Of a stretch of DNA of 64,000 nt, positions 1 through 64,000 are shown piece by piece (positions within the stretch are counted from its first letter, which is position 1; every line of letters starts with the position of its first letter). A model generated the notes under the pieces. The model searched no databases. It was not told the origin of the DNA and saw only the letters and a list, made by a program, of their open reading frames with translations. The position numbers and the translations under genes were made by a program. This stretch comes from a virus. Lineage: Duplodnaviria > Heunggongvirae > Uroviricota > Caudoviricetes. The stretch lies in the IMG/VR virus record IMGVR_UViG_3300008267_000033, positions 64,001 through 128,000 of that record, one strand, 5' to 3'.

Positions 1-451
1 TATCAATCACCCGATCAAACAAACTTTCACGGGTGAGACTATGACGAATTGTTTCATACAAATCCTTGGTTCCAGCATCTATGTCTATACCAATCCAGGA
101 AATCTTACGTAGTTTTTCAACAGAAACATTATCAAGTAAACAATTTAAATTGCTGCCATTGGTAGTAATGCTGGTCAAAAATCCTAAATCAATAGTGTGT
201 TCAATCACACTCTCATAGTTGGTTAGTATAGTAGGCTCACCACCACCAGGATATGTAATGGTGTGTAAACTTCCATAACTGCGTGGACTATGTTCTCGCC
301 AAGTAACCAGTTGATCCAATAGTCGAATATATTCTGTGTATTTTTTTTGTACTGGTTGCAGTCTGCGAAAATCTGCAGAGTTACAGTAATAGCAATCTTG
401 ATTGCATACGTTGGTTAAATCGATATCTACCTGTGCGGGTATAATCTTCAT
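1..451 (-). CDS. Radical SAM protein (partial, runs off left edge; not in ORF track)
   Basis: Manual translation from ATG at 451: MKIIPAQVDIDLTNVCNQDCYYCNS...YPGGGEP...ITTNGS; CxxxCxxC plus GGEP and TNG motifs; open to position 1. Confidence 0.85.
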   Translation of the reverse strand, partial: MKIIPAQVDIDLTNVCNQDCYYCNSADFRRLQPVQKKYTEYIRLLDQLVTWREHSPRSYGSLHTITYPGGGEPTILTNYESVIEHTIDLGFLTSITTNGSNLNCLLDNVSVEKLRKISWIGIDIDAGTKDLYETIRHSLTRESLFDRVID

Positions 452-477
452 TGTGTTCTGGTTCTGAATCCAGTGTG

Positions 478-1542
478 CTATTTCAGCATGGTTATACATG
501 ATATAATTTTATCTCTATATTGGATGCCAAATTCTTCATTGAAGAATTTTTCAGCGTTGTTTATTCTGCGTTGTTTTGTATTATTGTAGATTTCTGCAAT
601 ATCTTGACTGAGCAAATCTTCAATCACTTGATGAATTTTTTGCAATCTCGCCTGCCAATTGGGTTCTGAATCATAATACTTATGGTCGATGTAATCATCA
701 AATGTGTCAACCCCGATATCTCTGAGATGTGCGATTATGTGCTGATACCCTGCCACCAAGAACAGTTGTGCGCTGGCTATAGGTTGCCAGGTTTTTTCTG
801 TCATATAAAAATTTTTCATATCGGTTTCTGTTACCAGATTGATATAACTATCAGAATGCGCTGGGTGATTATATGGGGTTCCGATCCCGTTGTTGACACT
901 GTGTCTTAATGGAAACTGATGTTTAATGCTGTCCCATTTTTGTGTTATGTTGAATGGTGATAACTCTGATTTAACTAATCGATCGTCTGTATCATGTTCG
1001 ACTGGTTGATCTGAGTACAATGTAATTGCAAAATCACTTATGTCAAACCGTTCTTTAAGCAAAATGTAATTGTAAATTCGGTGCCATCTGGTGTTTCCAT
1101 TCAAACACGATATTTTGTATTTTTTAGGCAACTGTTCTACATTTTTTTTGTACGCAGGTTTCCACATGCTTTTTACAACATAGCAATAGTGGGGATAGTA
1201 AATCATTAACGGCTTACTGTCAGCAGGATTATAAGTTAATTGTATAAAATTTACTCCAGCCTCAGATAGTATTTCATAACATGCCCAATAACCCATACGC
1301 TCTCGACTGAAATCTGCAATCACTAAAGAATACTTTTTTAAATTAATCAACAATGATATAATTGTTTTGTTTCTTGCAGAATCTTCAAGGAAAGCCCACG
1401 GTGGCAAATAGTTAAAATAAAAAATTGTGTGTTTGCCAACAGTGTAGATTTTACCTTGATCAATACCGACGTCAACATTTGATAATGCAACCATATCCTC
1501 AAACAGTTGACTAATATCAGTCACTTGGTATACCAGTTCCAT
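478..1542 (-). CDS. Glycosyltransferase-like protein (phage 'LVTET...TEKT' family, paralog 1)
   Basis: C-terminal YINLVTET..FYMTEKTWQPI..LFLVAG...GVDTFDDYIDH matches the paralogs at 12093 and 20067; the function is inferred. Confidence 0.5.
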   Translation of the reverse strand: MELVYQVTDISQLFEDMVALSNVDVGIDQGKIYTVGKHTIFYFNYLPPWAFLEDSARNKTIISLLINLKKYSLVIADFSRERMGYWACYEILSEAGVNFIQLTYNPADSKPLMIYYPHYCYVVKSMWKPAYKKNVEQLPKKYKISCLNGNTRWHRIYNYILLKERFDISDFAITLYSDQPVEHDTDDRLVKSELSPFNITQKWDSIKHQFPLRHSVNNGIGTPYNHPAHSDSYINLVTETDMKNFYMTEKTWQPIASAQLFLVAGYQHIIAHLRDIGVDTFDDYIDHKYYDSEPNWQARLQKIHQVIEDLLSQDIAEIYNNTKQRRINNAEKFFNEEFGIQYRDKIISCITMLK

Positions 1543-2474
1543 GCGTGTTGGATCATGTGGTACAATTCAAACTGTCGCCAATCCGTGGCCACCATGCCAA
1601 ATTTAGCAGCACTGGCTGTGAGCACAGCAGGATCTCCTGGTCTAGCCTCGCCCATTACGACTTTCAATTTCTTCCCAGTCACACGTTCAGCCGCGGCAAT
1701 GATTTCTCTGTTGCTCGTACCTGTATTGTTGCCCAAATTGTATACGCCAGGTTTTATCTCAGTGTCAAGGGCCATGACATGTGCTCGAGCAATGTCTTCC
1801 ACATGCACATAGTCACGCACACATGTGCCATCCGGTGTGGCAAAATCCACACCATTCAATGTAAATTCTGTATCATCTCTAAGGGCTTGTAACACTCGGG
1901 CAATGATGTGTGTAGCATCTTCAGACTGGCCGTGTCTGGCTTGGCTGTCAGCACCGCAGGCATTGAAGTAACGAAACGCCACATAGTCCAATTTGTAGGC
2001 CTTATGATATGCTGCCATGATGCGTTCTACCATGAGCTTGCTGTCACCGTAAGGCGATATGGGTTCACAAGGATCCACTTCATGGCACGGAGTCATTATG
2101 GGCTCGCCATACACTGCGGCACTTGAACTGAAAATAACTCTGGTCCGGGGCATGCTTCTGCGCACTTGATCCAACAAGGTGAGTGTGTTCACCACATTGT
2201 TTTCAAAGTAACGACCAGGATGCCGGATGCTGGGTCCAACCAGGCTGTTGCCAGCACAGTGAACGATGGCCCGGGGTTCATGTATCAGGATTTTGACTAA
2301 AGAATCTTTGTCAGAAAAGTCTTTTTCAATATAGTCGTCGAACACTGACTTCAGCCGCTTGGGGCATTTGGCCTTGTCAATACCCACCACACGATGCCCT
2401 AAGTCGGCTAGCATTAGTGCAGTTTGTCCGCCAATGTATCCACCAGCACCTGTGACCACTATAGTTTGTTTCAT
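1521..2474 (-). CDS. galE: UDP-glucose 4-epimerase (extended SDR)
   Basis: TGAGGYIG NAD-binding motif, SSSAAVYG, YGDSK (YxxxK), FRYFNACGA, GTCVRDYVHVEDIA, RPGDPAVL. Confidence 0.92.
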   Translation of the reverse strand: MKQTIVVTGAGGYIGGQTALMLADLGHRVVGIDKAKCPKRLKSVFDDYIEKDFSDKDSLVKILIHEPRAIVHCAGNSLVGPSIRHPGRYFENNVVNTLTLLDQVRRSMPRTRVIFSSSAAVYGEPIMTPCHEVDPCEPISPYGDSKLMVERIMAAYHKAYKLDYVAFRYFNACGADSQARHGQSEDATHIIARVLQALRDDTEFTLNGVDFATPDGTCVRDYVHVEDIARAHVMALDTEIKPGVYNLGNNTGTSNREIIAAAERVTGKKLKVVMGEARPGDPAVLTASAAKFGMVATDWRQFELYHMIQHAWNWYTK

Positions 2475-3685
2475 GACTCAACCTTTGTCACATGATACTT
2501 GGCTTCAGCCACATGGTCACGGTATCTCGTGCCCGCCCGATCCCAATGCTCACCATGACCACACAGTATATCAACCACACGATCAACAGTGCCATTGTTC
2601 CAGTTAGATATGAGGCCCATGTTGTGATGAGGTTCTCGCAGGAGATTTTGCATCTTGTGATATGCATCATCAATCGACCACGGAATGTACAGTCTGTTGG
2701 GATCGTTGGCAAAGGTTTCGGGGAATGACCGGTATGCCGGATATAACACATTACAGCCAATAGTGTCAGCCTCACTGACCGTATTGCTGACCCAATCTTG
2801 TAGAGCACAGTTGAACAAAACTCTAGTGTTGTTGAGATGCGCATAGTATTCATTCTTTGTGATGTTGTCGTAGATTTTGAGTTTGCCAGCTGCTTCCATT
2901 GCTCTAGCACGAGTCACATACTCAGGATTGTTGCTACGTAATTCACCACCTGAGTAGATGGCAAACTCGCATGGTTCCGTGGTTAACTCACCATACATTT
3001 CAATCAGGTCCATAAAGAAACCTGGTTGCTTCTCTTGGTCAAAACGTGCGGCAAAGCCCACACGCCTGGGACGATCTGCAAATGGTCGAATATTGCCAGA
3101 ACCGCCAATGCGTTCCAGCACTTCCTCTTTGCCAAATGCAAGACCGGAGATGTTGTAGATTGGACAATCCCATCCAGCAACTCGCATGTGCATTACCATT
3201 TCTTCGTTTGTGGCAAGTACAGCACCGCCAGAATCACACACTAGTTCGCACACCATTTTCTCATACAAGCCCATCCATTTCTGCATGCCCCATACATGAA
3301 CAAAATCATCTGGGTCAATGCTCTGTGCAAGACAGCGGACATAAATCTTAGGCCGTAAAGATTCTGGCACTTGATTAAGTATGTACGGCAAACTCTCAAT
3401 GCCTGGTTGGAACATGTCTTCAAAGTAGATCACATCTTCGGCAGTGACTTTGCCTTGTTGCATCATACGAACCAGATTCATCAGTTGACTCATGCCAAAG
3501 TAACTGCGACCATGTGCATCCAAGACCTGTCCAACCACAATCTTTTGACTGTTGTCTAAGGTCTCTCCTGGCACATAGACTACATCTAGGCCACGCCGAT
3601 CAAACACACGCCGGTTCCATTCTGTCAGTTGCAGTGTGTAGCGAGCTTCATAACTTTCAAGGCCCATGTAATAAAGTTTTCTCAT
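2471..3685 (-). CDS. GT-B fold glycosyltransferase
   Basis: FAARFDQEKQPGFF and C-terminal VSNTVSEADTIGCNVLYP...FPE resemble the GT-B nucleotide-sugar-binding half; ATGA-coupled to galE. Confidence 0.72.
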   Translation of the reverse strand: MRKLYYMGLESYEARYTLQLTEWNRRVFDRRGLDVVYVPGETLDNSQKIVVGQVLDAHGRSYFGMSQLMNLVRMMQQGKVTAEDVIYFEDMFQPGIESLPYILNQVPESLRPKIYVRCLAQSIDPDDFVHVWGMQKWMGLYEKMVCELVCDSGGAVLATNEEMVMHMRVAGWDCPIYNISGLAFGKEEVLERIGGSGNIRPFADRPRRVGFAARFDQEKQPGFFMDLIEMYGELTTEPCEFAIYSGGELRSNNPEYVTRARAMEAAGKLKIYDNITKNEYYAHLNNTRVLFNCALQDWVSNTVSEADTIGCNVLYPAYRSFPETFANDPNRLYIPWSIDDAYHKMQNLLREPHHNMGLISNWNNGTVDRVVDILCGHGEHWDRAGTRYRDHVAEAKYHVTKVES

Positions 3686-4572
3686 TGATTTACTTTCTCT
3701 AATAGTGTATTAAACAGTATAGCATCAGTTGGAAATATGTCAAGTCCGTCACAGCGAATCTCGTAGCCTTTTGCTCGTAATCGCTGTTGAACAATGGCTT
3801 CTGCAATGATATTTACTGGTGGCCATACCAAAGGTTGGTTATTGATAGAGCAATCAACAATACGGTCTAACAAATTAAACTCATCCACAATGTATTTTTG
3901 TGCCCGTTGCCATTTGGTCACAAATTCTGACAGATCCTTGGTGTTAGTCAATCCGCAGTGATTGATTATTTTCAGCAGCGAATCCTTGGTATTGTACAGT
4001 ATATCAATATTGGTGAGTTTTAACCAACTATCGTCTACTTGATTTTGAGAATCAATAAACTCTTGCACATATCCTGGGTAATATATACTGAACCATTCTC
4101 TCAGTTCCCACGGTTTCATCTGAGACCAATGTGTGTAGTCTTTATTCCAGTTTAGAATATTGTGTTGATTTTCTCCAACAAGCATATCCAGTCCCAAATT
4201 TAAACTGACACAAACTTTATAATATTTAAACAATAGATTTAATTCACAAGCACGTAGATCAGGTTGAAATATCAAAATCTTTGTGTCATCCTTCCAAGAT
4301 TTAATCAAAGAAAAATGGTCGATGATTGCTGGAAATTTGAATTCCTTAAACGGATATGTTGGTGTGGTAATGGTTTTGCTGTTAAGAACGTCCAATTGAA
4401 GAAAATTATCTATTGTCGCAATATCACCCACATGTTGTTCCTTGCGAAAGGAATGCATGGACCCGTCATCTAAAATTTTGGCATCAATTGGTGTGCTATG
4501 ATCAGTGTAGTCGCGCAACACTGCTTCTATGGTACTACCAAAAGATCCACAATCAAAGAAGACGTGTATCAT
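3682..4572 (-). CDS. Hypothetical protein, sulfotransferase-like/P-loop N-terminus
   Basis: N-terminal FFDCGSFGSTI...DDGSMH resembles YYPTGCYGTFL...DGNSH of 41847..42875; AT-rich. Confidence 0.4.
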   Translation of the reverse strand: MIHVFFDCGSFGSTIEAVLRDYTDHSTPIDAKILDDGSMHSFRKEQHVGDIATIDNFLQLDVLNSKTITTPTYPFKEFKFPAIIDHFSLIKSWKDDTKILIFQPDLRACELNLLFKYYKVCVSLNLGLDMLVGENQHNILNWNKDYTHWSQMKPWELREWFSIYYPGYVQEFIDSQNQVDDSWLKLTNIDILYNTKDSLLKIINHCGLTNTKDLSEFVTKWQRAQKYIVDEFNLLDRIVDCSINNQPLVWPPVNIIAEAIVQQRLRAKGYEIRCDGLDIFPTDAILFNTLLEKVNQ

Positions 4573-4573
4573 G

Positions 4574-4795
4574 TTAGATATTTCTATTCAAACGACGAGT
4601 ATCCTCATCCCACATGTTCTTGGCATACTTGCCAGCATGCCACTTGCTGAACTGCTGCCAGGCATAGGTTTTAAAATTGTATAGATCCGCTTCGTTGTAG
4701 CGGTATCCATAGTCCTGACAGAACTCTTGGAATATTTCCAAGTCTTCAAAAATCTCTGTGACTTTAGGGTTGGGTTTAAAAGTAGGTCTTGCCAT
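4574..4795 (-). CDS. Hypothetical protein (73 aa)
   Basis: ATG at 4795 preceded by AAGGAG Shine-Dalgarno; fills the gap between flanking genes. Confidence 0.65.
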   Translation of the reverse strand: MARPTFKPNPKVTEIFEDLEIFQEFCQDYGYRYNEADLYNFKTYAWQQFSKWHAGKYAKNMWDEDTRRLNRNI

Positions 4796-4805
4796 GGGGT
4801 TCTCC

Positions 4806-5240
4806 TTAGATGACAATGTTGAGGTTGGGTTGAGTAAGTTCGTATTGGATCAATGCACCATTTTCGCCGTCTTCCGACACTTCGATATGTACCACACGAC
4901 CAGGATAGCGTGAAGCTATCTGTATATATAGGTCGTCTGCCATCATCTCACAACTTTTGTGGTCAAGACTTAGAACGGAACTGTCACTGTTGTACAGCGA
5001 TTCGCACCAGCGTTTGAATTGGATGAATTCAAGGTCTCGGTCGTTGTGGAACACATCAATCCACACCCGGAAGTGAAATATGTGACGATGAGGATACCCA
5101 AGGAATTGTACATCAGCAAGTGCAGGGTCTGTCAAGGCAGCAGGATATTTGTGGATGCCTTCTCGTTGCCAGGTAATCCAAATTTGTCGCTGTGCGTGTT
5201 CCATCACACGATCCACTGTGGCTCTTTGTTCTTGGTTCAT
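4806..5240 (-). CDS. dpdL: QueD/PTPS-like T-fold protein, DpdL-type (putative CDG decarboxylase)
   Basis: LGYPHRHIF fits LxxxHRHxF, the motif I recall for DpdL in place of QueD CxxxHGH; also DLEFIQFK, LDHKSCE and IEVSED T-fold motifs; three genes from dpdA. Confidence 0.65.
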   Translation of the reverse strand: MNQEQRATVDRVMEHAQRQIWITWQREGIHKYPAALTDPALADVQFLGYPHRHIFHFRVWIDVFHNDRDLEFIQFKRWCESLYNSDSSVLSLDHKSCEMMADDLYIQIASRYPGRVVHIEVSEDGENGALIQYELTQPNLNIVI

Positions 5241-5551
5241 GATTTTAAACTTTCGAATGTTATAATTTTGCTTAGTGCTGTGCCAAGATTTTCATCTTCG
5301 TGTACAATGTGCAGGTCACAGTGATGTTGATCTTTGCGTTCGTCATATCTGTTGTACTCTACCATCATGCCACCATTGGCACGATACACAGTAAAACTCA
5401 TTCTGTGCCGACTGCTGCCAATGCTGGCACTGTCATGACTCTTTGAGATACCGGTGATGCTGTTGGATAATCTATCTGTTTGATACGTTGTTTCTTCGCG
5501 GCTTCTAATGCGCTTGGCACGTTTCAATATCCAGTTGTCTAACCATTTCAT
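5237..5551 (-). CDS. Hypothetical protein
   Basis: 104-aa ORF, ATGA-coupled on both sides within the operon. Confidence 0.65.
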   Translation of the reverse strand: MKWLDNWILKRAKRIRSREETTYQTDRLSNSITGISKSHDSASIGSSRHRMSFTVYRANGGMMVEYNRYDERKDQHHCDLHIVHEDENLGTALSKIITFESLKS

Positions 5552-5952
5552 AATTTACTATCGCCTCTATAGTCATCCCAACTAGTAAATGTCTCACGGC
5601 TCATCAGACTGTGCAGACTATGGCACCAGACGCCGGGATTGGTAGCGTCAAAGTCCTTGTCATCTATTTTTAACATTGTATTATAATTCCACAGTTTTGT
5701 ATACGGTACACTTACTCGAATCTGTGGAATAAAGATCATGCTTTCCCATCGTTGCCATTCCAGTGCGTCTTTGGGGTCAAAACTGTGGTTAGCACCAAAG
5801 AAGATGTGCTGTTGAACTTGAAGTAGTCTAGACCCAATACTGTCAACCGGCTGAATGCCCACAACAAACAGCGTCTTCATGCCAAATGCAGGTGTGCGTT
5901 CTACTTCGGTTCCTACAAAGAAGTCAACATTGTCATGTCCTTCACGTTTCAT
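5548..5952 (-). CDS. Conserved phage hypothetical protein adjacent to dpdA
   Basis: 134 aa, coupled to dpdA; motifs EVERTPAFG, HIFFGANHSF, KIDDKDF.ATNPGVW. Confidence 0.65.
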   Translation of the reverse strand: MKREGHDNVDFFVGTEVERTPAFGMKTLFVVGIQPVDSIGSRLLQVQQHIFFGANHSFDPKDALEWQRWESMIFIPQIRVSVPYTKLWNYNTMLKIDDKDFDATNPGVWCHSLHSLMSRETFTSWDDYRGDSKL

Positions 5953-7544
5953 ACTGATTTCTCCAATTGGTCTAGTTGCGTTTCGTCAAAATCTTCTTGT
6001 TCAGTTTGCTCGTATTCAAACAGTGCATTGAACTGTGTACGTGCGTTCTTGGCCTTCTTGCCTTTGAAACCACGTGTGCCCACAATTTCCATCCAGTAGT
6101 CACTATAGTATTCAATGATGGCTTCTGACTCTGCCCGTGTGGGTGCGGCAAATATGGCTTCCACAATGTCTTCAAACTTGGCATAGTCGCCAGTGCTACG
6201 GCGCATCATGGCAGGATGTTCACCGGCATCAAAGCGTCTGTTTGCTTCTTGCACAGCAGTCAAGTGCATCCAAACATTATGGCCCATCAGCAGGGCATAA
6301 CTAAAACTGTCCCATGATGTCTTGCCCCATTTGCCATTTTTGTTCACATCCGGCAGCACATCATACAAGTCGGGATCACGGAAGTTTTCTTCTGTGAGCA
6401 CAACACCAGGCTTGGGTGTACCAGCACGATAGATGCAGATATCCTTCATGGTAAACATGTCGCTGAGTGGTGAGTCTTCCCAGCGTGGATAAATGCCATC
6501 TGCCACAACACCATCCGACCATCTGCGTGTGTCTGTGGCATACTTCTTGTCGTCTGCTGACGGAGCCATTCTATAACTCCACTTGGAATCATGTTCAAAC
6601 ACATTTTCAAAGTACACCTGACCATTGGCTGTGGCGAGGAATGGGCTGGCACAATCAAAGGAGATAGAGAATGCGGGATTAACGTATTTTCTAACTGCCC
6701 TTTGAATCACGGTGAGTAGCACAGCCCATTCCAACTTTGATGTACCCAAGAAGTGCATCCAGTCATGTGTGCCTTCTTGTAACAATCCATCATATTTGAG
6801 TGCAATCAATCTACGCAATACCAAGTGTACATCACACATGTTTTGTCCACCCATGGCCCAGCCATCAAAGTGTGTGTCAGGATACACAGCAGGATCGCAA
6901 TACTGCTTCATGGTTTGATACCATGTTTCTGCTGACGTGTGATTATCGCCTTGCAACACATTCAAGAACCGGGCACCACCATTGGCTTTGCCACGGCGAT
7001 GTTTCATAAAATATTCATTATTGAACTTGGTGGCATCCACTGCTTCTTCCAGCGTTTTGATACCGCAGGCCTTTGACGCTTTCTTGTCGTGTATGACCCA
7101 GGTGGGAATATCAAGAATCATGCCATAGTCGCTGATGGTATCCAGCCACTTCAAAATACTGCTACGTTTCTTTTCGGCCTTGGCACAACCTGAATTGGCT
7201 TTCCAATCACCTTCCCACAGGCCTTTGGCAATCTGGAATCCACCCGAATCGCCCAGCATGAACGTGCCAGGTTCACGATTGCGAACCATGTCTTCACTCC
7301 AGTCCTGCTTGGTCAAATCCAAGTTGGCATGACCACCCGAATACAAACTCCACCGGTAGGGAAACAATGCTTTTTGACTGTTGAGCCAGTTCATCTGTTC
7401 CATGTCTGTCAGCCCTGCAGGAAACCTTGCAGGATCCACATACGGTTCGTTGCGTTGCTTGCCCACAAACGTGGCATAGAAACCTGATATGGCTGGTAAG
7501 AACACAGCATAATCATTTTGTTTAGCGGTTAGGTTATCCTGCAA
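5949..7544 (-). CDS. dpdA: TGT-family 7-deazaguanine DNA transglycosylase (DpdA-like)
   Basis: TGT motifs in order: LGDSGGFQ, MILDIP, NVLQG, GWAMGG, HFLG, SFDCASP. Lacks the CxCxxC zinc site of tRNA-TGT. TTG start. Confidence 0.82.
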   Translation of the reverse strand: MQDNLTAKQNDYAVFLPAISGFYATFVGKQRNEPYVDPARFPAGLTDMEQMNWLNSQKALFPYRWSLYSGGHANLDLTKQDWSEDMVRNREPGTFMLGDSGGFQIAKGLWEGDWKANSGCAKAEKKRSSILKWLDTISDYGMILDIPTWVIHDKKASKACGIKTLEEAVDATKFNNEYFMKHRRGKANGGARFLNVLQGDNHTSAETWYQTMKQYCDPAVYPDTHFDGWAMGGQNMCDVHLVLRRLIALKYDGLLQEGTHDWMHFLGTSKLEWAVLLTVIQRAVRKYVNPAFSISFDCASPFLATANGQVYFENVFEHDSKWSYRMAPSADDKKYATDTRRWSDGVVADGIYPRWEDSPLSDMFTMKDICIYRAGTPKPGVVLTEENFRDPDLYDVLPDVNKNGKWGKTSWDSFSYALLMGHNVWMHLTAVQEANRRFDAGEHPAMMRRSTGDYAKFEDIVEAIFAAPTRAESEAIIEYYSDYWMEIVGTRGFKGKKAKNARTQFNALFEYEQTEQEDFDETQLDQLEKSV

Positions 7545-7740
7545 TTCGACCCCACTTGATTTTCAACCAAATACGTTCGTGAATGAAATAATCTACACTG
7601 AGCATGATGTGCAAGGCAGTGGCAAATCCTGTGGCCGATGCAATGTCACCAGTAAACAACCAAGTCCAAAATATAGTAAACAACCATGCGGTTATTCTAT
7701 ATGTGATCATTCTTGTTACAGTTCTAGCTTTGGTTTCCAT
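7534..7740 (-). CDS. Small membrane protein, DUF2061-like
   Basis: METKARTVTRMITYRI...YFIHERIWLKIKWG with two hydrophobic segments. Confidence 0.7.
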   Translation of the reverse strand: METKARTVTRMITYRITAWLFTIFWTWLFTGDIASATGFATALHIMLSVDYFIHERIWLKIKWGRIAG

Positions 7741-8462
7741 TATTTGCTCTGTGCAGGTAAAATGTAATTGTAAACAGCCACACCCGAGTCCACTGTGATC
7801 TTGGCAGCACCATCATCACTAATGCGGATGGTCTTGTCCCCGGTCAAGGCCATGATGGCCATGAACTGTACAGCCGGCCATGACCATGTACGTTTCAATT
7901 GACCATTTACACCTGCGTGAAACACAAAGTTACCAGCGTGTGTTGAGTGATCACCAAAGAAAAACTTCAAGTCACCGTTTTCAGTCCGGGCCTGGAAGTT
8001 GGGCTCTTCAGCATTGGCCTGTGCTTGCATACGCAATCTTTGGATGGCAGCCACAGTGGGTTCAAATTCAATGTGCCATGTGACACCTTTGAACTTGGGT
8101 GTTTTGAGTTTGTCGTTCACGATCTCTGCTGCCATAAAACGATATGTGTTACGGAAGTCTCCCCCAGCGTTTTCAAACTCAATGCCATCGGGTGCACCTG
8201 TGGCTTTTTTAGTTAATTTGAGTTTGGCATTCTCTCGGTACTCTTGCAAGTTCAACAAAATTTTCAACTTGTTCAAGTTGGGCATGCCAAATGTACCGAT
8301 AAAATCTGCGTGTGGGTTTTTGAATTCACCCTCTAACACTACACTCAAATCTTCTGCCACGCCCACAATGGCTGTGCTTTTGTCGTCTCCGGTGATTTTG
8401 ATCAAGTCAATGCAGCCAAGATCGTGTGTGTGTTCTACCAAGTCTTTAAGATAATCTCTCAT
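7740..8462 (-). CDS. DNA polymerase sliding clamp (gp45/PCNA-like)
   Basis: 240 aa, near the polymerase, beta-rich two-domain pattern; own sigma70-like promoter and AGGAG RBS; clamp loader present at 50358. Confidence 0.6.
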   Translation of the reverse strand: MRDYLKDLVEHTHDLGCIDLIKITGDDKSTAIVGVAEDLSVVLEGEFKNPHADFIGTFGMPNLNKLKILLNLQEYRENAKLKLTKKATGAPDGIEFENAGGDFRNTYRFMAAEIVNDKLKTPKFKGVTWHIEFEPTVAAIQRLRMQAQANAEEPNFQARTENGDLKFFFGDHSTHAGNFVFHAGVNGQLKRTWSWPAVQFMAIMALTGDKTIRISDDGAAKITVDSGVAVYNYILPAQSK

Positions 8463-8482
8463 GCGTACTCCTATGTTGTATG

Positions 8483-8511
8483 ATTATATAGATTTTTTTA
8501 CTAGTGTGCAA
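8483..8511 (-). promoter_or_regulatory. Sigma70-like early promoter for clamp/dpdA operon
   Basis: TTGCAC (8511-8506), 17 nt, TATAAT (8488-8483). Confidence 0.7.
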
Positions 8512-9439
8512 CTATTTTGGCCAGGCTCTGACCGCCTCTAATTGATTCAATTTCTCCAGGACGGCGTATCTCCATCCAAGATACATCACCTTGCCCGCGG
8601 TTGACAGAAAGAATTTCAAATCCAAGTTGATTGCAATGGGATTGAATTTCTCTACCGGGTGTGTAACACATGAAATTCTTTTCAGCCAGTGCTACACCAT
8701 GTGCCCAATCACAATCGTTGTAGGTGAATATGGCCACCCCACCTGGTCTCAAACGTGCAAACATACTGTCCAAATATTGACGCACCACCTTCATGGGTTT
8801 GTAGTTGAAATAGTTGTAGGCAAAAATCAGTCCAAACTGATTTGCAGGCAATTGCCACAGTGCATCAACATGTTTGTAGTCGTCGATCACATATGGTCTC
8901 AATCTGCGTTGATATTCTGGCGTAAATGCCTGTACAGCAGGTTGCATCAAATCTTCATGCTGATCTACCACGTACAAAGGATCCAACGGCACTAGATCTT
9001 CAATAAACTTTTCGTTGCCAGGACGAATGATCATGCCAGGCAAGCGCCAGTCTGTGTACTGTAGCAGTCGTCCTGTGAGCAACAGTCGACTGTCTGCGTC
9101 AATGGCAAGTCGACGATTTAAAATATATTCCGTGGTTTCATAGCACATTTCTTGTTCGTACAGTTGTTGACTGGCCTGATACTGTACAGGTTCAAGAGCA
9201 GCAATCTGTCGGCGTACATTTGATTTGAGATCGTCCAGGGCAGTTTGTGCATGTTGAAACTCACGAGTAACAGCATTGATCTTTTCAGCAAATGCACTGC
9301 TGTACTCGTCAATTTGCACTGCGTGATTGGCAACCACATGACCTATTTCATGAAACTTTTTAACAGCCACATAGTAATCAGAAGCAAGTTCATTGCTTTC
9401 CAACAAGTTCAAGTATCCAACAAGTTCGCTCAGTTTCAT
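8501..9439 (-). CDS. Class I SAM-dependent methyltransferase-like protein
   Basis: Start moved to ATG 9439, which overlaps the polB stop (ATGA). C-terminal QFGLIFAYNYFNY...LRPGGVAIFTY is typical of the MTase fold; N-terminal helical region. Confidence 0.6.
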   Translation of the reverse strand: MKLSELVGYLNLLESNELASDYYVAVKKFHEIGHVVANHAVQIDEYSSAFAEKINAVTREFQHAQTALDDLKSNVRRQIAALEPVQYQASQQLYEQEMCYETTEYILNRRLAIDADSRLLLTGRLLQYTDWRLPGMIIRPGNEKFIEDLVPLDPLYVVDQHEDLMQPAVQAFTPEYQRRLRPYVIDDYKHVDALWQLPANQFGLIFAYNYFNYKPMKVVRQYLDSMFARLRPGGVAIFTYNDCDWAHGVALAEKNFMCYTPGREIQSHCNQLGFEILSVNRGQGDVSWMEIRRPGEIESIRGGQSLAKIVAH

Positions 9440-12096
9440 TCGAATGAGAATAATGATGTAAATGTGTTTTCTGTGTTGGTGGCAGCGGCCAGATCCCAAT
9501 CCAACACGCCCAACAGATTGTCAATCTTTTGATCCACCACAGTGGCTTCCATCTCTGTGTCATCAAAAGGCAAGTCCTTGAACCACTGCGGCAGGTGCAT
9601 CTCGTCTGTGGGATAGCCAATTGATGTCCAGCCTAGAGCATTGCTTCGCAGTTTGCACACAATGGTCTTCATGCCGTCAACCACCTGCATGCTATAGTTG
9701 TCTGAATTCATTCGTCGCAAGTTGTTCCAGTTCAAGGCCGCACGTACATGCCCAGGCATGTTGGCTTTGCCCAGGCGTTCTTCTTCCTTGCCGTACTTGG
9801 TCAAGTTGTTCACACGCTTGGGCGAGCCTTTTTCCCAGCCTGGTCGCTCTTTGAATTCATACTTGAACTCACGCACACGTTCGATAATTTCATCACGTTC
9901 AGCACCAGACAGCACTTTATTTAGAATTTCTAACAGGAAGTCTTGAATAACTTTGGGTGTGTCACTACGCTTTAGATCCAGGCCAGTGGCCTTGGTCTTG
10001 CCAATTGCACCGTTGACATCTAGCCGTTTGTTTTCAATGTCAATGGCATTCACAGCATAGCGTTTCTTGGTGATAAACAGGCCACGGTCCGCCACTGTTT
10101 CACGTCCAGCCCGGATCAAATCTCCCATGTCTCTGGGGCAGTGGAAAGCACGTTCCATGAATGCTGGAAATGAGTCATTCACCTGGTCAGCAATGCTGTC
10201 GTACAACTGGATACAGATTTCTTTTGACCAGGCCATGCGACCTTCGGCAACTTCTTGTTTGAGCACAGGCCATGCTGAAAAGTAACACGAGTCTGTATCA
10301 CCATAGATCACTGCCCGACCCACATGATCGTATTCGCCAGTGATACATTCATTCAAGTGTGCATCCATGTGTTTGGCAATACTACGCCCAGTCAAGGTAG
10401 TTGATTGTCCAATACGTTTGTCAAAGAACCTGCAGCCGGGATTGAGAATAGCACCATACAAACTGTTCAAGTTAATCTTCTTGACCAGCTGGCGTTTGTC
10501 CCAGAACGCAATCTCTTTGGCATCTCGAGCTTCTTTCTTTTTGGCCTGCATTTCTTGACGTTCACGATACCAGCGTTCCAGCAGGCCTGGGATAACGCCT
10601 TTCTTCTCGTAGGTGAATATGGTACCATTTGCACTCAAAACCCAAGGTTGGTTAGAATCAAACAACATGTACCAAATTTCAGCACCCGAGTGTACAGTCT
10701 CTTCACCTGACTGCCAGTCAATGGTGATCTCTGTGCCACGTTGCTGTTCCATTACTGCTGTGTATTCTAGACTTGCAAACACACCTTCCCATGCAGCCGC
10801 AAATGAGTCACCCTTGGACATTTTGTCTTTGATATACCTATCAGTCATTACGGGGCGCAGTTGACCTATAATGGTTTCTGGACCCATGTTCAACGCACGA
10901 ATTGCCGACGGATATAGACTGTTGATGTCAACCGACCCAATCCACTCATGTAATCCTTTCTTGGGATACGCCACATAAGCACCGGCTGCCTGCGTATCGT
11001 CATCTGTAAGACGCTGTTGTCGATTGGGCACAACCATGCCACGTTCATGCGCTTCGTTGATGATGGCCTGTTCAGTCACAGCCACAGCACCCATTGTGGT
11101 GGCCAACAGCACAGTGTTGGCATGTGCCAGTTCGCTGGCCAGTTCCAAGAAGCGTAATTTCTTGTCCAGTTTGTCCAACAACAAGGTATCTTGCCTGTTG
11201 TATTCGATAAAGGTCTTGAAGTGCTGGTTGTACAACTGATCCAGTGTGCCTTCAAACTGTGTCTTGCGCTCACCCAGTTCGTACTCAGCAATGGCATCCA
11301 GGCTGTAGCTATGACGCTCTTCATAAGTGTACTTGCGATACAGTTGCATATAGTCCATATGCACACGACCCACCAGGTCATAGGTTTCATTCTCAGCACC
11401 AAAGCGTTCAAACACACGCTTCTTGGGAAACTGTCCCCACAAACAAAAACGTCTGGTGTCGTCTTTGCTGAGTACTCGAGTGATACGATTCACTGTGTAG
11501 GGTATGTCATAGCCTTCCGAGTTCCAACCGCTCAGGATGTCTGCATCTTCGATCAGGTCCAAGAACATCTTTAACATTTCTGACTCAGACTCGCACAGCA
11601 CAGTGTTCTCAAATTCTCCACAGATCTCACGAGCAGTCTCTGCACTCATGTGGCGCGGGGCCACCACCAGTGTGACCAGTTGCTCCAACCAATTCAGATA
11701 TACCGATATGGCAGTGATGGCATTGAAGGGATCTGTAACAGGAGAGAATCCACGCACTGGATCAAACGCAACTTCAATGTCAAAGAACGCTGTGTTCAGT
11801 GTGGGTGCGTCTTGATCTTTGTAGTTTTCTTCAAAGCAACGGAATATGGGATTGATATCCGATTCGTAGATTTGTCGCCCGCTTTGTGCTCGAACTTCTT
11901 TGCGAAACTCTTTGTTGTTGCGTGTGCTGAACCTTGACACAGGTGTGCCGTAGATGCTTTGAAACTTGCCTCGAGCATCGTCGTAGTAAAAAACATAATT
12001 GGCAGGATATTCCCGGTACTGCCTTTGGCCATCGCGGCGTTCTACCACGTGAATGCGATCGTGCTCACGATCAAATAGTGCGTCAATATAGCTCAA
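9436..12096 (-). CDS. Family B DNA polymerase
   Basis: Exonuclease FFDIEV, GWNSEGYDIPY, YNRQD; polymerase DINSLYPS, KINLNSLYG, YGDTDS, KKRYA; no intein. Confidence 0.97.
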   Translation of the reverse strand: MSYIDALFDREHDRIHVVERRDGQRQYREYPANYVFYYDDARGKFQSIYGTPVSRFSTRNNKEFRKEVRAQSGRQIYESDINPIFRCFEENYKDQDAPTLNTAFFDIEVAFDPVRGFSPVTDPFNAITAISVYLNWLEQLVTLVVAPRHMSAETAREICGEFENTVLCESESEMLKMFLDLIEDADILSGWNSEGYDIPYTVNRITRVLSKDDTRRFCLWGQFPKKRVFERFGAENETYDLVGRVHMDYMQLYRKYTYEERHSYSLDAIAEYELGERKTQFEGTLDQLYNQHFKTFIEYNRQDTLLLDKLDKKLRFLELASELAHANTVLLATTMGAVAVTEQAIINEAHERGMVVPNRQQRLTDDDTQAAGAYVAYPKKGLHEWIGSVDINSLYPSAIRALNMGPETIIGQLRPVMTDRYIKDKMSKGDSFAAAWEGVFASLEYTAVMEQQRGTEITIDWQSGEETVHSGAEIWYMLFDSNQPWVLSANGTIFTYEKKGVIPGLLERWYRERQEMQAKKKEARDAKEIAFWDKRQLVKKINLNSLYGAILNPGCRFFDKRIGQSTTLTGRSIAKHMDAHLNECITGEYDHVGRAVIYGDTDSCYFSAWPVLKQEVAEGRMAWSKEICIQLYDSIADQVNDSFPAFMERAFHCPRDMGDLIRAGRETVADRGLFITKKRYAVNAIDIENKRLDVNGAIGKTKATGLDLKRSDTPKVIQDFLLEILNKVLSGAERDEIIERVREFKYEFKERPGWEKGSPKRVNNLTKYGKEEERLGKANMPGHVRAALNWNNLRRMNSDNYSMQVVDGMKTIVCKLRSNALGWTSIGYPTDEMHLPQWFKDLPFDDTEMEATVVDQKIDNLLGVLDWDLAAATNTENTFTSLFSFE

Positions 12097-13190
12097 TGGG
12101 ATAGTACCTGTGTAAAAAATTCGTCAAAATACGTTGCATGGTGGTATCTTTGCTGCAACCTTGCACAAACATCTCGATTGTGCATACTTCTATTATATGA
12201 TACCGATGCATTAAAGTCAATGGAATTTTGTTCAATAACTTCAAGTAAGTGCTGTTGTCGTTGTTGCCACGGCGCAACATCAATACTATCATGATGGTCA
12301 ATTTGAAATCCAATAGATTGTAGTTTTTCTACCGCTCGTGTCTGCATAAACAATAATGGAATAGCCGGAAAGCATATGGCACGTATGGCTTTTTCTCCAA
12401 TGAGCCAACAGTCTGTGGCTGGATTGGTAGCATAAGTTTCAAGCACCAATGAATATTTACTATCTTGGATATATAGGGCAAGATCCAATACTTCTAGAAA
12501 GTTTTTGTAAGGTACCTGGCTACGCAGTTCCGTATATGCTTGATGAAAATGCGGTAGTTGATCTAAGTGATAGTTATAATGAATATAATCAAAAAGTTCT
12601 ACTCCTGTAAGTGAACTATATTCAGTCAACTGTGATAATAAAAAACTTACATGGCCTTTTTCAAGTAGTCCTTTGAGGTGCAAAAAATAAAACCAGGATT
12701 GTCTAACAGATTCAACACGTTGTATAAAACAATTATACAATTTTTTTGGGTTGTAGTTAACAGTCACTATATCTTGATATGATCCATAAATGGCATGCAA
12801 GGTAGGATCACTGTAAAATTTGACAAACTCTAAGTCATCAAATTCAACAAAATTGTCAGTAAAAACAAACATGGTAACACCAAGTTTCTGCAGTTGTTTG
12901 TTTTTAGAATACCAATACTCCGTTGGAGGTAACAGGTCACACAACCATATTTGAACTATTTTAAGTCTATTGTAGCGTAAACTGATTTTATTAGGATCTG
13001 TTGTATAGTTGATATTATTTTTTTTACACCAAAAAGATACTTGATCCAGCAGCAAATTACGTTCTTTCCGCCAGACATGCATATCGTGAGAATCAATCGG
13101 TGGTTGATTGTACAAATAAGTCTCCGTTTGTGGCCGGTATAGCCTTGTTACATGTTCGTGACGTGAACGACTCGTTGCTGTTCGAAGCAA
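12093..13190 (-). CDS. Glycosyltransferase-like protein (paralog 2)
   Basis: KYSLVLET...LIGEKAIRAI..IPLLF resembles 478 and 20067; AT-rich; start codon uncertain. Confidence 0.45.
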   Translation of the reverse strand: MLRTATSRSRHEHVTRLYRPQTETYLYNQPPIDSHDMHVWRKERNLLLDQVSFWCKKNNINYTTDPNKISLRYNRLKIVQIWLCDLLPPTEYWYSKNKQLQKLGVTMFVFTDNFVEFDDLEFVKFYSDPTLHAIYGSYQDIVTVNYNPKKLYNCFIQRVESVRQSWFYFLHLKGLLEKGHVSFLLSQLTEYSSLTGVELFDYIHYNYHLDQLPHFHQAYTELRSQVPYKNFLEVLDLALYIQDSKYSLVLETYATNPATDCWLIGEKAIRAICFPAIPLLFMQTRAVEKLQSIGFQIDHHDSIDVAPWQQRQQHLLEVIEQNSIDFNASVSYNRSMHNRDVCARLQQRYHHATYFDEFFTQVLSH

Positions 13191-13198
13191 TATTTATA
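13191..13198 (-). promoter_or_regulatory. T4-type late promoter TATAAATA
   Basis: Exact TATAAATA on the minus strand directly upstream of 12093..13190. Confidence 0.6.
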
Positions 13199-13454
13199 GC
13201 GTCTTGCCCACTGTTTCAAGAATTGTTTCCAACAGTTCTTGATCTTGTTTGGTCTTGCCAAATTCGGCCTTGTGTGCCACTCTGATGGCTTTTTTCAACA
13301 CAGCCGGTTTGATTTCTAATTCCTCTGCTATGGCCTTGATGGTGTCGGACAGGCCGCCTTGTAGTGTATCAATCTCGTGCATGACAGCCATGCCTTCGTT
13401 GATGATCTGGGTGAGTTTGATCTTTTGTTCGCCGTTGAATGTTTTGGTATCCAT
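13194..13454 (-). CDS. T4 DsbA/GapR-like dsDNA-binding protein
   Basis: 86 aa helical, IKAIAEELEIKPAVLKKAIRVAHK; AGGAG RBS. Confidence 0.6.
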   Translation of the reverse strand: MDTKTFNGEQKIKLTQIINEGMAVMHEIDTLQGGLSDTIKAIAEELEIKPAVLKKAIRVAHKAEFGKTKQDQELLETILETVGKTL

Positions 13455-13490
13455 GTGTACTCCTAAAATGCAAGTATAACATAAATTTTG

Positions 13491-14273
13491 TTAATTGCAA
13501 CCATCTGATTGCTCATTATATAATACGTTGAGTTCAATCAGCAAAGGTATTAAAATTTCACGCGGCCAGCGTTGTGGCCCATCCAATCCAGGATGAAATC
13601 CATCTGGTGTCAATAGCCCACGTTTAACACACCAGTCTCCAAAATAATCAGCAGATGCTAGATTCAACCATCTAGAGCGATCTATTTTTAATCCCATTTT
13701 GGCAAGAGTATTATCAATATCTACATGCACAGCATCAAAGTAAATTTCGTTGGATGCGTAATGCAAGAATGACGTAAAAAAGTGACAAATATTTTTACTG
13801 TTAAGATAAGATGCTAAATTGGTCATTGCTAGCCATGTTTGCAACCCCAAAGTATACTCGTCTTGAAATTTTGAGTAATCTGTTAGAATTTTATCTACAC
13901 CTATTGGATTTGTAGTATTCCACCAATTACCACCTTGATGTAATCGACATGATGGCGCATATAGATAGTTCCAAGTATATTTTTTCCTAGGATCAATCTC
14001 AGTAGAAACGGTGAAATCAATTCTTCCAGTGCCAGACCACATGGCAATGACCAACACGTCTTCCGGAGGTAATTGGGTTTTTTCAAGATACACAATTATG
14101 CTGTTAGCAATATGTGTATTACCAGCGCCAGCGGTGGCAAGATTATGAATGATCATGTTGGTATCTTTGGCTAAAATATTTGGCCAATTCCAATCGCTGC
14201 GGTCAGGAACATGCTCGTTGGTAGTAAAACTACAACCAGACACAACTAAATGTTTATATCGTGATTTCATCAT
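13491..14273 (-). CDS. SGNH/GDSL-like hydrolase (paralog 1)
   Basis: LVVSGCSFT (block I), NLATAGAGN (block II), C-terminal DGFHP (DxxH). Confidence 0.6.
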   Translation of the reverse strand: MMKSRYKHLVVSGCSFTTNEHVPDRSDWNWPNILAKDTNMIIHNLATAGAGNTHIANSIIVYLEKTQLPPEDVLVIAMWSGTGRIDFTVSTEIDPRKKYTWNYLYAPSCRLHQGGNWWNTTNPIGVDKILTDYSKFQDEYTLGLQTWLAMTNLASYLNSKNICHFFTSFLHYASNEIYFDAVHVDIDNTLAKMGLKIDRSRWLNLASADYFGDWCVKRGLLTPDGFHPGLDGPQRWPREILIPLLIELNVLYNEQSDGCN

Positions 14274-14287
14274 TTTTGACTATATAT

Positions 14288-14360
14288 GCTCACTTTTGAG
14301 TCCACGGTAGCGAATCGCTTTCTCAGGCCAGCAGCCGGCCCACACGGTCCTAAGGTAGGT
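14288..14360 (-). ncRNA. Candidate structured RNA element (unassigned)
   Basis: GC-rich stretch starting at the upstream gene's stop with three tandem hairpins: GGCCGG-CTG-CTGGCC (14326-14340), AGCG-ATT-CGCT (14309-14319), CTCA-AAAG-TGAG (14289-14300); no U-tract. Confidence 0.35.
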
Positions 14361-16530
14361 GTGATCGGTTGAGTGATTCGTTCAGGCCTTGAATCACACG
14401 TTGTATTTGTTTGAGTTTTAGATAGTTCTGTTCAGCGTCACGGGCTGCATAGTAGGCCTGTCCGTCTGCACGTTCGTAGTTGGGATCTCTATTGAGTTCG
14501 GCTCTACGTACCAGTTCATCAATGTTGGGGTACTTTGCTGTCAAGTCACGTTGCATTTTTTCAGCATCTTGTGCAGGTGGTGTGTATGGTTGGCGTCTAG
14601 CATCTGCACTGGCCAGGCCTTTGGTTCTGTTGGCAATGGTTCGATCGGCAGCAGCGACTTTTGTAGGATCATCACGGTCAAAGAATCGGTTGGTCTGAGC
14701 CATGGCCCGACTCATCATGGCTTTTTTACCATAGTCGCCTAGGCTGACTTCTGACACACCTTGTTTTCGCGAGTCGACATACGCTTTGTATTCTTTTTGT
14801 GCTGCTTGATGCACTGTATGATTTGTAGTGAAATCTTTATACTTGTCGCCTTGCGTCAGTACCCATGTGGCAAAGTCAAACCACTCGACCCCGGTATCAT
14901 TGTTTGCCTCTGCCACACCTTGCTCCGCAGTGACCACAGGTTTGCCACTTTTTCCTGTGTTGGCACCAAGTCCAGACACTTGGCCTTTGGTACCACGGCC
15001 ACCGGCTGCACCAATGTGTGCGGAACCTTGCCAACGTTCGCCTTTGCGTGGTTTGGCTGGTTTGAGTCGTTGTACTTGGCCACCACGTGCTAGGAATGCT
15101 GCCACAGCGTCATCGTCTTCCGCCATGCCTTGCTCTTTTTTGACAACAAAAACTATGTTTTGAATTCCAGTATTGGGGTCAGTGTATGTGCTCTTGAATA
15201 CTTTGCCGCCGTGTTGTTTAGCGTGATCAAATGCTTCTCGCTTGTTGTCAAATCTATTGGCAGGCGGACTGATCATTGGACTGGCTTCCTCTGCCAGGGA
15301 ACCTTTTGCTGCAATCTTTTGAGTTTCTGGTCCAACTTTGGCATAGCTATTCTTTGGATCATAGATACCAACTTTTCCACTTCTATCAGTGGCAATAGTA
15401 GCACCGTTGATCATTTTTTGTGTTGCAAATCTAGCTTCAGGATAACGATTCAATACTGATTCTTTCCATCTTTCTAATGACACAGCCATCAGTGGTTTTT
15501 GTGAGTTCATTGCCGAAGGTCTGGATGATGCCACTGCCCCGGCATTTTGTGGTACTGATTGTGGTCTGGGTTTTCCTGGCATGTAAACAGATCCGGACGT
15601 TACACCACCGGTTCGTTGTATGCCAGTGGCCTGTTCAGGATCTCTTACTATACTAACTTTTTCTTTAATAGCCAGTGGTTTGTTGGGTTTTGGCTCAACG
15701 TCAACTATATCATCGTTATTATTAGGCTTTGGTGGCTTAGTAGGAGCAGATAATTGCTGACTGGTGTGCCATTGATTTGCTTGTGGTCTAATTGGCTCGC
15801 CTGTATCTGGGTCAAAATTGGCCTGTGGGCTAGGTTGGGGTGCTGGTTCATCCTGTAGTTCTGATTCAGGTTTAGCTTTTTCTCTTTCTGCTTGACGCAT
15901 ATTGAATTCAGCTTTCATCTTATTCAATTCATGTGTGTCAGCATGAAGAATCTTTTCCATGTCTTGTTGGTGACCCATCTGTAACTTACGCAGATCATGC
16001 AAGTATTCTTTTTCAATCTTGGCTATTTCATGTTTGCGTTCAGCTTCGGTGTTGGCTTTTTCCCAAGCAAATCGTTCCATCTCCATTTTTTCTTTATGAA
16101 GTTGTTGACGCTGTGCTTCAAAGTCTTGTTTGGCCTGACGTTGTAATCCTCTTCGGTCAGATGCACTCATAGTTAATTCATCTGCCTGATCTAATTCTTT
16201 TACTTTTGCGGCATGTAGTATATCGTCAAGCTCTTCGCTACTCCAGCCATCCCATGTATACTGGCCGTGCCCTTCTTTATCTGACCACTTGTATTGACGA
16301 AACGGCGTCTTAAATCCGGCTTGTTGCAATGCTTTAGTTTTTTGGTTTGCATCCATCTCATCCCAACCCTGCAAGGCAGAATGGTTGACACCTTCCGCTA
16401 CACCTTGTTCATCAAGCCCGCGAGATTTGCGCCACCTGCGAATACTTTTGCCCTGATCACGTTTGGATCCAAGATCGCCAATGGCCTCCGCCGCGAATTT
16501 TTTGTTGTTGAATAAATCGTTGATGATCAT
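14350..16530 (-). CDS. Modular putative internal head polyprotein with four QGVAE-type junctions
   Basis: EQGVAEG, EQGMAED, EQGVAEA and KQGVSEV separate unrelated 40-370-aa modules; N-terminus MIINDLF. Confidence 0.6.
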   Translation of the reverse strand: MIINDLFNNKKFAAEAIGDLGSKRDQGKSIRRWRKSRGLDEQGVAEGVNHSALQGWDEMDANQKTKALQQAGFKTPFRQYKWSDKEGHGQYTWDGWSSEELDDILHAAKVKELDQADELTMSASDRRGLQRQAKQDFEAQRQQLHKEKMEMERFAWEKANTEAERKHEIAKIEKEYLHDLRKLQMGHQQDMEKILHADTHELNKMKAEFNMRQAEREKAKPESELQDEPAPQPSPQANFDPDTGEPIRPQANQWHTSQQLSAPTKPPKPNNNDDIVDVEPKPNKPLAIKEKVSIVRDPEQATGIQRTGGVTSGSVYMPGKPRPQSVPQNAGAVASSRPSAMNSQKPLMAVSLERWKESVLNRYPEARFATQKMINGATIATDRSGKVGIYDPKNSYAKVGPETQKIAAKGSLAEEASPMISPPANRFDNKREAFDHAKQHGGKVFKSTYTDPNTGIQNIVFVVKKEQGMAEDDDAVAAFLARGGQVQRLKPAKPRKGERWQGSAHIGAAGGRGTKGQVSGLGANTGKSGKPVVTAEQGVAEANNDTGVEWFDFATWVLTQGDKYKDFTTNHTVHQAAQKEYKAYVDSRKQGVSEVSLGDYGKKAMMSRAMAQTNRFFDRDDPTKVAAADRTIANRTKGLASADARRQPYTPPAQDAEKMQRDLTAKYPNIDELVRRAELNRDPNYERADGQAYYAARDAEQNYLKLKQIQRVIQGLNESLNRSHLP
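14748..16410 (-). repeat. GVAE junction motif, 4 copies (14748-14766, 14907-14925, 15117-15135, 16392-16410)
   Basis: AAACAAGGTGTGTCAGAAG, GAGCAAGGTGTGGCAGAGG, GAGCAAGGCATGGCGGAAG, GAACAAGGTGTAGCGGAAG. Confidence 0.85.
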
Positions 16531-16532
16531 GA

Positions 16533-17204
16533 TTATCGTTCTTCTATGTAATCTGTGTTGCCGTTGCGTTGCTGTGCTTGACGACGAGCCTGATACAACT
16601 TCACTGCTATACCGGCATCATCCAGGCTGCGAAAGCGACTGGGCAAGGTCTTGCCGCCACGACGCAGTTCATATCCTTGGTCATCATTGCCACAACATTC
16701 CAAGGCCACACCGTCAGCCATTTCAAATGTGGCTACAGGTGCTTGTGGTGCGCCAAGTTTGTTGTCCACACCTAGTTCAGCAGCATGTGCCACTTCAGTA
16801 TCGCCCGGGTCACTGGGTCCTTGCATGGCAGCAGGATCTGTATCTATTTCTTCTTCAACTTCGCCACGTGCCACAGCGTCCTGTGCTTTGTCTTTCAAGT
16901 CACGGTCAACACGCACCTTCTTTTCCAAGCGATCCAGGTATTGTGTAAGGTCTTTCTTGACCTTGCTGATCATGTCTTCTTCAATCTCGGCCATTGCTTC
17001 TTCAAGAGCAGTGCGACGAGGCTCTGCACTATCGCCCACCATGTAGCCGTCCATGGGATGAGCAGGATCTTTTTTTGCACCCAGCGCACGAATATGCTTG
17101 GGCTTGAACAGTGCAGGCAACTGAGGTACTTTTTGTTGTGCAGGGCTCAACCGGCCCTCCACTGTGGCCAGCCGATCTAGGATTGATCTAATGTCGTTGC
17201 TCAT
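16533..17204 (-). CDS. Hypothetical acidic late/virion protein
   Basis: Start moved to ATG 17204 (MSNDIRSILDRL), which overlaps the dps stop. Confidence 0.65.
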   Translation of the reverse strand: MSNDIRSILDRLATVEGRLSPAQQKVPQLPALFKPKHIRALGAKKDPAHPMDGYMVGDSAEPRRTALEEAMAEIEEDMISKVKKDLTQYLDRLEKKVRVDRDLKDKAQDAVARGEVEEEIDTDPAAMQGPSDPGDTEVAHAAELGVDNKLGAPQAPVATFEMADGVALECCGNDDQGYELRRGGKTLPSRFRSLDDAGIAVKLYQARRQAQQRNGNTDYIEER

Positions 17205-17641
17205 GCTCGTTGGTCTTTCAAATAACTGGTCAACTGCCATTTGTATTTGCCATGCTGGCTGAGTCGTTGAGACAAAAAGTCTGCAATGCCCTGTTGATTT
17301 TCTTCTGTGGCCGACTCGAAACACATGTTCAGCAGGTCTATCATTTGATCATTGTTGGCCAGCAGTTCTTCAAGCATGAGTCGGGCACGTGGTACCTTGG
17401 TCTGCCCCATGATCTGTGTTAGTTCACTGTAGCGTTCCAAGCTGCCGGGCGCATATTCGCCCAGATATCTGATGTATTCGGCAGTGGGATCCAAGGCCGA
17501 AAACGCATCTTCATAAATTTTTTGCAGGAACTTGTGCAGCTCGCCAAAGTCAGGACCTTCCACATTCCAGTGAAAATTGTGTGCCTTGAGATAGTAGGCA
17601 AAATTACTGGCTAGTAGAATTTTTAAACTGTCCGCGAGCAT
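17201..17641 (-). CDS. dps: Dps family DNA-protection/mini-ferritin protein
   Basis: HNFHWNVEGPDFGELHKFLQKIYE...LDPTAEYIRYLG ferroxidase signature; C-terminal HGKYKWQL. Confidence 0.92.
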   Translation of the reverse strand: MLADSLKILLASNFAYYLKAHNFHWNVEGPDFGELHKFLQKIYEDAFSALDPTAEYIRYLGEYAPGSLERYSELTQIMGQTKVPRARLMLEELLANNDQMIDLLNMCFESATEENQQGIADFLSQRLSQHGKYKWQLTSYLKDQRA

Positions 17642-17822
17642 TATTATTCCTCTTGTATTCTTTAGGGGTATTCGGGGTTGGATCCGAATCTGTTGTATAT
17701 TTACCTGACAACAAGGAACCGCCAGATCTTGACACCATGCCCAAAGGTTGACTCACAGTGGCAATACCACCAGCACAACTGGCGCCTACTGATGCTGATT
17801 CTGCTATTTCATGCCAACGCAT
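17604..17822 (-). CDS. Small putative internal head protein
   Basis: N-terminus MRWHEIAES fits the shared M-x3-E-I-x-E leader. Confidence 0.55.
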   Translation of the reverse strand: MRWHEIAESASVGASCAGGIATVSQPLGMVSRSGGSLLSGKYTTDSDPTPNTPKEYKRNNNARGQFKNSTSQ

Positions 17823-18114
17823 CTGATATCTCCAAACTTGGGTTGCCTTGATAATTTATTATCTGTCCTGCCCCAGTGACAACTCTGTAATTGCGCACTT
17901 TAATGCAGCCATTAGTTTCATCCACAGTTTCAAACACAATGGGATATATGCCGGGTTGAGCCTGTATCTGAAACGACTCTTCAAGATAGCAGTTGTTCCA
18001 TATCCAGGTGCGTTCTGCAAACAGTTCATTGTTTACATAAGCACGATAACGAAATGGCTGCACTTGCACCTCGGCAGTGACATCGCACTCTACTTGAACA
18101 AAATATTTTTGCAT
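17809..18114 (-). CDS. Hypothetical beta-rich late protein
   Basis: ATG 18114 (MQKYFVQV) lies 4 nt after TAAATA (18119-18124). Confidence 0.65.
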
Positions 18115-18118
18115 AATG

Positions 18119-18146
18119 TATTTAGTCAAAAAACAGCCTATAAATA
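18119..18146. promoter_or_regulatory. Back-to-back divergent late promoters
   Basis: TAAATA on minus (18119-18124) and TATAAATA on plus (18139-18146), each 4 nt from an ATG. Confidence 0.7.
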
Positions 18147-18150
18147 CGCC

Positions 18151-19200
18151 ATGTTGAAACTCAGTGAAGTACGCAAGGTGCAAGTTGAATTGACCACACG
18201 TTGCAATGCCAGATGCCCCATGTGTATGAGAAACTATCGTGGCCTGGACTATAATTCAGGATATCCTGTCACCGAACTTACTCTGCAACAATTCCAACAT
18301 ATTTTTACACCTGAGTTTTGTCAGCAGCTCACAGGTGTTGAACCCATAATTGATGGGTTTCAAAAAAAGTATTTTGGACAAGCTGGGGTCAGTTTCAATG
18401 GCAATCTTGGTGATTTTGCAAGTGCTCGGGATGCCGTGGAAATAGTCGAGTACTTGACGCAACATCAGGTGCCAGTACATATCAATACCAATGGCAGCCT
18501 ACGCACACCAGATTGGTGGAGTAGACTGGCCCAGCCCGGTGTTACTGTGGGATTTGCACTGGATGGCATGGCAGACACACATCACCTGTACAGACAGGAT
18601 ACGGACTGGCACAAAGTTATTGCCAATGCACAAGCGTTTATTGACGCTGGTGGACAGGCATGGTGGCGATTTGTTCCGTTTGATCACAATCGTCATCAAG
18701 AAGATCAGTGCCGACAATTGGCAGCAGACCTGGGATTTGTAAAATTTGAAAACATCTATGACGGCAGAGACTCAGGACCTGTGTTTACCAGAACAGGGGA
18801 ATACAGTCACAGAATTGGCCAAGACTCGGGCCCACCAGATCACCAACCGCAGGTTGAAGATTTGTTGGCCAATCATGTCACATGGTTTGATTCGCGCACT
18901 ATTAAGTCTCACAAAGACGTGTCAGATTTAAATTTACGTTGCATACACAAAATCAATCGAGAAATATACATAGCTGCAGATGGTTCAGTATATCCCTGTT
19001 GCTATCTGGGATTCTACCCTGAAACCATGACCCACGCTGGCAACAGCCAAACAAAAGAATTGGTGCAGGAAAACAATGCACTCGAATATGACTTGGCACA
19101 TTGCTTGGAATGGTTTGATCGTGTGGAACGGACCTGGGCAAAAGACAGCATTGCCGACGGCAGACTGTATCAATGTGTCAACAGTTGCTCAATCACCTAA
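18151..19200 (+). CDS. Radical SAM protein with twitch/SPASM-like C-terminus
   Basis: [30 protein letters not shown]; C-terminal C...[14 protein letters not shown]...CVNSC; start moved to ATG 18151. Confidence 0.85.
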
Positions 19201-19207
19201 GGAAAAT

Positions 19208-20092
19208 ATGACTTCAGCAAGAATTTTATACCTAGCACGATATCGTGTGCCACATGCCATCATGAGTTTACAACCTGAGTTTGCCAACAATCTCATTGGC
19301 ATAGATCGTACTTGTATTGCCAGCCCTGTGCCACAGGAAGAACTGTGGCCTGTGTTTGAAAAGTACGGCATTGATACCACCAGGTTAGACTACGCACCTG
19401 ATTCGGACATCTACAGAATCTATCCTGAAGTCAACAACTGGGTATTTGAAGGTGACTACCGAACATACTGGCTGCGCCAGCAGGCCATCAAGTTTGCGTT
19501 CTTAGACTATCTCAACTATGACTTGATGATCATGCACGACTGTGATTGTTTGCTAATCAAACCCTATGAACCTATCAAAGACGGTGTACTAAACTTCCAA
19601 GTGTTGGAGAATGAACGTCACAGTTGGGGTTACTATGAAAGCATCAAGAACGGTCTAGGGTTTGACCGACTTACACCGCACTGTTTTATTAGTGAAAATG
19701 TGCCGGTGCTCAAACAAGACTTCACGGACCTTGTGAAGTTCCTGGAGGAAAAACATCAGAAGAAATGGTTGGATGCCATGATTGATTCATGTCCACCCGA
19801 AGCCACTGTGCCGCCCTGGGGCAACGGCGAGCTCATACGCTGGTTCAGTGAATATGAATTCATTGGTAACTGGATCATGAGTCGCAGACCCATTACCATG
19901 GAATTCCAACGCAGATATCACTACGACAACATGGAAAAGATTGGCGACTTTGATCCTGCATACCACACTGCTGTGTGCGATGCTGTGCCGGACCTGAGAC
20001 TAAGTTTACAAATGGACTGGGACCAAAAAGAAGTTGTAAACTTTGATTACTACATGAACAAGATACGTGAAACTCTTGCACGCCAGTCTTAA
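19208..20092 (+). CDS. GT-A-like protein, DUF6492-like (paralog 1)
   Basis: WLRQQAIKF...MIMHDCD (DxD) and FSEYEFIG; similar to 22434..23276; start ATG 19208. Confidence 0.55.
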   Translation: MTSARILYLARYRVPHAIMSLQPEFANNLIGIDRTCIASPVPQEELWPVFEKYGIDTTRLDYAPDSDIYRIYPEVNNWVFEGDYRTYWLRQQAIKFAFLDYLNYDLMIMHDCDCLLIKPYEPIKDGVLNFQVLENERHSWGYYESIKNGLGFDRLTPHCFISENVPVLKQDFTDLVKFLEEKHQKKWLDAMIDSCPPEATVPPWGNGELIRWFSEYEFIGNWIMSRRPITMEFQRRYHYDNMEKIGDFDPAYHTAVCDAVPDLRLSLQMDWDQKEVVNFDYYMNKIRETLARQS

Positions 20093-21128
20093 AGTATTCT
20101 CTCCTGGCTACCAGGCCACTGAGTGGGGCTTTGGTCACGATCAAATTGTGGACATGGCAACAGCCCTGGCACAACCTCATAAAATAGCAGTGATGCCAGT
20201 GTTCTACAGCCTGCCCAACAAGCATGAATACAACACAGAATACATGCAGTTGCCCTTGCACAAGTTTGACTTGGTGTTGTTTACAGATATTGAGTGGCAT
20301 TCACAAGCAGAACTTGTTGCTTGGATAGAAACCACAGGTGTAGTAAATTGGCTGTTGCACACATCCGGGGTATGGTTGGATGAACCCCAACATCCCCGAG
20401 TGATCTACAGACCAGCATGGAGTTTTAACTTGTTGCGTTGGAATCTGCCACGTGAAGATTTTCCTTCCAACCGTGCCTATGCATTTGAGTGCTTGCTGGG
20501 TGCTAGACGTGAGCACAGAGATTTTGTAATGTTAGGACTGCAACAGTCAGGGTGTTTGGATCAAGGTATTGTGACCTACAGAGATTTATTTGTAGGCCAC
20601 TGGATTGATTCAACACCTGAACGTGTGGCTCAACTGTTCACAGATACAAAACTACAGTATCCGTACGTCAGCGCCAATCTTGATCCTGCGTGGGAAGTCA
20701 AACAAAACATGGACAACTCTGTCAGTGGTCTAGTGCCTTGGGAAATCTACAATAGAACATGGTTTTCAGTAGTGTGTGAAACCCTGGGCCAAGGCCGCAC
20801 ATTTTTGTCAGCAGAAAAAACAGCCAAGTGTTTTCAGGCTCGTAGACTGTTTGTGGTGTTTGCCATACAGGGTTTCTTGCAACAATATCGAGACTGGGGA
20901 TTTGAAACTTTCGGCGATGTCATAGACGAGTCGTATGATACAGAGCCAGATGATGTTCGACGTTGGGGTCGAGCATTTGAACAAGTGCAATGGTTGTGTG
21001 AACAAGATTTGTCTGCACTGTTGCAAAAACTAAAACCTAGACTGGACCACAATCACAACAGACTGTATGAGTTTGAACGAGAAAAAACTCAGGAACTACA
21101 AAATTTTGTTGTGAGTTACTTGAAGTGA
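20067..21128 (+). CDS. Glycosyltransferase-like protein (paralog 3)
   Basis: WFSVVCET...LSAEKTAK...LFVVFA...GFETFGDVIDESYD. Confidence 0.5.
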   Translation: MKLLHASLKVFSPGYQATEWGFGHDQIVDMATALAQPHKIAVMPVFYSLPNKHEYNTEYMQLPLHKFDLVLFTDIEWHSQAELVAWIETTGVVNWLLHTSGVWLDEPQHPRVIYRPAWSFNLLRWNLPREDFPSNRAYAFECLLGARREHRDFVMLGLQQSGCLDQGIVTYRDLFVGHWIDSTPERVAQLFTDTKLQYPYVSANLDPAWEVKQNMDNSVSGLVPWEIYNRTWFSVVCETLGQGRTFLSAEKTAKCFQARRLFVVFAIQGFLQQYRDWGFETFGDVIDESYDTEPDDVRRWGRAFEQVQWLCEQDLSALLQKLKPRLDHNHNRLYEFEREKTQELQNFVVSYLK

Positions 21129-21925
21129 TTTAACCAAGTTTGGTAGAAGTTTTTGGCAATGATCTTTTGTCCTGCAGGGCCAGAATGATAGCCAGGATCT
21201 TCACCAGTGAATGGATTGTTGCCGCATATGGCCTGTGGAGATCGAGCAGAATCCAAGTTGATGTAATGGTCAGGCACAATACTGGGGAATGCCTCACGCC
21301 ATTGTGTTTGGTTGTTGGGATCAAAAGGCCACAGCAAGTTAGGGCAAACAATAAATTTGATGTCATCTAAATACATCATTGTAATACCATCTCTCATGAT
21401 CCATTCATCACACTGTTTTTTCCAAGCGTTGTCGTAGATACTATCAATCCAGTGGCGCACACCTGTCTGTGCTTGACGAGTAATGCGTCCCTGTCTATAA
21501 GGATGATCAAAGTTTTCAGCAAGGGTAAAGATAGTTTCGCAAATCATGTTTGATGGCTCTGTACCATAGTTGACATTGCGGATGCCATCCTCTCTGCAAT
21601 AACCATTACCTAGTTTTCTATTTTGCAAATGTTGTTCCAACGGGGGATTCTCTCCAGAACTGGGTTTTTGATTCCAGTTGTAAGGCACTGAGTCAGCCGG
21701 TATTTCCATTCTGTCCCAGAACGTGGGCATGATCACAGCAAAGTCCGGCCGCTGTCGGCGTATTTCATCTATCTGTATTCTAATGCCGCCATTGCTACAA
21801 CCTTGACGTGCTAGGTTAATCAACTCCCAATCACCCAGTTGCTGAGCCAGCAGTTCACTCCAGGCAGTACCTGGCAATGTTTTTGATACTGCTGAAAAAC
21901 TGCAGCCTGCTACCATTAATTTCAT
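21116..21925 (-). CDS. SGNH/GDSL-like hydrolase (paralog 2)
   Basis: LMVAGCSFS, NLARQGCSN, C-terminal DPGYH. Confidence 0.55.
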   Translation of the reverse strand: MKLMVAGCSFSAVSKTLPGTAWSELLAQQLGDWELINLARQGCSNGGIRIQIDEIRRQRPDFAVIMPTFWDRMEIPADSVPYNWNQKPSSGENPPLEQHLQNRKLGNGYCREDGIRNVNYGTEPSNMICETIFTLAENFDHPYRQGRITRQAQTGVRHWIDSIYDNAWKKQCDEWIMRDGITMMYLDDIKFIVCPNLLWPFDPNNQTQWREAFPSIVPDHYINLDSARSPQAICGNNPFTGEDPGYHSGPAGQKIIAKNFYQTWLNHFK

Positions 21926-22437
21926 ACAGGTTCCTTGTAACTGTTTTGATGTTGTATAATATGAAAGCCAGCAATGATATCACCGTGCATGGGCAATTCA
22001 TCCAGTTTGTATGTGTCTAAAGGCACAGTGTGTGTGACTGTGCCTTGACCAGGCGGAGCAAATGTGATCAGGTGCGGATGCCACTGCACAGAATTATGTA
22101 CCAACACATGATGTATGTGCCCATAGTCTCCTGACTGGTCATGTGTCAGCACTAGGTCAAAATCTTTTGCCAGGTTCCAACAGGCTCGTTCAGCACGTTC
22201 TTGTGTCCAGCGAGTAAATTGTTTTAGTTCATTGTCGTGCCAGTGATCTTCAAAGCCCAGGAACACACAAGGTACACCACGACGCTGCCAAAAATTTGAT
22301 AACTCAGAACCACGTGGATCTTGCGCAGTGTAGGTCAAGTATCCAATGGTCCATGCATGCTCAGGATGGTGGTGTATGTAACTCAATCCAAAGATCACAC
22401 AGTCATCAGGATGAGCCACAAGACACAAGGCTTTCAT
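21922..22437 (-). CDS. PIG-L/LmbE family de-N-acetylase
   Basis: LVAHPDD metal motif and LTH...GDYGHIHH. Confidence 0.8.
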   Translation of the reverse strand: MKALCLVAHPDDCVIFGLSYIHHHPEHAWTIGYLTYTAQDPRGSELSNFWQRRGVPCVFLGFEDHWHDNELKQFTRWTQERAERACWNLAKDFDLVLTHDQSGDYGHIHHVLVHNSVQWHPHLITFAPPGQGTVTHTVPLDTYKLDELPMHGDIIAGFHIIQHQNSYKEPV

Positions 22438-23276
22438 AGATCTGCTGCTGCTGCAATACCACGTTGTGCCAACAAGTCCCGGTACTGTTGCTGTTGCTCA
22501 ACAGTTAGTTTTGCCCAGGCACCTCTATGCACACTCACTGTGAGAGTTTCACCTTTGCGCATTTGATTGATTTTTATTGGCCAAGCATCAGTTTCGTCGT
22601 GACTGACATTTATCACACTGCCGAGACTGTTGTGAGTGTCGTACAGCACATTCAAATTGCCGCATAAGAATTGCACAAAACCTGAATACAATATAAATTC
22701 CGTTACCATGCCTTGTTGTTGGAACCATATGGGGAATGATGTTTTTGTGCGTATGGTCACTTCGGCAATCATCATTCGCACAGTGTCGTTGTGTACAATA
22801 AATGGCACACCACCTGGTCCTATTTGTTGTTGTAAATCAATATCAAACAACTTGTTGACAATTTGTCTGCTGGGCTCAAACACAGGATAGATGGGTAACC
22901 TACCAGTTTGTATTCTGCCTGCTGAATCTACTACGTGAGCAGGAATAATCTCACGCACAAACACAGTTTTGGCATCCAGGATCATGCTATACGTGTTGTA
23001 ACTTATTGATGCGGCCAACAGTTTTAACACCTGTTGACTGACCCAGCCGTTTTCTACAAACGGTGTGGAGAATGCGGTGCGTGGGATTACCAGTACTGAG
23101 TTGGCCAGCGGTCCCCACCAGGCGGGATCAATTTGTGCGGCAATGGTTTCAACATCATTCAACACCACATAGATGTTGCGTATGCCTAACTTTTGGCCAT
23201 ACAACGCCAGGCTTTGTGCCTGTGCTCGTAATACGGGAATTTCTGGTTCAAAAACAACAGTGACAATATCAATCAT
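22434..23276 (-). CDS. GT-A-like protein, DUF6492-like (paralog 2)
   Basis: GWVSQQVLKL...MILDAK, VTEFILY. Confidence 0.55.
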   Translation of the reverse strand: MIDIVTVVFEPEIPVLRAQAQSLALYGQKLGIRNIYVVLNDVETIAAQIDPAWWGPLANSVLVIPRTAFSTPFVENGWVSQQVLKLLAASISYNTYSMILDAKTVFVREIIPAHVVDSAGRIQTGRLPIYPVFEPSRQIVNKLFDIDLQQQIGPGGVPFIVHNDTVRMMIAEVTIRTKTSFPIWFQQQGMVTEFILYSGFVQFLCGNLNVLYDTHNSLGSVINVSHDETDAWPIKINQMRKGETLTVSVHRGAWAKLTVEQQQQYRDLLAQRGIAAAADL

Positions 23277-23309
23277 GCACTTATGTATTTGTGATTCACA
23301 GTCGGGCTG

Positions 23310-23666
23310 TTATTTTCCTGCCACTGCCAAGCCAGCGCCTTTGTTGAAGCTGGGGCTCCATGAATTGGCTTGACGCAGGCCTCGACGTTTTGACCAGTCA
23401 TATCCTGCACGATGTCCTGAACAGTCTTTGGTGCATTCAGATCCCAGGAAGCTGAGTTCTCGCAGTTGATCACGGGTCCACTTGTCAGGAATCACACCGT
23501 GTTTGGCCACAAACTTGTCATGCAATTGCTTGCCAGTAATGCCGTGGTCACGAGCAATGGTTTGCATCATGTGGTCAATTGCACTGTAGCTTTTGGGATC
23601 ATCAAGATCTTTTTCCAAGTCTTCTACTGCATCTTCTTTCAAATGTACAAACTCTTGTGCTCTCAT
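23310..23666 (-). CDS. Putative internal head protein
   Basis: MRAQEF leader; C-terminal Cys module ECTKDCSGHRAGY after an LRE site. Confidence 0.55.
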   Translation of the reverse strand: MRAQEFVHLKEDAVEDLEKDLDDPKSYSAIDHMMQTIARDHGITGKQLHDKFVAKHGVIPDKWTRDQLRELSFLGSECTKDCSGHRAGYDWSKRRGLRQANSWSPSFNKGAGLAVAGK

Positions 23667-25039
23667 TTTTTAGGTTGAACTGCTGTGGGCATGTTGCGAT
23701 ACTGTCGCCGGGCAGGATCGTACACAGTCTTCATGGGACCAAGTCCGGCCAGTTTTTTTACTCTGGCAACCATGTCATCGTATTCATCATCATAGTCAAC
23801 TTCTTTTGGGTCACGATAGTCAGCACCCTTTTGTTGCTCGCCTTCCTCTACACCTGGTTGTTTTTGATCTTGCTGTTGTGCCCATTGAGCAATTTTTCCA
23901 AAAAGTGTGTCAGGAACACCAGAATCCTTAGCAGCCTTTGGATCTCTAATATCAACTACGTTGATGGTTCTATCGGCCAATGGGCCGCTTGCTTGAATAG
24001 GGCCACCTGATGCAATTGTTGCGGCACCTGTATATTTTTTCTCTGGATCATTTAGTCTTTGATCTAATCCCAATTGTTTAGCGGCTGCAGGAGCCAAGGG
24101 TTTTATATCAATAAATGATGCTGAATTACTTGCAGTAGATAAATCTTGGTTGCGACGCCAATTGGCTGCGACGTATGTACCATTGGCCAATCTAACATAA
24201 GTGGTCACTGGTGCAAACATATCTAATTCATTTAAGTTATCTTCCGCCACATCTTGTTCTCTCACACTACTGCGGAAAAGTCTGGCATCATTTGCATCGT
24301 GTTTGCCGCGTTCTAATCCTTTTTCCCACTCGTCGTATTTGCGAGCTTCTCGTGTGGCACTGTAAGGATTGTCCTTGATGGTCTTGCGTTCTTGGTAGGC
24401 TCTACGGCCCAGTTCGTATGCCACACCCACACCGGCCAGTTCATACTCTTCCGCCACACCTTGCTCTCTGACGCTAAGTTTATCAGCAGGATTGCCACCA
24501 CCAAACATATTGCCGAAAGCATCACGGGCACGTTGTTGAGTTTGTTTTTGCTGCTCTTTGCGATCTGCGGTCTTTTGTTTATTAGTGCCCTGTTTGATAG
24601 TTGTCATCATTTTGTCAAAAGGTTTATCACCGGTAGCCTCCGCCACACCTTGTTTCAAATAGCCCCATTCGTCCTTGCTTGTACAGTCACGCTTGGCAAT
24701 GTCTCTACCTTTAAGTTGATCTTCTCTGCGCTTGTCGCCGGCGGCACGTAGTTTAACAACCTTGCCATCATCTTTATTAGCAAGACGACTTGCGGTATTG
24801 ACCATGGCATTGCTTTTGTCTTCCGCCACGCTTTCTGATTTGTTGCCATAGTTGCCAGCACCTTTTTTGCGGCACTGTACCAAGCGTCCGGATGCATAGG
24901 CCGACGGCCATACCTTGGCACTTGCTTTGACTTTGTGATAGCAGGCGTCTTTCTTTTCAGCCAGGATCAAATCACTGAAACTGATGCCACCGCATTCGGG
25001 GCACTGTTGTGGGGCTTCAAAAAGTTCGTCTATGATCAT
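23663..25039 (-). CDS. Modular putative internal head polyprotein with five GVAE-type junctions
   Basis: MIIDELFEA leader; ESVAED, KQGVAEA, EQGVAEE, EQDVAED and QPGVEEG delimit modules; basic module KDACYHKVK...AYASGRLVQCRKKG. Confidence 0.65.
   Translation of the reverse strand: MIIDELFEAPQQCPECGGISFSDLILAEKKDACYHKVKASAKVWPSAYASGRLVQCRKKGAGNYGNKSESVAEDKSNAMVNTASRLANKDDGKVVKLRAAGDKRREDQLKGRDIAKRDCTSKDEWGYLKQGVAEATGDKPFDKMMTTIKQGTNKQKTADRKEQQKQTQQRARDAFGNMFGGGNPADKLSVREQGVAEEYELAGVGVAYELGRRAYQERKTIKDNPYSATREARKYDEWEKGLERGKHDANDARLFRSSVREQDVAEDNLNELDMFAPVTTYVRLANGTYVAANWRRNQDLSTASNSASFIDIKPLAPAAAKQLGLDQRLNDPEKKYTGAATIASGGPIQASGPLADRTINVVDIRDPKAAKDSGVPDTLFGKIAQWAQQQDQKQPGVEEGEQQKGADYRDPKEVDYDDEYDDMVARVKKLAGLGPMKTVYDPARRQYRNMPTAVQPKK
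23842..24838 (-). repeat. GVAE junction motif, 5 copies (23842-23860, 24241-24259, 24448-24466, 24637-24655, 24820-24838)
   Basis: For example GAGCAAGGTGTGGCGGAAG, AAACAAGGTGTGGCGGAGG, GAACAAGATGTGGCGGAAG. Confidence 0.85.
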
Positions 25040-25389
25040 TTCTTTTTAGTGGCCACGTTGATGGCCTTTCCTGTACGGTTGGGGTTGGGATCTTGTCTGC
25101 GTTTTCTTGCGGCTGCTGATGCGCGACCTTTTTTGCCCAGTGCATTGGCCTTGGCCCGGGGCAGGCACTTGGGCTTGCCTTCTGATTCTGATCCTCTGGC
25201 ACAGTCTCCACGGATCTTGCCGTCAGGACCAAAGCGTACCCATTTTTCTTTGAACCAATTGCGGAGATTTTCTTCTAACTCAGCTTCGCGCACAGGCACA
25301 CAGTTGGGCACCTGACGACCACCTTTGTTTTTCATACCTGCTTGGCGATAACCAGTCCAACAGGCTTCAAGAATTTCTTTGTAAGTCAT
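25036..25389 (-). CDS. Basic putative internal head protein with T4 CTS-like leader
   Basis: MTYKEILEA resembles T4 IPIII MKTYQEFIAE; Lys/Arg-rich modules CWTGY...VPNCV and LRNWFKEKW; TAAATA 7 nt upstream. Confidence 0.65.
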   Translation of the reverse strand: MTYKEILEACWTGYRQAGMKNKGGRQVPNCVPVREAELEENLRNWFKEKWVRFGPDGKIRGDCARGSESEGKPKCLPRAKANALGKKGRASAAARKRRQDPNPNRTGKAINVATKKK

Positions 25390-26048
25390 GATTGTTTATT
25401 TATTGGTTTATCTAGATCATATGTCACAGTGTCCGAATCACCCAGGCGCCATTTGGGGTTGGTTTCAACCACCCACTTTTTGGTGGCCACTTTGAAGTCT
25501 GGGAACAGCATTTCTCGGGGATTGCTGGCAGCATCTAAAAAGATACATCTGTTGTTGGGCTGTGCGGCATACTGTCCGTTGTCCAGTTCAATGAAGTTAA
25601 AGCTCTTGTGATCTTCGGGCCATTCTGAATAAGTGGTATCTATGATGTTCATGTCAGGTGCGGCATTGTCCACTGTGAACATGTAGTTGCCCTGATATGA
25701 TTCTCGGTTCTTGGCATAAAATTTACAGCTGAGATTGCGTAGGAATGCTTTCTGAATCACAGCAATGTCATAACTGAAGCAGTCCCAGATCTGCAGGGTG
25801 TCCAAGGCCAGAAACTGGTCAGGTTCTAGGTTGTCTTTACGACTCACATAAGCGTGTAGTGGCAGCTTGTCATACAGTGCGCCATAGCGTGGCAAGTAGG
25901 CTTCTATGCGAAATGCTTGGCTGCGTAGGCTTTTGATTGACACCCATATGCAGGGTTCGTACTCACCGTGACCTTGTTCAAAATCATACAAAAATTCTCT
26001 ACGAACAAAACAATGTATGGGGGGTAAATTTGCTACTAAAAAACTCAT
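25386..26048 (-). CDS. Conserved T4-like phage hypothetical protein
   Basis: MSFLVANLPP...GALYDKLPLHA...QIWDCFSY...GQYAAQPNNR; family recognised from large myophages. Confidence 0.65.
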   Translation of the reverse strand: MSFLVANLPPIHCFVRREFLYDFEQGHGEYEPCIWVSIKSLRSQAFRIEAYLPRYGALYDKLPLHAYVSRKDNLEPDQFLALDTLQIWDCFSYDIAVIQKAFLRNLSCKFYAKNRESYQGNYMFTVDNAAPDMNIIDTTYSEWPEDHKSFNFIELDNGQYAAQPNNRCIFLDAASNPREMLFPDFKVATKKWVVETNPKWRLGDSDTVTYDLDKPINKQS

Positions 26049-26049
26049 A

Positions 26050-27213
26050 TCAGTGAAACATTAAAAATTGGTTGGCCACGTCCAGTCGGCTTGCACCCAA
26101 ATCGCCATGACCTGCAGGGAACACCACAACGTTCCATTTGGGAGCAGGCCCTTCGGGTATGCGATTCATTTCGTCATATGTGATCACAGTGTTGGGATCA
26201 ATTTTGTACTTGGCACCCAGATCCTGGCGGAACTGTTGCCAGGCGTCTGCGCTTTTTACCTGTGTGCGTCCTTTTTCGTCTTTCACATACTTGCCCTTGG
26301 CATCGGTCACAAACAACTCACGGAACATGTCTTTGGGCAGGGTCACAGCGTCTTTCACATGCCGGCCGGCATCTCGTTGTAGTTGAACTGTTTTGACTTC
26401 GCGACTTTGTGCACCTGGTGAAAACTGTTTGACCACGTTGTCCGGCGTGTCAGGGTCTGTAACTATTTGCCCCATCTTGGTGTAGAAGTAAAATTTCACA
26501 TCAGGATTGTTCCGGGCCACATCCATCATCAAGTTGTAGTATTCTTTTGAGAAGAAGTCACCAGCGTCATGTATGCGCACCAGTAGTTTGATGCCATTCT
26601 TGCTGGCCAATGCCGCGGCTTTTTTGACTTCGCTGTCGAACTTCTCCATGTAGTCTGACGGATGATTAACCAGGAAGTTTAGTGCCTGTGCCGCACTCAT
26701 TGAGCTGGCTGGGAACATCACATAGCCGCCTTTTCTGGCATAGCAGTAGGTCTGGCATTCGCCAGCACCGGGGCAGGTGATCACTTCCACAAACTCACCA
26801 GTTTCTTCATCCACCACAATGCCACTCAGGGCTGGCAAGGTCAAGTCATATGTGATGGCGCCTTCCTCTTTGCTCTTGGCCATTTTGGCATTGGTGCCCA
26901 GGATCTGTCTTGGCGGCTGCATGATCTGACTTTTTAAATCGTCTAGGTCCCACTCAGTACCACCGTCATCTCGAGTGATGGCCTTGATATTGCTGCCGTG
27001 TATGATGGGCTTGAATCGGTCAGCCTTGGTCTTGGTACCAGTTTTGATACGAGTTGCATAGTCTTGCATGTCTTGGGCGGACATAGACCGTTGTGGTGCA
27101 TCCAGTTTGAGTGCTTCGTCTGTGGCACCTTGTTCCACATTCAATACTTTGGCAGGAAATCCACCCAGGGTTCGGCCACGTTCAGCAGCTTCTACAATTT
27201 GTCTTATTCTCAT
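26050..27213 (-). CDS. Gp88-like Cys-cluster protein with head-targeting-like leader
   Basis: TCPGAGECQTYCYA, VRIHDAGDFFS, FYFYTK; N-terminus MRIRQIVEA. Confidence 0.6.
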   Translation of the reverse strand: MRIRQIVEAAERGRTLGGFPAKVLNVEQGATDEALKLDAPQRSMSAQDMQDYATRIKTGTKTKADRFKPIIHGSNIKAITRDDGGTEWDLDDLKSQIMQPPRQILGTNAKMAKSKEEGAITYDLTLPALSGIVVDEETGEFVEVITCPGAGECQTYCYARKGGYVMFPASSMSAAQALNFLVNHPSDYMEKFDSEVKKAAALASKNGIKLLVRIHDAGDFFSKEYYNLMMDVARNNPDVKFYFYTKMGQIVTDPDTPDNVVKQFSPGAQSREVKTVQLQRDAGRHVKDAVTLPKDMFRELFVTDAKGKYVKDEKGRTQVKSADAWQQFRQDLGAKYKIDPNTVITYDEMNRIPEGPAPKWNVVVFPAGHGDLGASRLDVANQFLMFH

Positions 27214-30200
27214 TTTCTTTTGGCCTTTGCTCTTCCGGCTTTCATGTTGGCCAGCCAGTGGGCCATGCGTTGCTTTTCACCTGACGAATTCTTTGCTGTC
27301 TTGCGCAAACTGCTGACTGACGCTTTGGTATTTACTCCTGAGCGTTTGGCTAGACCTTTGCGCCCAGGATTCTTGCCATCGGCAAAGTTTTCCGTGACAC
27401 CTTGCTCGTGTAGTCCAAATGCGTCACGAATGATATTTAACAACTCGCTTACACTTGCGTCTGTAGTGGGCAATACGTCTTTGAAAGCATCATCCAAATA
27501 AGGGTCGCCGTCTTCTACAGTACCTAACGCATAGCTAAACATGCCATTACCTTGATTGGCGATCAACATTATGTACCATTGATCATCTGTTTCTTGTCCT
27601 TTGGCAGTAAACAAGAAAGTATCTTCTCCCTCACGTTTACCGTTCCAACCAGTAGCTTTCATTGCACTGTTAATTTTGTTAACAACTTCTGGCCATGATA
27701 AAACATTTCCCAGTGCTGCTTCTGTTACACTTTTGTTGGCATTTCTTAATATCTCAATGACTTTCTCACCGGCTGTTTTTATTGCTTGATCAAGTCCCAT
27801 CTCCTTGGCTTGTTTCTCAGTTTTACCCAAGAAAGGTCGGAGCATACTTTTAGCAACATCTAACCTGGCCTTGACCTCTGCAGGATCTCCGTAACGTATT
27901 TGTTGTCGTTGTCGTTCTCTATCATAGTCTCCGTTGTACATGATGGCATCAGCCAACTCTTGTATATCGTATTGTCTGGCTTTTACTTTTGGATTACGAT
28001 TGACAAACATCTTGTGTTGTCGTATAATCCTTGGATCTAGTACTACACCTTGTGTTGGTTCATTATAAGCAATCCAGCCCGCACCGGGATCATATACACT
28101 GGTGAATCCCAAATCACGCAATACTTTGTTCCAACGAACGATATTGGTTTCATCGTTTGTGCCTAGTCTACTCAAGCAGTCGTAAATCATCCAGTATGGC
28201 GTATCATCATACAATGAATCTGGTTCATCTAATACTTGTTGTATTATTTTTTCAGGGCAGTATTGACTCAGGGCTTGACGTAATTGAGCAGGATCGACTT
28301 GGGTTTGCTGAGTCATTTCATTCGAACGGTCGTATTGAAACAACTGCATATAGGGCATGTTATCTCCCCATGGCAGTGGTTGATAACGGTTGACCATCTG
28401 TATAAAGTATTCCAATGGATAAAAGTAAATACCCTTGGGAGTGTCTTCACTGATGCCCACTTGCGGATTGATCCCCAACTTGGGCTCAGCAGTCATGCTA
28501 ACACCCCAGTTTTCTTGGTCTCTGATATCTTCAGCAAATGCAGCCAGCTCATATTTACCCATCCCATATTTTTTATTCTGATCTGGGTTTTTACGTGCTT
28601 CCGCCATGCCTTGCTTGTTGGACCAAAGCAATTGGCCTTCTTCTTGTGCTATGAGGTGTATGTTGTATCCTGGATGGGTGGGTTGTATGTCATGGTTGTC
28701 AAAGTGAGAAGATAGTTTTTGTAATATTCTTACCACGCCAAGATACTGATCACCCACAAGATCATCAGGTACCACTACCAAGATATCAGTGTCACTGTTT
28801 TTACGATGTTTTCCTGTAGCACGACTGCCATGGAACCAAATTTCTTGTGCTATGGGCATGACTTTGAGTATGGCATCAACCACTGGCTGGCCTGGTTGTT
28901 TGCCCTCCGCCACGCCTTCTTTGACCACAGCAGGCACAGTTTCATCGCCCAGCAAGTTCAACAAAAATGTTCTGTGATGGCCGTCTTGCAAGTGATACGA
29001 GCCATCAGGCAGGGCAGACACTGTGATGGGATTCTTTTGTACAAATTGTCTTAGACGTTGTTGTGCCGCAGGGTCAGCTTTCAATGCATCCACCAGTTGT
29101 CTCATGCTCATGTCTGGTGACACTTGCATGCCAGCAGCGTGGGTCAACACATCTGCTGCTTGCTCAATGTTCACCCCTTGTGTGCCAATGGCACCGTTGG
29201 CTCTGCGCACATTAGCAATGGGAAAATTCTCAATGTCTTCACGCAGGTTCACAGTCTTCATCAACAGTCCAGGCTCGCCATTGCGACCTGTGTTCAAGGC
29301 CAGTTTGTTGGCTTCTTTGCCAGTCTGTCCAGGTTTGATATCCACACTCAGAGCCATGGCATATTGTGGCATGGCTGCTTCACGCTTGTTCTTGGGAATG
29401 TACCCTGAGGCGCCTTCTTCCAATGAATCACGGGCAAAATGTTCAGGATGAGAGTTGGCCCAGTCACGCATGATGATGCCTGCTCTGGCGTTGGCATCAT
29501 TTTCCCACCGACTGCCAGTTTCGCCTGCGTCATCTGGTAACTGACCATGTTGTTGATTTTGTGAGCAGTGAACTAATTCATGTGCCACTGTGCGCAACAC
29601 GTCCATGACATGGCGATTGGGCATGCTTACATTTAGTGTGTGTGATTCTGGATCGTAACGTCCAAAACTTTGATTGCGTTCGCTCCACTCAGGATCAGTG
29701 TGCAAATGAATTTCAGGTGCAGGATCTATGCCCAGCTCTGTTGTGACGTGTTTAATAAAGTCCTGCACAATGTTGTCATCAGATTCAGAGTCTTCCAAGA
29801 AAGACTTGGTACTGGCAGCAACACCATCCGACGTGCTGTAAGGCTGACTCTGCATGCCTTCACCGAAGCCGTAACGAAACCGTTGTCGAGGTGCTTCACG
29901 CAGACTCAGTTTGCGATCTTGTGCGGCTCTACGTGCGTCCCACAGCAGTTTTATACAACCACTATTGCGCAAGATTTTAAACGCAAGATTTTCACAGCCA
30001 AACTCGCCTTGTTGTTCAAGTCCTGCCTGCCGCATGGCCTTGATTTTGTCGGCCAAGGTGGCCATTTTAGATTGATCTCCTGAACGCACAGCATCGTGAA
30101 TACGTGCGTCCAAGTCTGCAACTTTGTCACGCACACACGCATCATCTACCCTGGCACGTTTGCGTTGGGGTATGGAGATCCAGCTATTGTGTTGCACTGA

Positions 30201-38324: not shown

Positions 38325-39132
38325 TTTGCTCAGACTCACGACGACGCTGTTCCAAGAACTCTTGGTATTCTTGCAATCGTCGTTGACGTTCAAACCACTC
38401 TTGTTTTTGCACTGCTTCTAGTGTGTCTCTGTATCTGGTGTCAGTCACACCGCCCCAACGGCGTTGTGCATCATACGCAATGTACATGAACATGCCCATC
38501 ACCGCAAACATCACCACCACAGCGCCAATGCCCAGGGCAATTTCAAACTGATATTTCTGCATGCGTTGGCGTTTGCGGTGGGCTTTTTCAAGTTCATATG
38601 ACATGAGCACTTTTTGTTCTTTGCCCAGGTCCTTGGTCATGCTTTCCACTTCGGTGAACAGCGCACCCAGTTCAGGTGGGCTTTGGTAGATCATGAGTTC
38701 GCGCAGTTCCTTGCCCATGGCCTCCAGTTGCTTTTTCATCAGCACACGTTTCAGCGCACGTTTTGCTAGACTGTCACCACCTGAATACACTTCAGTTTTT
38801 GATCGTTTTTCTTCGTCTTCCAGCACTGCTAGACATTTGAAATAGTTGTCGTAGTAGGCGCCCAGGGCATCGCCAATCTCTGTGTAGATATTGGTGTTTT
38901 CCTCACTGCGTTTGTTTAGGTCTCGTACCCGGGTTTTTTCTTCGTTGAGTTGTTTGACCGCAGCATCAGGCACTGGCCGGCCATCGTACTTTTTGTGAAA
39001 CTGATCGTCAAGATCTCGAAGTACGCCTTTAACATCGCCCGCGGCACTTTTGATGTCCTTGTACAGTTGACATCCTTTTTTCACGGCTGCAACAGCCGTG
39101 TTGGCCAAGGCAAATAGTGTTAGTGGATCCAT
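38308..39132 (-). CDS. Coiled-coil membrane protein
   Basis: MDPLTLFALA..., one C-terminal TM; TAAATA at 39168-39173. Confidence 0.65.
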   Translation of the reverse strand: MDPLTLFALANTAVAAVKKGCQLYKDIKSAAGDVKGVLRDLDDQFHKKYDGRPVPDAAVKQLNEEKTRVRDLNKRSEENTNIYTEIGDALGAYYDNYFKCLAVLEDEEKRSKTEVYSGGDSLAKRALKRVLMKKQLEAMGKELRELMIYQSPPELGALFTEVESMTKDLGKEQKVLMSYELEKAHRKRQRMQKYQFEIALGIGAVVVMFAVMGMFMYIAYDAQRRWGGVTDTRYRDTLEAVQKQEWFERQRRLQEYQEFLEQRRRESEQNESSR

Positions 39133-39202
39133 TGTTATTGCTCATGCCACTACGCTGGTGGCTTGAGTATTTAACAGATCCTTGTGCGAGATCTAGTGGG
39201 TG

Positions 39203-39742
39203 TTACACAAACGGTATCCACAGCCAAATACCTTGGCTCAACAGCACTGTGCCAATCACAGCCACCACTTCGCTGATGCGATACATGGTGTTGTTCACAC
39301 TCAAAATGCTGGCACTCAACAGCACAATAGCCAGTTGAAATGCCAGGGACGCAAAGGTCAACCATGGTGTGTGGCGTGTGGCTTCATCACGTGCGGCTTC
39401 GTGGGCCTGTGCCTTTTGCAATAGTTCACGCTTGCCTTCCGCCTTCACAGGGTCTGATTCGTAACGTGCAATCTTGGCCTCCAGTAGTGCTCTGCGCTGG
39501 GGATCACGTGTTTCTTCCAGTTGTCCTTCAGCAATGCTTTGTTTGATGCTTTTGCTTTGATAGAACGCATAGGTGTCTGTGGCTTTGAGCATGTTCTTTA
39601 GCACAGCACCTGAGTAGTTGTTTGAAAAGTATGTGGTCACGGCCATGAACAGGGCCATGATCACAATCACAAGTCCGGCTTTGTCTTTGATTGCTGCTTC
39701 ACGTTCTGAACGTGATAAGGGTTTTGTTTCTGCTTCTGCCAT
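39203..39742 (-). CDS. DUF4337-like membrane protein
   Basis: TM-coil-2TM topology, YAFYQSKSIK; start 39742 after GGAG. Confidence 0.65.
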   Translation of the reverse strand: MAEAETKPLSRSEREAAIKDKAGLVIVIMALFMAVTTYFSNNYSGAVLKNMLKATDTYAFYQSKSIKQSIAEGQLEETRDPQRRALLEAKIARYESDPVKAEGKRELLQKAQAHEAARDEATRHTPWLTFASLAFQLAIVLLSASILSVNNTMYRISEVVAVIGTVLLSQGIWLWIPFV

Positions 39743-39743
39743 G

Positions 39744-40358
39744 TCATGCTCCCATAATGTGTAAGGCGTGTTCGTAATGCTTGATACGATCTTCAAGACC
39801 AATGTAACCACCATTGATCTTTTTAGTCATCTTCTTGATGTCGCCGGCATCTGCTTCCACATTCAAGTTGTTGCTTTCCCAGAACCAGCAGGCTGATTGT
39901 GCGGCACCTTCAAATGTACCTAGGTATTCTGCGGCTTCTTCAGCGGAGATTTCCAAGCTGGCAGCAAAGTTTTCATAGTTGCTCTTGCCGGTGAGTTGAA
40001 TCAGTCCACGACCGCAGTAGCGATATCCGTCACCTGAGTGTTCGTCACCATTGCCCATGCGACTTGCATACACTCGGTTGGCAATCATTGCAGGCTTCTT
40101 GGCATAGGCCTGTGCTAGTTCTGCTGTGGGGAAATATTTGCCAAAAATCTTTTGTAGGCTTTCTGCCTTGTAATTAAGATTTTCTTTGATAAATCTAAAA
40201 TTTCCTGACTCATGTGCGCACTGTGCAATAAAAGCAGCAATGCGACGAGGTGTGTTGATCTCATAATCTGGCAGTAACTGGTCCAAGGCTTCCAACCAGT
40301 GTTCAGCATGGGGTATACCATGTACCATTTGTTTTAGTTGTCCGAGTGTTAGTTCCAT
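39744..40358 (-). CDS. Glycoside hydrolase family 19 endolysin
   Basis: FIAQCAHESG, YCGRGLIQLTGKSNY, TKKINGG. Confidence 0.9.
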   Translation of the reverse strand: MELTLGQLKQMVHGIPHAEHWLEALDQLLPDYEINTPRRIAAFIAQCAHESGNFRFIKENLNYKAESLQKIFGKYFPTAELAQAYAKKPAMIANRVYASRMGNGDEHSGDGYRYCGRGLIQLTGKSNYENFAASLEISAEEAAEYLGTFEGAAQSACWFWESNNLNVEADAGDIKKMTKKINGGYIGLEDRIKHYEHALHIMGA

Positions 40359-40367
40359 CTTGGCTCC

Positions 40368-40655
40368 TTATTTTATGTTGTTGAATATTTGTTGTTGTTT
40401 TTGATACCATTCAATCCAGGCATCTGTTTTGACAGCACACTCATAGTAGGTGCCGTAGTTCACAGTCACAGTCCTTGATATGTCACTTAGACGGGCATCA
40501 TCAGGAATTTTTTGCAGTTGTGGACAGGCCGTCATGGCCACGTTGCCCGGTGCTTCGGGGAACCGTGCTGTTACAGGTACTACTGTACTGCATCCAGTGG
40601 CAAGGAATGCCAGTATCACAAACACCACTAGAAAGAACAATTTAATCGAATGCAT
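40368..40655 (-). CDS. Outer-membrane lipoprotein o-spanin (Rz1-like)
   Basis: Lipoprotein signal ending LATG-C; extra Cys; next to the endolysin; TGATG overlap with the upstream gene. Confidence 0.7.
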   Translation of the reverse strand: MHSIKLFFLVVFVILAFLATGCSTVVPVTARFPEAPGNVAMTACPQLQKIPDDARLSDISRTVTVNYGTYYECAVKTDAWIEWYQKQQQIFNNIK

Positions 40656-41383
40656 CAGCAGTTCCAACGACGTCGTGCTTTGCATATGGCTTTGTCAGGA
40701 GTCTTGGCACAACTGATGCTGTGCATTTTCATTTGTCCACGACTGCGGCTGCAATAACTCTTTCTACGCTTGGATGCCTTGCCACCTTTTTTGAGTTTGC
40801 CAGGTTTGGTGGTTACAGCAGTTTTTAGTTTTGAGCCAGGATTTTCTCTGCGGTAAGCATTCACAGCCTTTTGACTCATGCCATCTGTCTTGTCACGTTT
40901 GTTGGCTTTTTGCCAGTCTTCCATCACACCTTGCTGACTGTACATATCCATCAGTTGTCGAATATAGAAATTATAAAAACCACGACGGCCGTTGTATTCT
41001 CTGTCTCCAAGCACAGTCTTTAGTGCGGCTACAGCATCATTTACTTCCGAACCACGCATTATTTTTAGTGCATCCGTCACAAGTGAATCAACTTGTTGTG
41101 TGTCTTCCGCCATGTCTTGTGATTCCATGATGGGCTCTGAAGTCACAGCAAAAGCATACAGTTCATCTTCGGTGAGTGTTTCCAAATCTTCCCAGATCAC
41201 TTCAGCATCCACACCGTTGTGTTGGGCCAGACGTTCAATGATGGATTCGATAAGATCAAACTCTTCCTCAAGTTCTACACTTTCGTTCTTGGGCTTCTTG
41301 CCAGCTTTTTTCATTGCAATGGCCGTTGCAGCCTGTTGTGGATGTGCCGACTTGGCTTCTGCTAAGATTTCATTAATTTTCAT
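40655..41383 (-). CDS. Putative internal head protein with two GVAE-type junctions and a basic C-terminal module (DUF6321-like)
   Basis: MKINEILAE leader; SQDMAED and QQGVMED; GMSQKAVNAYRRENPGSKL...RRKSYCSR...ARRRWNC. Confidence 0.65.
   Translation of the reverse strand: MKINEILAEAKSAHPQQAATAIAMKKAGKKPKNESVELEEEFDLIESIIERLAQHNGVDAEVIWEDLETLTEDELYAFAVTSEPIMESQDMAEDTQQVDSLVTDALKIMRGSEVNDAVAALKTVLGDREYNGRRGFYNFYIRQLMDMYSQQGVMEDWQKANKRDKTDGMSQKAVNAYRRENPGSKLKTAVTTKPGKLKKGGKASKRRKSYCSRSRGQMKMHSISCAKTPDKAICKARRRWNC
40918..41122 (-). repeat. GVAE junction motif, 2 copies (40918-40936, 41104-41122)
   Basis: CAGCAAGGTGTGATGGAAG and TCACAAGACATGGCGGAAG flank one 62-codon acidic module. Confidence 0.8.
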
Positions 41384-41838
41384 TTGGGTGCCTCTGCTGC
41401 ATCATTATGCGCTTTGATAAATTCTCTAGGAATTTCACACTGACCACCAGGCGCAAACTTTGTATCATATTGTACAATTTCCCGGTCAATGTATTTGGTG
41501 ATGGTTTCGCCACGTGTGCGTATGACCTGTGTCTTGGTCACAACCTTGGTGACAATCTTGACATTTTCTTCTTTGCTTTGTGCTTCAGCAGCCGCGACTC
41601 GCGCTTCTACTGCCGCCACACGCTCACGCCATTCTTGTTCAATTGCATAGCCGCCGCGCCAGTACACACCAAGAACCAACAGTGCCATGCCCAGGACCTG
41701 TGCGGGCGTCCGATATTGGTTAATGATGGGTATGCGCTTGATAAAGAACACTGTCACAGTCAGTGCGATACCTACCAACAGTACAATGTTGCAGATCCAA
41801 AGTATAAGTGCGTCAGGTAAGAAATGTAAAATCCACAT
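41380..41838 (-). CDS. Inner-membrane i-spanin (Rz-like)
   Basis: N-terminal TM segments, then coiled coil (WRERVAAVEARVAAAE) and C-terminal Cys; TAAATA 5 nt upstream. Confidence 0.65.
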   Translation of the reverse strand: MWILHFLPDALILWICNIVLLVGIALTVTVFFIKRIPIINQYRTPAQVLGMALLVLGVYWRGGYAIEQEWRERVAAVEARVAAAEAQSKEENVKIVTKVVTKTQVIRTRGETITKYIDREIVQYDTKFAPGGQCEIPREFIKAHNDAAEAPK

Positions 41839-41846
41839 ATTGATAT

Positions 41847-42875
41847 TTAGCGAAGTAGCAATAGGTCATGTGTGTTGGTAGGCAGTTTGTCTAAATGATG
41901 CACATTCAGATGCAGTCTATTTTTGTAAACTAACTCATGCAACAAATAAACCTCATCAAATATATCAAAATTCAACTCACTCCAGTCTTTGTCTTGTCCC
42001 TGCTGTATTGCCTGTATAATTTCTTTGTGTTCTTGATCCCTGTGCATTGTGGTCTGTAATTTAGACCATTGACCTAGTACATTGTGTGCCGGCGCTGTTG
42101 ATCCCACGGCCAAATGATCAAACATGTGTTGAATTGATTCCAAGGTATTGTCACGCAGTTGATCTAGAGATATAAATCTTATCTTGGGAAACTGTGCTGG
42201 TAACAGAGCCCAATGACTCACATAGTCCGAAAACTCATATCTAATAGACTGTGCCATTACGGTACGCAACTGTCCCAGGGAAAGATTTTGAGTTTGATCA
42301 CATTGAAATTTATTCATCAAGCGTTGGTACCAGGCTCGAGATTCATAATAACTCATTTGTATTTTGGCTCGTTCAATAGGATCCTCGGCAGTCAACCAAG
42401 CCTGGGACGAGATCATTATTTGGGCCTCTTCACTGCCCGGAGCAAAACTGTTGATTTTTTTGTCATACATACCAGGTGACCAAACAACTTTTTTGCAGTT
42501 GTTGTGCCACCACCAAATCTTACTAGTAACAGTTGGATATATTACACAGACCTGTACTGAATAATTTTGAAAATATTGCAGATGACCATGAGTCAAGTTG
42601 TAATAAAAATTTGACAGCCCTTTTTCATTGAACATTTTGCCGTTGTGGTCCAAGGGCCAGATACATGATACCACTGTGTCATACTGAGTACTCACAAAAT
42701 CACGGTAACATTGTGGTGTGACCAACAGTTTGTATTGATCTGACAGCACATAGCCGTGGCTGTTGCCATCGGTGTGAAACGGCAAATTTTGCTCTTGCAA
42801 CTCTGCAGGGGTGTTACACAACCACTGTAAAAAAGTGCCGTAGCAACCTGTGGGATAATATATTAGTTTATTCAA
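41847..42875 (-). CDS. Sulfotransferase-like/P-loop hypothetical protein
   Basis: YYPTGCYGTFL...DGNSH, similar to 3682..4572; AT-rich. Confidence 0.4.
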   Translation of the reverse strand: MNKLIYYPTGCYGTFLQWLCNTPAELQEQNLPFHTDGNSHGYVLSDQYKLLVTPQCYRDFVSTQYDTVVSCIWPLDHNGKMFNEKGLSNFYYNLTHGHLQYFQNYSVQVCVIYPTVTSKIWWWHNNCKKVVWSPGMYDKKINSFAPGSEEAQIMISSQAWLTAEDPIERAKIQMSYYESRAWYQRLMNKFQCDQTQNLSLGQLRTVMAQSIRYEFSDYVSHWALLPAQFPKIRFISLDQLRDNTLESIQHMFDHLAVGSTAPAHNVLGQWSKLQTTMHRDQEHKEIIQAIQQGQDKDWSELNFDIFDEVYLLHELVYKNRLHLNVHHLDKLPTNTHDLLLLR

Positions 42876-43405
42876 TTAAACAGCACCGCAATTTCTCTTG
42901 GAACCCATGGTTCTTTCATGCGCTCAGGATGCCACATTATGCCAGCTGTCAAGCCATGTATCCAGGCTTCCGTGTTGCCGTCTGGGTCGTGTGCCAAGCC
43001 AGTTGCCCCAGGAGGCAGTTGTTTTATGCGCAGGGTATGATAACTGTTGACTAGGTGCTGTTGATTGTTATAAGAGATTTCATGATAACTGCCCTGGTGA
43101 TCATCCACAGGCACAATTGAGCCGCCTAGTTTGGTTGTCAACAGTTGACAACCATGACAAATACCTATCACAGGAACATTACGAGCTGTCATGACGTCAA
43201 TCAATTCATGTTCAACTTGGTTGCGCACAGGATGGTCATCGCCGCCGGTGATGATCAACACATCTAGATCTGGGATTGATATTGGGAGTCTGTTTGGAAT
43301 AGAAACAAGCGTATGTCCTTGCAAAAACTCATACCATGAGTGCTCCAAGGAATCATACGCTCGATCTCGGTGAAACAGGACTCGTTGGGTGAGTCCTATT
43401 CGCAT
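42872..43405 (-). CDS. Class I glutamine amidotransferase (peptidase C26/PuuD-like)
   Basis: LIITGGDD, GICHG nucleophile, VNSYH, WHPE; TAATG-coupled. Confidence 0.85.
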   Translation of the reverse strand: MRIGLTQRVLFHRDRAYDSLEHSWYEFLQGHTLVSIPNRLPISIPDLDVLIITGGDDHPVRNQVEHELIDVMTARNVPVIGICHGCQLLTTKLGGSIVPVDDHQGSYHEISYNNQQHLVNSYHTLRIKQLPPGATGLAHDPDGNTEAWIHGLTAGIMWHPERMKEPWVPREIAVLFN

Positions 43406-44100
43406 TACCAACCGTAGGCGTCAGCCACTAGTTGTCGGCCTGCCGCAGCAGCCACAGTGTTCTTGCATGAAATGTCATACAAGTCCCGACGCATCTTAAC
43501 CACCAAGGCTTCAACACGTTGTTGAGTGGCTTCGTCTTGAGCCAATTTTTCCAATTTCCAACCACCAATATTGGCATGGAAGCCTTCGTCCCGGGCAATC
43601 TTGGCATATGAAGTAGAAATAAACTCGTCTTCAATGCAGTCAGCCATTTGATTCCAAACAGCTTCGGCACGGCCTTCGGCCACCAACTGATATGCAGCCA
43701 GAGCAGCAGGATCAGTTTCTGCGCCGTACTTGGCCAACAAGCCAGCACCTTTGGCAGTGGGTTTGGCAGCCTCGGCAGCGATGGCAGCAGCTACGTCTAG
43801 CGGCTGACCAGTCATGTGCTCAATGACTTCTTTGACCATGCGGAAGTGGCGGGCTTCGTCTTGTGCTTGACGAGTCAACAGTTCAAGTTCTTCTGTTGGG
43901 GTGTCAGCAGGCATCTGAGCAATGGCTTGGCTGATTTCAACCATGTTCATGCGCTCGTTGACCATGCGGCCCACAAAGTGCTCTACTAATTCTTCTTGAG
44001 CAGGCTTGCTGTCAAAGTATTCTTTAACGTTGTGTTGACTGGCCTGGAACAATGCTTGATTGTCCTCAACTAGTTTTTTAACAAATTGTTTTGCATCCAT
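43405..44100 (-). CDS. Ferritin-like diiron-carboxylate protein
   Basis: NE...QDEARHF and AE...RDEGFH paired E/ExxH motifs in a four-helix pattern; GGAG RBS. Confidence 0.75.
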   Translation of the reverse strand: MDAKQFVKKLVEDNQALFQASQHNVKEYFDSKPAQEELVEHFVGRMVNERMNMVEISQAIAQMPADTPTEELELLTRQAQDEARHFRMVKEVIEHMTGQPLDVAAAIAAEAAKPTAKGAGLLAKYGAETDPAALAAYQLVAEGRAEAVWNQMADCIEDEFISTSYAKIARDEGFHANIGGWKLEKLAQDEATQQRVEALVVKMRRDLYDISCKNTVAAAAGRQLVADAYGW

Positions 44101-44139
44101 CGTATTCTCCTTAAGTGTATCGATACACGAATATTTATG

Positions 44140-45105
44140 TTATTCGTTGGGGTTGATTTGGTTTGCTAGGGGTAGGAATGTTCGTCGCAGTTCTTGGGCA
44201 TGCTGCCTCAAACCATCTGGATCTAGCTCTCTGCTGTCCACAAATACCAAGTTTTGATCCATCCACTCTTGATATTCAACTGTATTTATAGCTCTAGCAA
44301 ATAAATTAGCATAATAGTCCACTATTACTCGGTCTGTACGAGGGGGCAGCACAAGATTCCAGGCTGCAAATACATTGATTCCAGGGGCAATTTTTCTCAA
44401 CAGCGGGATGGTTGGCATTTGTGCAACTTTGCGATCTCCAGTGATACCAATAGCTCGGACTCGACCTGCTTCTATTAGCGGACGGGCTATGGCCAATGGC
44501 ATGATACCAAATTCTGTGCCACCTGCACTACTGGCCACACTTTGCAGGGCTTGTGCAGGGCCGTTGAATTGTATGTGTTTTATCAGGCTGCGATTGCCTG
44601 AAGTTTTCATCATCAAGTATTCAAGGGTGATTCGGTGTGCGCCCGATCCCACAGCAATAAACACAGGCTGCTGTGTGGTGCGTAGCAGCGTGGCAAACTC
44701 ATCTGGAGTGTTCACAGCACTAGTGGCAATGGCAACAAGCACTAGTGGACTTTTGCCTATTGTGAGCACATCTTCAAATGTGTTATACTCATAGCGTTTG
44801 ATGTCACGCTGCCAGATATCCTGCGTGACATACTGACTCATGTGATTGAGTGCAGCAATGGTATGCCCATCTGGCAGCACAGTCATAAGGTGATTCATGG
44901 CAATCACACTGTCTGCCCCTGCACGATTTTCCACAACAAACGTGATCTTTTTGTTTGTGCGGCTGATGATCTGTGACAGTTTTCTAAATGCTATTTCGTT
45001 GCCAGCACCAGGTGCGTTGCCTATCACAATTGTGACAGGGCGTGTGGGTTCCCAGGCAGCAGCCATGATAGGAACCAGTAATAAGAGTAGGAGTAGTCGT
45101 TTCAT
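44140..45105 (-). CDS. tctC: Bug/TctC family periplasmic binding protein
   Basis: Signal peptide; RPVTIVIGNAPGAG, VVENRAGA, PDGHT, GRVRAIG, PTIP, WNLVLPP.T. Confidence 0.82.
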   Translation of the reverse strand: MKRLLLLLLLVPIMAAAWEPTRPVTIVIGNAPGAGNEIAFRKLSQIISRTNKKITFVVENRAGADSVIAMNHLMTVLPDGHTIAALNHMSQYVTQDIWQRDIKRYEYNTFEDVLTIGKSPLVLVAIATSAVNTPDEFATLLRTTQQPVFIAVGSGAHRITLEYLMMKTSGNRSLIKHIQFNGPAQALQSVASSAGGTEFGIMPLAIARPLIEAGRVRAIGITGDRKVAQMPTIPLLRKIAPGINVFAAWNLVLPPRTDRVIVDYYANLFARAINTVEYQEWMDQNLVFVDSRELDPDGLRQHAQELRRTFLPLANQINPNE

Positions 45106-45335
45106 TTTAAAAAATATATGTACACCAGTGCTGGTATAATGATAAAGAACTGTGGCACGAAGTTCAACATCAGAGCTCGTTCATTCCACTTGTATCCCAC
45201 ATAGACCCAGCCACAGGCTCCGATCAGTTGTACAAAACTGTTCCAGGGCGTGATGCCAAACGTATGCAATACCATGGCACACAAGATTGTGACAGCACTG
45301 GCGTACTTGATATACCAAACATGATCTCGTTTCAT
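45102..45335 (-). CDS. Small membrane protein (DUF6552-like)
   Basis: 77 aa, three hydrophobic segments, GW.YVG.KW.ERA. Confidence 0.6.
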   Translation of the reverse strand: MKRDHVWYIKYASAVTILCAMVLHTFGITPWNSFVQLIGACGWVYVGYKWNERALMLNFVPQFFIIIPALVYIYFLK

Positions 45336-45907
45336 TTAAACACCGTTACTAAAATATCTGGAAAAGTTCGTGCAATCTCAACCTTATATCCAAATGTACT
45401 TTCAACCCACTCGGAAGTGAAGTGATGCCAAGTGGCATTTCTACTGTGTGCATATTCCAGTATGCACTGATTCTGTCGAGTGATTGCTGCCAACATACCT
45501 GTGCTGTCCTGGTAGGCATCGTAACAAGGGTACTTGATCTGAAACCCTCCGGCTTCGTGCCACCATGCGTAACTGGCCATGTCTGGACGATACACCAGCA
45601 TGATCCAGTCATTGGGAAATACTTGTGTGACCTTGGGCAACATATATGCCCAGTCATGGCTTTTGACCAATCGTGTGCCACCGGGCTCGGTCCATGCTGA
45701 GTCAATGTAATCAGCACTCAACAGACATTCCAGTTCCATGCCCGGACCAAAGTACGCACCTTGATGTCCTGTGTAACTGTGATGTGTGTATGTGCGAGCA
45801 GGTGTACGGTCTGTGGTATTAAATCCTGGAATAGACTCCAAGGTCTGTGCAATACCTGACCAACGTGAACCAGGCACGCCAGTTAGAAATATTCTGTTGG
45901 GAAGCAT
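45332..45907 (-). CDS. P-loop/sulfotransferase-like hypothetical protein
   Basis: IFLTGVPGSRWSG, LVKSH, IMLVYRP. Confidence 0.45.
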   Translation of the reverse strand: MLPNRIFLTGVPGSRWSGIAQTLESIPGFNTTDRTPARTYTHHSYTGHQGAYFGPGMELECLLSADYIDSAWTEPGGTRLVKSHDWAYMLPKVTQVFPNDWIMLVYRPDMASYAWWHEAGGFQIKYPCYDAYQDSTGMLAAITRQNQCILEYAHSRNATWHHFTSEWVESTFGYKVEIARTFPDILVTVFK

Positions 45908-45923
45908 TTGTATAATTAATTAT

Positions 45924-46439
45924 ATGGATCAACACACCCTGGACAAATATTTCAGCACACATTGGCACTCAAACATTGATCAATATGAGTATTCTGGATG
46001 GGCTTTGCTGCAAAAGATAAAATTAGGCGAATCAGTATTGGATGTAGGCTGTGGTCCCAATCCGTTCAAAGCACGTATTGCCAATTTGACCGGAATTGAT
46101 CCTGCGTTTGATTCGGCAGATGTCAAGTGTACCATCGAAGAGTTTGAGAGCAACATTCAATTCAATGTGGCGTTCTGTTTAGGCAGTATCAATTTTGGCA
46201 CCGAAGACACAATACTGCGGCAGATTGGTCATGTGGTTCAATTACTGACACCGCATGCTAGAATCTACTGGCGTTGCAATCCTGGGCGGCAGGATCATGG
46301 CAATGAGCATTGTCAAGCGATTGATTTTTTTAACTGGACTCCAGAACTGTTGCAAAAATATGCTGATCAGTTTGAATTTTGTGTTGCTGATCTACAGCAG
46401 GATTCCAACAACAGAATCTACTGCGAGTGGGTTAGATAA
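45924..46439 (+). CDS. Class I SAM-dependent methyltransferase
   Basis: VLDVGCG motif I, LTGIDP, FCLGSINF; start ATG 45924. Confidence 0.8.
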   Translation: MDQHTLDKYFSTHWHSNIDQYEYSGWALLQKIKLGESVLDVGCGPNPFKARIANLTGIDPAFDSADVKCTIEEFESNIQFNVAFCLGSINFGTEDTILRQIGHVVQLLTPHARIYWRCNPGRQDHGNEHCQAIDFFNWTPELLQKYADQFEFCVADLQQDSNNRIYCEWVR

Positions 46440-47001
46440 GGCCAGCAGCGGCCTGCAAGGCCCGCATGTCAGGTTTGGTCTCGTGAATTTGTTTTACAGG
46501 CAAACCAGCAGCAGTGCGCCACTCGTTCAATTCTGACTCATGTGTGCGACGATAGTCATCGGGTGTGAGAGGTACAGTGCTTGCAAACGCTTCTTCTGAC
46601 CAGGGTTGTGTTCGGCCATCATACTTCATGGTCCAGTCTTCACTCTCGTGTTCTGTTAGTGTGCCCAGGTCATCAATCAGTTCAGCCACGTACTGTGGTG
46701 CGGCACTGCGTCTGCGAATTTCAACATATACCAAAAAACGTGATGGTTTGATCTCGCCTGGTGAGCGGTCAGCATCCAACACAAAGTCATAGCCCTTTTC
46801 AAACCAGGCCACCAGGTCCTTGGCAGCCTGTTTGTCACGCACAAAGAAGCTGAGTACAATGATGTCTTCATCGTCGCCCATTTTGCCACTAAATTCGTCC
46901 ACATGAACAGTGGACTTCATCATGCCCTCTAGGTCACGGTACTGTAGCCCTTCAAGCAGCTGGGACGGGGGCAAGGTCTTGTTCGAGGTTTTGTTGTGCA
47001 T
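46432..47001 (-). CDS. Conserved phage hypothetical protein (start uncertain)
   Basis: VHVDEFSGKMG...EKGYDFVLDADRSPGE. Confidence 0.65.
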   Translation of the reverse strand: MHNKTSNKTLPPSQLLEGLQYRDLEGMMKSTVHVDEFSGKMGDDEDIIVLSFFVRDKQAAKDLVAWFEKGYDFVLDADRSPGEIKPSRFLVYVEIRRRSAAPQYVAELIDDLGTLTEHESEDWTMKYDGRTQPWSEEAFASTVPLTPDDYRRTHESELNEWRTAAGLPVKQIHETKPDMRALQAAAGLI

Positions 47002-47563
47002 CTTGTGCCTTTGCATCACTTTGTGTGTCTTCTTTGTCTAGATCCTGCTCGTAGGCTGCGTCTAGTTCGTCCAGGTCAATTTCTTGGCCTTCCATCTCTA
47101 TTGAGCCTGTGCGTATTTCACTCATGAGTCGCTTGGGCATGACAATTTCCACCAGCCACACAGGTTTTTCAACAATGCGGGCTTTCTTGGTGCCGGGAAC
47201 GTAATCTGACGGATCGTTGATCCGGATGGGAATTTTGATCTTTTGCTTTTTATAAGTAACTTTGCAATCAAATGGCAGCAGACGTTTGCCGCCTCTGGGG
47301 TCCGGCATCATTTTTTCCGGCCACATGAAAGTCACACCCACTGTGTATTTGTTGATGTCTGGGCCGGCCACTAGTTCACCAATTTCCCAGTTCTTAAATG
47401 CGTAGATATCCATCTCGTCCAGCACACGTTCAAAGTCCAGCAGCGTGGTCAGGCTACCGTCACTCATGTAAATGTCACGGATGTTGTCAGCCACCTGCCA
47501 GTAATCTTCGTGATTTTTAAACAGTTCTTTGTCGTTGATGCCGTGAATGTTTTTGGTTTGCAT
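46952..47563 (-). CDS. Conserved phage hypothetical late protein
   Basis: DFERVLDEMDIYAFKNW..GE...MPDPRGGKRL; TAAATA 7 nt upstream. Confidence 0.7.
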   Translation of the reverse strand: MQTKNIHGINDKELFKNHEDYWQVADNIRDIYMSDGSLTTLLDFERVLDEMDIYAFKNWEIGELVAGPDINKYTVGVTFMWPEKMMPDPRGGKRLLPFDCKVTYKKQKIKIPIRINDPSDYVPGTKKARIVEKPVWLVEIVMPKRLMSEIRTGSIEMEGQEIDLDELDAAYEQDLDKEDTQSDAKAQDAQQNLEQDLAPVPAA

Positions 47564-47570
47564 AATACAT

Positions 47571-47699
47571 TATTTACCAAAGTTGTTGAGTACGTACAAC
47601 AGACTTGAGTCATGGTACTTTTATGCTGCCTGGTTAATATTTAGCAACCAAATATTTGAAAATACCACTCCGTTATTGTCAAATCTTGCACCGTAAATA
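47571..47699. promoter_or_regulatory. Divergent late-promoter region
   Basis: TAAATA on minus at 47571-47576 and 47638-47643; TAAATA on plus at 47694-47699 before the phoH AGGAG RBS. Confidence 0.6.
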
Positions 47700-47730
47700 C
47701 CAGGCCCTACAGGGCTTAGGAGAATAACAC

Positions 47731-48465
47731 TTGAGTAGACAACGAGCACAAAAAGCACAAAAACGTATGAACCTGGAAGTAGCAAACACCATAGCCTTTA
47801 ACTCAACGCAGCGAGCACAACCTCGTCGCATTGACTTGATCCCTCGCACACGAAATCAAGAACGCTTGGTCATGGCCCTGCAAGATCCGGATCAACACAT
47901 TGTAGTCACAGCAGGACCCGCTGGCACAGGCAAAACGTACCTGGCCATGCTGGCTGCTGTTAAGAATCTCAGAGAAGGAGTATGCGATCGAATAGTGCTG
48001 ACAAGACCCGCAGTGGGTGTGGAGGGTGAAAGTCATGGCTTTCTTCCCGGCAATTTAGTTGCCAAAATGGAACCTTGGACTCGTCCCTTACTGGACGTCA
48101 TGCGTGAATACTATAGGCCACAAGACATCTTGGCCATGATTGAAGATCAGATTCTGGAAATATCTCCTCTGGCATACATGAGAGGCCGGACCTTCAAAAA
48201 TTCGTGGATCATCGCAGACGAAATGCAGAATGCCACACCAGCACAGGTCAAGATGCTGATGACACGCATTGGACAACATTCCAAGATAGTGATCACAGGA
48301 GATGTGGATCAAGCAGATCGTGCTCAAGGAGACAACGGCCTGCTGGATCTATGTGCCAAACTGCAACAAACCGCAGTGGCAGGAATTGCTGTGTGCGAAA
48401 TGCAAACTCGTGACGTGCAACGCCACAGCATCATTGGGTCAGTGTTGAAACTCTACGCGGTTTAG
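47731..48465 (+). CDS. phoH: PhoH-like ATPase
   Basis: GPAGTGKT, LTRPAV, GFLPG, LAYMRGRTF, DEMQN, GDVDQAD, RH; TTG start. Confidence 0.93.
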   Translation: MSRQRAQKAQKRMNLEVANTIAFNSTQRAQPRRIDLIPRTRNQERLVMALQDPDQHIVVTAGPAGTGKTYLAMLAAVKNLREGVCDRIVLTRPAVGVEGESHGFLPGNLVAKMEPWTRPLLDVMREYYRPQDILAMIEDQILEISPLAYMRGRTFKNSWIIADEMQNATPAQVKMLMTRIGQHSKIVITGDVDQADRAQGDNGLLDLCAKLQQTAVAGIAVCEMQTRDVQRHSIIGSVLKLYAV

Positions 48466-49056
48466 GAGGTGATTATTGCGTAGATTTCCCGCCAAAGGGT
48501 ACGGGCACTCATGATTCATGTTGTGCCCGTGTTCCATTAATATACTCTGCAAACCCATGTACATGCCTAGGTCAGCATTTTCGGGCTTGTCCTCAATCCA
48601 CCACAGGTAGGAATTACGATAGGGTTCCAAGGCTGAGTCTTTGTTGGCACCAGTGGCCAAACAAGTCACCCCTTCAAACGCAGTCCTACCAAACAGTTTA
48701 CGCAGGTTCATTTCTCGCAAGCGGCCAGCATTGACATCGGTGCTCAAACTGGTGATGCAATGAAACACATAGCCATGTTCTTCATGCAGTCGTTTCACAT
48801 AGTACATGGCATCACGCAGTGGTGGCAAGAATCCAATTGCAGCTGATTCGTTGAACATCTTGATCAGTTTAAATGACTGCTCTCGATCAATGCCATAACG
48901 AACACCAATGTCATATTCGAATTGGTGTCCTTCCTGCTTGGCAAATCCGTGCTCTTCCATCCAGATTGAAAATGCGTATTCCCAATCAAGCAAGACACCA
49001 TCGGCATCAACCAGGATCAGATTCTTTTTGTGTGTTGACTTCAACTTCGTATCCAT
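48439..49056 (-). CDS. HAD-family 5'(3')-deoxyribonucleotidase-like phosphatase (C-terminus possibly frameshifted)
   Basis: LVDADGVL (DxDG), CITS, WIEDKPEN. Confidence 0.8.
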   Translation of the reverse strand: MDTKLKSTHKKNLILVDADGVLLDWEYAFSIWMEEHGFAKQEGHQFEYDIGVRYGIDREQSFKLIKMFNESAAIGFLPPLRDAMYYVKRLHEEHGYVFHCITSLSTDVNAGRLREMNLRKLFGRTAFEGVTCLATGANKDSALEPYRNSYLWWIEDKPENADLGMYMGLQSILMEHGHNMNHECPYPLAGNLRNNHLLNRVEFQH

Positions 49057-49297
49057 TCTCTTTAAACAATCGTTCTATTGTGGCAGCATAGTGTTGATGA
49101 TAGTAACCAGCAATTCGGTCAAAATCTCTAGGTACTTGAGTACCTGCCATGCTGCATTTTAACACAGAAAGGGTTTTGAAGTCAAGTATAACATTACAAG
49201 TTTGATAGTCGCGGGTCTTTAAGTTTTTGGCCACAGCCATGACTTCATCAATTTTGCCATCTGGTTTGGTATAATAGGTTAAAAGTAAGTATCTCAT
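49007..49297 (-). CDS. Hypothetical protein
   Basis: 96-aa ORF coupled to the radical SAM gene. Confidence 0.65.
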   Translation of the reverse strand: MRYLLLTYYTKPDGKIDEVMAVAKNLKTRDYQTCNVILDFKTLSVLKCSMAGTQVPRDFDRIAGYYHQHYAATIERLFKENGYEVEVNTQKESDPG

Positions 49298-50361
49298 GTT
49301 AGTTTTATTGGTAAAAAATCCTGATGATTGATGCCTCGACGACTATCTAAGGCAGCAATGTAATTGGTCAGTGCTGTACTGGATCCTGCTTGATCCAAAA
49401 GAGCCGATGCATGTGTCACACGGCTTTTGAATACTGGATCCTTTGTGAAGAATTTACTGGATTTTATTTTGTCCCAACTTTTGCGCACCTGATCTCTTGC
49501 ATGTTCGGGTAAGTTATTGATCTGCAATTCTACAGGTCCTGTTAGCACAGCGAGGTTCCACATGTCACATTGTGATTCTATTAAAACTAATTCTGCGGCA
49601 TTTATAATGCTTACAGCATCTAGTACTGTATTAAACTGTATTGTACAACCAACATCTCTGGCCCAGGTTAGATTGTCAATAAATTTTTTCCATTTCATTG
49701 GCCATCTATGATATTCATTTACTCGACTGTATGCATCCACACTAATCACCAGCGTGAGATTTTTTATGCGTTGTAGAATCATTTGCATATCAGGATCGAC
49801 CCTGGTCAGATTGGTGTTTATCACAACCTCTGGTTGTTGATCCTGCCCAGCTACCTGTTTCAACAACTCAATACATTTGTCAATGATCAAAGGCTCACCG
49901 CCTGCCATGTATATTTTACTGCTGGTCACAATATCGGCGTTGTCAAAATCAAGTGGATATGATTTGATTTCTAAACCCATCTCTTTACTCCATAATGAAC
50001 TAGAATTAGGGCCGCAAGTGATACACGCTAGGTTACATTTATTATCAAATCGTAAATCATAAAAAAAAGTACGATCTGGATCACCAGGTTTCCATTGTTC
50101 AATGTGGGATTTTACTTCAGTATTTTTTAACCATCTTGCAGTTTCTTGTAATCTAGGACTAATTGTTTGCTGCTGATCTAATTTATAACAGGATTCGCAA
50201 TGCGGAACAGGTTCTTGATTTGCCAACTTTGTTCTAATACCATCAATCTCGTCAGAACCTATAGGTATGGTACTGTAACAACAAACATATCGTTTGCCGT
50301 CAAGATTTTGATACTTTTCAATCCAAGGCAAAACACAAAACGTCTTGCTCCTTAAATTCAA
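49294..50361 (-). CDS. Radical SAM protein with N-terminal twitch-like Cys cluster
   Basis: FCVLPW...YVCC...CESC, RFDNKCNLACITC, AGGEP, INTN, ISVD; AT-rich. Confidence 0.85.
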   Translation of the reverse strand: MNLRSKTFCVLPWIEKYQNLDGKRYVCCYSTIPIGSDEIDGIRTKLANQEPVPHCESCYKLDQQQTISPRLQETARWLKNTEVKSHIEQWKPGDPDRTFFYDLRFDNKCNLACITCGPNSSSLWSKEMGLEIKSYPLDFDNADIVTSSKIYMAGGEPLIIDKCIELLKQVAGQDQQPEVVINTNLTRVDPDMQMILQRIKNLTLVISVDAYSRVNEYHRWPMKWKKFIDNLTWARDVGCTIQFNTVLDAVSIINAAELVLIESQCDMWNLAVLTGPVELQINNLPEHARDQVRKSWDKIKSSKFFTKDPVFKSRVTHASALLDQAGSSTALTNYIAALDSRRGINHQDFLPIKLT

Positions 50362-51281
50362 GGTATTCCTGCAAGTTCAATTAGTGTAGCACTCAAATTG
50401 ATTTCATGATCGGCCACAAGACTGGCATTGGCTGCGCTGTTACGGATGATTATGATGGCTTGATCTTGGCGTTCAGGTGTGGTACCCCACAAGTCCAAGT
50501 TGTTGTACATCCAACGGAACAATGCTTCCATGTCCTCACTGCGCACATTTTGGCACAACAGGGTTCTGGCTTCACGTATCTTACCACGTTTGAACATATC
50601 CACTGCACTGAGCAAATAGTCTGAAGTTGCTCCACCTTCGTCTCCGTGCGGCGCACTCAGTCGACCATCCACGGTGTTCATTTGACACAGGTTGATACAC
50701 TTGCGCAGATCTGGATATGTGGCTTTGACATAACTGTCTAGTGTGTCCAAATCAAACTCCACACTCTCTGTCACCAGTATAGTGGCCATTCTAGCAGTGA
50801 ACTCTGTCACATCCACTTTCTCAATGTGAAATCCTTGACATCTACTGTGTAGGGCAGGGATCACACGATTGGGATAGTTGCAAGTGAGAATGAATCTTGC
50901 AGTACTGGAATAAGTTTCCATTACACCACGCAAGGCCGCCTGACCATTGGGGGTGATGTAGTCTGCTTCGTCCAACAACACAATTTTAAAATCGCCAAAT
51001 GGCATGGTTTGCACAAAGCCTGTGATCTTGGCTCGAATGGTGTCAATGTTGTTTTCTCTGGACGCATTGATTTCCATTACATCAAATGGATCAATGCCCA
51101 GTTCGTGAATCAAGATTCGGGCCAAGGTGGTCTTGCCCACACCCGGTGATCCTGAAAACAACAGGTGCGGTATGGCACCTGACCGAACCCAACCCTCCAC
51201 TTGTTCTCGTTGTGCTTGGTCACGAAACACATAGTCAATCAACTGATTGGGGCGATACTTCTCTGTCCATAACTCTTTCAT
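50358..51281 (-). CDS. Clamp loader small subunit (RFC/gp44-like AAA+)
   Basis: WTEKYRP, GSPGVGKT, EINAS, LLDEAD, SRC motif, PDLRK. Confidence 0.93.
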   Translation of the reverse strand: MKELWTEKYRPNQLIDYVFRDQAQREQVEGWVRSGAIPHLLFSGSPGVGKTTLARILIHELGIDPFDVMEINASRENNIDTIRAKITGFVQTMPFGDFKIVLLDEADYITPNGQAALRGVMETYSSTARFILTCNYPNRVIPALHSRCQGFHIEKVDVTEFTARMATILVTESVEFDLDTLDSYVKATYPDLRKCINLCQMNTVDGRLSAPHGDEGGATSDYLLSAVDMFKRGKIREARTLLCQNVRSEDMEALFRWMYNNLDLWGTTPERQDQAIIIIRNSAANASLVADHEINLSATLIELAGIP

Positions 51282-51284
51282 GTT

Positions 51285-51521
51285 TTACCTTGACGTTAAT
51301 CGTTTCCACATTTTATCTTTTTCTTGCTCCAGCAGCCATTCCGCTTCGCCGCTGAACTGGCTGGTTTTTGCCAGCATCTCGTCTACAGCAAATTTTACAC
51401 GATATAAGTCTTGTTTGCAAGGCCAGTTTACCCAACCTGTCACATGTGGATCATTGGCACCAAAATACATTTGTTGGCATTCACTTATGACCCGATTGGC
51501 ATCCCAATGCTTTGTCACCAT
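51285..51521 (-). CDS. Hypothetical protein
   Basis: 78-aa ORF in operon. Confidence 0.6.
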   Translation of the reverse strand: MVTKHWDANRVISECQQMYFGANDPHVTGWVNWPCKQDLYRVKFAVDEMLAKTSQFSGEAEWLLEQEKDKMWKRLTSR

Positions 51522-51907
51522 TCTTTCTTTTCCACGTGGATGGCGTCGGAGAATGTGACGTCAGCAGGACGTTCATCTGCACTCATTAGGATGTCTTTAG
51601 GATCAATTTTACGAATGGTATGCTGTCCCTCATCATCTTCGATGTCCAGGCCACGTGTCCAACGTCCATGTGCCACAAGAATCCACTCGCCCACATGCAC
51701 ATCCTGTTGCTCAGGGCCAACAGCATACACTCTGCCCCAGCGTGGACGTATGCCCGAACTCTTGCCATTATCGTTCAACAACACAATTCCACCATTGGAT
51801 AAACGTTCGTCAAATGTCATGTCTTCTACCAGCACTGAATCACTCAGTGCTTGTAGTCGGCTTACCTTGTGTGCGCTGTATGCTGCCTTCATTGGTCTAA
51901 ATTCCAT
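51515..51907 (-). CDS. groES: GroES/Cpn10-like co-chaperonin
   Basis: ALSDSVLV, GGIVL mobile loop, RVYAVGP, VHVGEWIL, IDPKDIL. Confidence 0.8.
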   Translation of the reverse strand: MEFRPMKAAYSAHKVSRLQALSDSVLVEDMTFDERLSNGGIVLLNDNGKSSGIRPRWGRVYAVGPEQQDVHVGEWILVAHGRWTRGLDIEDDEGQHTIRKIDPKDILMSADERPADVTFSDAIHVEKKEW

Positions 51908-52119
51908 TTATGTGAAGATGTCTTGGCCTGAACTTGTTTTTGATATTGATCGTGAACTTGTTGTGGACGGCTTTGAACAGGTTGATTTTGTTCATTTATT
52001 GCGTCACCACGTGCATTGACTTTCATGTTGCCCACTGCACGTTCTTTTTCGTTTTTCAAACGCAAGGCACCCATGTCCACTGGTTTACCTCTAGAACTTT
52101 TGTATATTTCTTTGGTCAT
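51889..52119 (-). CDS. Hypothetical protein
   Basis: TAAATA at 52138-52143 and AGGAG RBS. Confidence 0.65.
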   Translation of the reverse strand: MTKEIYKSSRGKPVDMGALRLKNEKERAVGNMKVNARGDAINEQNQPVQSRPQQVHDQYQKQVQAKTSSHKWNLDQ

Positions 52120-52140
52120 TGTTTTCTCCTAAAATCTTAT

Positions 52141-52653
52141 TTAACGCAGGAACTCACGGGCATCTAAATCATAGAAAATTGAGTCAATTCTATGCACACC
52201 CAACAAGTACAACACGTAACTGGCCACACTGGACCCACGTCCTACTCCCCATATCATGCGGTTGGCTTGCAATGTATCCACAAGATATTTAAGATAACGC
52301 AACAGGTCAAACAAGTTGCGTTCTTGAAACAGCAACAGCTCTTGACCACAACGTTGTAATTTTGCTTCTGAATCACACAGGCTCAAGATATATTCAGCAA
52401 TGTCCATGTGTTGATATTCCGCAGGCATGTGCCAGCAGTTCTGCTTAATTGTATCAAACTCCGCCACGGTCATGTCTGTAAATGCATACTCAACCAGCTC
52501 AGGAACTTGGTCCAGGTATGCTGATGCTGTTTCCAAGTTCACATCCGGCTCCACCAGCATGCCCGACAGGCTTTCGATTGTGGCATCACGCATGATCATG
52601 CTCACAAGATCACTCTCGTTGTAGATGATTTGTCCGTATTGATCAGTCTTCAT
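52141..52653 (-). CDS. Stand-alone DnaE (Pol III alpha)-like fragment
   Basis: RLQRCGQEL..F...YLKYLVD...WGVGRGSSVASYVLYLLGVHRID matches the DnaE GxGRGSxxGSLVAYxLGITxID motif; ends about 12 aa later. Confidence 0.7.
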   Translation of the reverse strand: MKTDQYGQIIYNESDLVSMIMRDATIESLSGMLVEPDVNLETASAYLDQVPELVEYAFTDMTVAEFDTIKQNCWHMPAEYQHMDIAEYILSLCDSEAKLQRCGQELLLFQERNLFDLLRYLKYLVDTLQANRMIWGVGRGSSVASYVLYLLGVHRIDSIFYDLDAREFLR

Positions 52654-53245
52654 TTCGTGTGAAGTTGGCAAACACCACTGTGTTGGCAGTGGGTTCAGAC
52701 ATGTTTTCGGGCCAGGTCAGGCCATATTCAACCCAGGCATTGGGCACAACTTTGAGTACATTGTCTGCCAAGGCATCTGCTTCTATGGTGTTGTGTTGCA
52801 CTGTGGATGCATGCCACCAGCCTTCCACACGGAACGGCCCTGGGCTATCTTCTTCAGCATCATGTTGATACCAAACTGAATCCCCCAACACACTGCTCAA
52901 ATCTAATCTGGTCACTGTCATTCGCCCTTCCATGATGGCATTGAGTTTGTAGTATAACATCATGCCAATGATCTGGTCAACTGGTTCTTCGGGCAGGGTG
53001 GTCACATTCACACCCATGATCTGCAACATTTCGGCACGTTCTCTTGAGTCTTGGTTGATGAACACAGTATTGGCCAACTCGCCATGCATGAACATTTTGA
53101 GTCGGTCCATGGCAATGTTGGTATTGAGTGCATCCATGGTCTTGGTCAACAGGCTCATGCTTAGTGAATAGCTGTTCATTTGCAGGCGGTCATCGTAGTA
53201 GATTCCGGCCAGGAAGTCTAGGTCGTATTGTAGTCTAACGTTCAT
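52643..53245 (-). CDS. Hypothetical protein, possibly remote T-fold
   Basis: 200 aa; weak strand/helix pattern similar to PTPS/QueD but without the His motif. Confidence 0.45.
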   Translation of the reverse strand: MNVRLQYDLDFLAGIYYDDRLQMNSYSLSMSLLTKTMDALNTNIAMDRLKMFMHGELANTVFINQDSRERAEMLQIMGVNVTTLPEEPVDQIIGMMLYYKLNAIMEGRMTVTRLDLSSVLGDSVWYQHDAEEDSPGPFRVEGWWHASTVQHNTIEADALADNVLKVVPNAWVEYGLTWPENMSEPTANTVVFANFTRNED

Positions 53246-53478
53246 TGGATGTTGATCTTGTCGTCAAAGTTTGAGTCACCTTGAGCCTTCTTGTAGCTCT
53301 CTTGCAACCGGGTTTGATACATGTTTTGATAGTTTTCCATGGCCATGCGTATTTGATCGCACAAATGACCATTTCCTGTGCGAGCAGCAATGCTTAGTTT
53401 TTTGCCCAGTTCGTTGATTCGGGCGCCGAGTTCTTCCAGCGTTTGTTCGTCGAGTGAGCCTATCAGCGGATGTTCCAT
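53242..53478 (-). CDS. Small coiled-coil hypothetical protein
   Basis: 78 aa directly after a sigma70 promoter. Confidence 0.65.
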   Translation of the reverse strand: MEHPLIGSLDEQTLEELGARINELGKKLSIAARTGNGHLCDQIRMAMENYQNMYQTRLQESYKKAQGDSNFDDKINIQ

Positions 53479-53483
53479 AGTGT

Positions 53484-53513
53484 ATTATAGCGCGACCCGC
53501 TGACAGAAGTCAA
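53484..53513 (-). promoter_or_regulatory. Sigma70-like promoter
   Basis: TTGACT, 18 nt, TATAAT. Confidence 0.7.
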
Positions 53514-53523
53514 GGCGTTTGGA

Positions 53524-55026
53524 TTACCAGTTGCCCACAAAAGTAACAGCATTGTTTCCAATAGGAGTCAATCTGATGTAACTGTTGGTCAGTACAGTGG
53601 GTGCGCCACCAGGTGCCGAACTGTATTGAATCTGCGGAGTGAATGTGGTTGCAGCATTGGTTCTCACAATGCCACGAATTACCACAGTGATATTTTCTGT
53701 TGCACTGACACTGGCAGCAGTTACTACCACCGCAGTAACAGACGTGCCGTATATTCTACTCACAGCACCCAGGGTATTACCAGTAGTGCTAGTAGTGTCA
53801 GCAGTGTAGGTAATACCAGTCAATGCGGCAGACACAGCAAACAGTGTGCTCAAGGTATGTGAGTTTGACCCCACTCCGCGTGTGATGTAATACACTGCTT
53901 CCATAAAGTAACTGGTACCAGATGGCAGTGAAATTGCCCCCAAACCACTAGTACCAATGTTGAATACTTTTTGTGCTGCACTACTGTCGTTGGCCAGGTA
54001 GTCTGCGGCCAACACCATAAAGTGTGTGGTGTCTAACACACCGCGATTGCTGGCACTGGGTGTGCCGTAAAATGACACACCGTCATATTCAAATGCACCA
54101 GCACCAGCAGTGGTCATATTGGTACCACTACTGAATGACAGTGCAGGAACTGTGGCTGTACCTGCAGTTGGACGTACAAAAGCATTGACATTGCCACCTG
54201 TGACATTTCCTGTGGCACTTACCAAACCAACTGTGCGTAAGTTACCACCTTGTATGTTGCCAGTGATATTGGCCAAGCCTGCTGAATTAATATTGCCACC
54301 GGTGACATTACCTGTGGCCGAAACTAACCCTGCAGTGTTGACATTGCCACCTATGACATTGCCTGTGGCGCTGACAAAACCACTGGCAGTCAAACTGGCC
54401 ACAGTGAGTGCGCCGCCGGGGAAACTGCTCAAACCGCGATTCAAGTCAAACACAGTGATGGTGCTGCCGCCGTCATAACTGCCAAATCCAAATTCAAATG
54501 TACCTGTGGTGCCAAATGTAATGGTGTTGCTGACTCCAGACGTACCCGGGCTTATGCCTTGAATACCTGTCAACCCCACGCTGACTGTTGCAGGCAAGGT
54601 CAATGTGTGTGCCACGTTGGTGATGGCTATTTGCAGTTTCATGTAGCCATAGCTTCCACTGGAGGGGAAATTATTAAATGCCAAGGTCACGCTGCCTGCA
54701 CTGGCCGAAGAATAAGACTGATAGTGTGCAGATGCATAATTCAGTGTGAGTGTGCCCGAAATTGGGCTGGGAGCAATTTTTACCGCTGAAAAATCCTGGA
54801 TCAATGCTGCATATAGCAATGCATCATTCATGTTGTTGTCCAAGGTGGTTCCTGTGAGTGCTGCCTTGAGTACAACTTTGGTCTGCAGATCATTAATTTC
54901 ATCTGCAGCATACTGAAAATTCACCTTGGTCTGTGTGAAGTTGTCACGAAACCCTTGCGAGTTGTTGTCTTGACCAGCAATGGGGTAAGTGCCGTCAATG
55001 TTGTTTGGGTTAATATTACTTGACAT
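53524..55026 (-). CDS. Virion structural protein (baseplate/short fibre-like)
   Basis: N-terminal YPIAGQDNNSQGFRDNF, central GNVxGGN repeats, beta-rich C-terminus. Confidence 0.65.
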   Translation of the reverse strand: MSSNINPNNIDGTYPIAGQDNNSQGFRDNFTQTKVNFQYAADEINDLQTKVVLKAALTGTTLDNNMNDALLYAALIQDFSAVKIAPSPISGTLTLNYASAHYQSYSSASAGSVTLAFNNFPSSGSYGYMKLQIAITNVAHTLTLPATVSVGLTGIQGISPGTSGVSNTITFGTTGTFEFGFGSYDGGSTITVFDLNRGLSSFPGGALTVASLTASGFVSATGNVIGGNVNTAGLVSATGNVTGGNINSAGLANITGNIQGGNLRTVGLVSATGNVTGGNVNAFVRPTAGTATVPALSFSSGTNMTTAGAGAFEYDGVSFYGTPSASNRGVLDTTHFMVLAADYLANDSSAAQKVFNIGTSGLGAISLPSGTSYFMEAVYYITRGVGSNSHTLSTLFAVSAALTGITYTADTTSTTGNTLGAVSRIYGTSVTAVVVTAASVSATENITVVIRGIVRTNAATTFTPQIQYSSAPGGAPTVLTNSYIRLTPIGNNAVTFVGNW

Positions 55027-55038
55027 CGATAATCCTTG

Positions 55039-64000: not shown

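Follow-up and report, generated by a model that had tools for sequence, protein, structure and literature searches.

A DpdL-type 7-deazaguanine module with a linked glycosyltransferase in an uncultured giant phage of lake origin

Does an uncultured giant phage of lake origin replace guanine in its DNA by a 7-deazaguanine and attach a sugar to it? The question is raised by a locus on the minus strand of the window, the 64,000-nucleotide stretch of DNA that we analyzed, where positions 1521–7544 encode four relevant proteins: a TGT-fold enzyme, a T-fold protein of the DpdL type with the motif LxxxHRHxF, a GT-B glycosyltransferase (GT), and the epimerase GalE. The original prediction had placed all four there, and we found them at those positions. 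The occurrence of a GT and a sugar-activating enzyme inside a deazaguanine gene set suggests that the DNA may carry a sugar-bearing purine. We found no published account of a sugar-bearing purine of this kind in DNA, nor any description of a dpd module bearing a GT and GalE. We give about even chances that the locus is a QueC-less, DpdL-type guanine-replacement module for DNA with a built-in sugar step.

The dpdA, dpdL, GT, and galE genes belong to a single overlapping chain, all on the minus strand, that opens with the gene of a clamp-like protein of 240 aa (7740–8462). Adjacent genes overlap by 4 nt at five junctions and by 1, 11, or 22 nt at the others. The clamp-like gene is followed by a DUF2061 membrane protein of 68 aa (7534–7740; Pfam PF09834, 26.6 bits, above the cut-off), the DpdA-like transglycosylase of 531 aa (5949–7544), and a 134-aa protein of an unannotated family (5548–5952). 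Of 80 related loci, 77 keep a member of this family downstream of dpdA, whereas in Acidovorax phage ACP17 it directly precedes dpdA; the copy here lacks 33 residues present in 15 homologues. Then come a 104-aa protein (5237–5551; found in only 17 of the 80 loci), the DpdL-type QueD paralogue of 144 aa (4806–5240), an 80-aa protein (4574–4816; kept in 61 loci), and a 296-aa accessory insert (3682–4572; 4 of the 80 loci), followed by the GT of 404 aa (2471–3685), GalE of 317 aa (1521–2474), and a variable 354-aa protein (478–1542; 7 loci, ~32% identity); the 104-, 80-, 296-, and 354-aa proteins have no assigned function. The 5' part of a radical SAM gene (342 aa) occupies positions 1–499, and beyond the window the chain continues through it to DegT-like, GDSL-like, FolE, QueD, and QueE genes. 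The module as a whole lies amid the DNA polymerase, the clamp-like gene, and further replication genes. An overlap-coupled operon behind a clamp promoter had been proposed; the chain is as described, and the promoter-like site (8483–8510; TGCACA-16-TATAAT), recognized by its match to the consensus, precedes an AGGAG and the start codon (ATG) of the clamp-like gene.

The same prediction had noted that folE, queD, queE, and queC were not visible. This holds for the window but not for the genome, as folE, queD, and queE lie just outside it, on the same strand and 5–14 kb further along. FolE (135 bits) and QueD (54 bits) each scored above the cut-off, and QueE matches five QueE models and is 46% identical to the annotated QueE of Synechococcus phage BUCT-ZZ01. 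We did not find queC in the genome fragment, which is only ~42% complete, so its absence is not proven; the single weak QueC match was NadE and was rejected. FolE, QueD, and QueE without QueC is the published pattern for DpdL phages. The DpdL-type protein carries L47-GYP-H51-R52-H53-I-F55, an exact fit to the published DpdL signature LxxxHRHxF (Cui, Hutinet et al., NAR 2023, PMC10516641). Its identity is 57% with the copy of ACP17 and 35% with CGPG_00067 of Cellulophaga phage phiST, and hhalign relates it to phage QueD (89%, E 2e-6). The decarboxylase activity of DpdL is so far a proposal, which failed in E. coli for the proteins of both phiST and ACP17 (PMC10516641). Motifs, homology, and precursor genes together support the predicted DpdA-type and DpdL-type 7-deazaguanine module, which is completed by FolE, QueD, and QueE in the rest of the genome.

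The sequence of the 531-aa protein contains the motifs LGDSGGFQ (97–104), VLQG (196–199), HFLG (264–267), and SFDCASPF (295–302) and has no CxCxxC zinc cluster, in agreement with the original description. It gave no matches in Pfam, NCBIfam, or PHROGs, and its sequence matched neither the TGT family of Pfam nor the DpdA3 proteins of phiST, ACP17, and Xanthomonas phage X1; among the named DpdA subfamilies that could be tested, it fits none at the sequence level. The AF2 model, of moderate confidence (pLDDT 71.8), has tRNA-guanine transglycosylases as its sole matches (Foldseek E ~2e-5; VIA Z 15–17 over ~300 residues). Among deposited phages, detectable relatives are limited to PA5oct-like phages (37–41% identity to EST35_0316 of PA5oct), Phosso, and one Vibrio jumbo phage.

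In the enzyme a linker of basic character is accompanied by an acidic tail, and this tail contains a candidate clamp-docking peptide, FNALFEY (residues 505–511; 6012–6032), which resembles the C-terminus FTSLFSF-E of the family B DNA polymerase (9436–12096). Across the ORFs of this genome, 45,663 residues in all, the pattern F-x-x-L-F-x-[FWYV] turns up only three times; it ends 77 of 78 polymerases, lies within 65 of 78 DpdA tails, and is found in both proteins of PA5oct. When the clamp trimer and DpdA residues 470–531 were modeled together, the peptide was placed in a pocket beneath the clamp's C-terminus with an ipSAE of 0.68 vs. 0.01 for the best control. Among 80 solved complexes, 58 attained this mark, as did 2 of 110 mismatched pairs; the score may be partly owed to resemblance to solved clamp–peptide complexes. 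Three runs shared at least 43% of their contacts, which fell at residues 497–512, and the pLDDT of the partner was 49. The 240-aa protein was modeled as a trimer with pLDDT ~90 within the same job, and its closest Atlas clusters are named PCNA-domain or gp45 sliding clamp (score 0.95–0.98). It has no sequence match in Pfam or PDB, and its PA5oct homologue is annotated merely as "structural protein"; we treat its identity as a sliding clamp as a lead. As the tail shares the polymerase-end peptide, the enzyme probably rides the sliding clamp, and the modeled docking favors DNA over tRNA as the target. We found no published description of a base-exchange enzyme as a sliding-clamp client.

The predicted GT-B enzyme and UDP-glucose 4-epimerase were upheld by fold and by profile, respectively. 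The AF2 model of the 404-aa protein has a GT-B fold (pLDDT 95.7), its top Foldseek matches are all GT4/GT5 enzymes, and its profile matches in PDB are GT4 enzymes; one member of the family passes Pfam Glycos_transf_1. Across 109 family sequences, R214-x4-K219 is invariant, and D297 and E305 of D297-x7-E305 are each kept in at least 90%. The epimerase scores 288 bits against TIGR01179 (cut-off 262), an NCBI equivalog for GalE; a true GalE by this measure makes UDP-galactose plausible as the donor, a fair guess from sequence. The GT adjoins or lies near dpdL in all 60 related IMG/VR loci that extend that far. The 80 loci contain the GT in 60 cases, GalE in 50, and the DegT-like gene in 41, invariably in the order DpdA, DpdL, GT, GalE, DegT-like, those without the later genes being contigs that end before reaching them. 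Much of this synteny comes from one clade and is nonindependent. The co-occurrence proposed as a check was strongly positive across independent lineages: GT homologues (profile E 2e-40 to 1e-138) lie within the dpdA/dpdL cluster of PA5oct, ACP17, X1/BUDD, and BUCT-ZZ01, and a DpdL-motif gene lies at most two genes from the GT in all four divergent metagenome contigs examined.

From the observed folds, motifs, gene linkage, and synteny, we infer the chemistry of every step, DNA as the target, and the sugar with its acceptor atom. FolE, QueD, and QueE would, by homology, convert GTP to 7-carboxy-7-deazaguanine (CDG), and the DpdL-type protein would act on CDG, most likely decarboxylating it to 7-deazaguanine as proposed for phiST. 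The TGT-fold enzyme would swap guanine in phage DNA for the deazaguanine base, probably held on the clamp by its tail and active at or directly behind the fork. The GT would most likely add a hexose to the deazaguanine, whether still free or already inserted into DNA; GalE could provide UDP-galactose, and variable neighboring genes may modify the sugar further. In the major groove, 7-deazaguanine exposes neither a hydroxyl nor a carboxyl, nor any side chain with an amine, and dDG (2'-deoxy-7-deazaguanosine) has no obvious acceptor there; the sugar would need N2, a ring carbon, or a base other than the one assumed. The original interpretation is supported in part, for the 7-deazaguanine module and its linkage to the GT. 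A 7-deazaguanine-type base in the phage DNA appears probable, and the GT probably belongs to the same pathway as dpdA and dpdL; that virion DNA holds a sugar-bearing deazaguanine is an evenly balanced proposition.

The DNA could instead hold plain 2'-deoxy-7-deazaguanosine (dDG) as in phiST, with the GT, GalE, and sugar-tailoring genes serving some other acceptor, for instance a lipid, a glycan of the host, or a protein of virion or host; the genes would then stand beside dpdL only through shared early or middle expression within the replication region. Indeed, phiST produces dDG without such a GT, dDG has no obvious sugar acceptor, and the genes past GalE form a variable sugar island; a near-consensus promoter-like site (3743–3716) in the 3' end of the 296-aa gene, directly before the GT gene, suggests that the GT could be separately expressed. 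However, the GT gene adjoins dpdL, or is enclosed by dpdA and dpdL, in lineages otherwise little alike (PA5oct, ACP17, X1/BUDD, BUCT-ZZ01, and the four divergent contigs), and all five deposited records with a GT homologue (E ≤ 1e-3; four distinct phages) carry dpdL, and we consider plain dDG unlikely.

Slightly less likely again is a GT that acts on a small molecule only and leaves no sugar in DNA, whether by making a glycosylated intermediate that DpdL or DpdA requires and that later loses its sugar, or a soluble huimycin-like deazapurine glycoside deployed against the host. In huimycin biosynthesis, HuiG glycosylates a 7-deazapurine as the free base, the tight GT–DpdL pairing suggests successive steps on a single substrate, and the BUCT-ZZ01 module includes a phosphoribosyltransferase; moreover, E. 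coli given only dpdL and dpdA made no dDG, for which missing enzymes were suggested as the reason (PMC10516641). Yet phiST makes dDG without a GT of this family, so its DpdL seems functional independently of the GT, all GT-bearing modules retain DpdA and are placed amid replication genes, and the DNA of PA5oct itself behaves as modified (PMC12191111). Modification of host or phage tRNA, with a sugar step parallel to the glycosylated queuosines of eukaryotic tRNA, would agree with the structural matches of the 531-aa model, all of them tRNA enzymes. In animals, a GT4-type enzyme makes mannosyl-queuosine. We nevertheless hold a tRNA target to be very improbable, as the enzyme has no zinc site, its gene is flanked by those of the polymerase and clamp, it bears the polymerase's C-terminal peptide, modeled onto the clamp, and PA5oct DNA is resistant at G sites (PMC12191111).

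For a DNA-directed sugar step, the model is given by the alpha- and beta-glucosyltransferases of T4, phage GT-B enzymes that transfer a UDP-sugar onto a modified base after replication, although they belong to other GT families and their substrate, 5-hydroxymethylcytosine, is a pyrimidine with a hydroxyl acceptor. HuiG of Kutzneria albida transfers a UDP-sugar to a free 7-deazapurine base but belongs to a bacterial secondary-metabolite pathway without a nucleic-acid insertion enzyme. The modeled docking is likened to the clients of the T4/RB69 clamp gp45: the gp43 polymerase has a C-terminal clamp-binding motif, a short hydrophobic L-F peptide as here; in our phage the peptide is repeated on a second, base-exchange enzyme, and its clamp binding is modeled. 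The phage phiST, the single DpdL phage with analyzed DNA, contains plain dDG, made with FolE, QueD, QueE, DpdL, and DpdA3 (Cui, Hutinet et al., NAR 2023, PMC10516641). It shares the precursor genes, the lack of QueC, the LxxxHRHxF DpdL, and a TGT-superfamily enzyme beside it; its transglycosylase, however, has 259 aa and does not detectably resemble our 531-aa enzyme in sequence, and the phage has no GT-B enzyme, GalE, or homologue of the 134-aa family (~165 aa in other phages). ACP17, X1/BUDD, and BUCT-ZZ01 have the GT homologue inside a FolE-QueD-DpdA-DpdL-QueE cluster, and ACP17 encodes a ~161-aa homologue of our 134-aa protein, but their DpdA proteins (424–447 aa) are not detectably similar to ours, and BUCT-ZZ01 has an extra GT in addition to the phosphoribosyltransferase. 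The only cultured group sharing this DpdA type is the Pseudomonas jumbo phage PA5oct (Wroclawvirus) and its relatives. In PA5oct, no GalE or DegT-like gene adjoins the GT, which is just 22% identical to ours, and the chemical nature of its DNA modification is not reported in the literature we found. It nevertheless has DpdA, the GT homologue, DpdL, and QueE in this order after the polymerase and clamp-like gene, with the same polymerase–DpdA peptide pair, and its DNA is reported to resist G-site restriction enzymes and to be attacked by nucleases specific for modified G (PMC12191111).

The source record (C1; 146,212 bases), of which the window spans positions 64001–128000, is about 42% complete according to CheckV. 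As close relatives of this phage sit on metagenome contigs of 320–365 kb, the record is a fragment of a jumbo phage. A megablast search with a 9-kb query gave no DNA-level match among deposited phages; gene order and protein similarity link the region to PA5oct and its group among the jumbo phages of Pseudomonas. The genes studied here form a tightly packed chain on the minus strand that begins with the gene for a 240-aa clamp-like protein (7740–8462) and continues with a 68-aa gene (7534–7740), the DpdA-like gene (531 aa; 5949–7544), genes of 134 aa (5548–5952) and 104 aa (5237–5551), the DpdL-type gene (144 aa; 4806–5240), genes of 80 aa (4574–4816) and 296 aa (3682–4572), the glycosyltransferase (GT) gene (404 aa; 2471–3685), the GalE gene (317 aa; 1521–2474), a 354-aa gene (478–1542) and, starting at 499, a radical SAM gene with which the chain continues past the window start. 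Five of the junctions are 4-nt overlaps, the remaining overlaps are of 1, 11 or 22 nt, and there is a single 1-nt gap. The motifs that the original prediction had reported for the TGT-fold and T-fold genes were all found in the translations, and searches of Pfam, PHROGs and NCBIfam gave no match for the DpdA-like, GT, 134-, 104-, 80-, 296- or 354-aa proteins.

Directly upstream of the 240-aa gene lie an AGGAG and a promoter-like site, TGCACA-16-TATAAT, which is a match to the consensus only; 33 promoter-like sites were found in the region versus 25.9 ± 4.0 expected, an enrichment that is not significant. A better match, TTGACA-16 (with TG)-TATACT, is located at 3743–3716 on the minus strand, within the accessory 296-aa gene at its 3′ end and 30 nt before the GT start, and by this sequence match the GT and GalE genes may have a promoter of their own. 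The interval between the polymerase and the clamp-like gene holds a 332-aa ORF (8501–9499, minus strand) with weak matches to class I methyltransferases (Methyltransf_23, E 3e-4), and relatives keep about 1 kb at its place. The 134-aa protein belongs to an unannotated family found after dpdA in 77 of 80 related IMG/VR loci and between FolE and dpdA in Acidovorax phage ACP17; it lacks an in-frame 33-residue block (consensus FLxRGYLCTLDIDV...) present in all 15 aligned homologues, each of about 165 aa. A full-length relative (167 aa) had no match in the Atlas, and phmmer searches of PDB sequences returned nothing useful for this family or for the clamp-like protein.

An AF2 model of the 531-aa protein, computed from 34 relatives, is of moderate confidence, with a pLDDT of 71.8, a pTM of 0.77 and the last 40 residues disordered. 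Foldseek matched the model to tRNA-guanine transglycosylases only (E ~2e-5, probability 1.0), and VIA aligned 288–321 of its residues with TGT, QTRT1 and ArcTGT chains (Z 15.2–17.3, rmsd 4.3–5.7 Å), the matches spanning bacterial, archaeal and eukaryotic enzymes. Two aspartates, D99 (LGDSGGFQ) and D297 (SFDCASPF), appear in TGT order and are invariant in 35 sequences including that of PA5oct; from the order of the motifs we take them to be the probable counterparts of D102 and D280 of Z. mobilis TGT. The positions shared invariantly by the clade and PA5oct, at 40% identity, are D99 (DSGGFQ), D145, G199, G233, H264-F-L-G267 and D297 (SFDxASPF), and the CxCxxC cluster is absent from the protein. 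Given the structural matches and the invariant catalytic-type motifs, the 531-aa protein is a TGT-fold enzyme with catalytic-type residues. Its sequence is remote: Pfam PF01702 (TGT) had no match in this protein or anywhere in the genome, phmmer found none among PDB sequences with the single sequence or a profile, and neither query matched the DpdA genes of Cellulophaga phage phiST, ACP17, Xanthomonas phage X1 or Synechococcus phage BUCT-ZZ01. By sequence it thus falls outside the Pfam TGT family and, among the named DpdA subfamilies, outside the one compared directly, DpdA3 (phiST, ACP17, X1). Among deposited phages, relatives turned up only in the PA5oct-like group, in Phosso of Sinorhizobium and in a single jumbo phage of Vibrio; metagenomes contain thousands of near-identical copies, from contigs of about 350 kb.

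Three lines favour DNA over tRNA as the target of this enzyme. The module sits among replication genes in the window phage, ACP17, X1 and PA5oct. PA5oct DNA is reported to resist G-site restriction enzymes, and from this and the presence of QueE and PTPS genes the authors inferred a modified G (PMC12191111). The third line is a peptide that the DpdA-like protein shares with the phage's family B polymerase: its tail contains FNALFEY (residues 505–511), with a basic Gly/Lys linker on one side and an acidic end on the other, and the polymerase C-terminus reads FTSLFSF-E, the corresponding pair in PA5oct being FNSLFDV and FDSLFGW. The pattern F-x-x-L-F-x-x ends 77 of 78 polymerases of the related loci, 0–2 residues from the C-terminus, and occurs in 65 of 78 DpdA tails, 20–28 residues before the C-terminus; the remaining tails mostly have near variants. 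In its strict form it is found three times in the genome's 45,663 ORF residues: in the DpdA-like protein, in the polymerase and in one radical SAM protein. Three loci (L064, L083 and L087) have lost the internal FNALF-type peptide of DpdA and carry a new C-terminal L-F peptide (…PELFGE, …PDLFGE and …TTLFSF, respectively), the last being nearly identical to the polymerase end.

A partner for the peptide is suggested by the 240-aa protein, which in the Atlas comes closest to clusters with the names PCNA-domain or gp45 sliding clamp (scores 0.95–0.98). When three copies of it were modelled with DpdA residues 470–531, the complex gave an ipSAE of 0.68 versus 0.01 for the best control; 58 of 80 solved complexes reach the mark applied to this score, as do 2 of 110 mismatched pairs. 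Contact agreement between runs was at least 43%, with a partner pLDDT of 49, and the modelled contacts join DpdA 497–512 with clamp residues 38–42, 120–127, 194–196, 217–219 and 234–240. The pass may reflect likeness to solved clamp–peptide complexes. From the replication-gene setting, the PA5oct data, the shared peptide and the clamp model taken together, the DpdA-like protein is most likely a DNA-directed enzyme tethered to the clamp.

The 144-aa protein carries the motif L47-GYP-H51-R52-H53-I54-F55. In DpdL, a proposed decarboxylase of 7-carboxy-7-deazaguanine (CDG), LxxxHRHxF replaces the CxxxHGH of QueD (Cui, Hutinet et al., PMC10516641); the original prediction had named LxxxHRHxF as the mark of DpdL, in agreement with that paper. 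A set of 17 sequences, drawn from nine lineages, shows no variation at L47, H51, H53, F55, E71, E98 or E123-D124. In tblastn comparisons, the protein is 35% identical to CGPG_00067 of phiST (E 5e-10) and 57% identical to the ACP17 copy (E 2e-39), and hhalign relates its profile to four phage QueDs with 89% probability (E 2e-6), over just 65 C-terminal columns. The Pfam PTPS model did not match the window protein and matched one relative weakly; the sole match in PHROGs, Pfam and NCBIfam was phrog_17812, whose function is unannotated. The decarboxylation of CDG by DpdL is still a proposal, as expression of dpdL and dpdA from phiST or ACP17 yielded no 2′-deoxy-7-deazaguanosine (dDG) in E. coli (PMC10516641).

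No folE, queD, queE or queC had been seen in the window, and for the first three the wider record tells otherwise. FolE (C1 57962–58705, 135 bits), QueD (C1 54156–54689, window −9844 to −9311, 54 bits) and QueE (C1 49755–50600) all lie outside the window, on the same strand as dpdA and 11–22 kb from it. The QueE protein matched five NCBIfam QueE models at about 1e-13; its identity is 46% with the QueE annotated in BUCT-ZZ01 and 31% with the 7-carboxy-7-deazaguanine synthase of PA5oct. For queC the earlier observation holds: none was found in the record, which lacks more than half of the genome, and the lone weak QueC-like match was rejected, being the NAD synthase NadE (C1 134231–135013, 1.8e-49). 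FolE, QueD and QueE without QueC is the pattern given for DpdL phages (PMC10516641), and the window phage fits it, with the caveat that more than half of its genome is missing. The QueD proteins of the window phage, ACP17, BUCT-ZZ01 and phiST read C-x3-H-G-Y versus the quoted C-x3-H-G-H, the tyrosine being invariant in all four. A membrane protein of the Bax inhibitor-1 family (PF01027, 1.6e-53; C1 56223–56921) is encoded between FolE and QueD.

The GT model, computed from an alignment of 109 sequences, reached a pLDDT of 95.7 and a pTM of 0.93. PDB matches in Foldseek at E ≤ 0.001 numbered at least 500, and the 50 best were GT-B enzymes throughout; the top ones (E 2e-12 to 4e-9) are of the GT4/GT5 kind, namely glycogen synthase, BshA, SenB, MshA and PimA, as are GlgM and sucrose-phosphate synthase, and the pterin glucosyltransferase BGluT is also among the matches. 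The family profile likewise retrieved from the PDB the GT4 chains WlaC/PglH (E 3.5e-4), GlgM, WbaZ and MshA. Within the alignment, at 29–56% identity, R214-x4-K219 is invariant and D297-x7-E305 is at least 90% kept; we presume these to be the donor motifs, the GT4 positions that hold the nucleotide-sugar. The window GT itself had no Pfam match; the family member P0279, at 40% identity, passes Glycos_transf_1 with 27.7 bits against a cut-off of 26.4. We take the 404-aa protein to be an active sugar transferase, as predicted from these features. For the 317-aa protein, GalE is a fair name, as its TIGR01179 score of 288.4 bits exceeds the equivalog cut-off of 262.3; its match to Pfam Epimerase is at 1e-53.

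Co-occurrence of the GT with dpdA and dpdL, proposed as a check in the original prediction, was found in the clade, in deposited phages and in divergent contigs. The clade sample consists of 80 IMG/VR loci with a DpdA-like gene at 69–95% identity, close kin that count as little more than one observation. Among them, 60 have the GT, 50 have GalE and 41 have a DegT-like gene, the loci without the later genes being contigs that end before that point. The order is constant (polymerase, 240-aa gene, DpdA, 134-aa family, DpdL, 80-aa gene, GT, GalE, DegT-like), with the 104-, 296- and 354-aa genes and the radical SAM gene as variable inserts. Deposited phages gave GT homologues in only five records, representing four distinct phages as ACP17 appears twice, and dpdL is present in all: the BUCT-ZZ01 homologue (62% identity) adjoins dpdL, the order in ACP17 is DpdA, GT, DpdL, QueE, and in the Xanthomonas phages X1 and BUDD it is GT, DpdA, DpdL, QueE. 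A further homologue, EST35_0317 of PA5oct, lies between that phage's own DpdA and DpdL (blastp E 3e-11; profile E 2e-40). In each of the four divergent members examined from metagenomes (31–40% identity), an LxxxHRHxF gene lies at most two genes from the GT. Two divergent contigs encode a protein of about 778 aa after the GT–DpdL pair, where DpdA would be expected (L099, 6132–8468; L101, 2193–4526); it has no Pfam match and no DSGG.

Since DpdL of phiST seems to work without a GT, the sugar step most likely comes after DpdL, and the sugar would go either onto free 7-deazaguanine or onto the base after its insertion into DNA. No side chain of 7-deazaguanine offers an acceptor; the sugar might be attached at the 2-amino group, at a pyrrole carbon or, if DpdL is not a decarboxylase, on a base other than the one assumed. 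The 2-amino group is the attachment point in huimycin and dapiramicin, natural products in which a GT decorates a free 7-deazapurine. We also considered a pterin glycoside pathway, with FolE, PTPS and a GT as for cyanobacterial biopterin glucoside, whose GT is at Foldseek rank 38, and rejected it given that QueE and a DpdA are always present. In the window clade, the GT is followed by GalE and the DegT-like gene, and radical SAM, GDSL/DUF6071, HIT and cytidylyltransferase-like genes form a variable island between GalE and FolE; in ACP17, X1 and PA5oct, sugar-nucleotide genes are absent from the GT's surroundings. This difference fits a common host donor in those three phages and a lineage-specific, possibly tailored sugar in the window clade.

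The DegT-like gene, found after GalE in 41 related loci, lies here in the region C1 60153–61741 (window −3847 to −2259); its product of 196 aa covers about the first half of the aminotransferase profile, the adjacent 333-aa gene has no family match, and the pair may be a split or remodelled aminotransferase. The deazaguanine cluster of BUCT-ZZ01 (L013) contains a second glycosyltransferase (6010–7353, 447 aa; Glyco_trans_1_4 E 3e-5, with a weak match to the GT profile) and an annotated xanthine-guanine phosphoribosyltransferase (4093–4554), which hint at a disaccharide or a nucleotide-level route.

Of the original proposal, a 7-deazaguanine locus with a linked sugar step, the pathway assignment and the GT linkage stand; the product, dDG or a sugar-bearing base, stays a proposal. 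In its full form, to which we give a little less than an even chance, guanine would be replaced by a sugar-bearing 7-deazaguanine, the first glycosylated purine known in DNA; a clamp-tethered exchange enzyme would couple modification to replication; and the sugar would vary by lineage, being galactose or an amino sugar here, possibly tailored by the radical SAM island, with other donors elsewhere. The sugar decorations known from phage DNA all sit on pyrimidines, and every 7-deazaguanine base known in DNA is small. A literature search, in which subscription journals were thinly covered, found neither a glycosylated 7-deazaguanine in DNA nor a GT linked to DpdA or to a DpdA/DpdL module. A deazapurine that carries a sugar would add a new class of DNA base, with bearing on restriction, CRISPR, and nucleases and glycosylases that sense modified DNA, as well as on sequencing and enzymology, and clamp-tethered base exchange would change the view of such modifications as simply post-replicative. 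Such a base could explain why dpdL and dpdA alone failed in E. coli, and also the G modification of PA5oct. Metagenomes very commonly contain the GT family, with 768 clusters at 50% identity in an exhaustive search. Since PA5oct, ACP17, X1 and BUCT-ZZ01 have been cultured, the question can be put to a direct test.

Among DpdL phages, analysis of the DNA is available for phiST alone, which contains dDG (PMC10516641). It differs from the systems described here in having no GT of this family, a 159-aa gene occupying that position. With the linkage seen in the clade, in deposited phages and in divergent contigs, and phiST without it, dpdL regularly has the GT as its partner across a large second group of systems, distinct from phiST.

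Follow-up and report, generated by a model that had tools for sequence, protein, structure and literature searches.

A short in-frame DNA word joins exchangeable protein modules in four genes of an uncultured phage and resembles a head-protease cutting site

What is the role of a nucleotide word that recurs, always in frame, in four phage genes between protein segments that are otherwise unrelated? The window (the whole 64,000-nucleotide stretch analyzed, part of a 146-kb Caudoviricetes contig) carries such a word, to which a preliminary description assigned two jobs, as a prohead-protease site that releases each module in the capsid and as a DNA recombination site that lets modules be gained, lost or swapped, like an integron embedded in a polyprotein.

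Results

Distribution and coding of the junction word

All 14 copies of the preliminary description were recovered in place on the minus strand as 19-mers, confined to four minus-strand genes termed A (four copies), B (five), C (three) and D (two) and in frame in 14/14 cases, with the peptide consensus x-(Q/E/P)-(G/D/S)-(V/M)-(A/T/S/E/M)-E. Nine copies lie within three mismatches of the 19-mer compared with none expected (100 shuffles). In the full 146-kb contig there are 11 matches to the strict peptide pattern and 12 to the 18-mer at up to four mismatches, all of them inside genes A-D and in the sense orientation. The codon usage described earlier is confirmed, with GCG, which makes up 8% of the Ala codons of the genome, in 9 of the 10 Ala copies, and ACG, at 7% of its Thr codons, in the Thr copy; the codon following the word starts with G after 13 of the 14 copies. 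The segments between copies are mutually unrelated, each matching different partner contigs. Genes A-D are strings of unrelated small modules linked by one short word coding for Gln-Gly-Val-Ala-Glu.

Gene A (14350-16530; this and all features below lie on the minus strand) encodes 726 amino acids in five modules (residues 1-46, 47-471, 472-541, 542-594 and 595-726) and starts with MIINDLF...AAE. The partner contigs of its modules differ (L001-L005, L141, L099/L150 and L014/L017), and the sole domain match is a weak SutA-RBD-like one at residues 473-489, below the Pfam cut-off. Junction A1 (16392-16410) reads EQGVAE followed by G, and homology to L001 spans the upstream gene up to this copy. 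Junction A2 (15117-15135; EQGMAE then D) is a GGC ATG variant at which HSPs to L099, L150 and L141 begin or stop, A3 (14907-14925; EQGVAE then A) is the sole GCA copy with the L141 HSP beginning at 14924, and at the Ser variant A4 (14748-14766; KQGVSE then V) the L014 HSP stops at 14765.

Gene B (23663-25039; 458 amino acids) has six modules (residues 1-73, 74-134, 135-197, 198-266, 267-399 and 400-458), five of which have, at the DNA level, partner contigs of their own. The first module combines a Zn-ribbon with a KVWPSAYASG domain (phrog_727, 3477 and 38880) and stands alone in cyanophages. Junction B1 (24820-24838; SESVAE then D) is degenerate in its 5' half and more than 10 HSPs begin at 24815-24822. 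Loose ends occur at 24639 in metagenome run X11 for B2 (24637-24655; KQGVAE then A), and in RNA run X15 at 24448 for the perfect 19-mer B3 (24448-24466; EQGVAE then E) and at 24251 for B4 (24241-24259; EQDVAE then D). The most degenerate copy is B5 (23842-23860; QPGVEE then G), where HSPs stop at 23839-23862 and L012 carries an extra module inserted after QPGVAE.

Gene C (27210-30599; 1129 amino acids) is divided by the motif into four blocks (residues 1-565, 566-667, 668-1070 and 1071-1129). The N terminus is a nucleotidyltransferase-like domain (phrog_36119) found alone in Maribacter and cyanophage genomes, followed by an HExxH sequence at about residue 340; a ParB-like stretch and a minimal NTase (PF01909, residues 585-626) are also present. 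Junction C1 (28904-28922) reads KEGVAE then G, C2 (28598-28616; KQGMAE then A) is a second GGC ATG variant, and C3 (27389-27407; EQGVTE then N) carries ACG and is the sole copy without a following G. HSPs to L001, L014, L122 and L199 stop at 27392-27406 within C3, and metagenome joints and loose ends fall at 27406. Gene D (40655-41383; 242 amino acids) has three modules (residues 1-93, 94-155 and 156-242, the last being DUF6321), each with a separate set of partner contigs, and HSPs begin or stop at 41100-41123 around D1 (41104-41122; SQDMAE then D) and at 40918-40939 around D2 (40918-40936; QQGVME then D). The surroundings of genes A-D contain chaperone, ferritin and sugar-modifying genes and no head module.

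Module exchange at the word

Comparison with related contigs and lake metagenomes places the breakpoints of module presence, absence and replacement at the motif. Internal ends of DNA homology lie within 10 nt of a copy in 384 of 1123 cases compared with 25 expected, and where two junctions have one flank in common the other flank is unrelated in 215 of 227 pairs. The identity between contigs collapses at the borders of the core, and nearly every junction joins a unique pair of modules. Position 24832 is joined to 28917 in lake-metagenome contigs of two runs, each from a different study, a joint that links copies B1 and C1 at exactly the two-copy spacing, and runs X12 and X14 join 27406 to 28598, the edges of C3 and C2, with an approximately 5-fold lower depth in between; these joints are in assembled contigs aligned at 90% likeness, the shorter side covering 41 nt, and in the 1191-nt skip other letters may lie between the joined edges. 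RNA and DNA metagenome contigs diverge at 24251, 24448, 24639 and 27406. The joints may reflect standing variation among relatives and not exchange in this phage itself. Neither circles nor recombination intermediates were seen. At the DNA level the word marks an exchange point between related phages.

Precise breakpoints at a short fixed sequence are also a property of recombinase core sites, and a dedicated site-specific recombinase could recognize the word and excise or insert modules as circles. Integron gene cassettes (IntI and attC) resemble the present system in having mobile units, flanked by copies of a short site, that can be gained, lost or put in a new order. However, no tyrosine or serine recombinase was found in two complete relatives or in this contig, the complete relatives have no integrase or resolvase, and the word is asymmetric with no dyad symmetry, flanking inverted repeat or hairpin, in place of the folded dyad-symmetric site of integrons, whose units are promoterless genes and not in-frame protein modules. 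Such a recombinase, which might be of an unknown type, is highly improbable and the integron analogy is not borne out. A RecA/UvsX-type recombinase gene is present in the relatives. An identical stretch of 15 bases would be a short substrate for recombination of the RecA type. General homologous recombination fits better than an integron, as at the PeSL cassettes of T4-type phages, where short repeats bound units that differ between related phages and exchange is attributed to the general recombination of the phage (PMC2839356, PMC4122927). Differences from PeSL (promoter-early stem-loop) are that it is an intergenic regulatory element of tens of bases that moves whole genes, whereas the word described here, of 15-19 nt, moves protein modules and is itself part of a coding sequence, always in one frame. 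Inverse PCR has demonstrated mini-circles for PeSL, whereas exchange at the word is deduced from sequence comparison.

Conservation of silent positions

The 15-nt core AAGGTGTGGCGGAAG links shuffled modules in more than 100 uncultured phage contigs. More than 120 IMG/VR stretches contain the exact 16-mer, which is read as QGVAE within long ORFs in 110 of 112, and the word has no match in GenBank phage genomes. The modules of the family have a median length of about 83 amino acids and are mostly of unknown family, with effector-type domains (NTase, ParB-like, zincin, GNAT, deaminase and lysozyme-type) among them. Since loci from L092 onward were collected through the exact word, codon counts are unbiased only in the subset ascertained by protein homology. 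In the 74 sites of this subset GCG is used in 65/74 (6% background, p about 5e-65), GTG in 56/65 (24% background) and the next base is G in 97% (36% background), with the information content falling sharply beyond positions -5 to +12. The silent positions are not randomized in relatives, and at silent sites the core is kept letter for letter. Silent-codon identity is about 0.86 inside the word and down to 0.51 in the flanks, and conservation of the word is independent of flank divergence.

Frozen silent sites could instead reflect a function in RNA or translation, for example a programmed ribosome pause at module borders (Shine-Dalgarno-like AAGGUG and the rare GCG) with shuffling as a by-product. 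The core does contain AGGUG and the rarest Ala codon, and its sharp borders, fixed frame and conservation whatever the flank divergence would suit this role. A pause would leave the required G after Glu and the unique neighbor pairs at nearly every junction unexplained, however, and the contig has no partner sequence or antisense copy of the word and no hairpin, making this function quite unlikely.

Leaders and the head protease

The N termini of genes B and D carry candidate capsid targeting sequences, MIIDELFE (residues 1-8, 25016-25039) and MKINEILAE (residues 1-9, 41357-41383), which along with MRAxEFIxE leaders resemble the T4 IPII/IPIII leader MKTYQEFIAE. ORFs with the motif have leaders of this type more often than other ORFs (odds ratio 5.9). 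A neighboring single-module gene (25036-25389) has the same type of leader (MTYKEILE) and its CW(T/P)GY module sits behind a GVAE junction in other polyproteins, and another neighbor, a Pfam GP88 gene (26050-27213), has the leader-like start MRIRQIVE. The final Glu of the gene B leader aligns with the junction Glu preceding the same Zn-ribbon module in other polyproteins, and when the same modules are compared the residue after the junction Glu aligns 8-9 residues from the stand-alone Met, directly past the leader Glu. By alignment, the terminal Glu of the leader and the junction Glu are interchangeable before the same modules. In T4 a 10-residue leader is sufficient for packaging and is then removed by gp21 (PMC9026906, PMC5694885).

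The word is present in 4-7 copies in each of the relatives that carry it, in which DNA polymerase is 80% and 63% identical, and the complete ones encode a T4-type Peptidase_S77 (prohead protease) and a T4 gp23-type capsid protein. An L-A/S-E site is present in this capsid protein at the position of the T4 gp23 cut. The link to protease and capsid rests on these relatives because the contig is 42% complete and carries neither gene. The junction looks like a head-maturation protease cutting site on these comparisons. Of the two jobs proposed earlier, the DNA exchange is supported by breakpoints and frozen silent sites and the protease role by comparison. Several observations speak against a head role: genes A-D are located away from any head module, the T4 late-promoter word shows no enrichment in front of such genes, the predicted site of the capsid protein itself is L-x-E, and to our knowledge Q-G-V-A-E is more specific than any need of a T4-type protease. 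The leaders show normal silent-site variation and have G as the next base in only 39%, which argues that the frozen bases of the junction are not a protease requirement.

Alternatively, the junctions could be cut in the cytoplasm of the infected cell by a different enzyme, such as the zincin-like HExxH module in gene C or another phage or host protease, with the modules remaining intracellular and unpackaged as products of one message. The HExxH module itself, the location of the genes outside head modules and the few modules with TAT-type signals shortly behind a leader or junction are consistent with this, as is the proposal that embedded metallopeptidases process polyvalent proteins (PMC5512222). 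However, no more than 6 of 178 polyproteins contain HExxH, about as many as chance would give, no trypsin-like protease is encoded on the fragment, and the T4-like leaders have no obvious role besides capsid targeting. Upstream of these genes there are fewer Sigma70-like promoters than elsewhere (4/238 compared with 131/1293, p 2e-6). Cytoplasmic cutting is considered unlikely.

A similarly low probability is given to the word being an uncut linker, relevant only as a recombination joint between the domains of whole multi-domain proteins. Phage proteins of the polyvalent kind, with 2-15 domains, have been described, and for some of them delivery takes place without processing (PMC5512222). Five fixed residues with an invariant Glu are not needed by a spacer, however, and the hydrophobic-x-Glu pattern fits T4-type sites. 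The same modules moreover stand alone directly behind a leader with Glu at the aligned position, and some stand alone in cultured phages.

Discussion

Among the closest known systems are the internal proteins IPI-III and Alt of T4 and the T-even phages, which share a short N-terminal leader ending in hydrophobic-x-Glu (removed by gp21 in T4), a conserved leader before highly diverse small cargo, the lineage of S77 protease and gp23-type capsid protein, and genes scattered outside the head module. Differences are that a T4 internal protein is a single protein with one cut, whereas the window chains up to six modules, and relatives more, with an internal word resembling the cut site, and that the DNA of this internal word is fixed, unlike that of the leaders. 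Packaging and cutting were shown in T4, whereas here they are proposed from sequence comparison. The giant phages phiKZ, 201phi2-1 and SPN3US likewise load many different proteins, among them ejection and inner-body proteins, into the head and cut them after Glu (S/A/G-x-E or A-x-E sites) with a T4-related prohead protease (PMC5694885), but what is removed there is a long propeptide, and the proteins do not consist of chained modules that can be swapped. The polyvalent proteins of phages and conjugative elements (Iyer et al. 2017, PMC5512222) also combine many unrelated effector-type domains in one polypeptide, with delivery alongside DNA and processing into units proposed. That work does not use the term 'linker', describes no conserved cut-site word and proposes an embedded metallopeptidase. 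The junction-word polyproteins rarely have such a peptidase, and their modules, most of which belong to no known family, are far smaller. For the cut sites of phiKZ, 201phi2-1 and SPN3US we know of no report of conservation at the DNA level.

The reading that we favor, with modest confidence, is that these are head-targeted cargo polyproteins cut after Glu in which the word also supplies the homology through which general recombination exchanges modules in frame. Genes A-D would encode cargo of a T4-related giant lake phage as small independent modules behind a short leader, which would carry the polyprotein into the prohead core. The T4-type (S77) protease would then cut behind the invariant Glu of each leader and G-V/M-A-E junction (P3 hydrophobic, P1 Glu), and the freed modules would presumably be injected along with the DNA. 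Crossovers may involve two copies of the word in one gene, in different genes or in co-infecting phages, and would use the general RecA/UvsX-type recombination of the phage. Frequent exchange and conversion among the copies would hold the word uniform. As every copy of the word has one and the same codon phase, crossing over between any two would give an in-frame product, so that modules could be deleted, duplicated, inserted or swapped without breaking the frame.

Sequence and Distribution of the Junction Word

The window covers bases 64001-128000 of an IMG/VR phage contig (146 kb, 45% G+C, estimated completeness 42%), which turns up in numerous metagenomes and metatranscriptomes of lake water. 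The family-B DNA polymerase encoded on this contig shares ~50% identity with the enzymes of Sinorhizobium phage Phosso and Agrobacterium phage Atu_ph07, and 96, 80, and 63% with those on uncultured contigs of 110, 349, and 525 kb, respectively. The ORF list and translation place four genes composed of strings of unrelated modules on the minus strand at positions 14350-16530 (gene A, 726 amino acids), 23663-25039 (gene B, 458 amino acids), 27210-30599 (gene C, 1129 amino acids), and 40655-41383 (gene D, 242 amino acids), outside any head module. All 14 copies of a short repeat coding for Q-G-V-A-E, termed the word, which a preliminary description had placed in frame between these modules, are found there; nine match the 19-mer with up to three mismatches, compared with none in 100 shuffles. 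The restriction of the word to the four genes is borne out over the whole contig, with neither the peptide pattern nor an 18-mer (up to four mismatches) occurring elsewhere and all copies lying in the sense orientation. The reported codon bias is also reproduced, GCG being used in 9 of 10 alanine copies and ACG in the threonine copy, with the following base being G in 13 of 14, and it stands against a genome-wide usage of 8% of alanine codons for GCG and 7% of threonine codons for ACG.

Genes B and C have no match among GenBank phages by megablast or blastn, and protein matches in cultured phages span single modules only. The median internal module is 83 amino acids long, and 596 segments fall into 328 families. 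Few are recognizable; DUF6321, GNAT, dCMP deaminase, LysM, ParB_N, GH19, NTase, and one TAT signal are found among 51 related polyproteins. In the window there are a Zn-ribbon/KVWPSAYASG domain, DUF6321, and, all within gene C, two NTase-type domains and an HExxH module together with a ParB-like stretch; RMF-like and SutA-like matches are weak and fall under the Pfam cut-offs. Elsewhere on the contig, ARAGORN places 30 tRNA genes at contig bases ~26700-31400, beyond the window. A ClpA/ClpB-type AAA+ protein (751 amino acids, phrog_4871) adjoins a full DnaJ with J domain and C-terminal domain at 33923-37039 of the window, forming with a ferritin-like gene at 17201-17641 a phage-borne chaperone/iron set.

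Querying IMG/VR at the protein level with genes A and B gives 85 loci, whose long ORFs carry (E/K/Q)QGVAE or xEGVAE junctions separating modules in differing order. Codon statistics were compiled for 74 unique G(V/M)AE sites from this protein-ascertained set. Alanine is encoded by GCG at 65 of the 74 (88%) compared with 6% elsewhere in the same ORFs (p ~5e-65), valine by GTG at 56/65 compared with 24%, and glycine by GGT at 64/74 compared with 46%; the base following the glutamate is G in 97% compared with 36%. The residue preceding the glycine is Gln, Glu, or Lys, its codon always ending in -AA. The contrast of 88 with 6% for GCG makes the word an unusually clean natural example of overlapping protein and DNA codes. 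By information content, the core of the word is AAGGTGTGGCGGAAG, purine-rich and asymmetric with sharp borders. More than 120 additional IMG/VR stretches contain the 16-mer exactly, and in 110 of 112 cases it reads QGVAE within a long ORF; five related records hold 4-7 copies each, and control matches are zero. The word is absent from phage genomes deposited in GenBank (blastn), where an in-context search returned a single chance-level match. QGVAE occurs in 194 distinct contexts compared with ~10 for the next unrelated 5-mer, and no other recurring five-residue linker word reaches a comparable number. A linked GGC-ATG variant recurs in unrelated contexts, which fits the word being copied as a unit.

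Two other readings of the word were considered and dropped. As a tRNA 5' half, its best match among the 30 phage tRNAs is weak (score 10/19). Internal translation starting at the GTG/ATG of the word is contradicted by an AAGG spacing of 1 nt and by the occurrence of GTA and GTC variants. A metatranscriptome contig from lake sequencing run X15 lacks 3 nt within the perfect word copy of gene B (window 24463-24467), a variant that probably comes from a related phage.

Module Exchange at the Word

The preliminary description had proposed testing whether module breakpoints in related contigs fall at the word, and the ends of homology do cluster at its copies. Over 202 loci, a copy is found no more than 10 nt from 384 of 1123 internal DNA-homology ends, compared with 25 expected. 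The motif-bounded segments of the window genes have separate sets of partner contigs with alignments ending at the copies, as is the case for 5/6 modules in gene B and 3/3 in gene D. Where junctions from different loci have a common module on one side, the opposite module is unrelated in 215 of 227 pairs, and per-position identity drops just past the core in left-shared pairs and rises there in right-shared pairs. Only one diverged junction pair keeps both neighbors, indicating that junction contexts turn over faster than sequences diverge. Since contexts are almost never conserved, one-sided pairs were used for the silent-site test in place of orthologous junctions. Silent positions of the word are not randomized among relatives, their codon identity remaining at ~0.86 at any divergence of the shared flank while the flanks themselves fall to 0.51.

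Rearranged joints are also present in lake contigs. In contigs from two metagenomes of different studies, position 24832 is joined to 28917, skipping 4084 nt, which is the exact spacing of a gene B and a gene C copy, and the joint yields an in-frame chimera. In contigs of these metagenomes, 27406 is also connected to 28598, each position lying at the edge of a gene C copy, and the summed depth between them is about 5-fold below that on both sides. Lake DNA and RNA contigs branch off at 24251, 24448, 24639, and 27406. As these are assembled contigs placed at 90% likeness, the joints represent standing variants and not events caught in the act.

The suggestion that the word acts at the DNA level as in an integron holds in part. 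The breakpoints at the word support a DNA role, whereas the integron-like element of the proposal does not stand, as integrons differ in having an IntI-type tyrosine recombinase and attC sites with imperfect inverted repeats. A search for a site-specific recombinase was negative; neither PF00589 (tyrosine recombinase, matched in all control genomes) nor PF00239 (serine recombinase) has a match in the contig or in the complete relatives. No word copy has an inverted repeat, dyad symmetry, or a hairpin, and the contig contains no antisense or trans copy at up to four mismatches. A RecA/UvsX-type gene is present in the complete relatives. Taken together, these features favor ordinary homologous recombination as the route by which copies may be exchanged, as demonstrated for the promoter-early stem-loop (PeSL) cassettes of T4-type phages (PMC2839356). 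The uniformity of the word would then be kept by conversion among copies and by modules with intact words spreading preferentially. An alternative reading of the fixed bases is that the word may be a translational pause signal, formed by AGGUG and the rare GCG codon.

Exchange by homologous recombination would resemble the PeSL system in that the word bounds insertions, deletions, and replacements among related phages. PeSL cassettes, for which mini-circles excised by recombination of the repeats are also known, differ in comprising an intergenic early promoter and stem-loop, whereas the word is coding and has neither a hairpin nor promoter enrichment. Scans for sigma70 promoters and terminators around genes A-D give counts not above shuffles, and sigma70-like promoters are depleted upstream of such genes. 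The T4 late promoter TATAAATA has four copies in the window with none ahead of genes A-D, and the loci show no enrichment for it upstream of polyprotein or leader-bearing genes. The copy at 37783-37790, just upstream of a holin-like gene (37318-37764, GTA_holin_3TM), is the only plausible late promoter found in the window. Two perfect sigma70 consensus promoters (TTGACA-17-TATAAT) lie at 28000-28028 on the plus strand and 37089-37061 on the minus strand, one being upstream of the DnaJ gene and the other antisense within gene C.

Leaders and Predicted Head Protease Cutting

The polyprotein N termini carry a recurrent leader, M-(K/R/I)-x-x-(D/E)-(L/F/I)-(F/I/L)-x-E, a candidate capsid targeting sequence ending in glutamate. 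The leaders of gene B (MIIDELFE) and gene D (MKINEILAE) are T4-targeting-like stretches of ~10 residues ending in the (I/L)-x-Glu type, and the starts of genes A and C are a poorer fit. The commonest leader, MRAxEFIxE, is found on 62 distinct ORFs in the loci; the leader of T4 IPII and IPIII is MKTYQEFIAE (T4 record NC_000866). In T4, a ten-residue leader is enough for packaging and is taken off by gp21 (PMC9026906; PMC5694885). Leaders are over-represented on motif-bearing ORFs (odds ratio 5.9). The strongest evidence comes from modules found both after a junction and as the start of a stand-alone gene; in these, the residue after the junction glutamate aligns 8-9 residues from the stand-alone methionine, directly past the leader glutamate, so leader and junction are interchangeable, Glu-ended ways to precede a module. 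The silent sites of leaders vary normally, with G as the next base in only 39%, which argues that the protease does not require the bases frozen at the junction.

Three relatives that carry the word encode, in T4 order, a Peptidase_S77 like T4 gp21, a scaffold-like protein, and a capsid protein of the gp23 type. Two of these genomes are 97-100% complete, and their DNA polymerases are 80 and 63% identical to that of the window phage; the third is 74% complete and has no polymerase match. The capsid protein of the relatives has L-A/S-E at the position of the T4 gp23 cut. Peptidase_S77, Gp23, and Trypsin_2 were not found on the window's own contig, which is 42% complete. With the protease linked through these relatives, a head protease cut site is the best reading of the word at the protein level, as judged from sequence, and we infer that the products of genes A-D would be cut, packaged, and injected. 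An AlphaFold model of gene B made without an alignment has a mean pLDDT of 37.7 and is unusable for judging linkers.

MRAxEFIxE also heads single-module genes adjoining polyproteins in the related loci (e.g. L199, L013, and L036), and in the window the genes at 25036-25389 and 26050-27213 have starts of a similar type (MTYKEILE and MRIRQIVE). The frequency of this leader and its resemblance to the T4 capsid targeting sequence suggest that these phages may have dozens of capsid-targeted proteins. TAT-type signal peptides (RRGFL followed by a hydrophobic stretch) occur in three loci, L012, L169, and L003, placed right after the leader glutamate in L012 and a few residues past a GVAE junction in L169, and hint that some released modules might be exported to the periplasm. 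Signal peptides after junctions were set aside as evidence of free N termini, there being only five TAT-like motifs and eight hydrophobic stretches with no clear positional bias.

Discussion

The genes described here are like the T4 internal proteins in having a leader and a predicted gp21-type cut, and like the polyvalent proteins (PMC5512222) in combining at least two unrelated effector-type domains per polypeptide, a description that gene C fits. They differ from the latter in their processing, for which a zincin-like metallopeptidase is the usual domain in polyvalent proteins, whereas HExxH occurs in only 6 of 178 of the present polyproteins (~3 expected by chance), within the window in gene C only, and is too rare to be a general processing enzyme. 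An internal in-frame junction frozen at the DNA level is absent from the descriptions of T4 internal proteins, PeSL cassettes, and polyvalent proteins. Literature text searches turned up no description of phage polyproteins joined in this way, the peptide word returning only papers on alpha-synuclein.

In the 525-kb relative, DNA polymerase is present as two full-length copies on opposite strands, one close to each end of the record (18719-21430 and 508482-511193), and junction words are likewise found near both ends. The arrangement could reflect a long inverted terminal duplication or stem from the assembly.

It is conceivable, and put forward here tentatively, that the word maintains itself as a cassette joint with a dual code, being at once a head protease site, and that the polyproteins form a combinatorial arsenal of pre-made injected effectors. 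Modules flanked by intact copies would spread among co-infecting giant phages via in-frame crossovers, with the copies staying uniform through their own mobility. If the word is a head protease site as proposed, any new module combination would automatically enter the capsid, be cleaved into functional units, and be injected. Word and leader would then flag candidate injected effectors, such as anti-defense and host-takeover factors, in metagenomes with no need for homology to known proteins, and the design suggests a route to multi-protein cargo loading of T4-type capsids. If this reading is true, tailed phages would have their own polyprotein strategy, in which one gene loads many small swappable proteins that the head protease frees, and the DNA of the cut site would double as the crossover point, leaving all rearrangements in frame. 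Virion maturation would thereby be tied to genome mosaicism, two subjects usually studied in separate fields. It would also account for the fast turnover of hundreds of small orphan proteins in giant phages, and the rapidly re-assorting effectors would amount to protein evolution by a form of exon shuffling in a bacterial virus.
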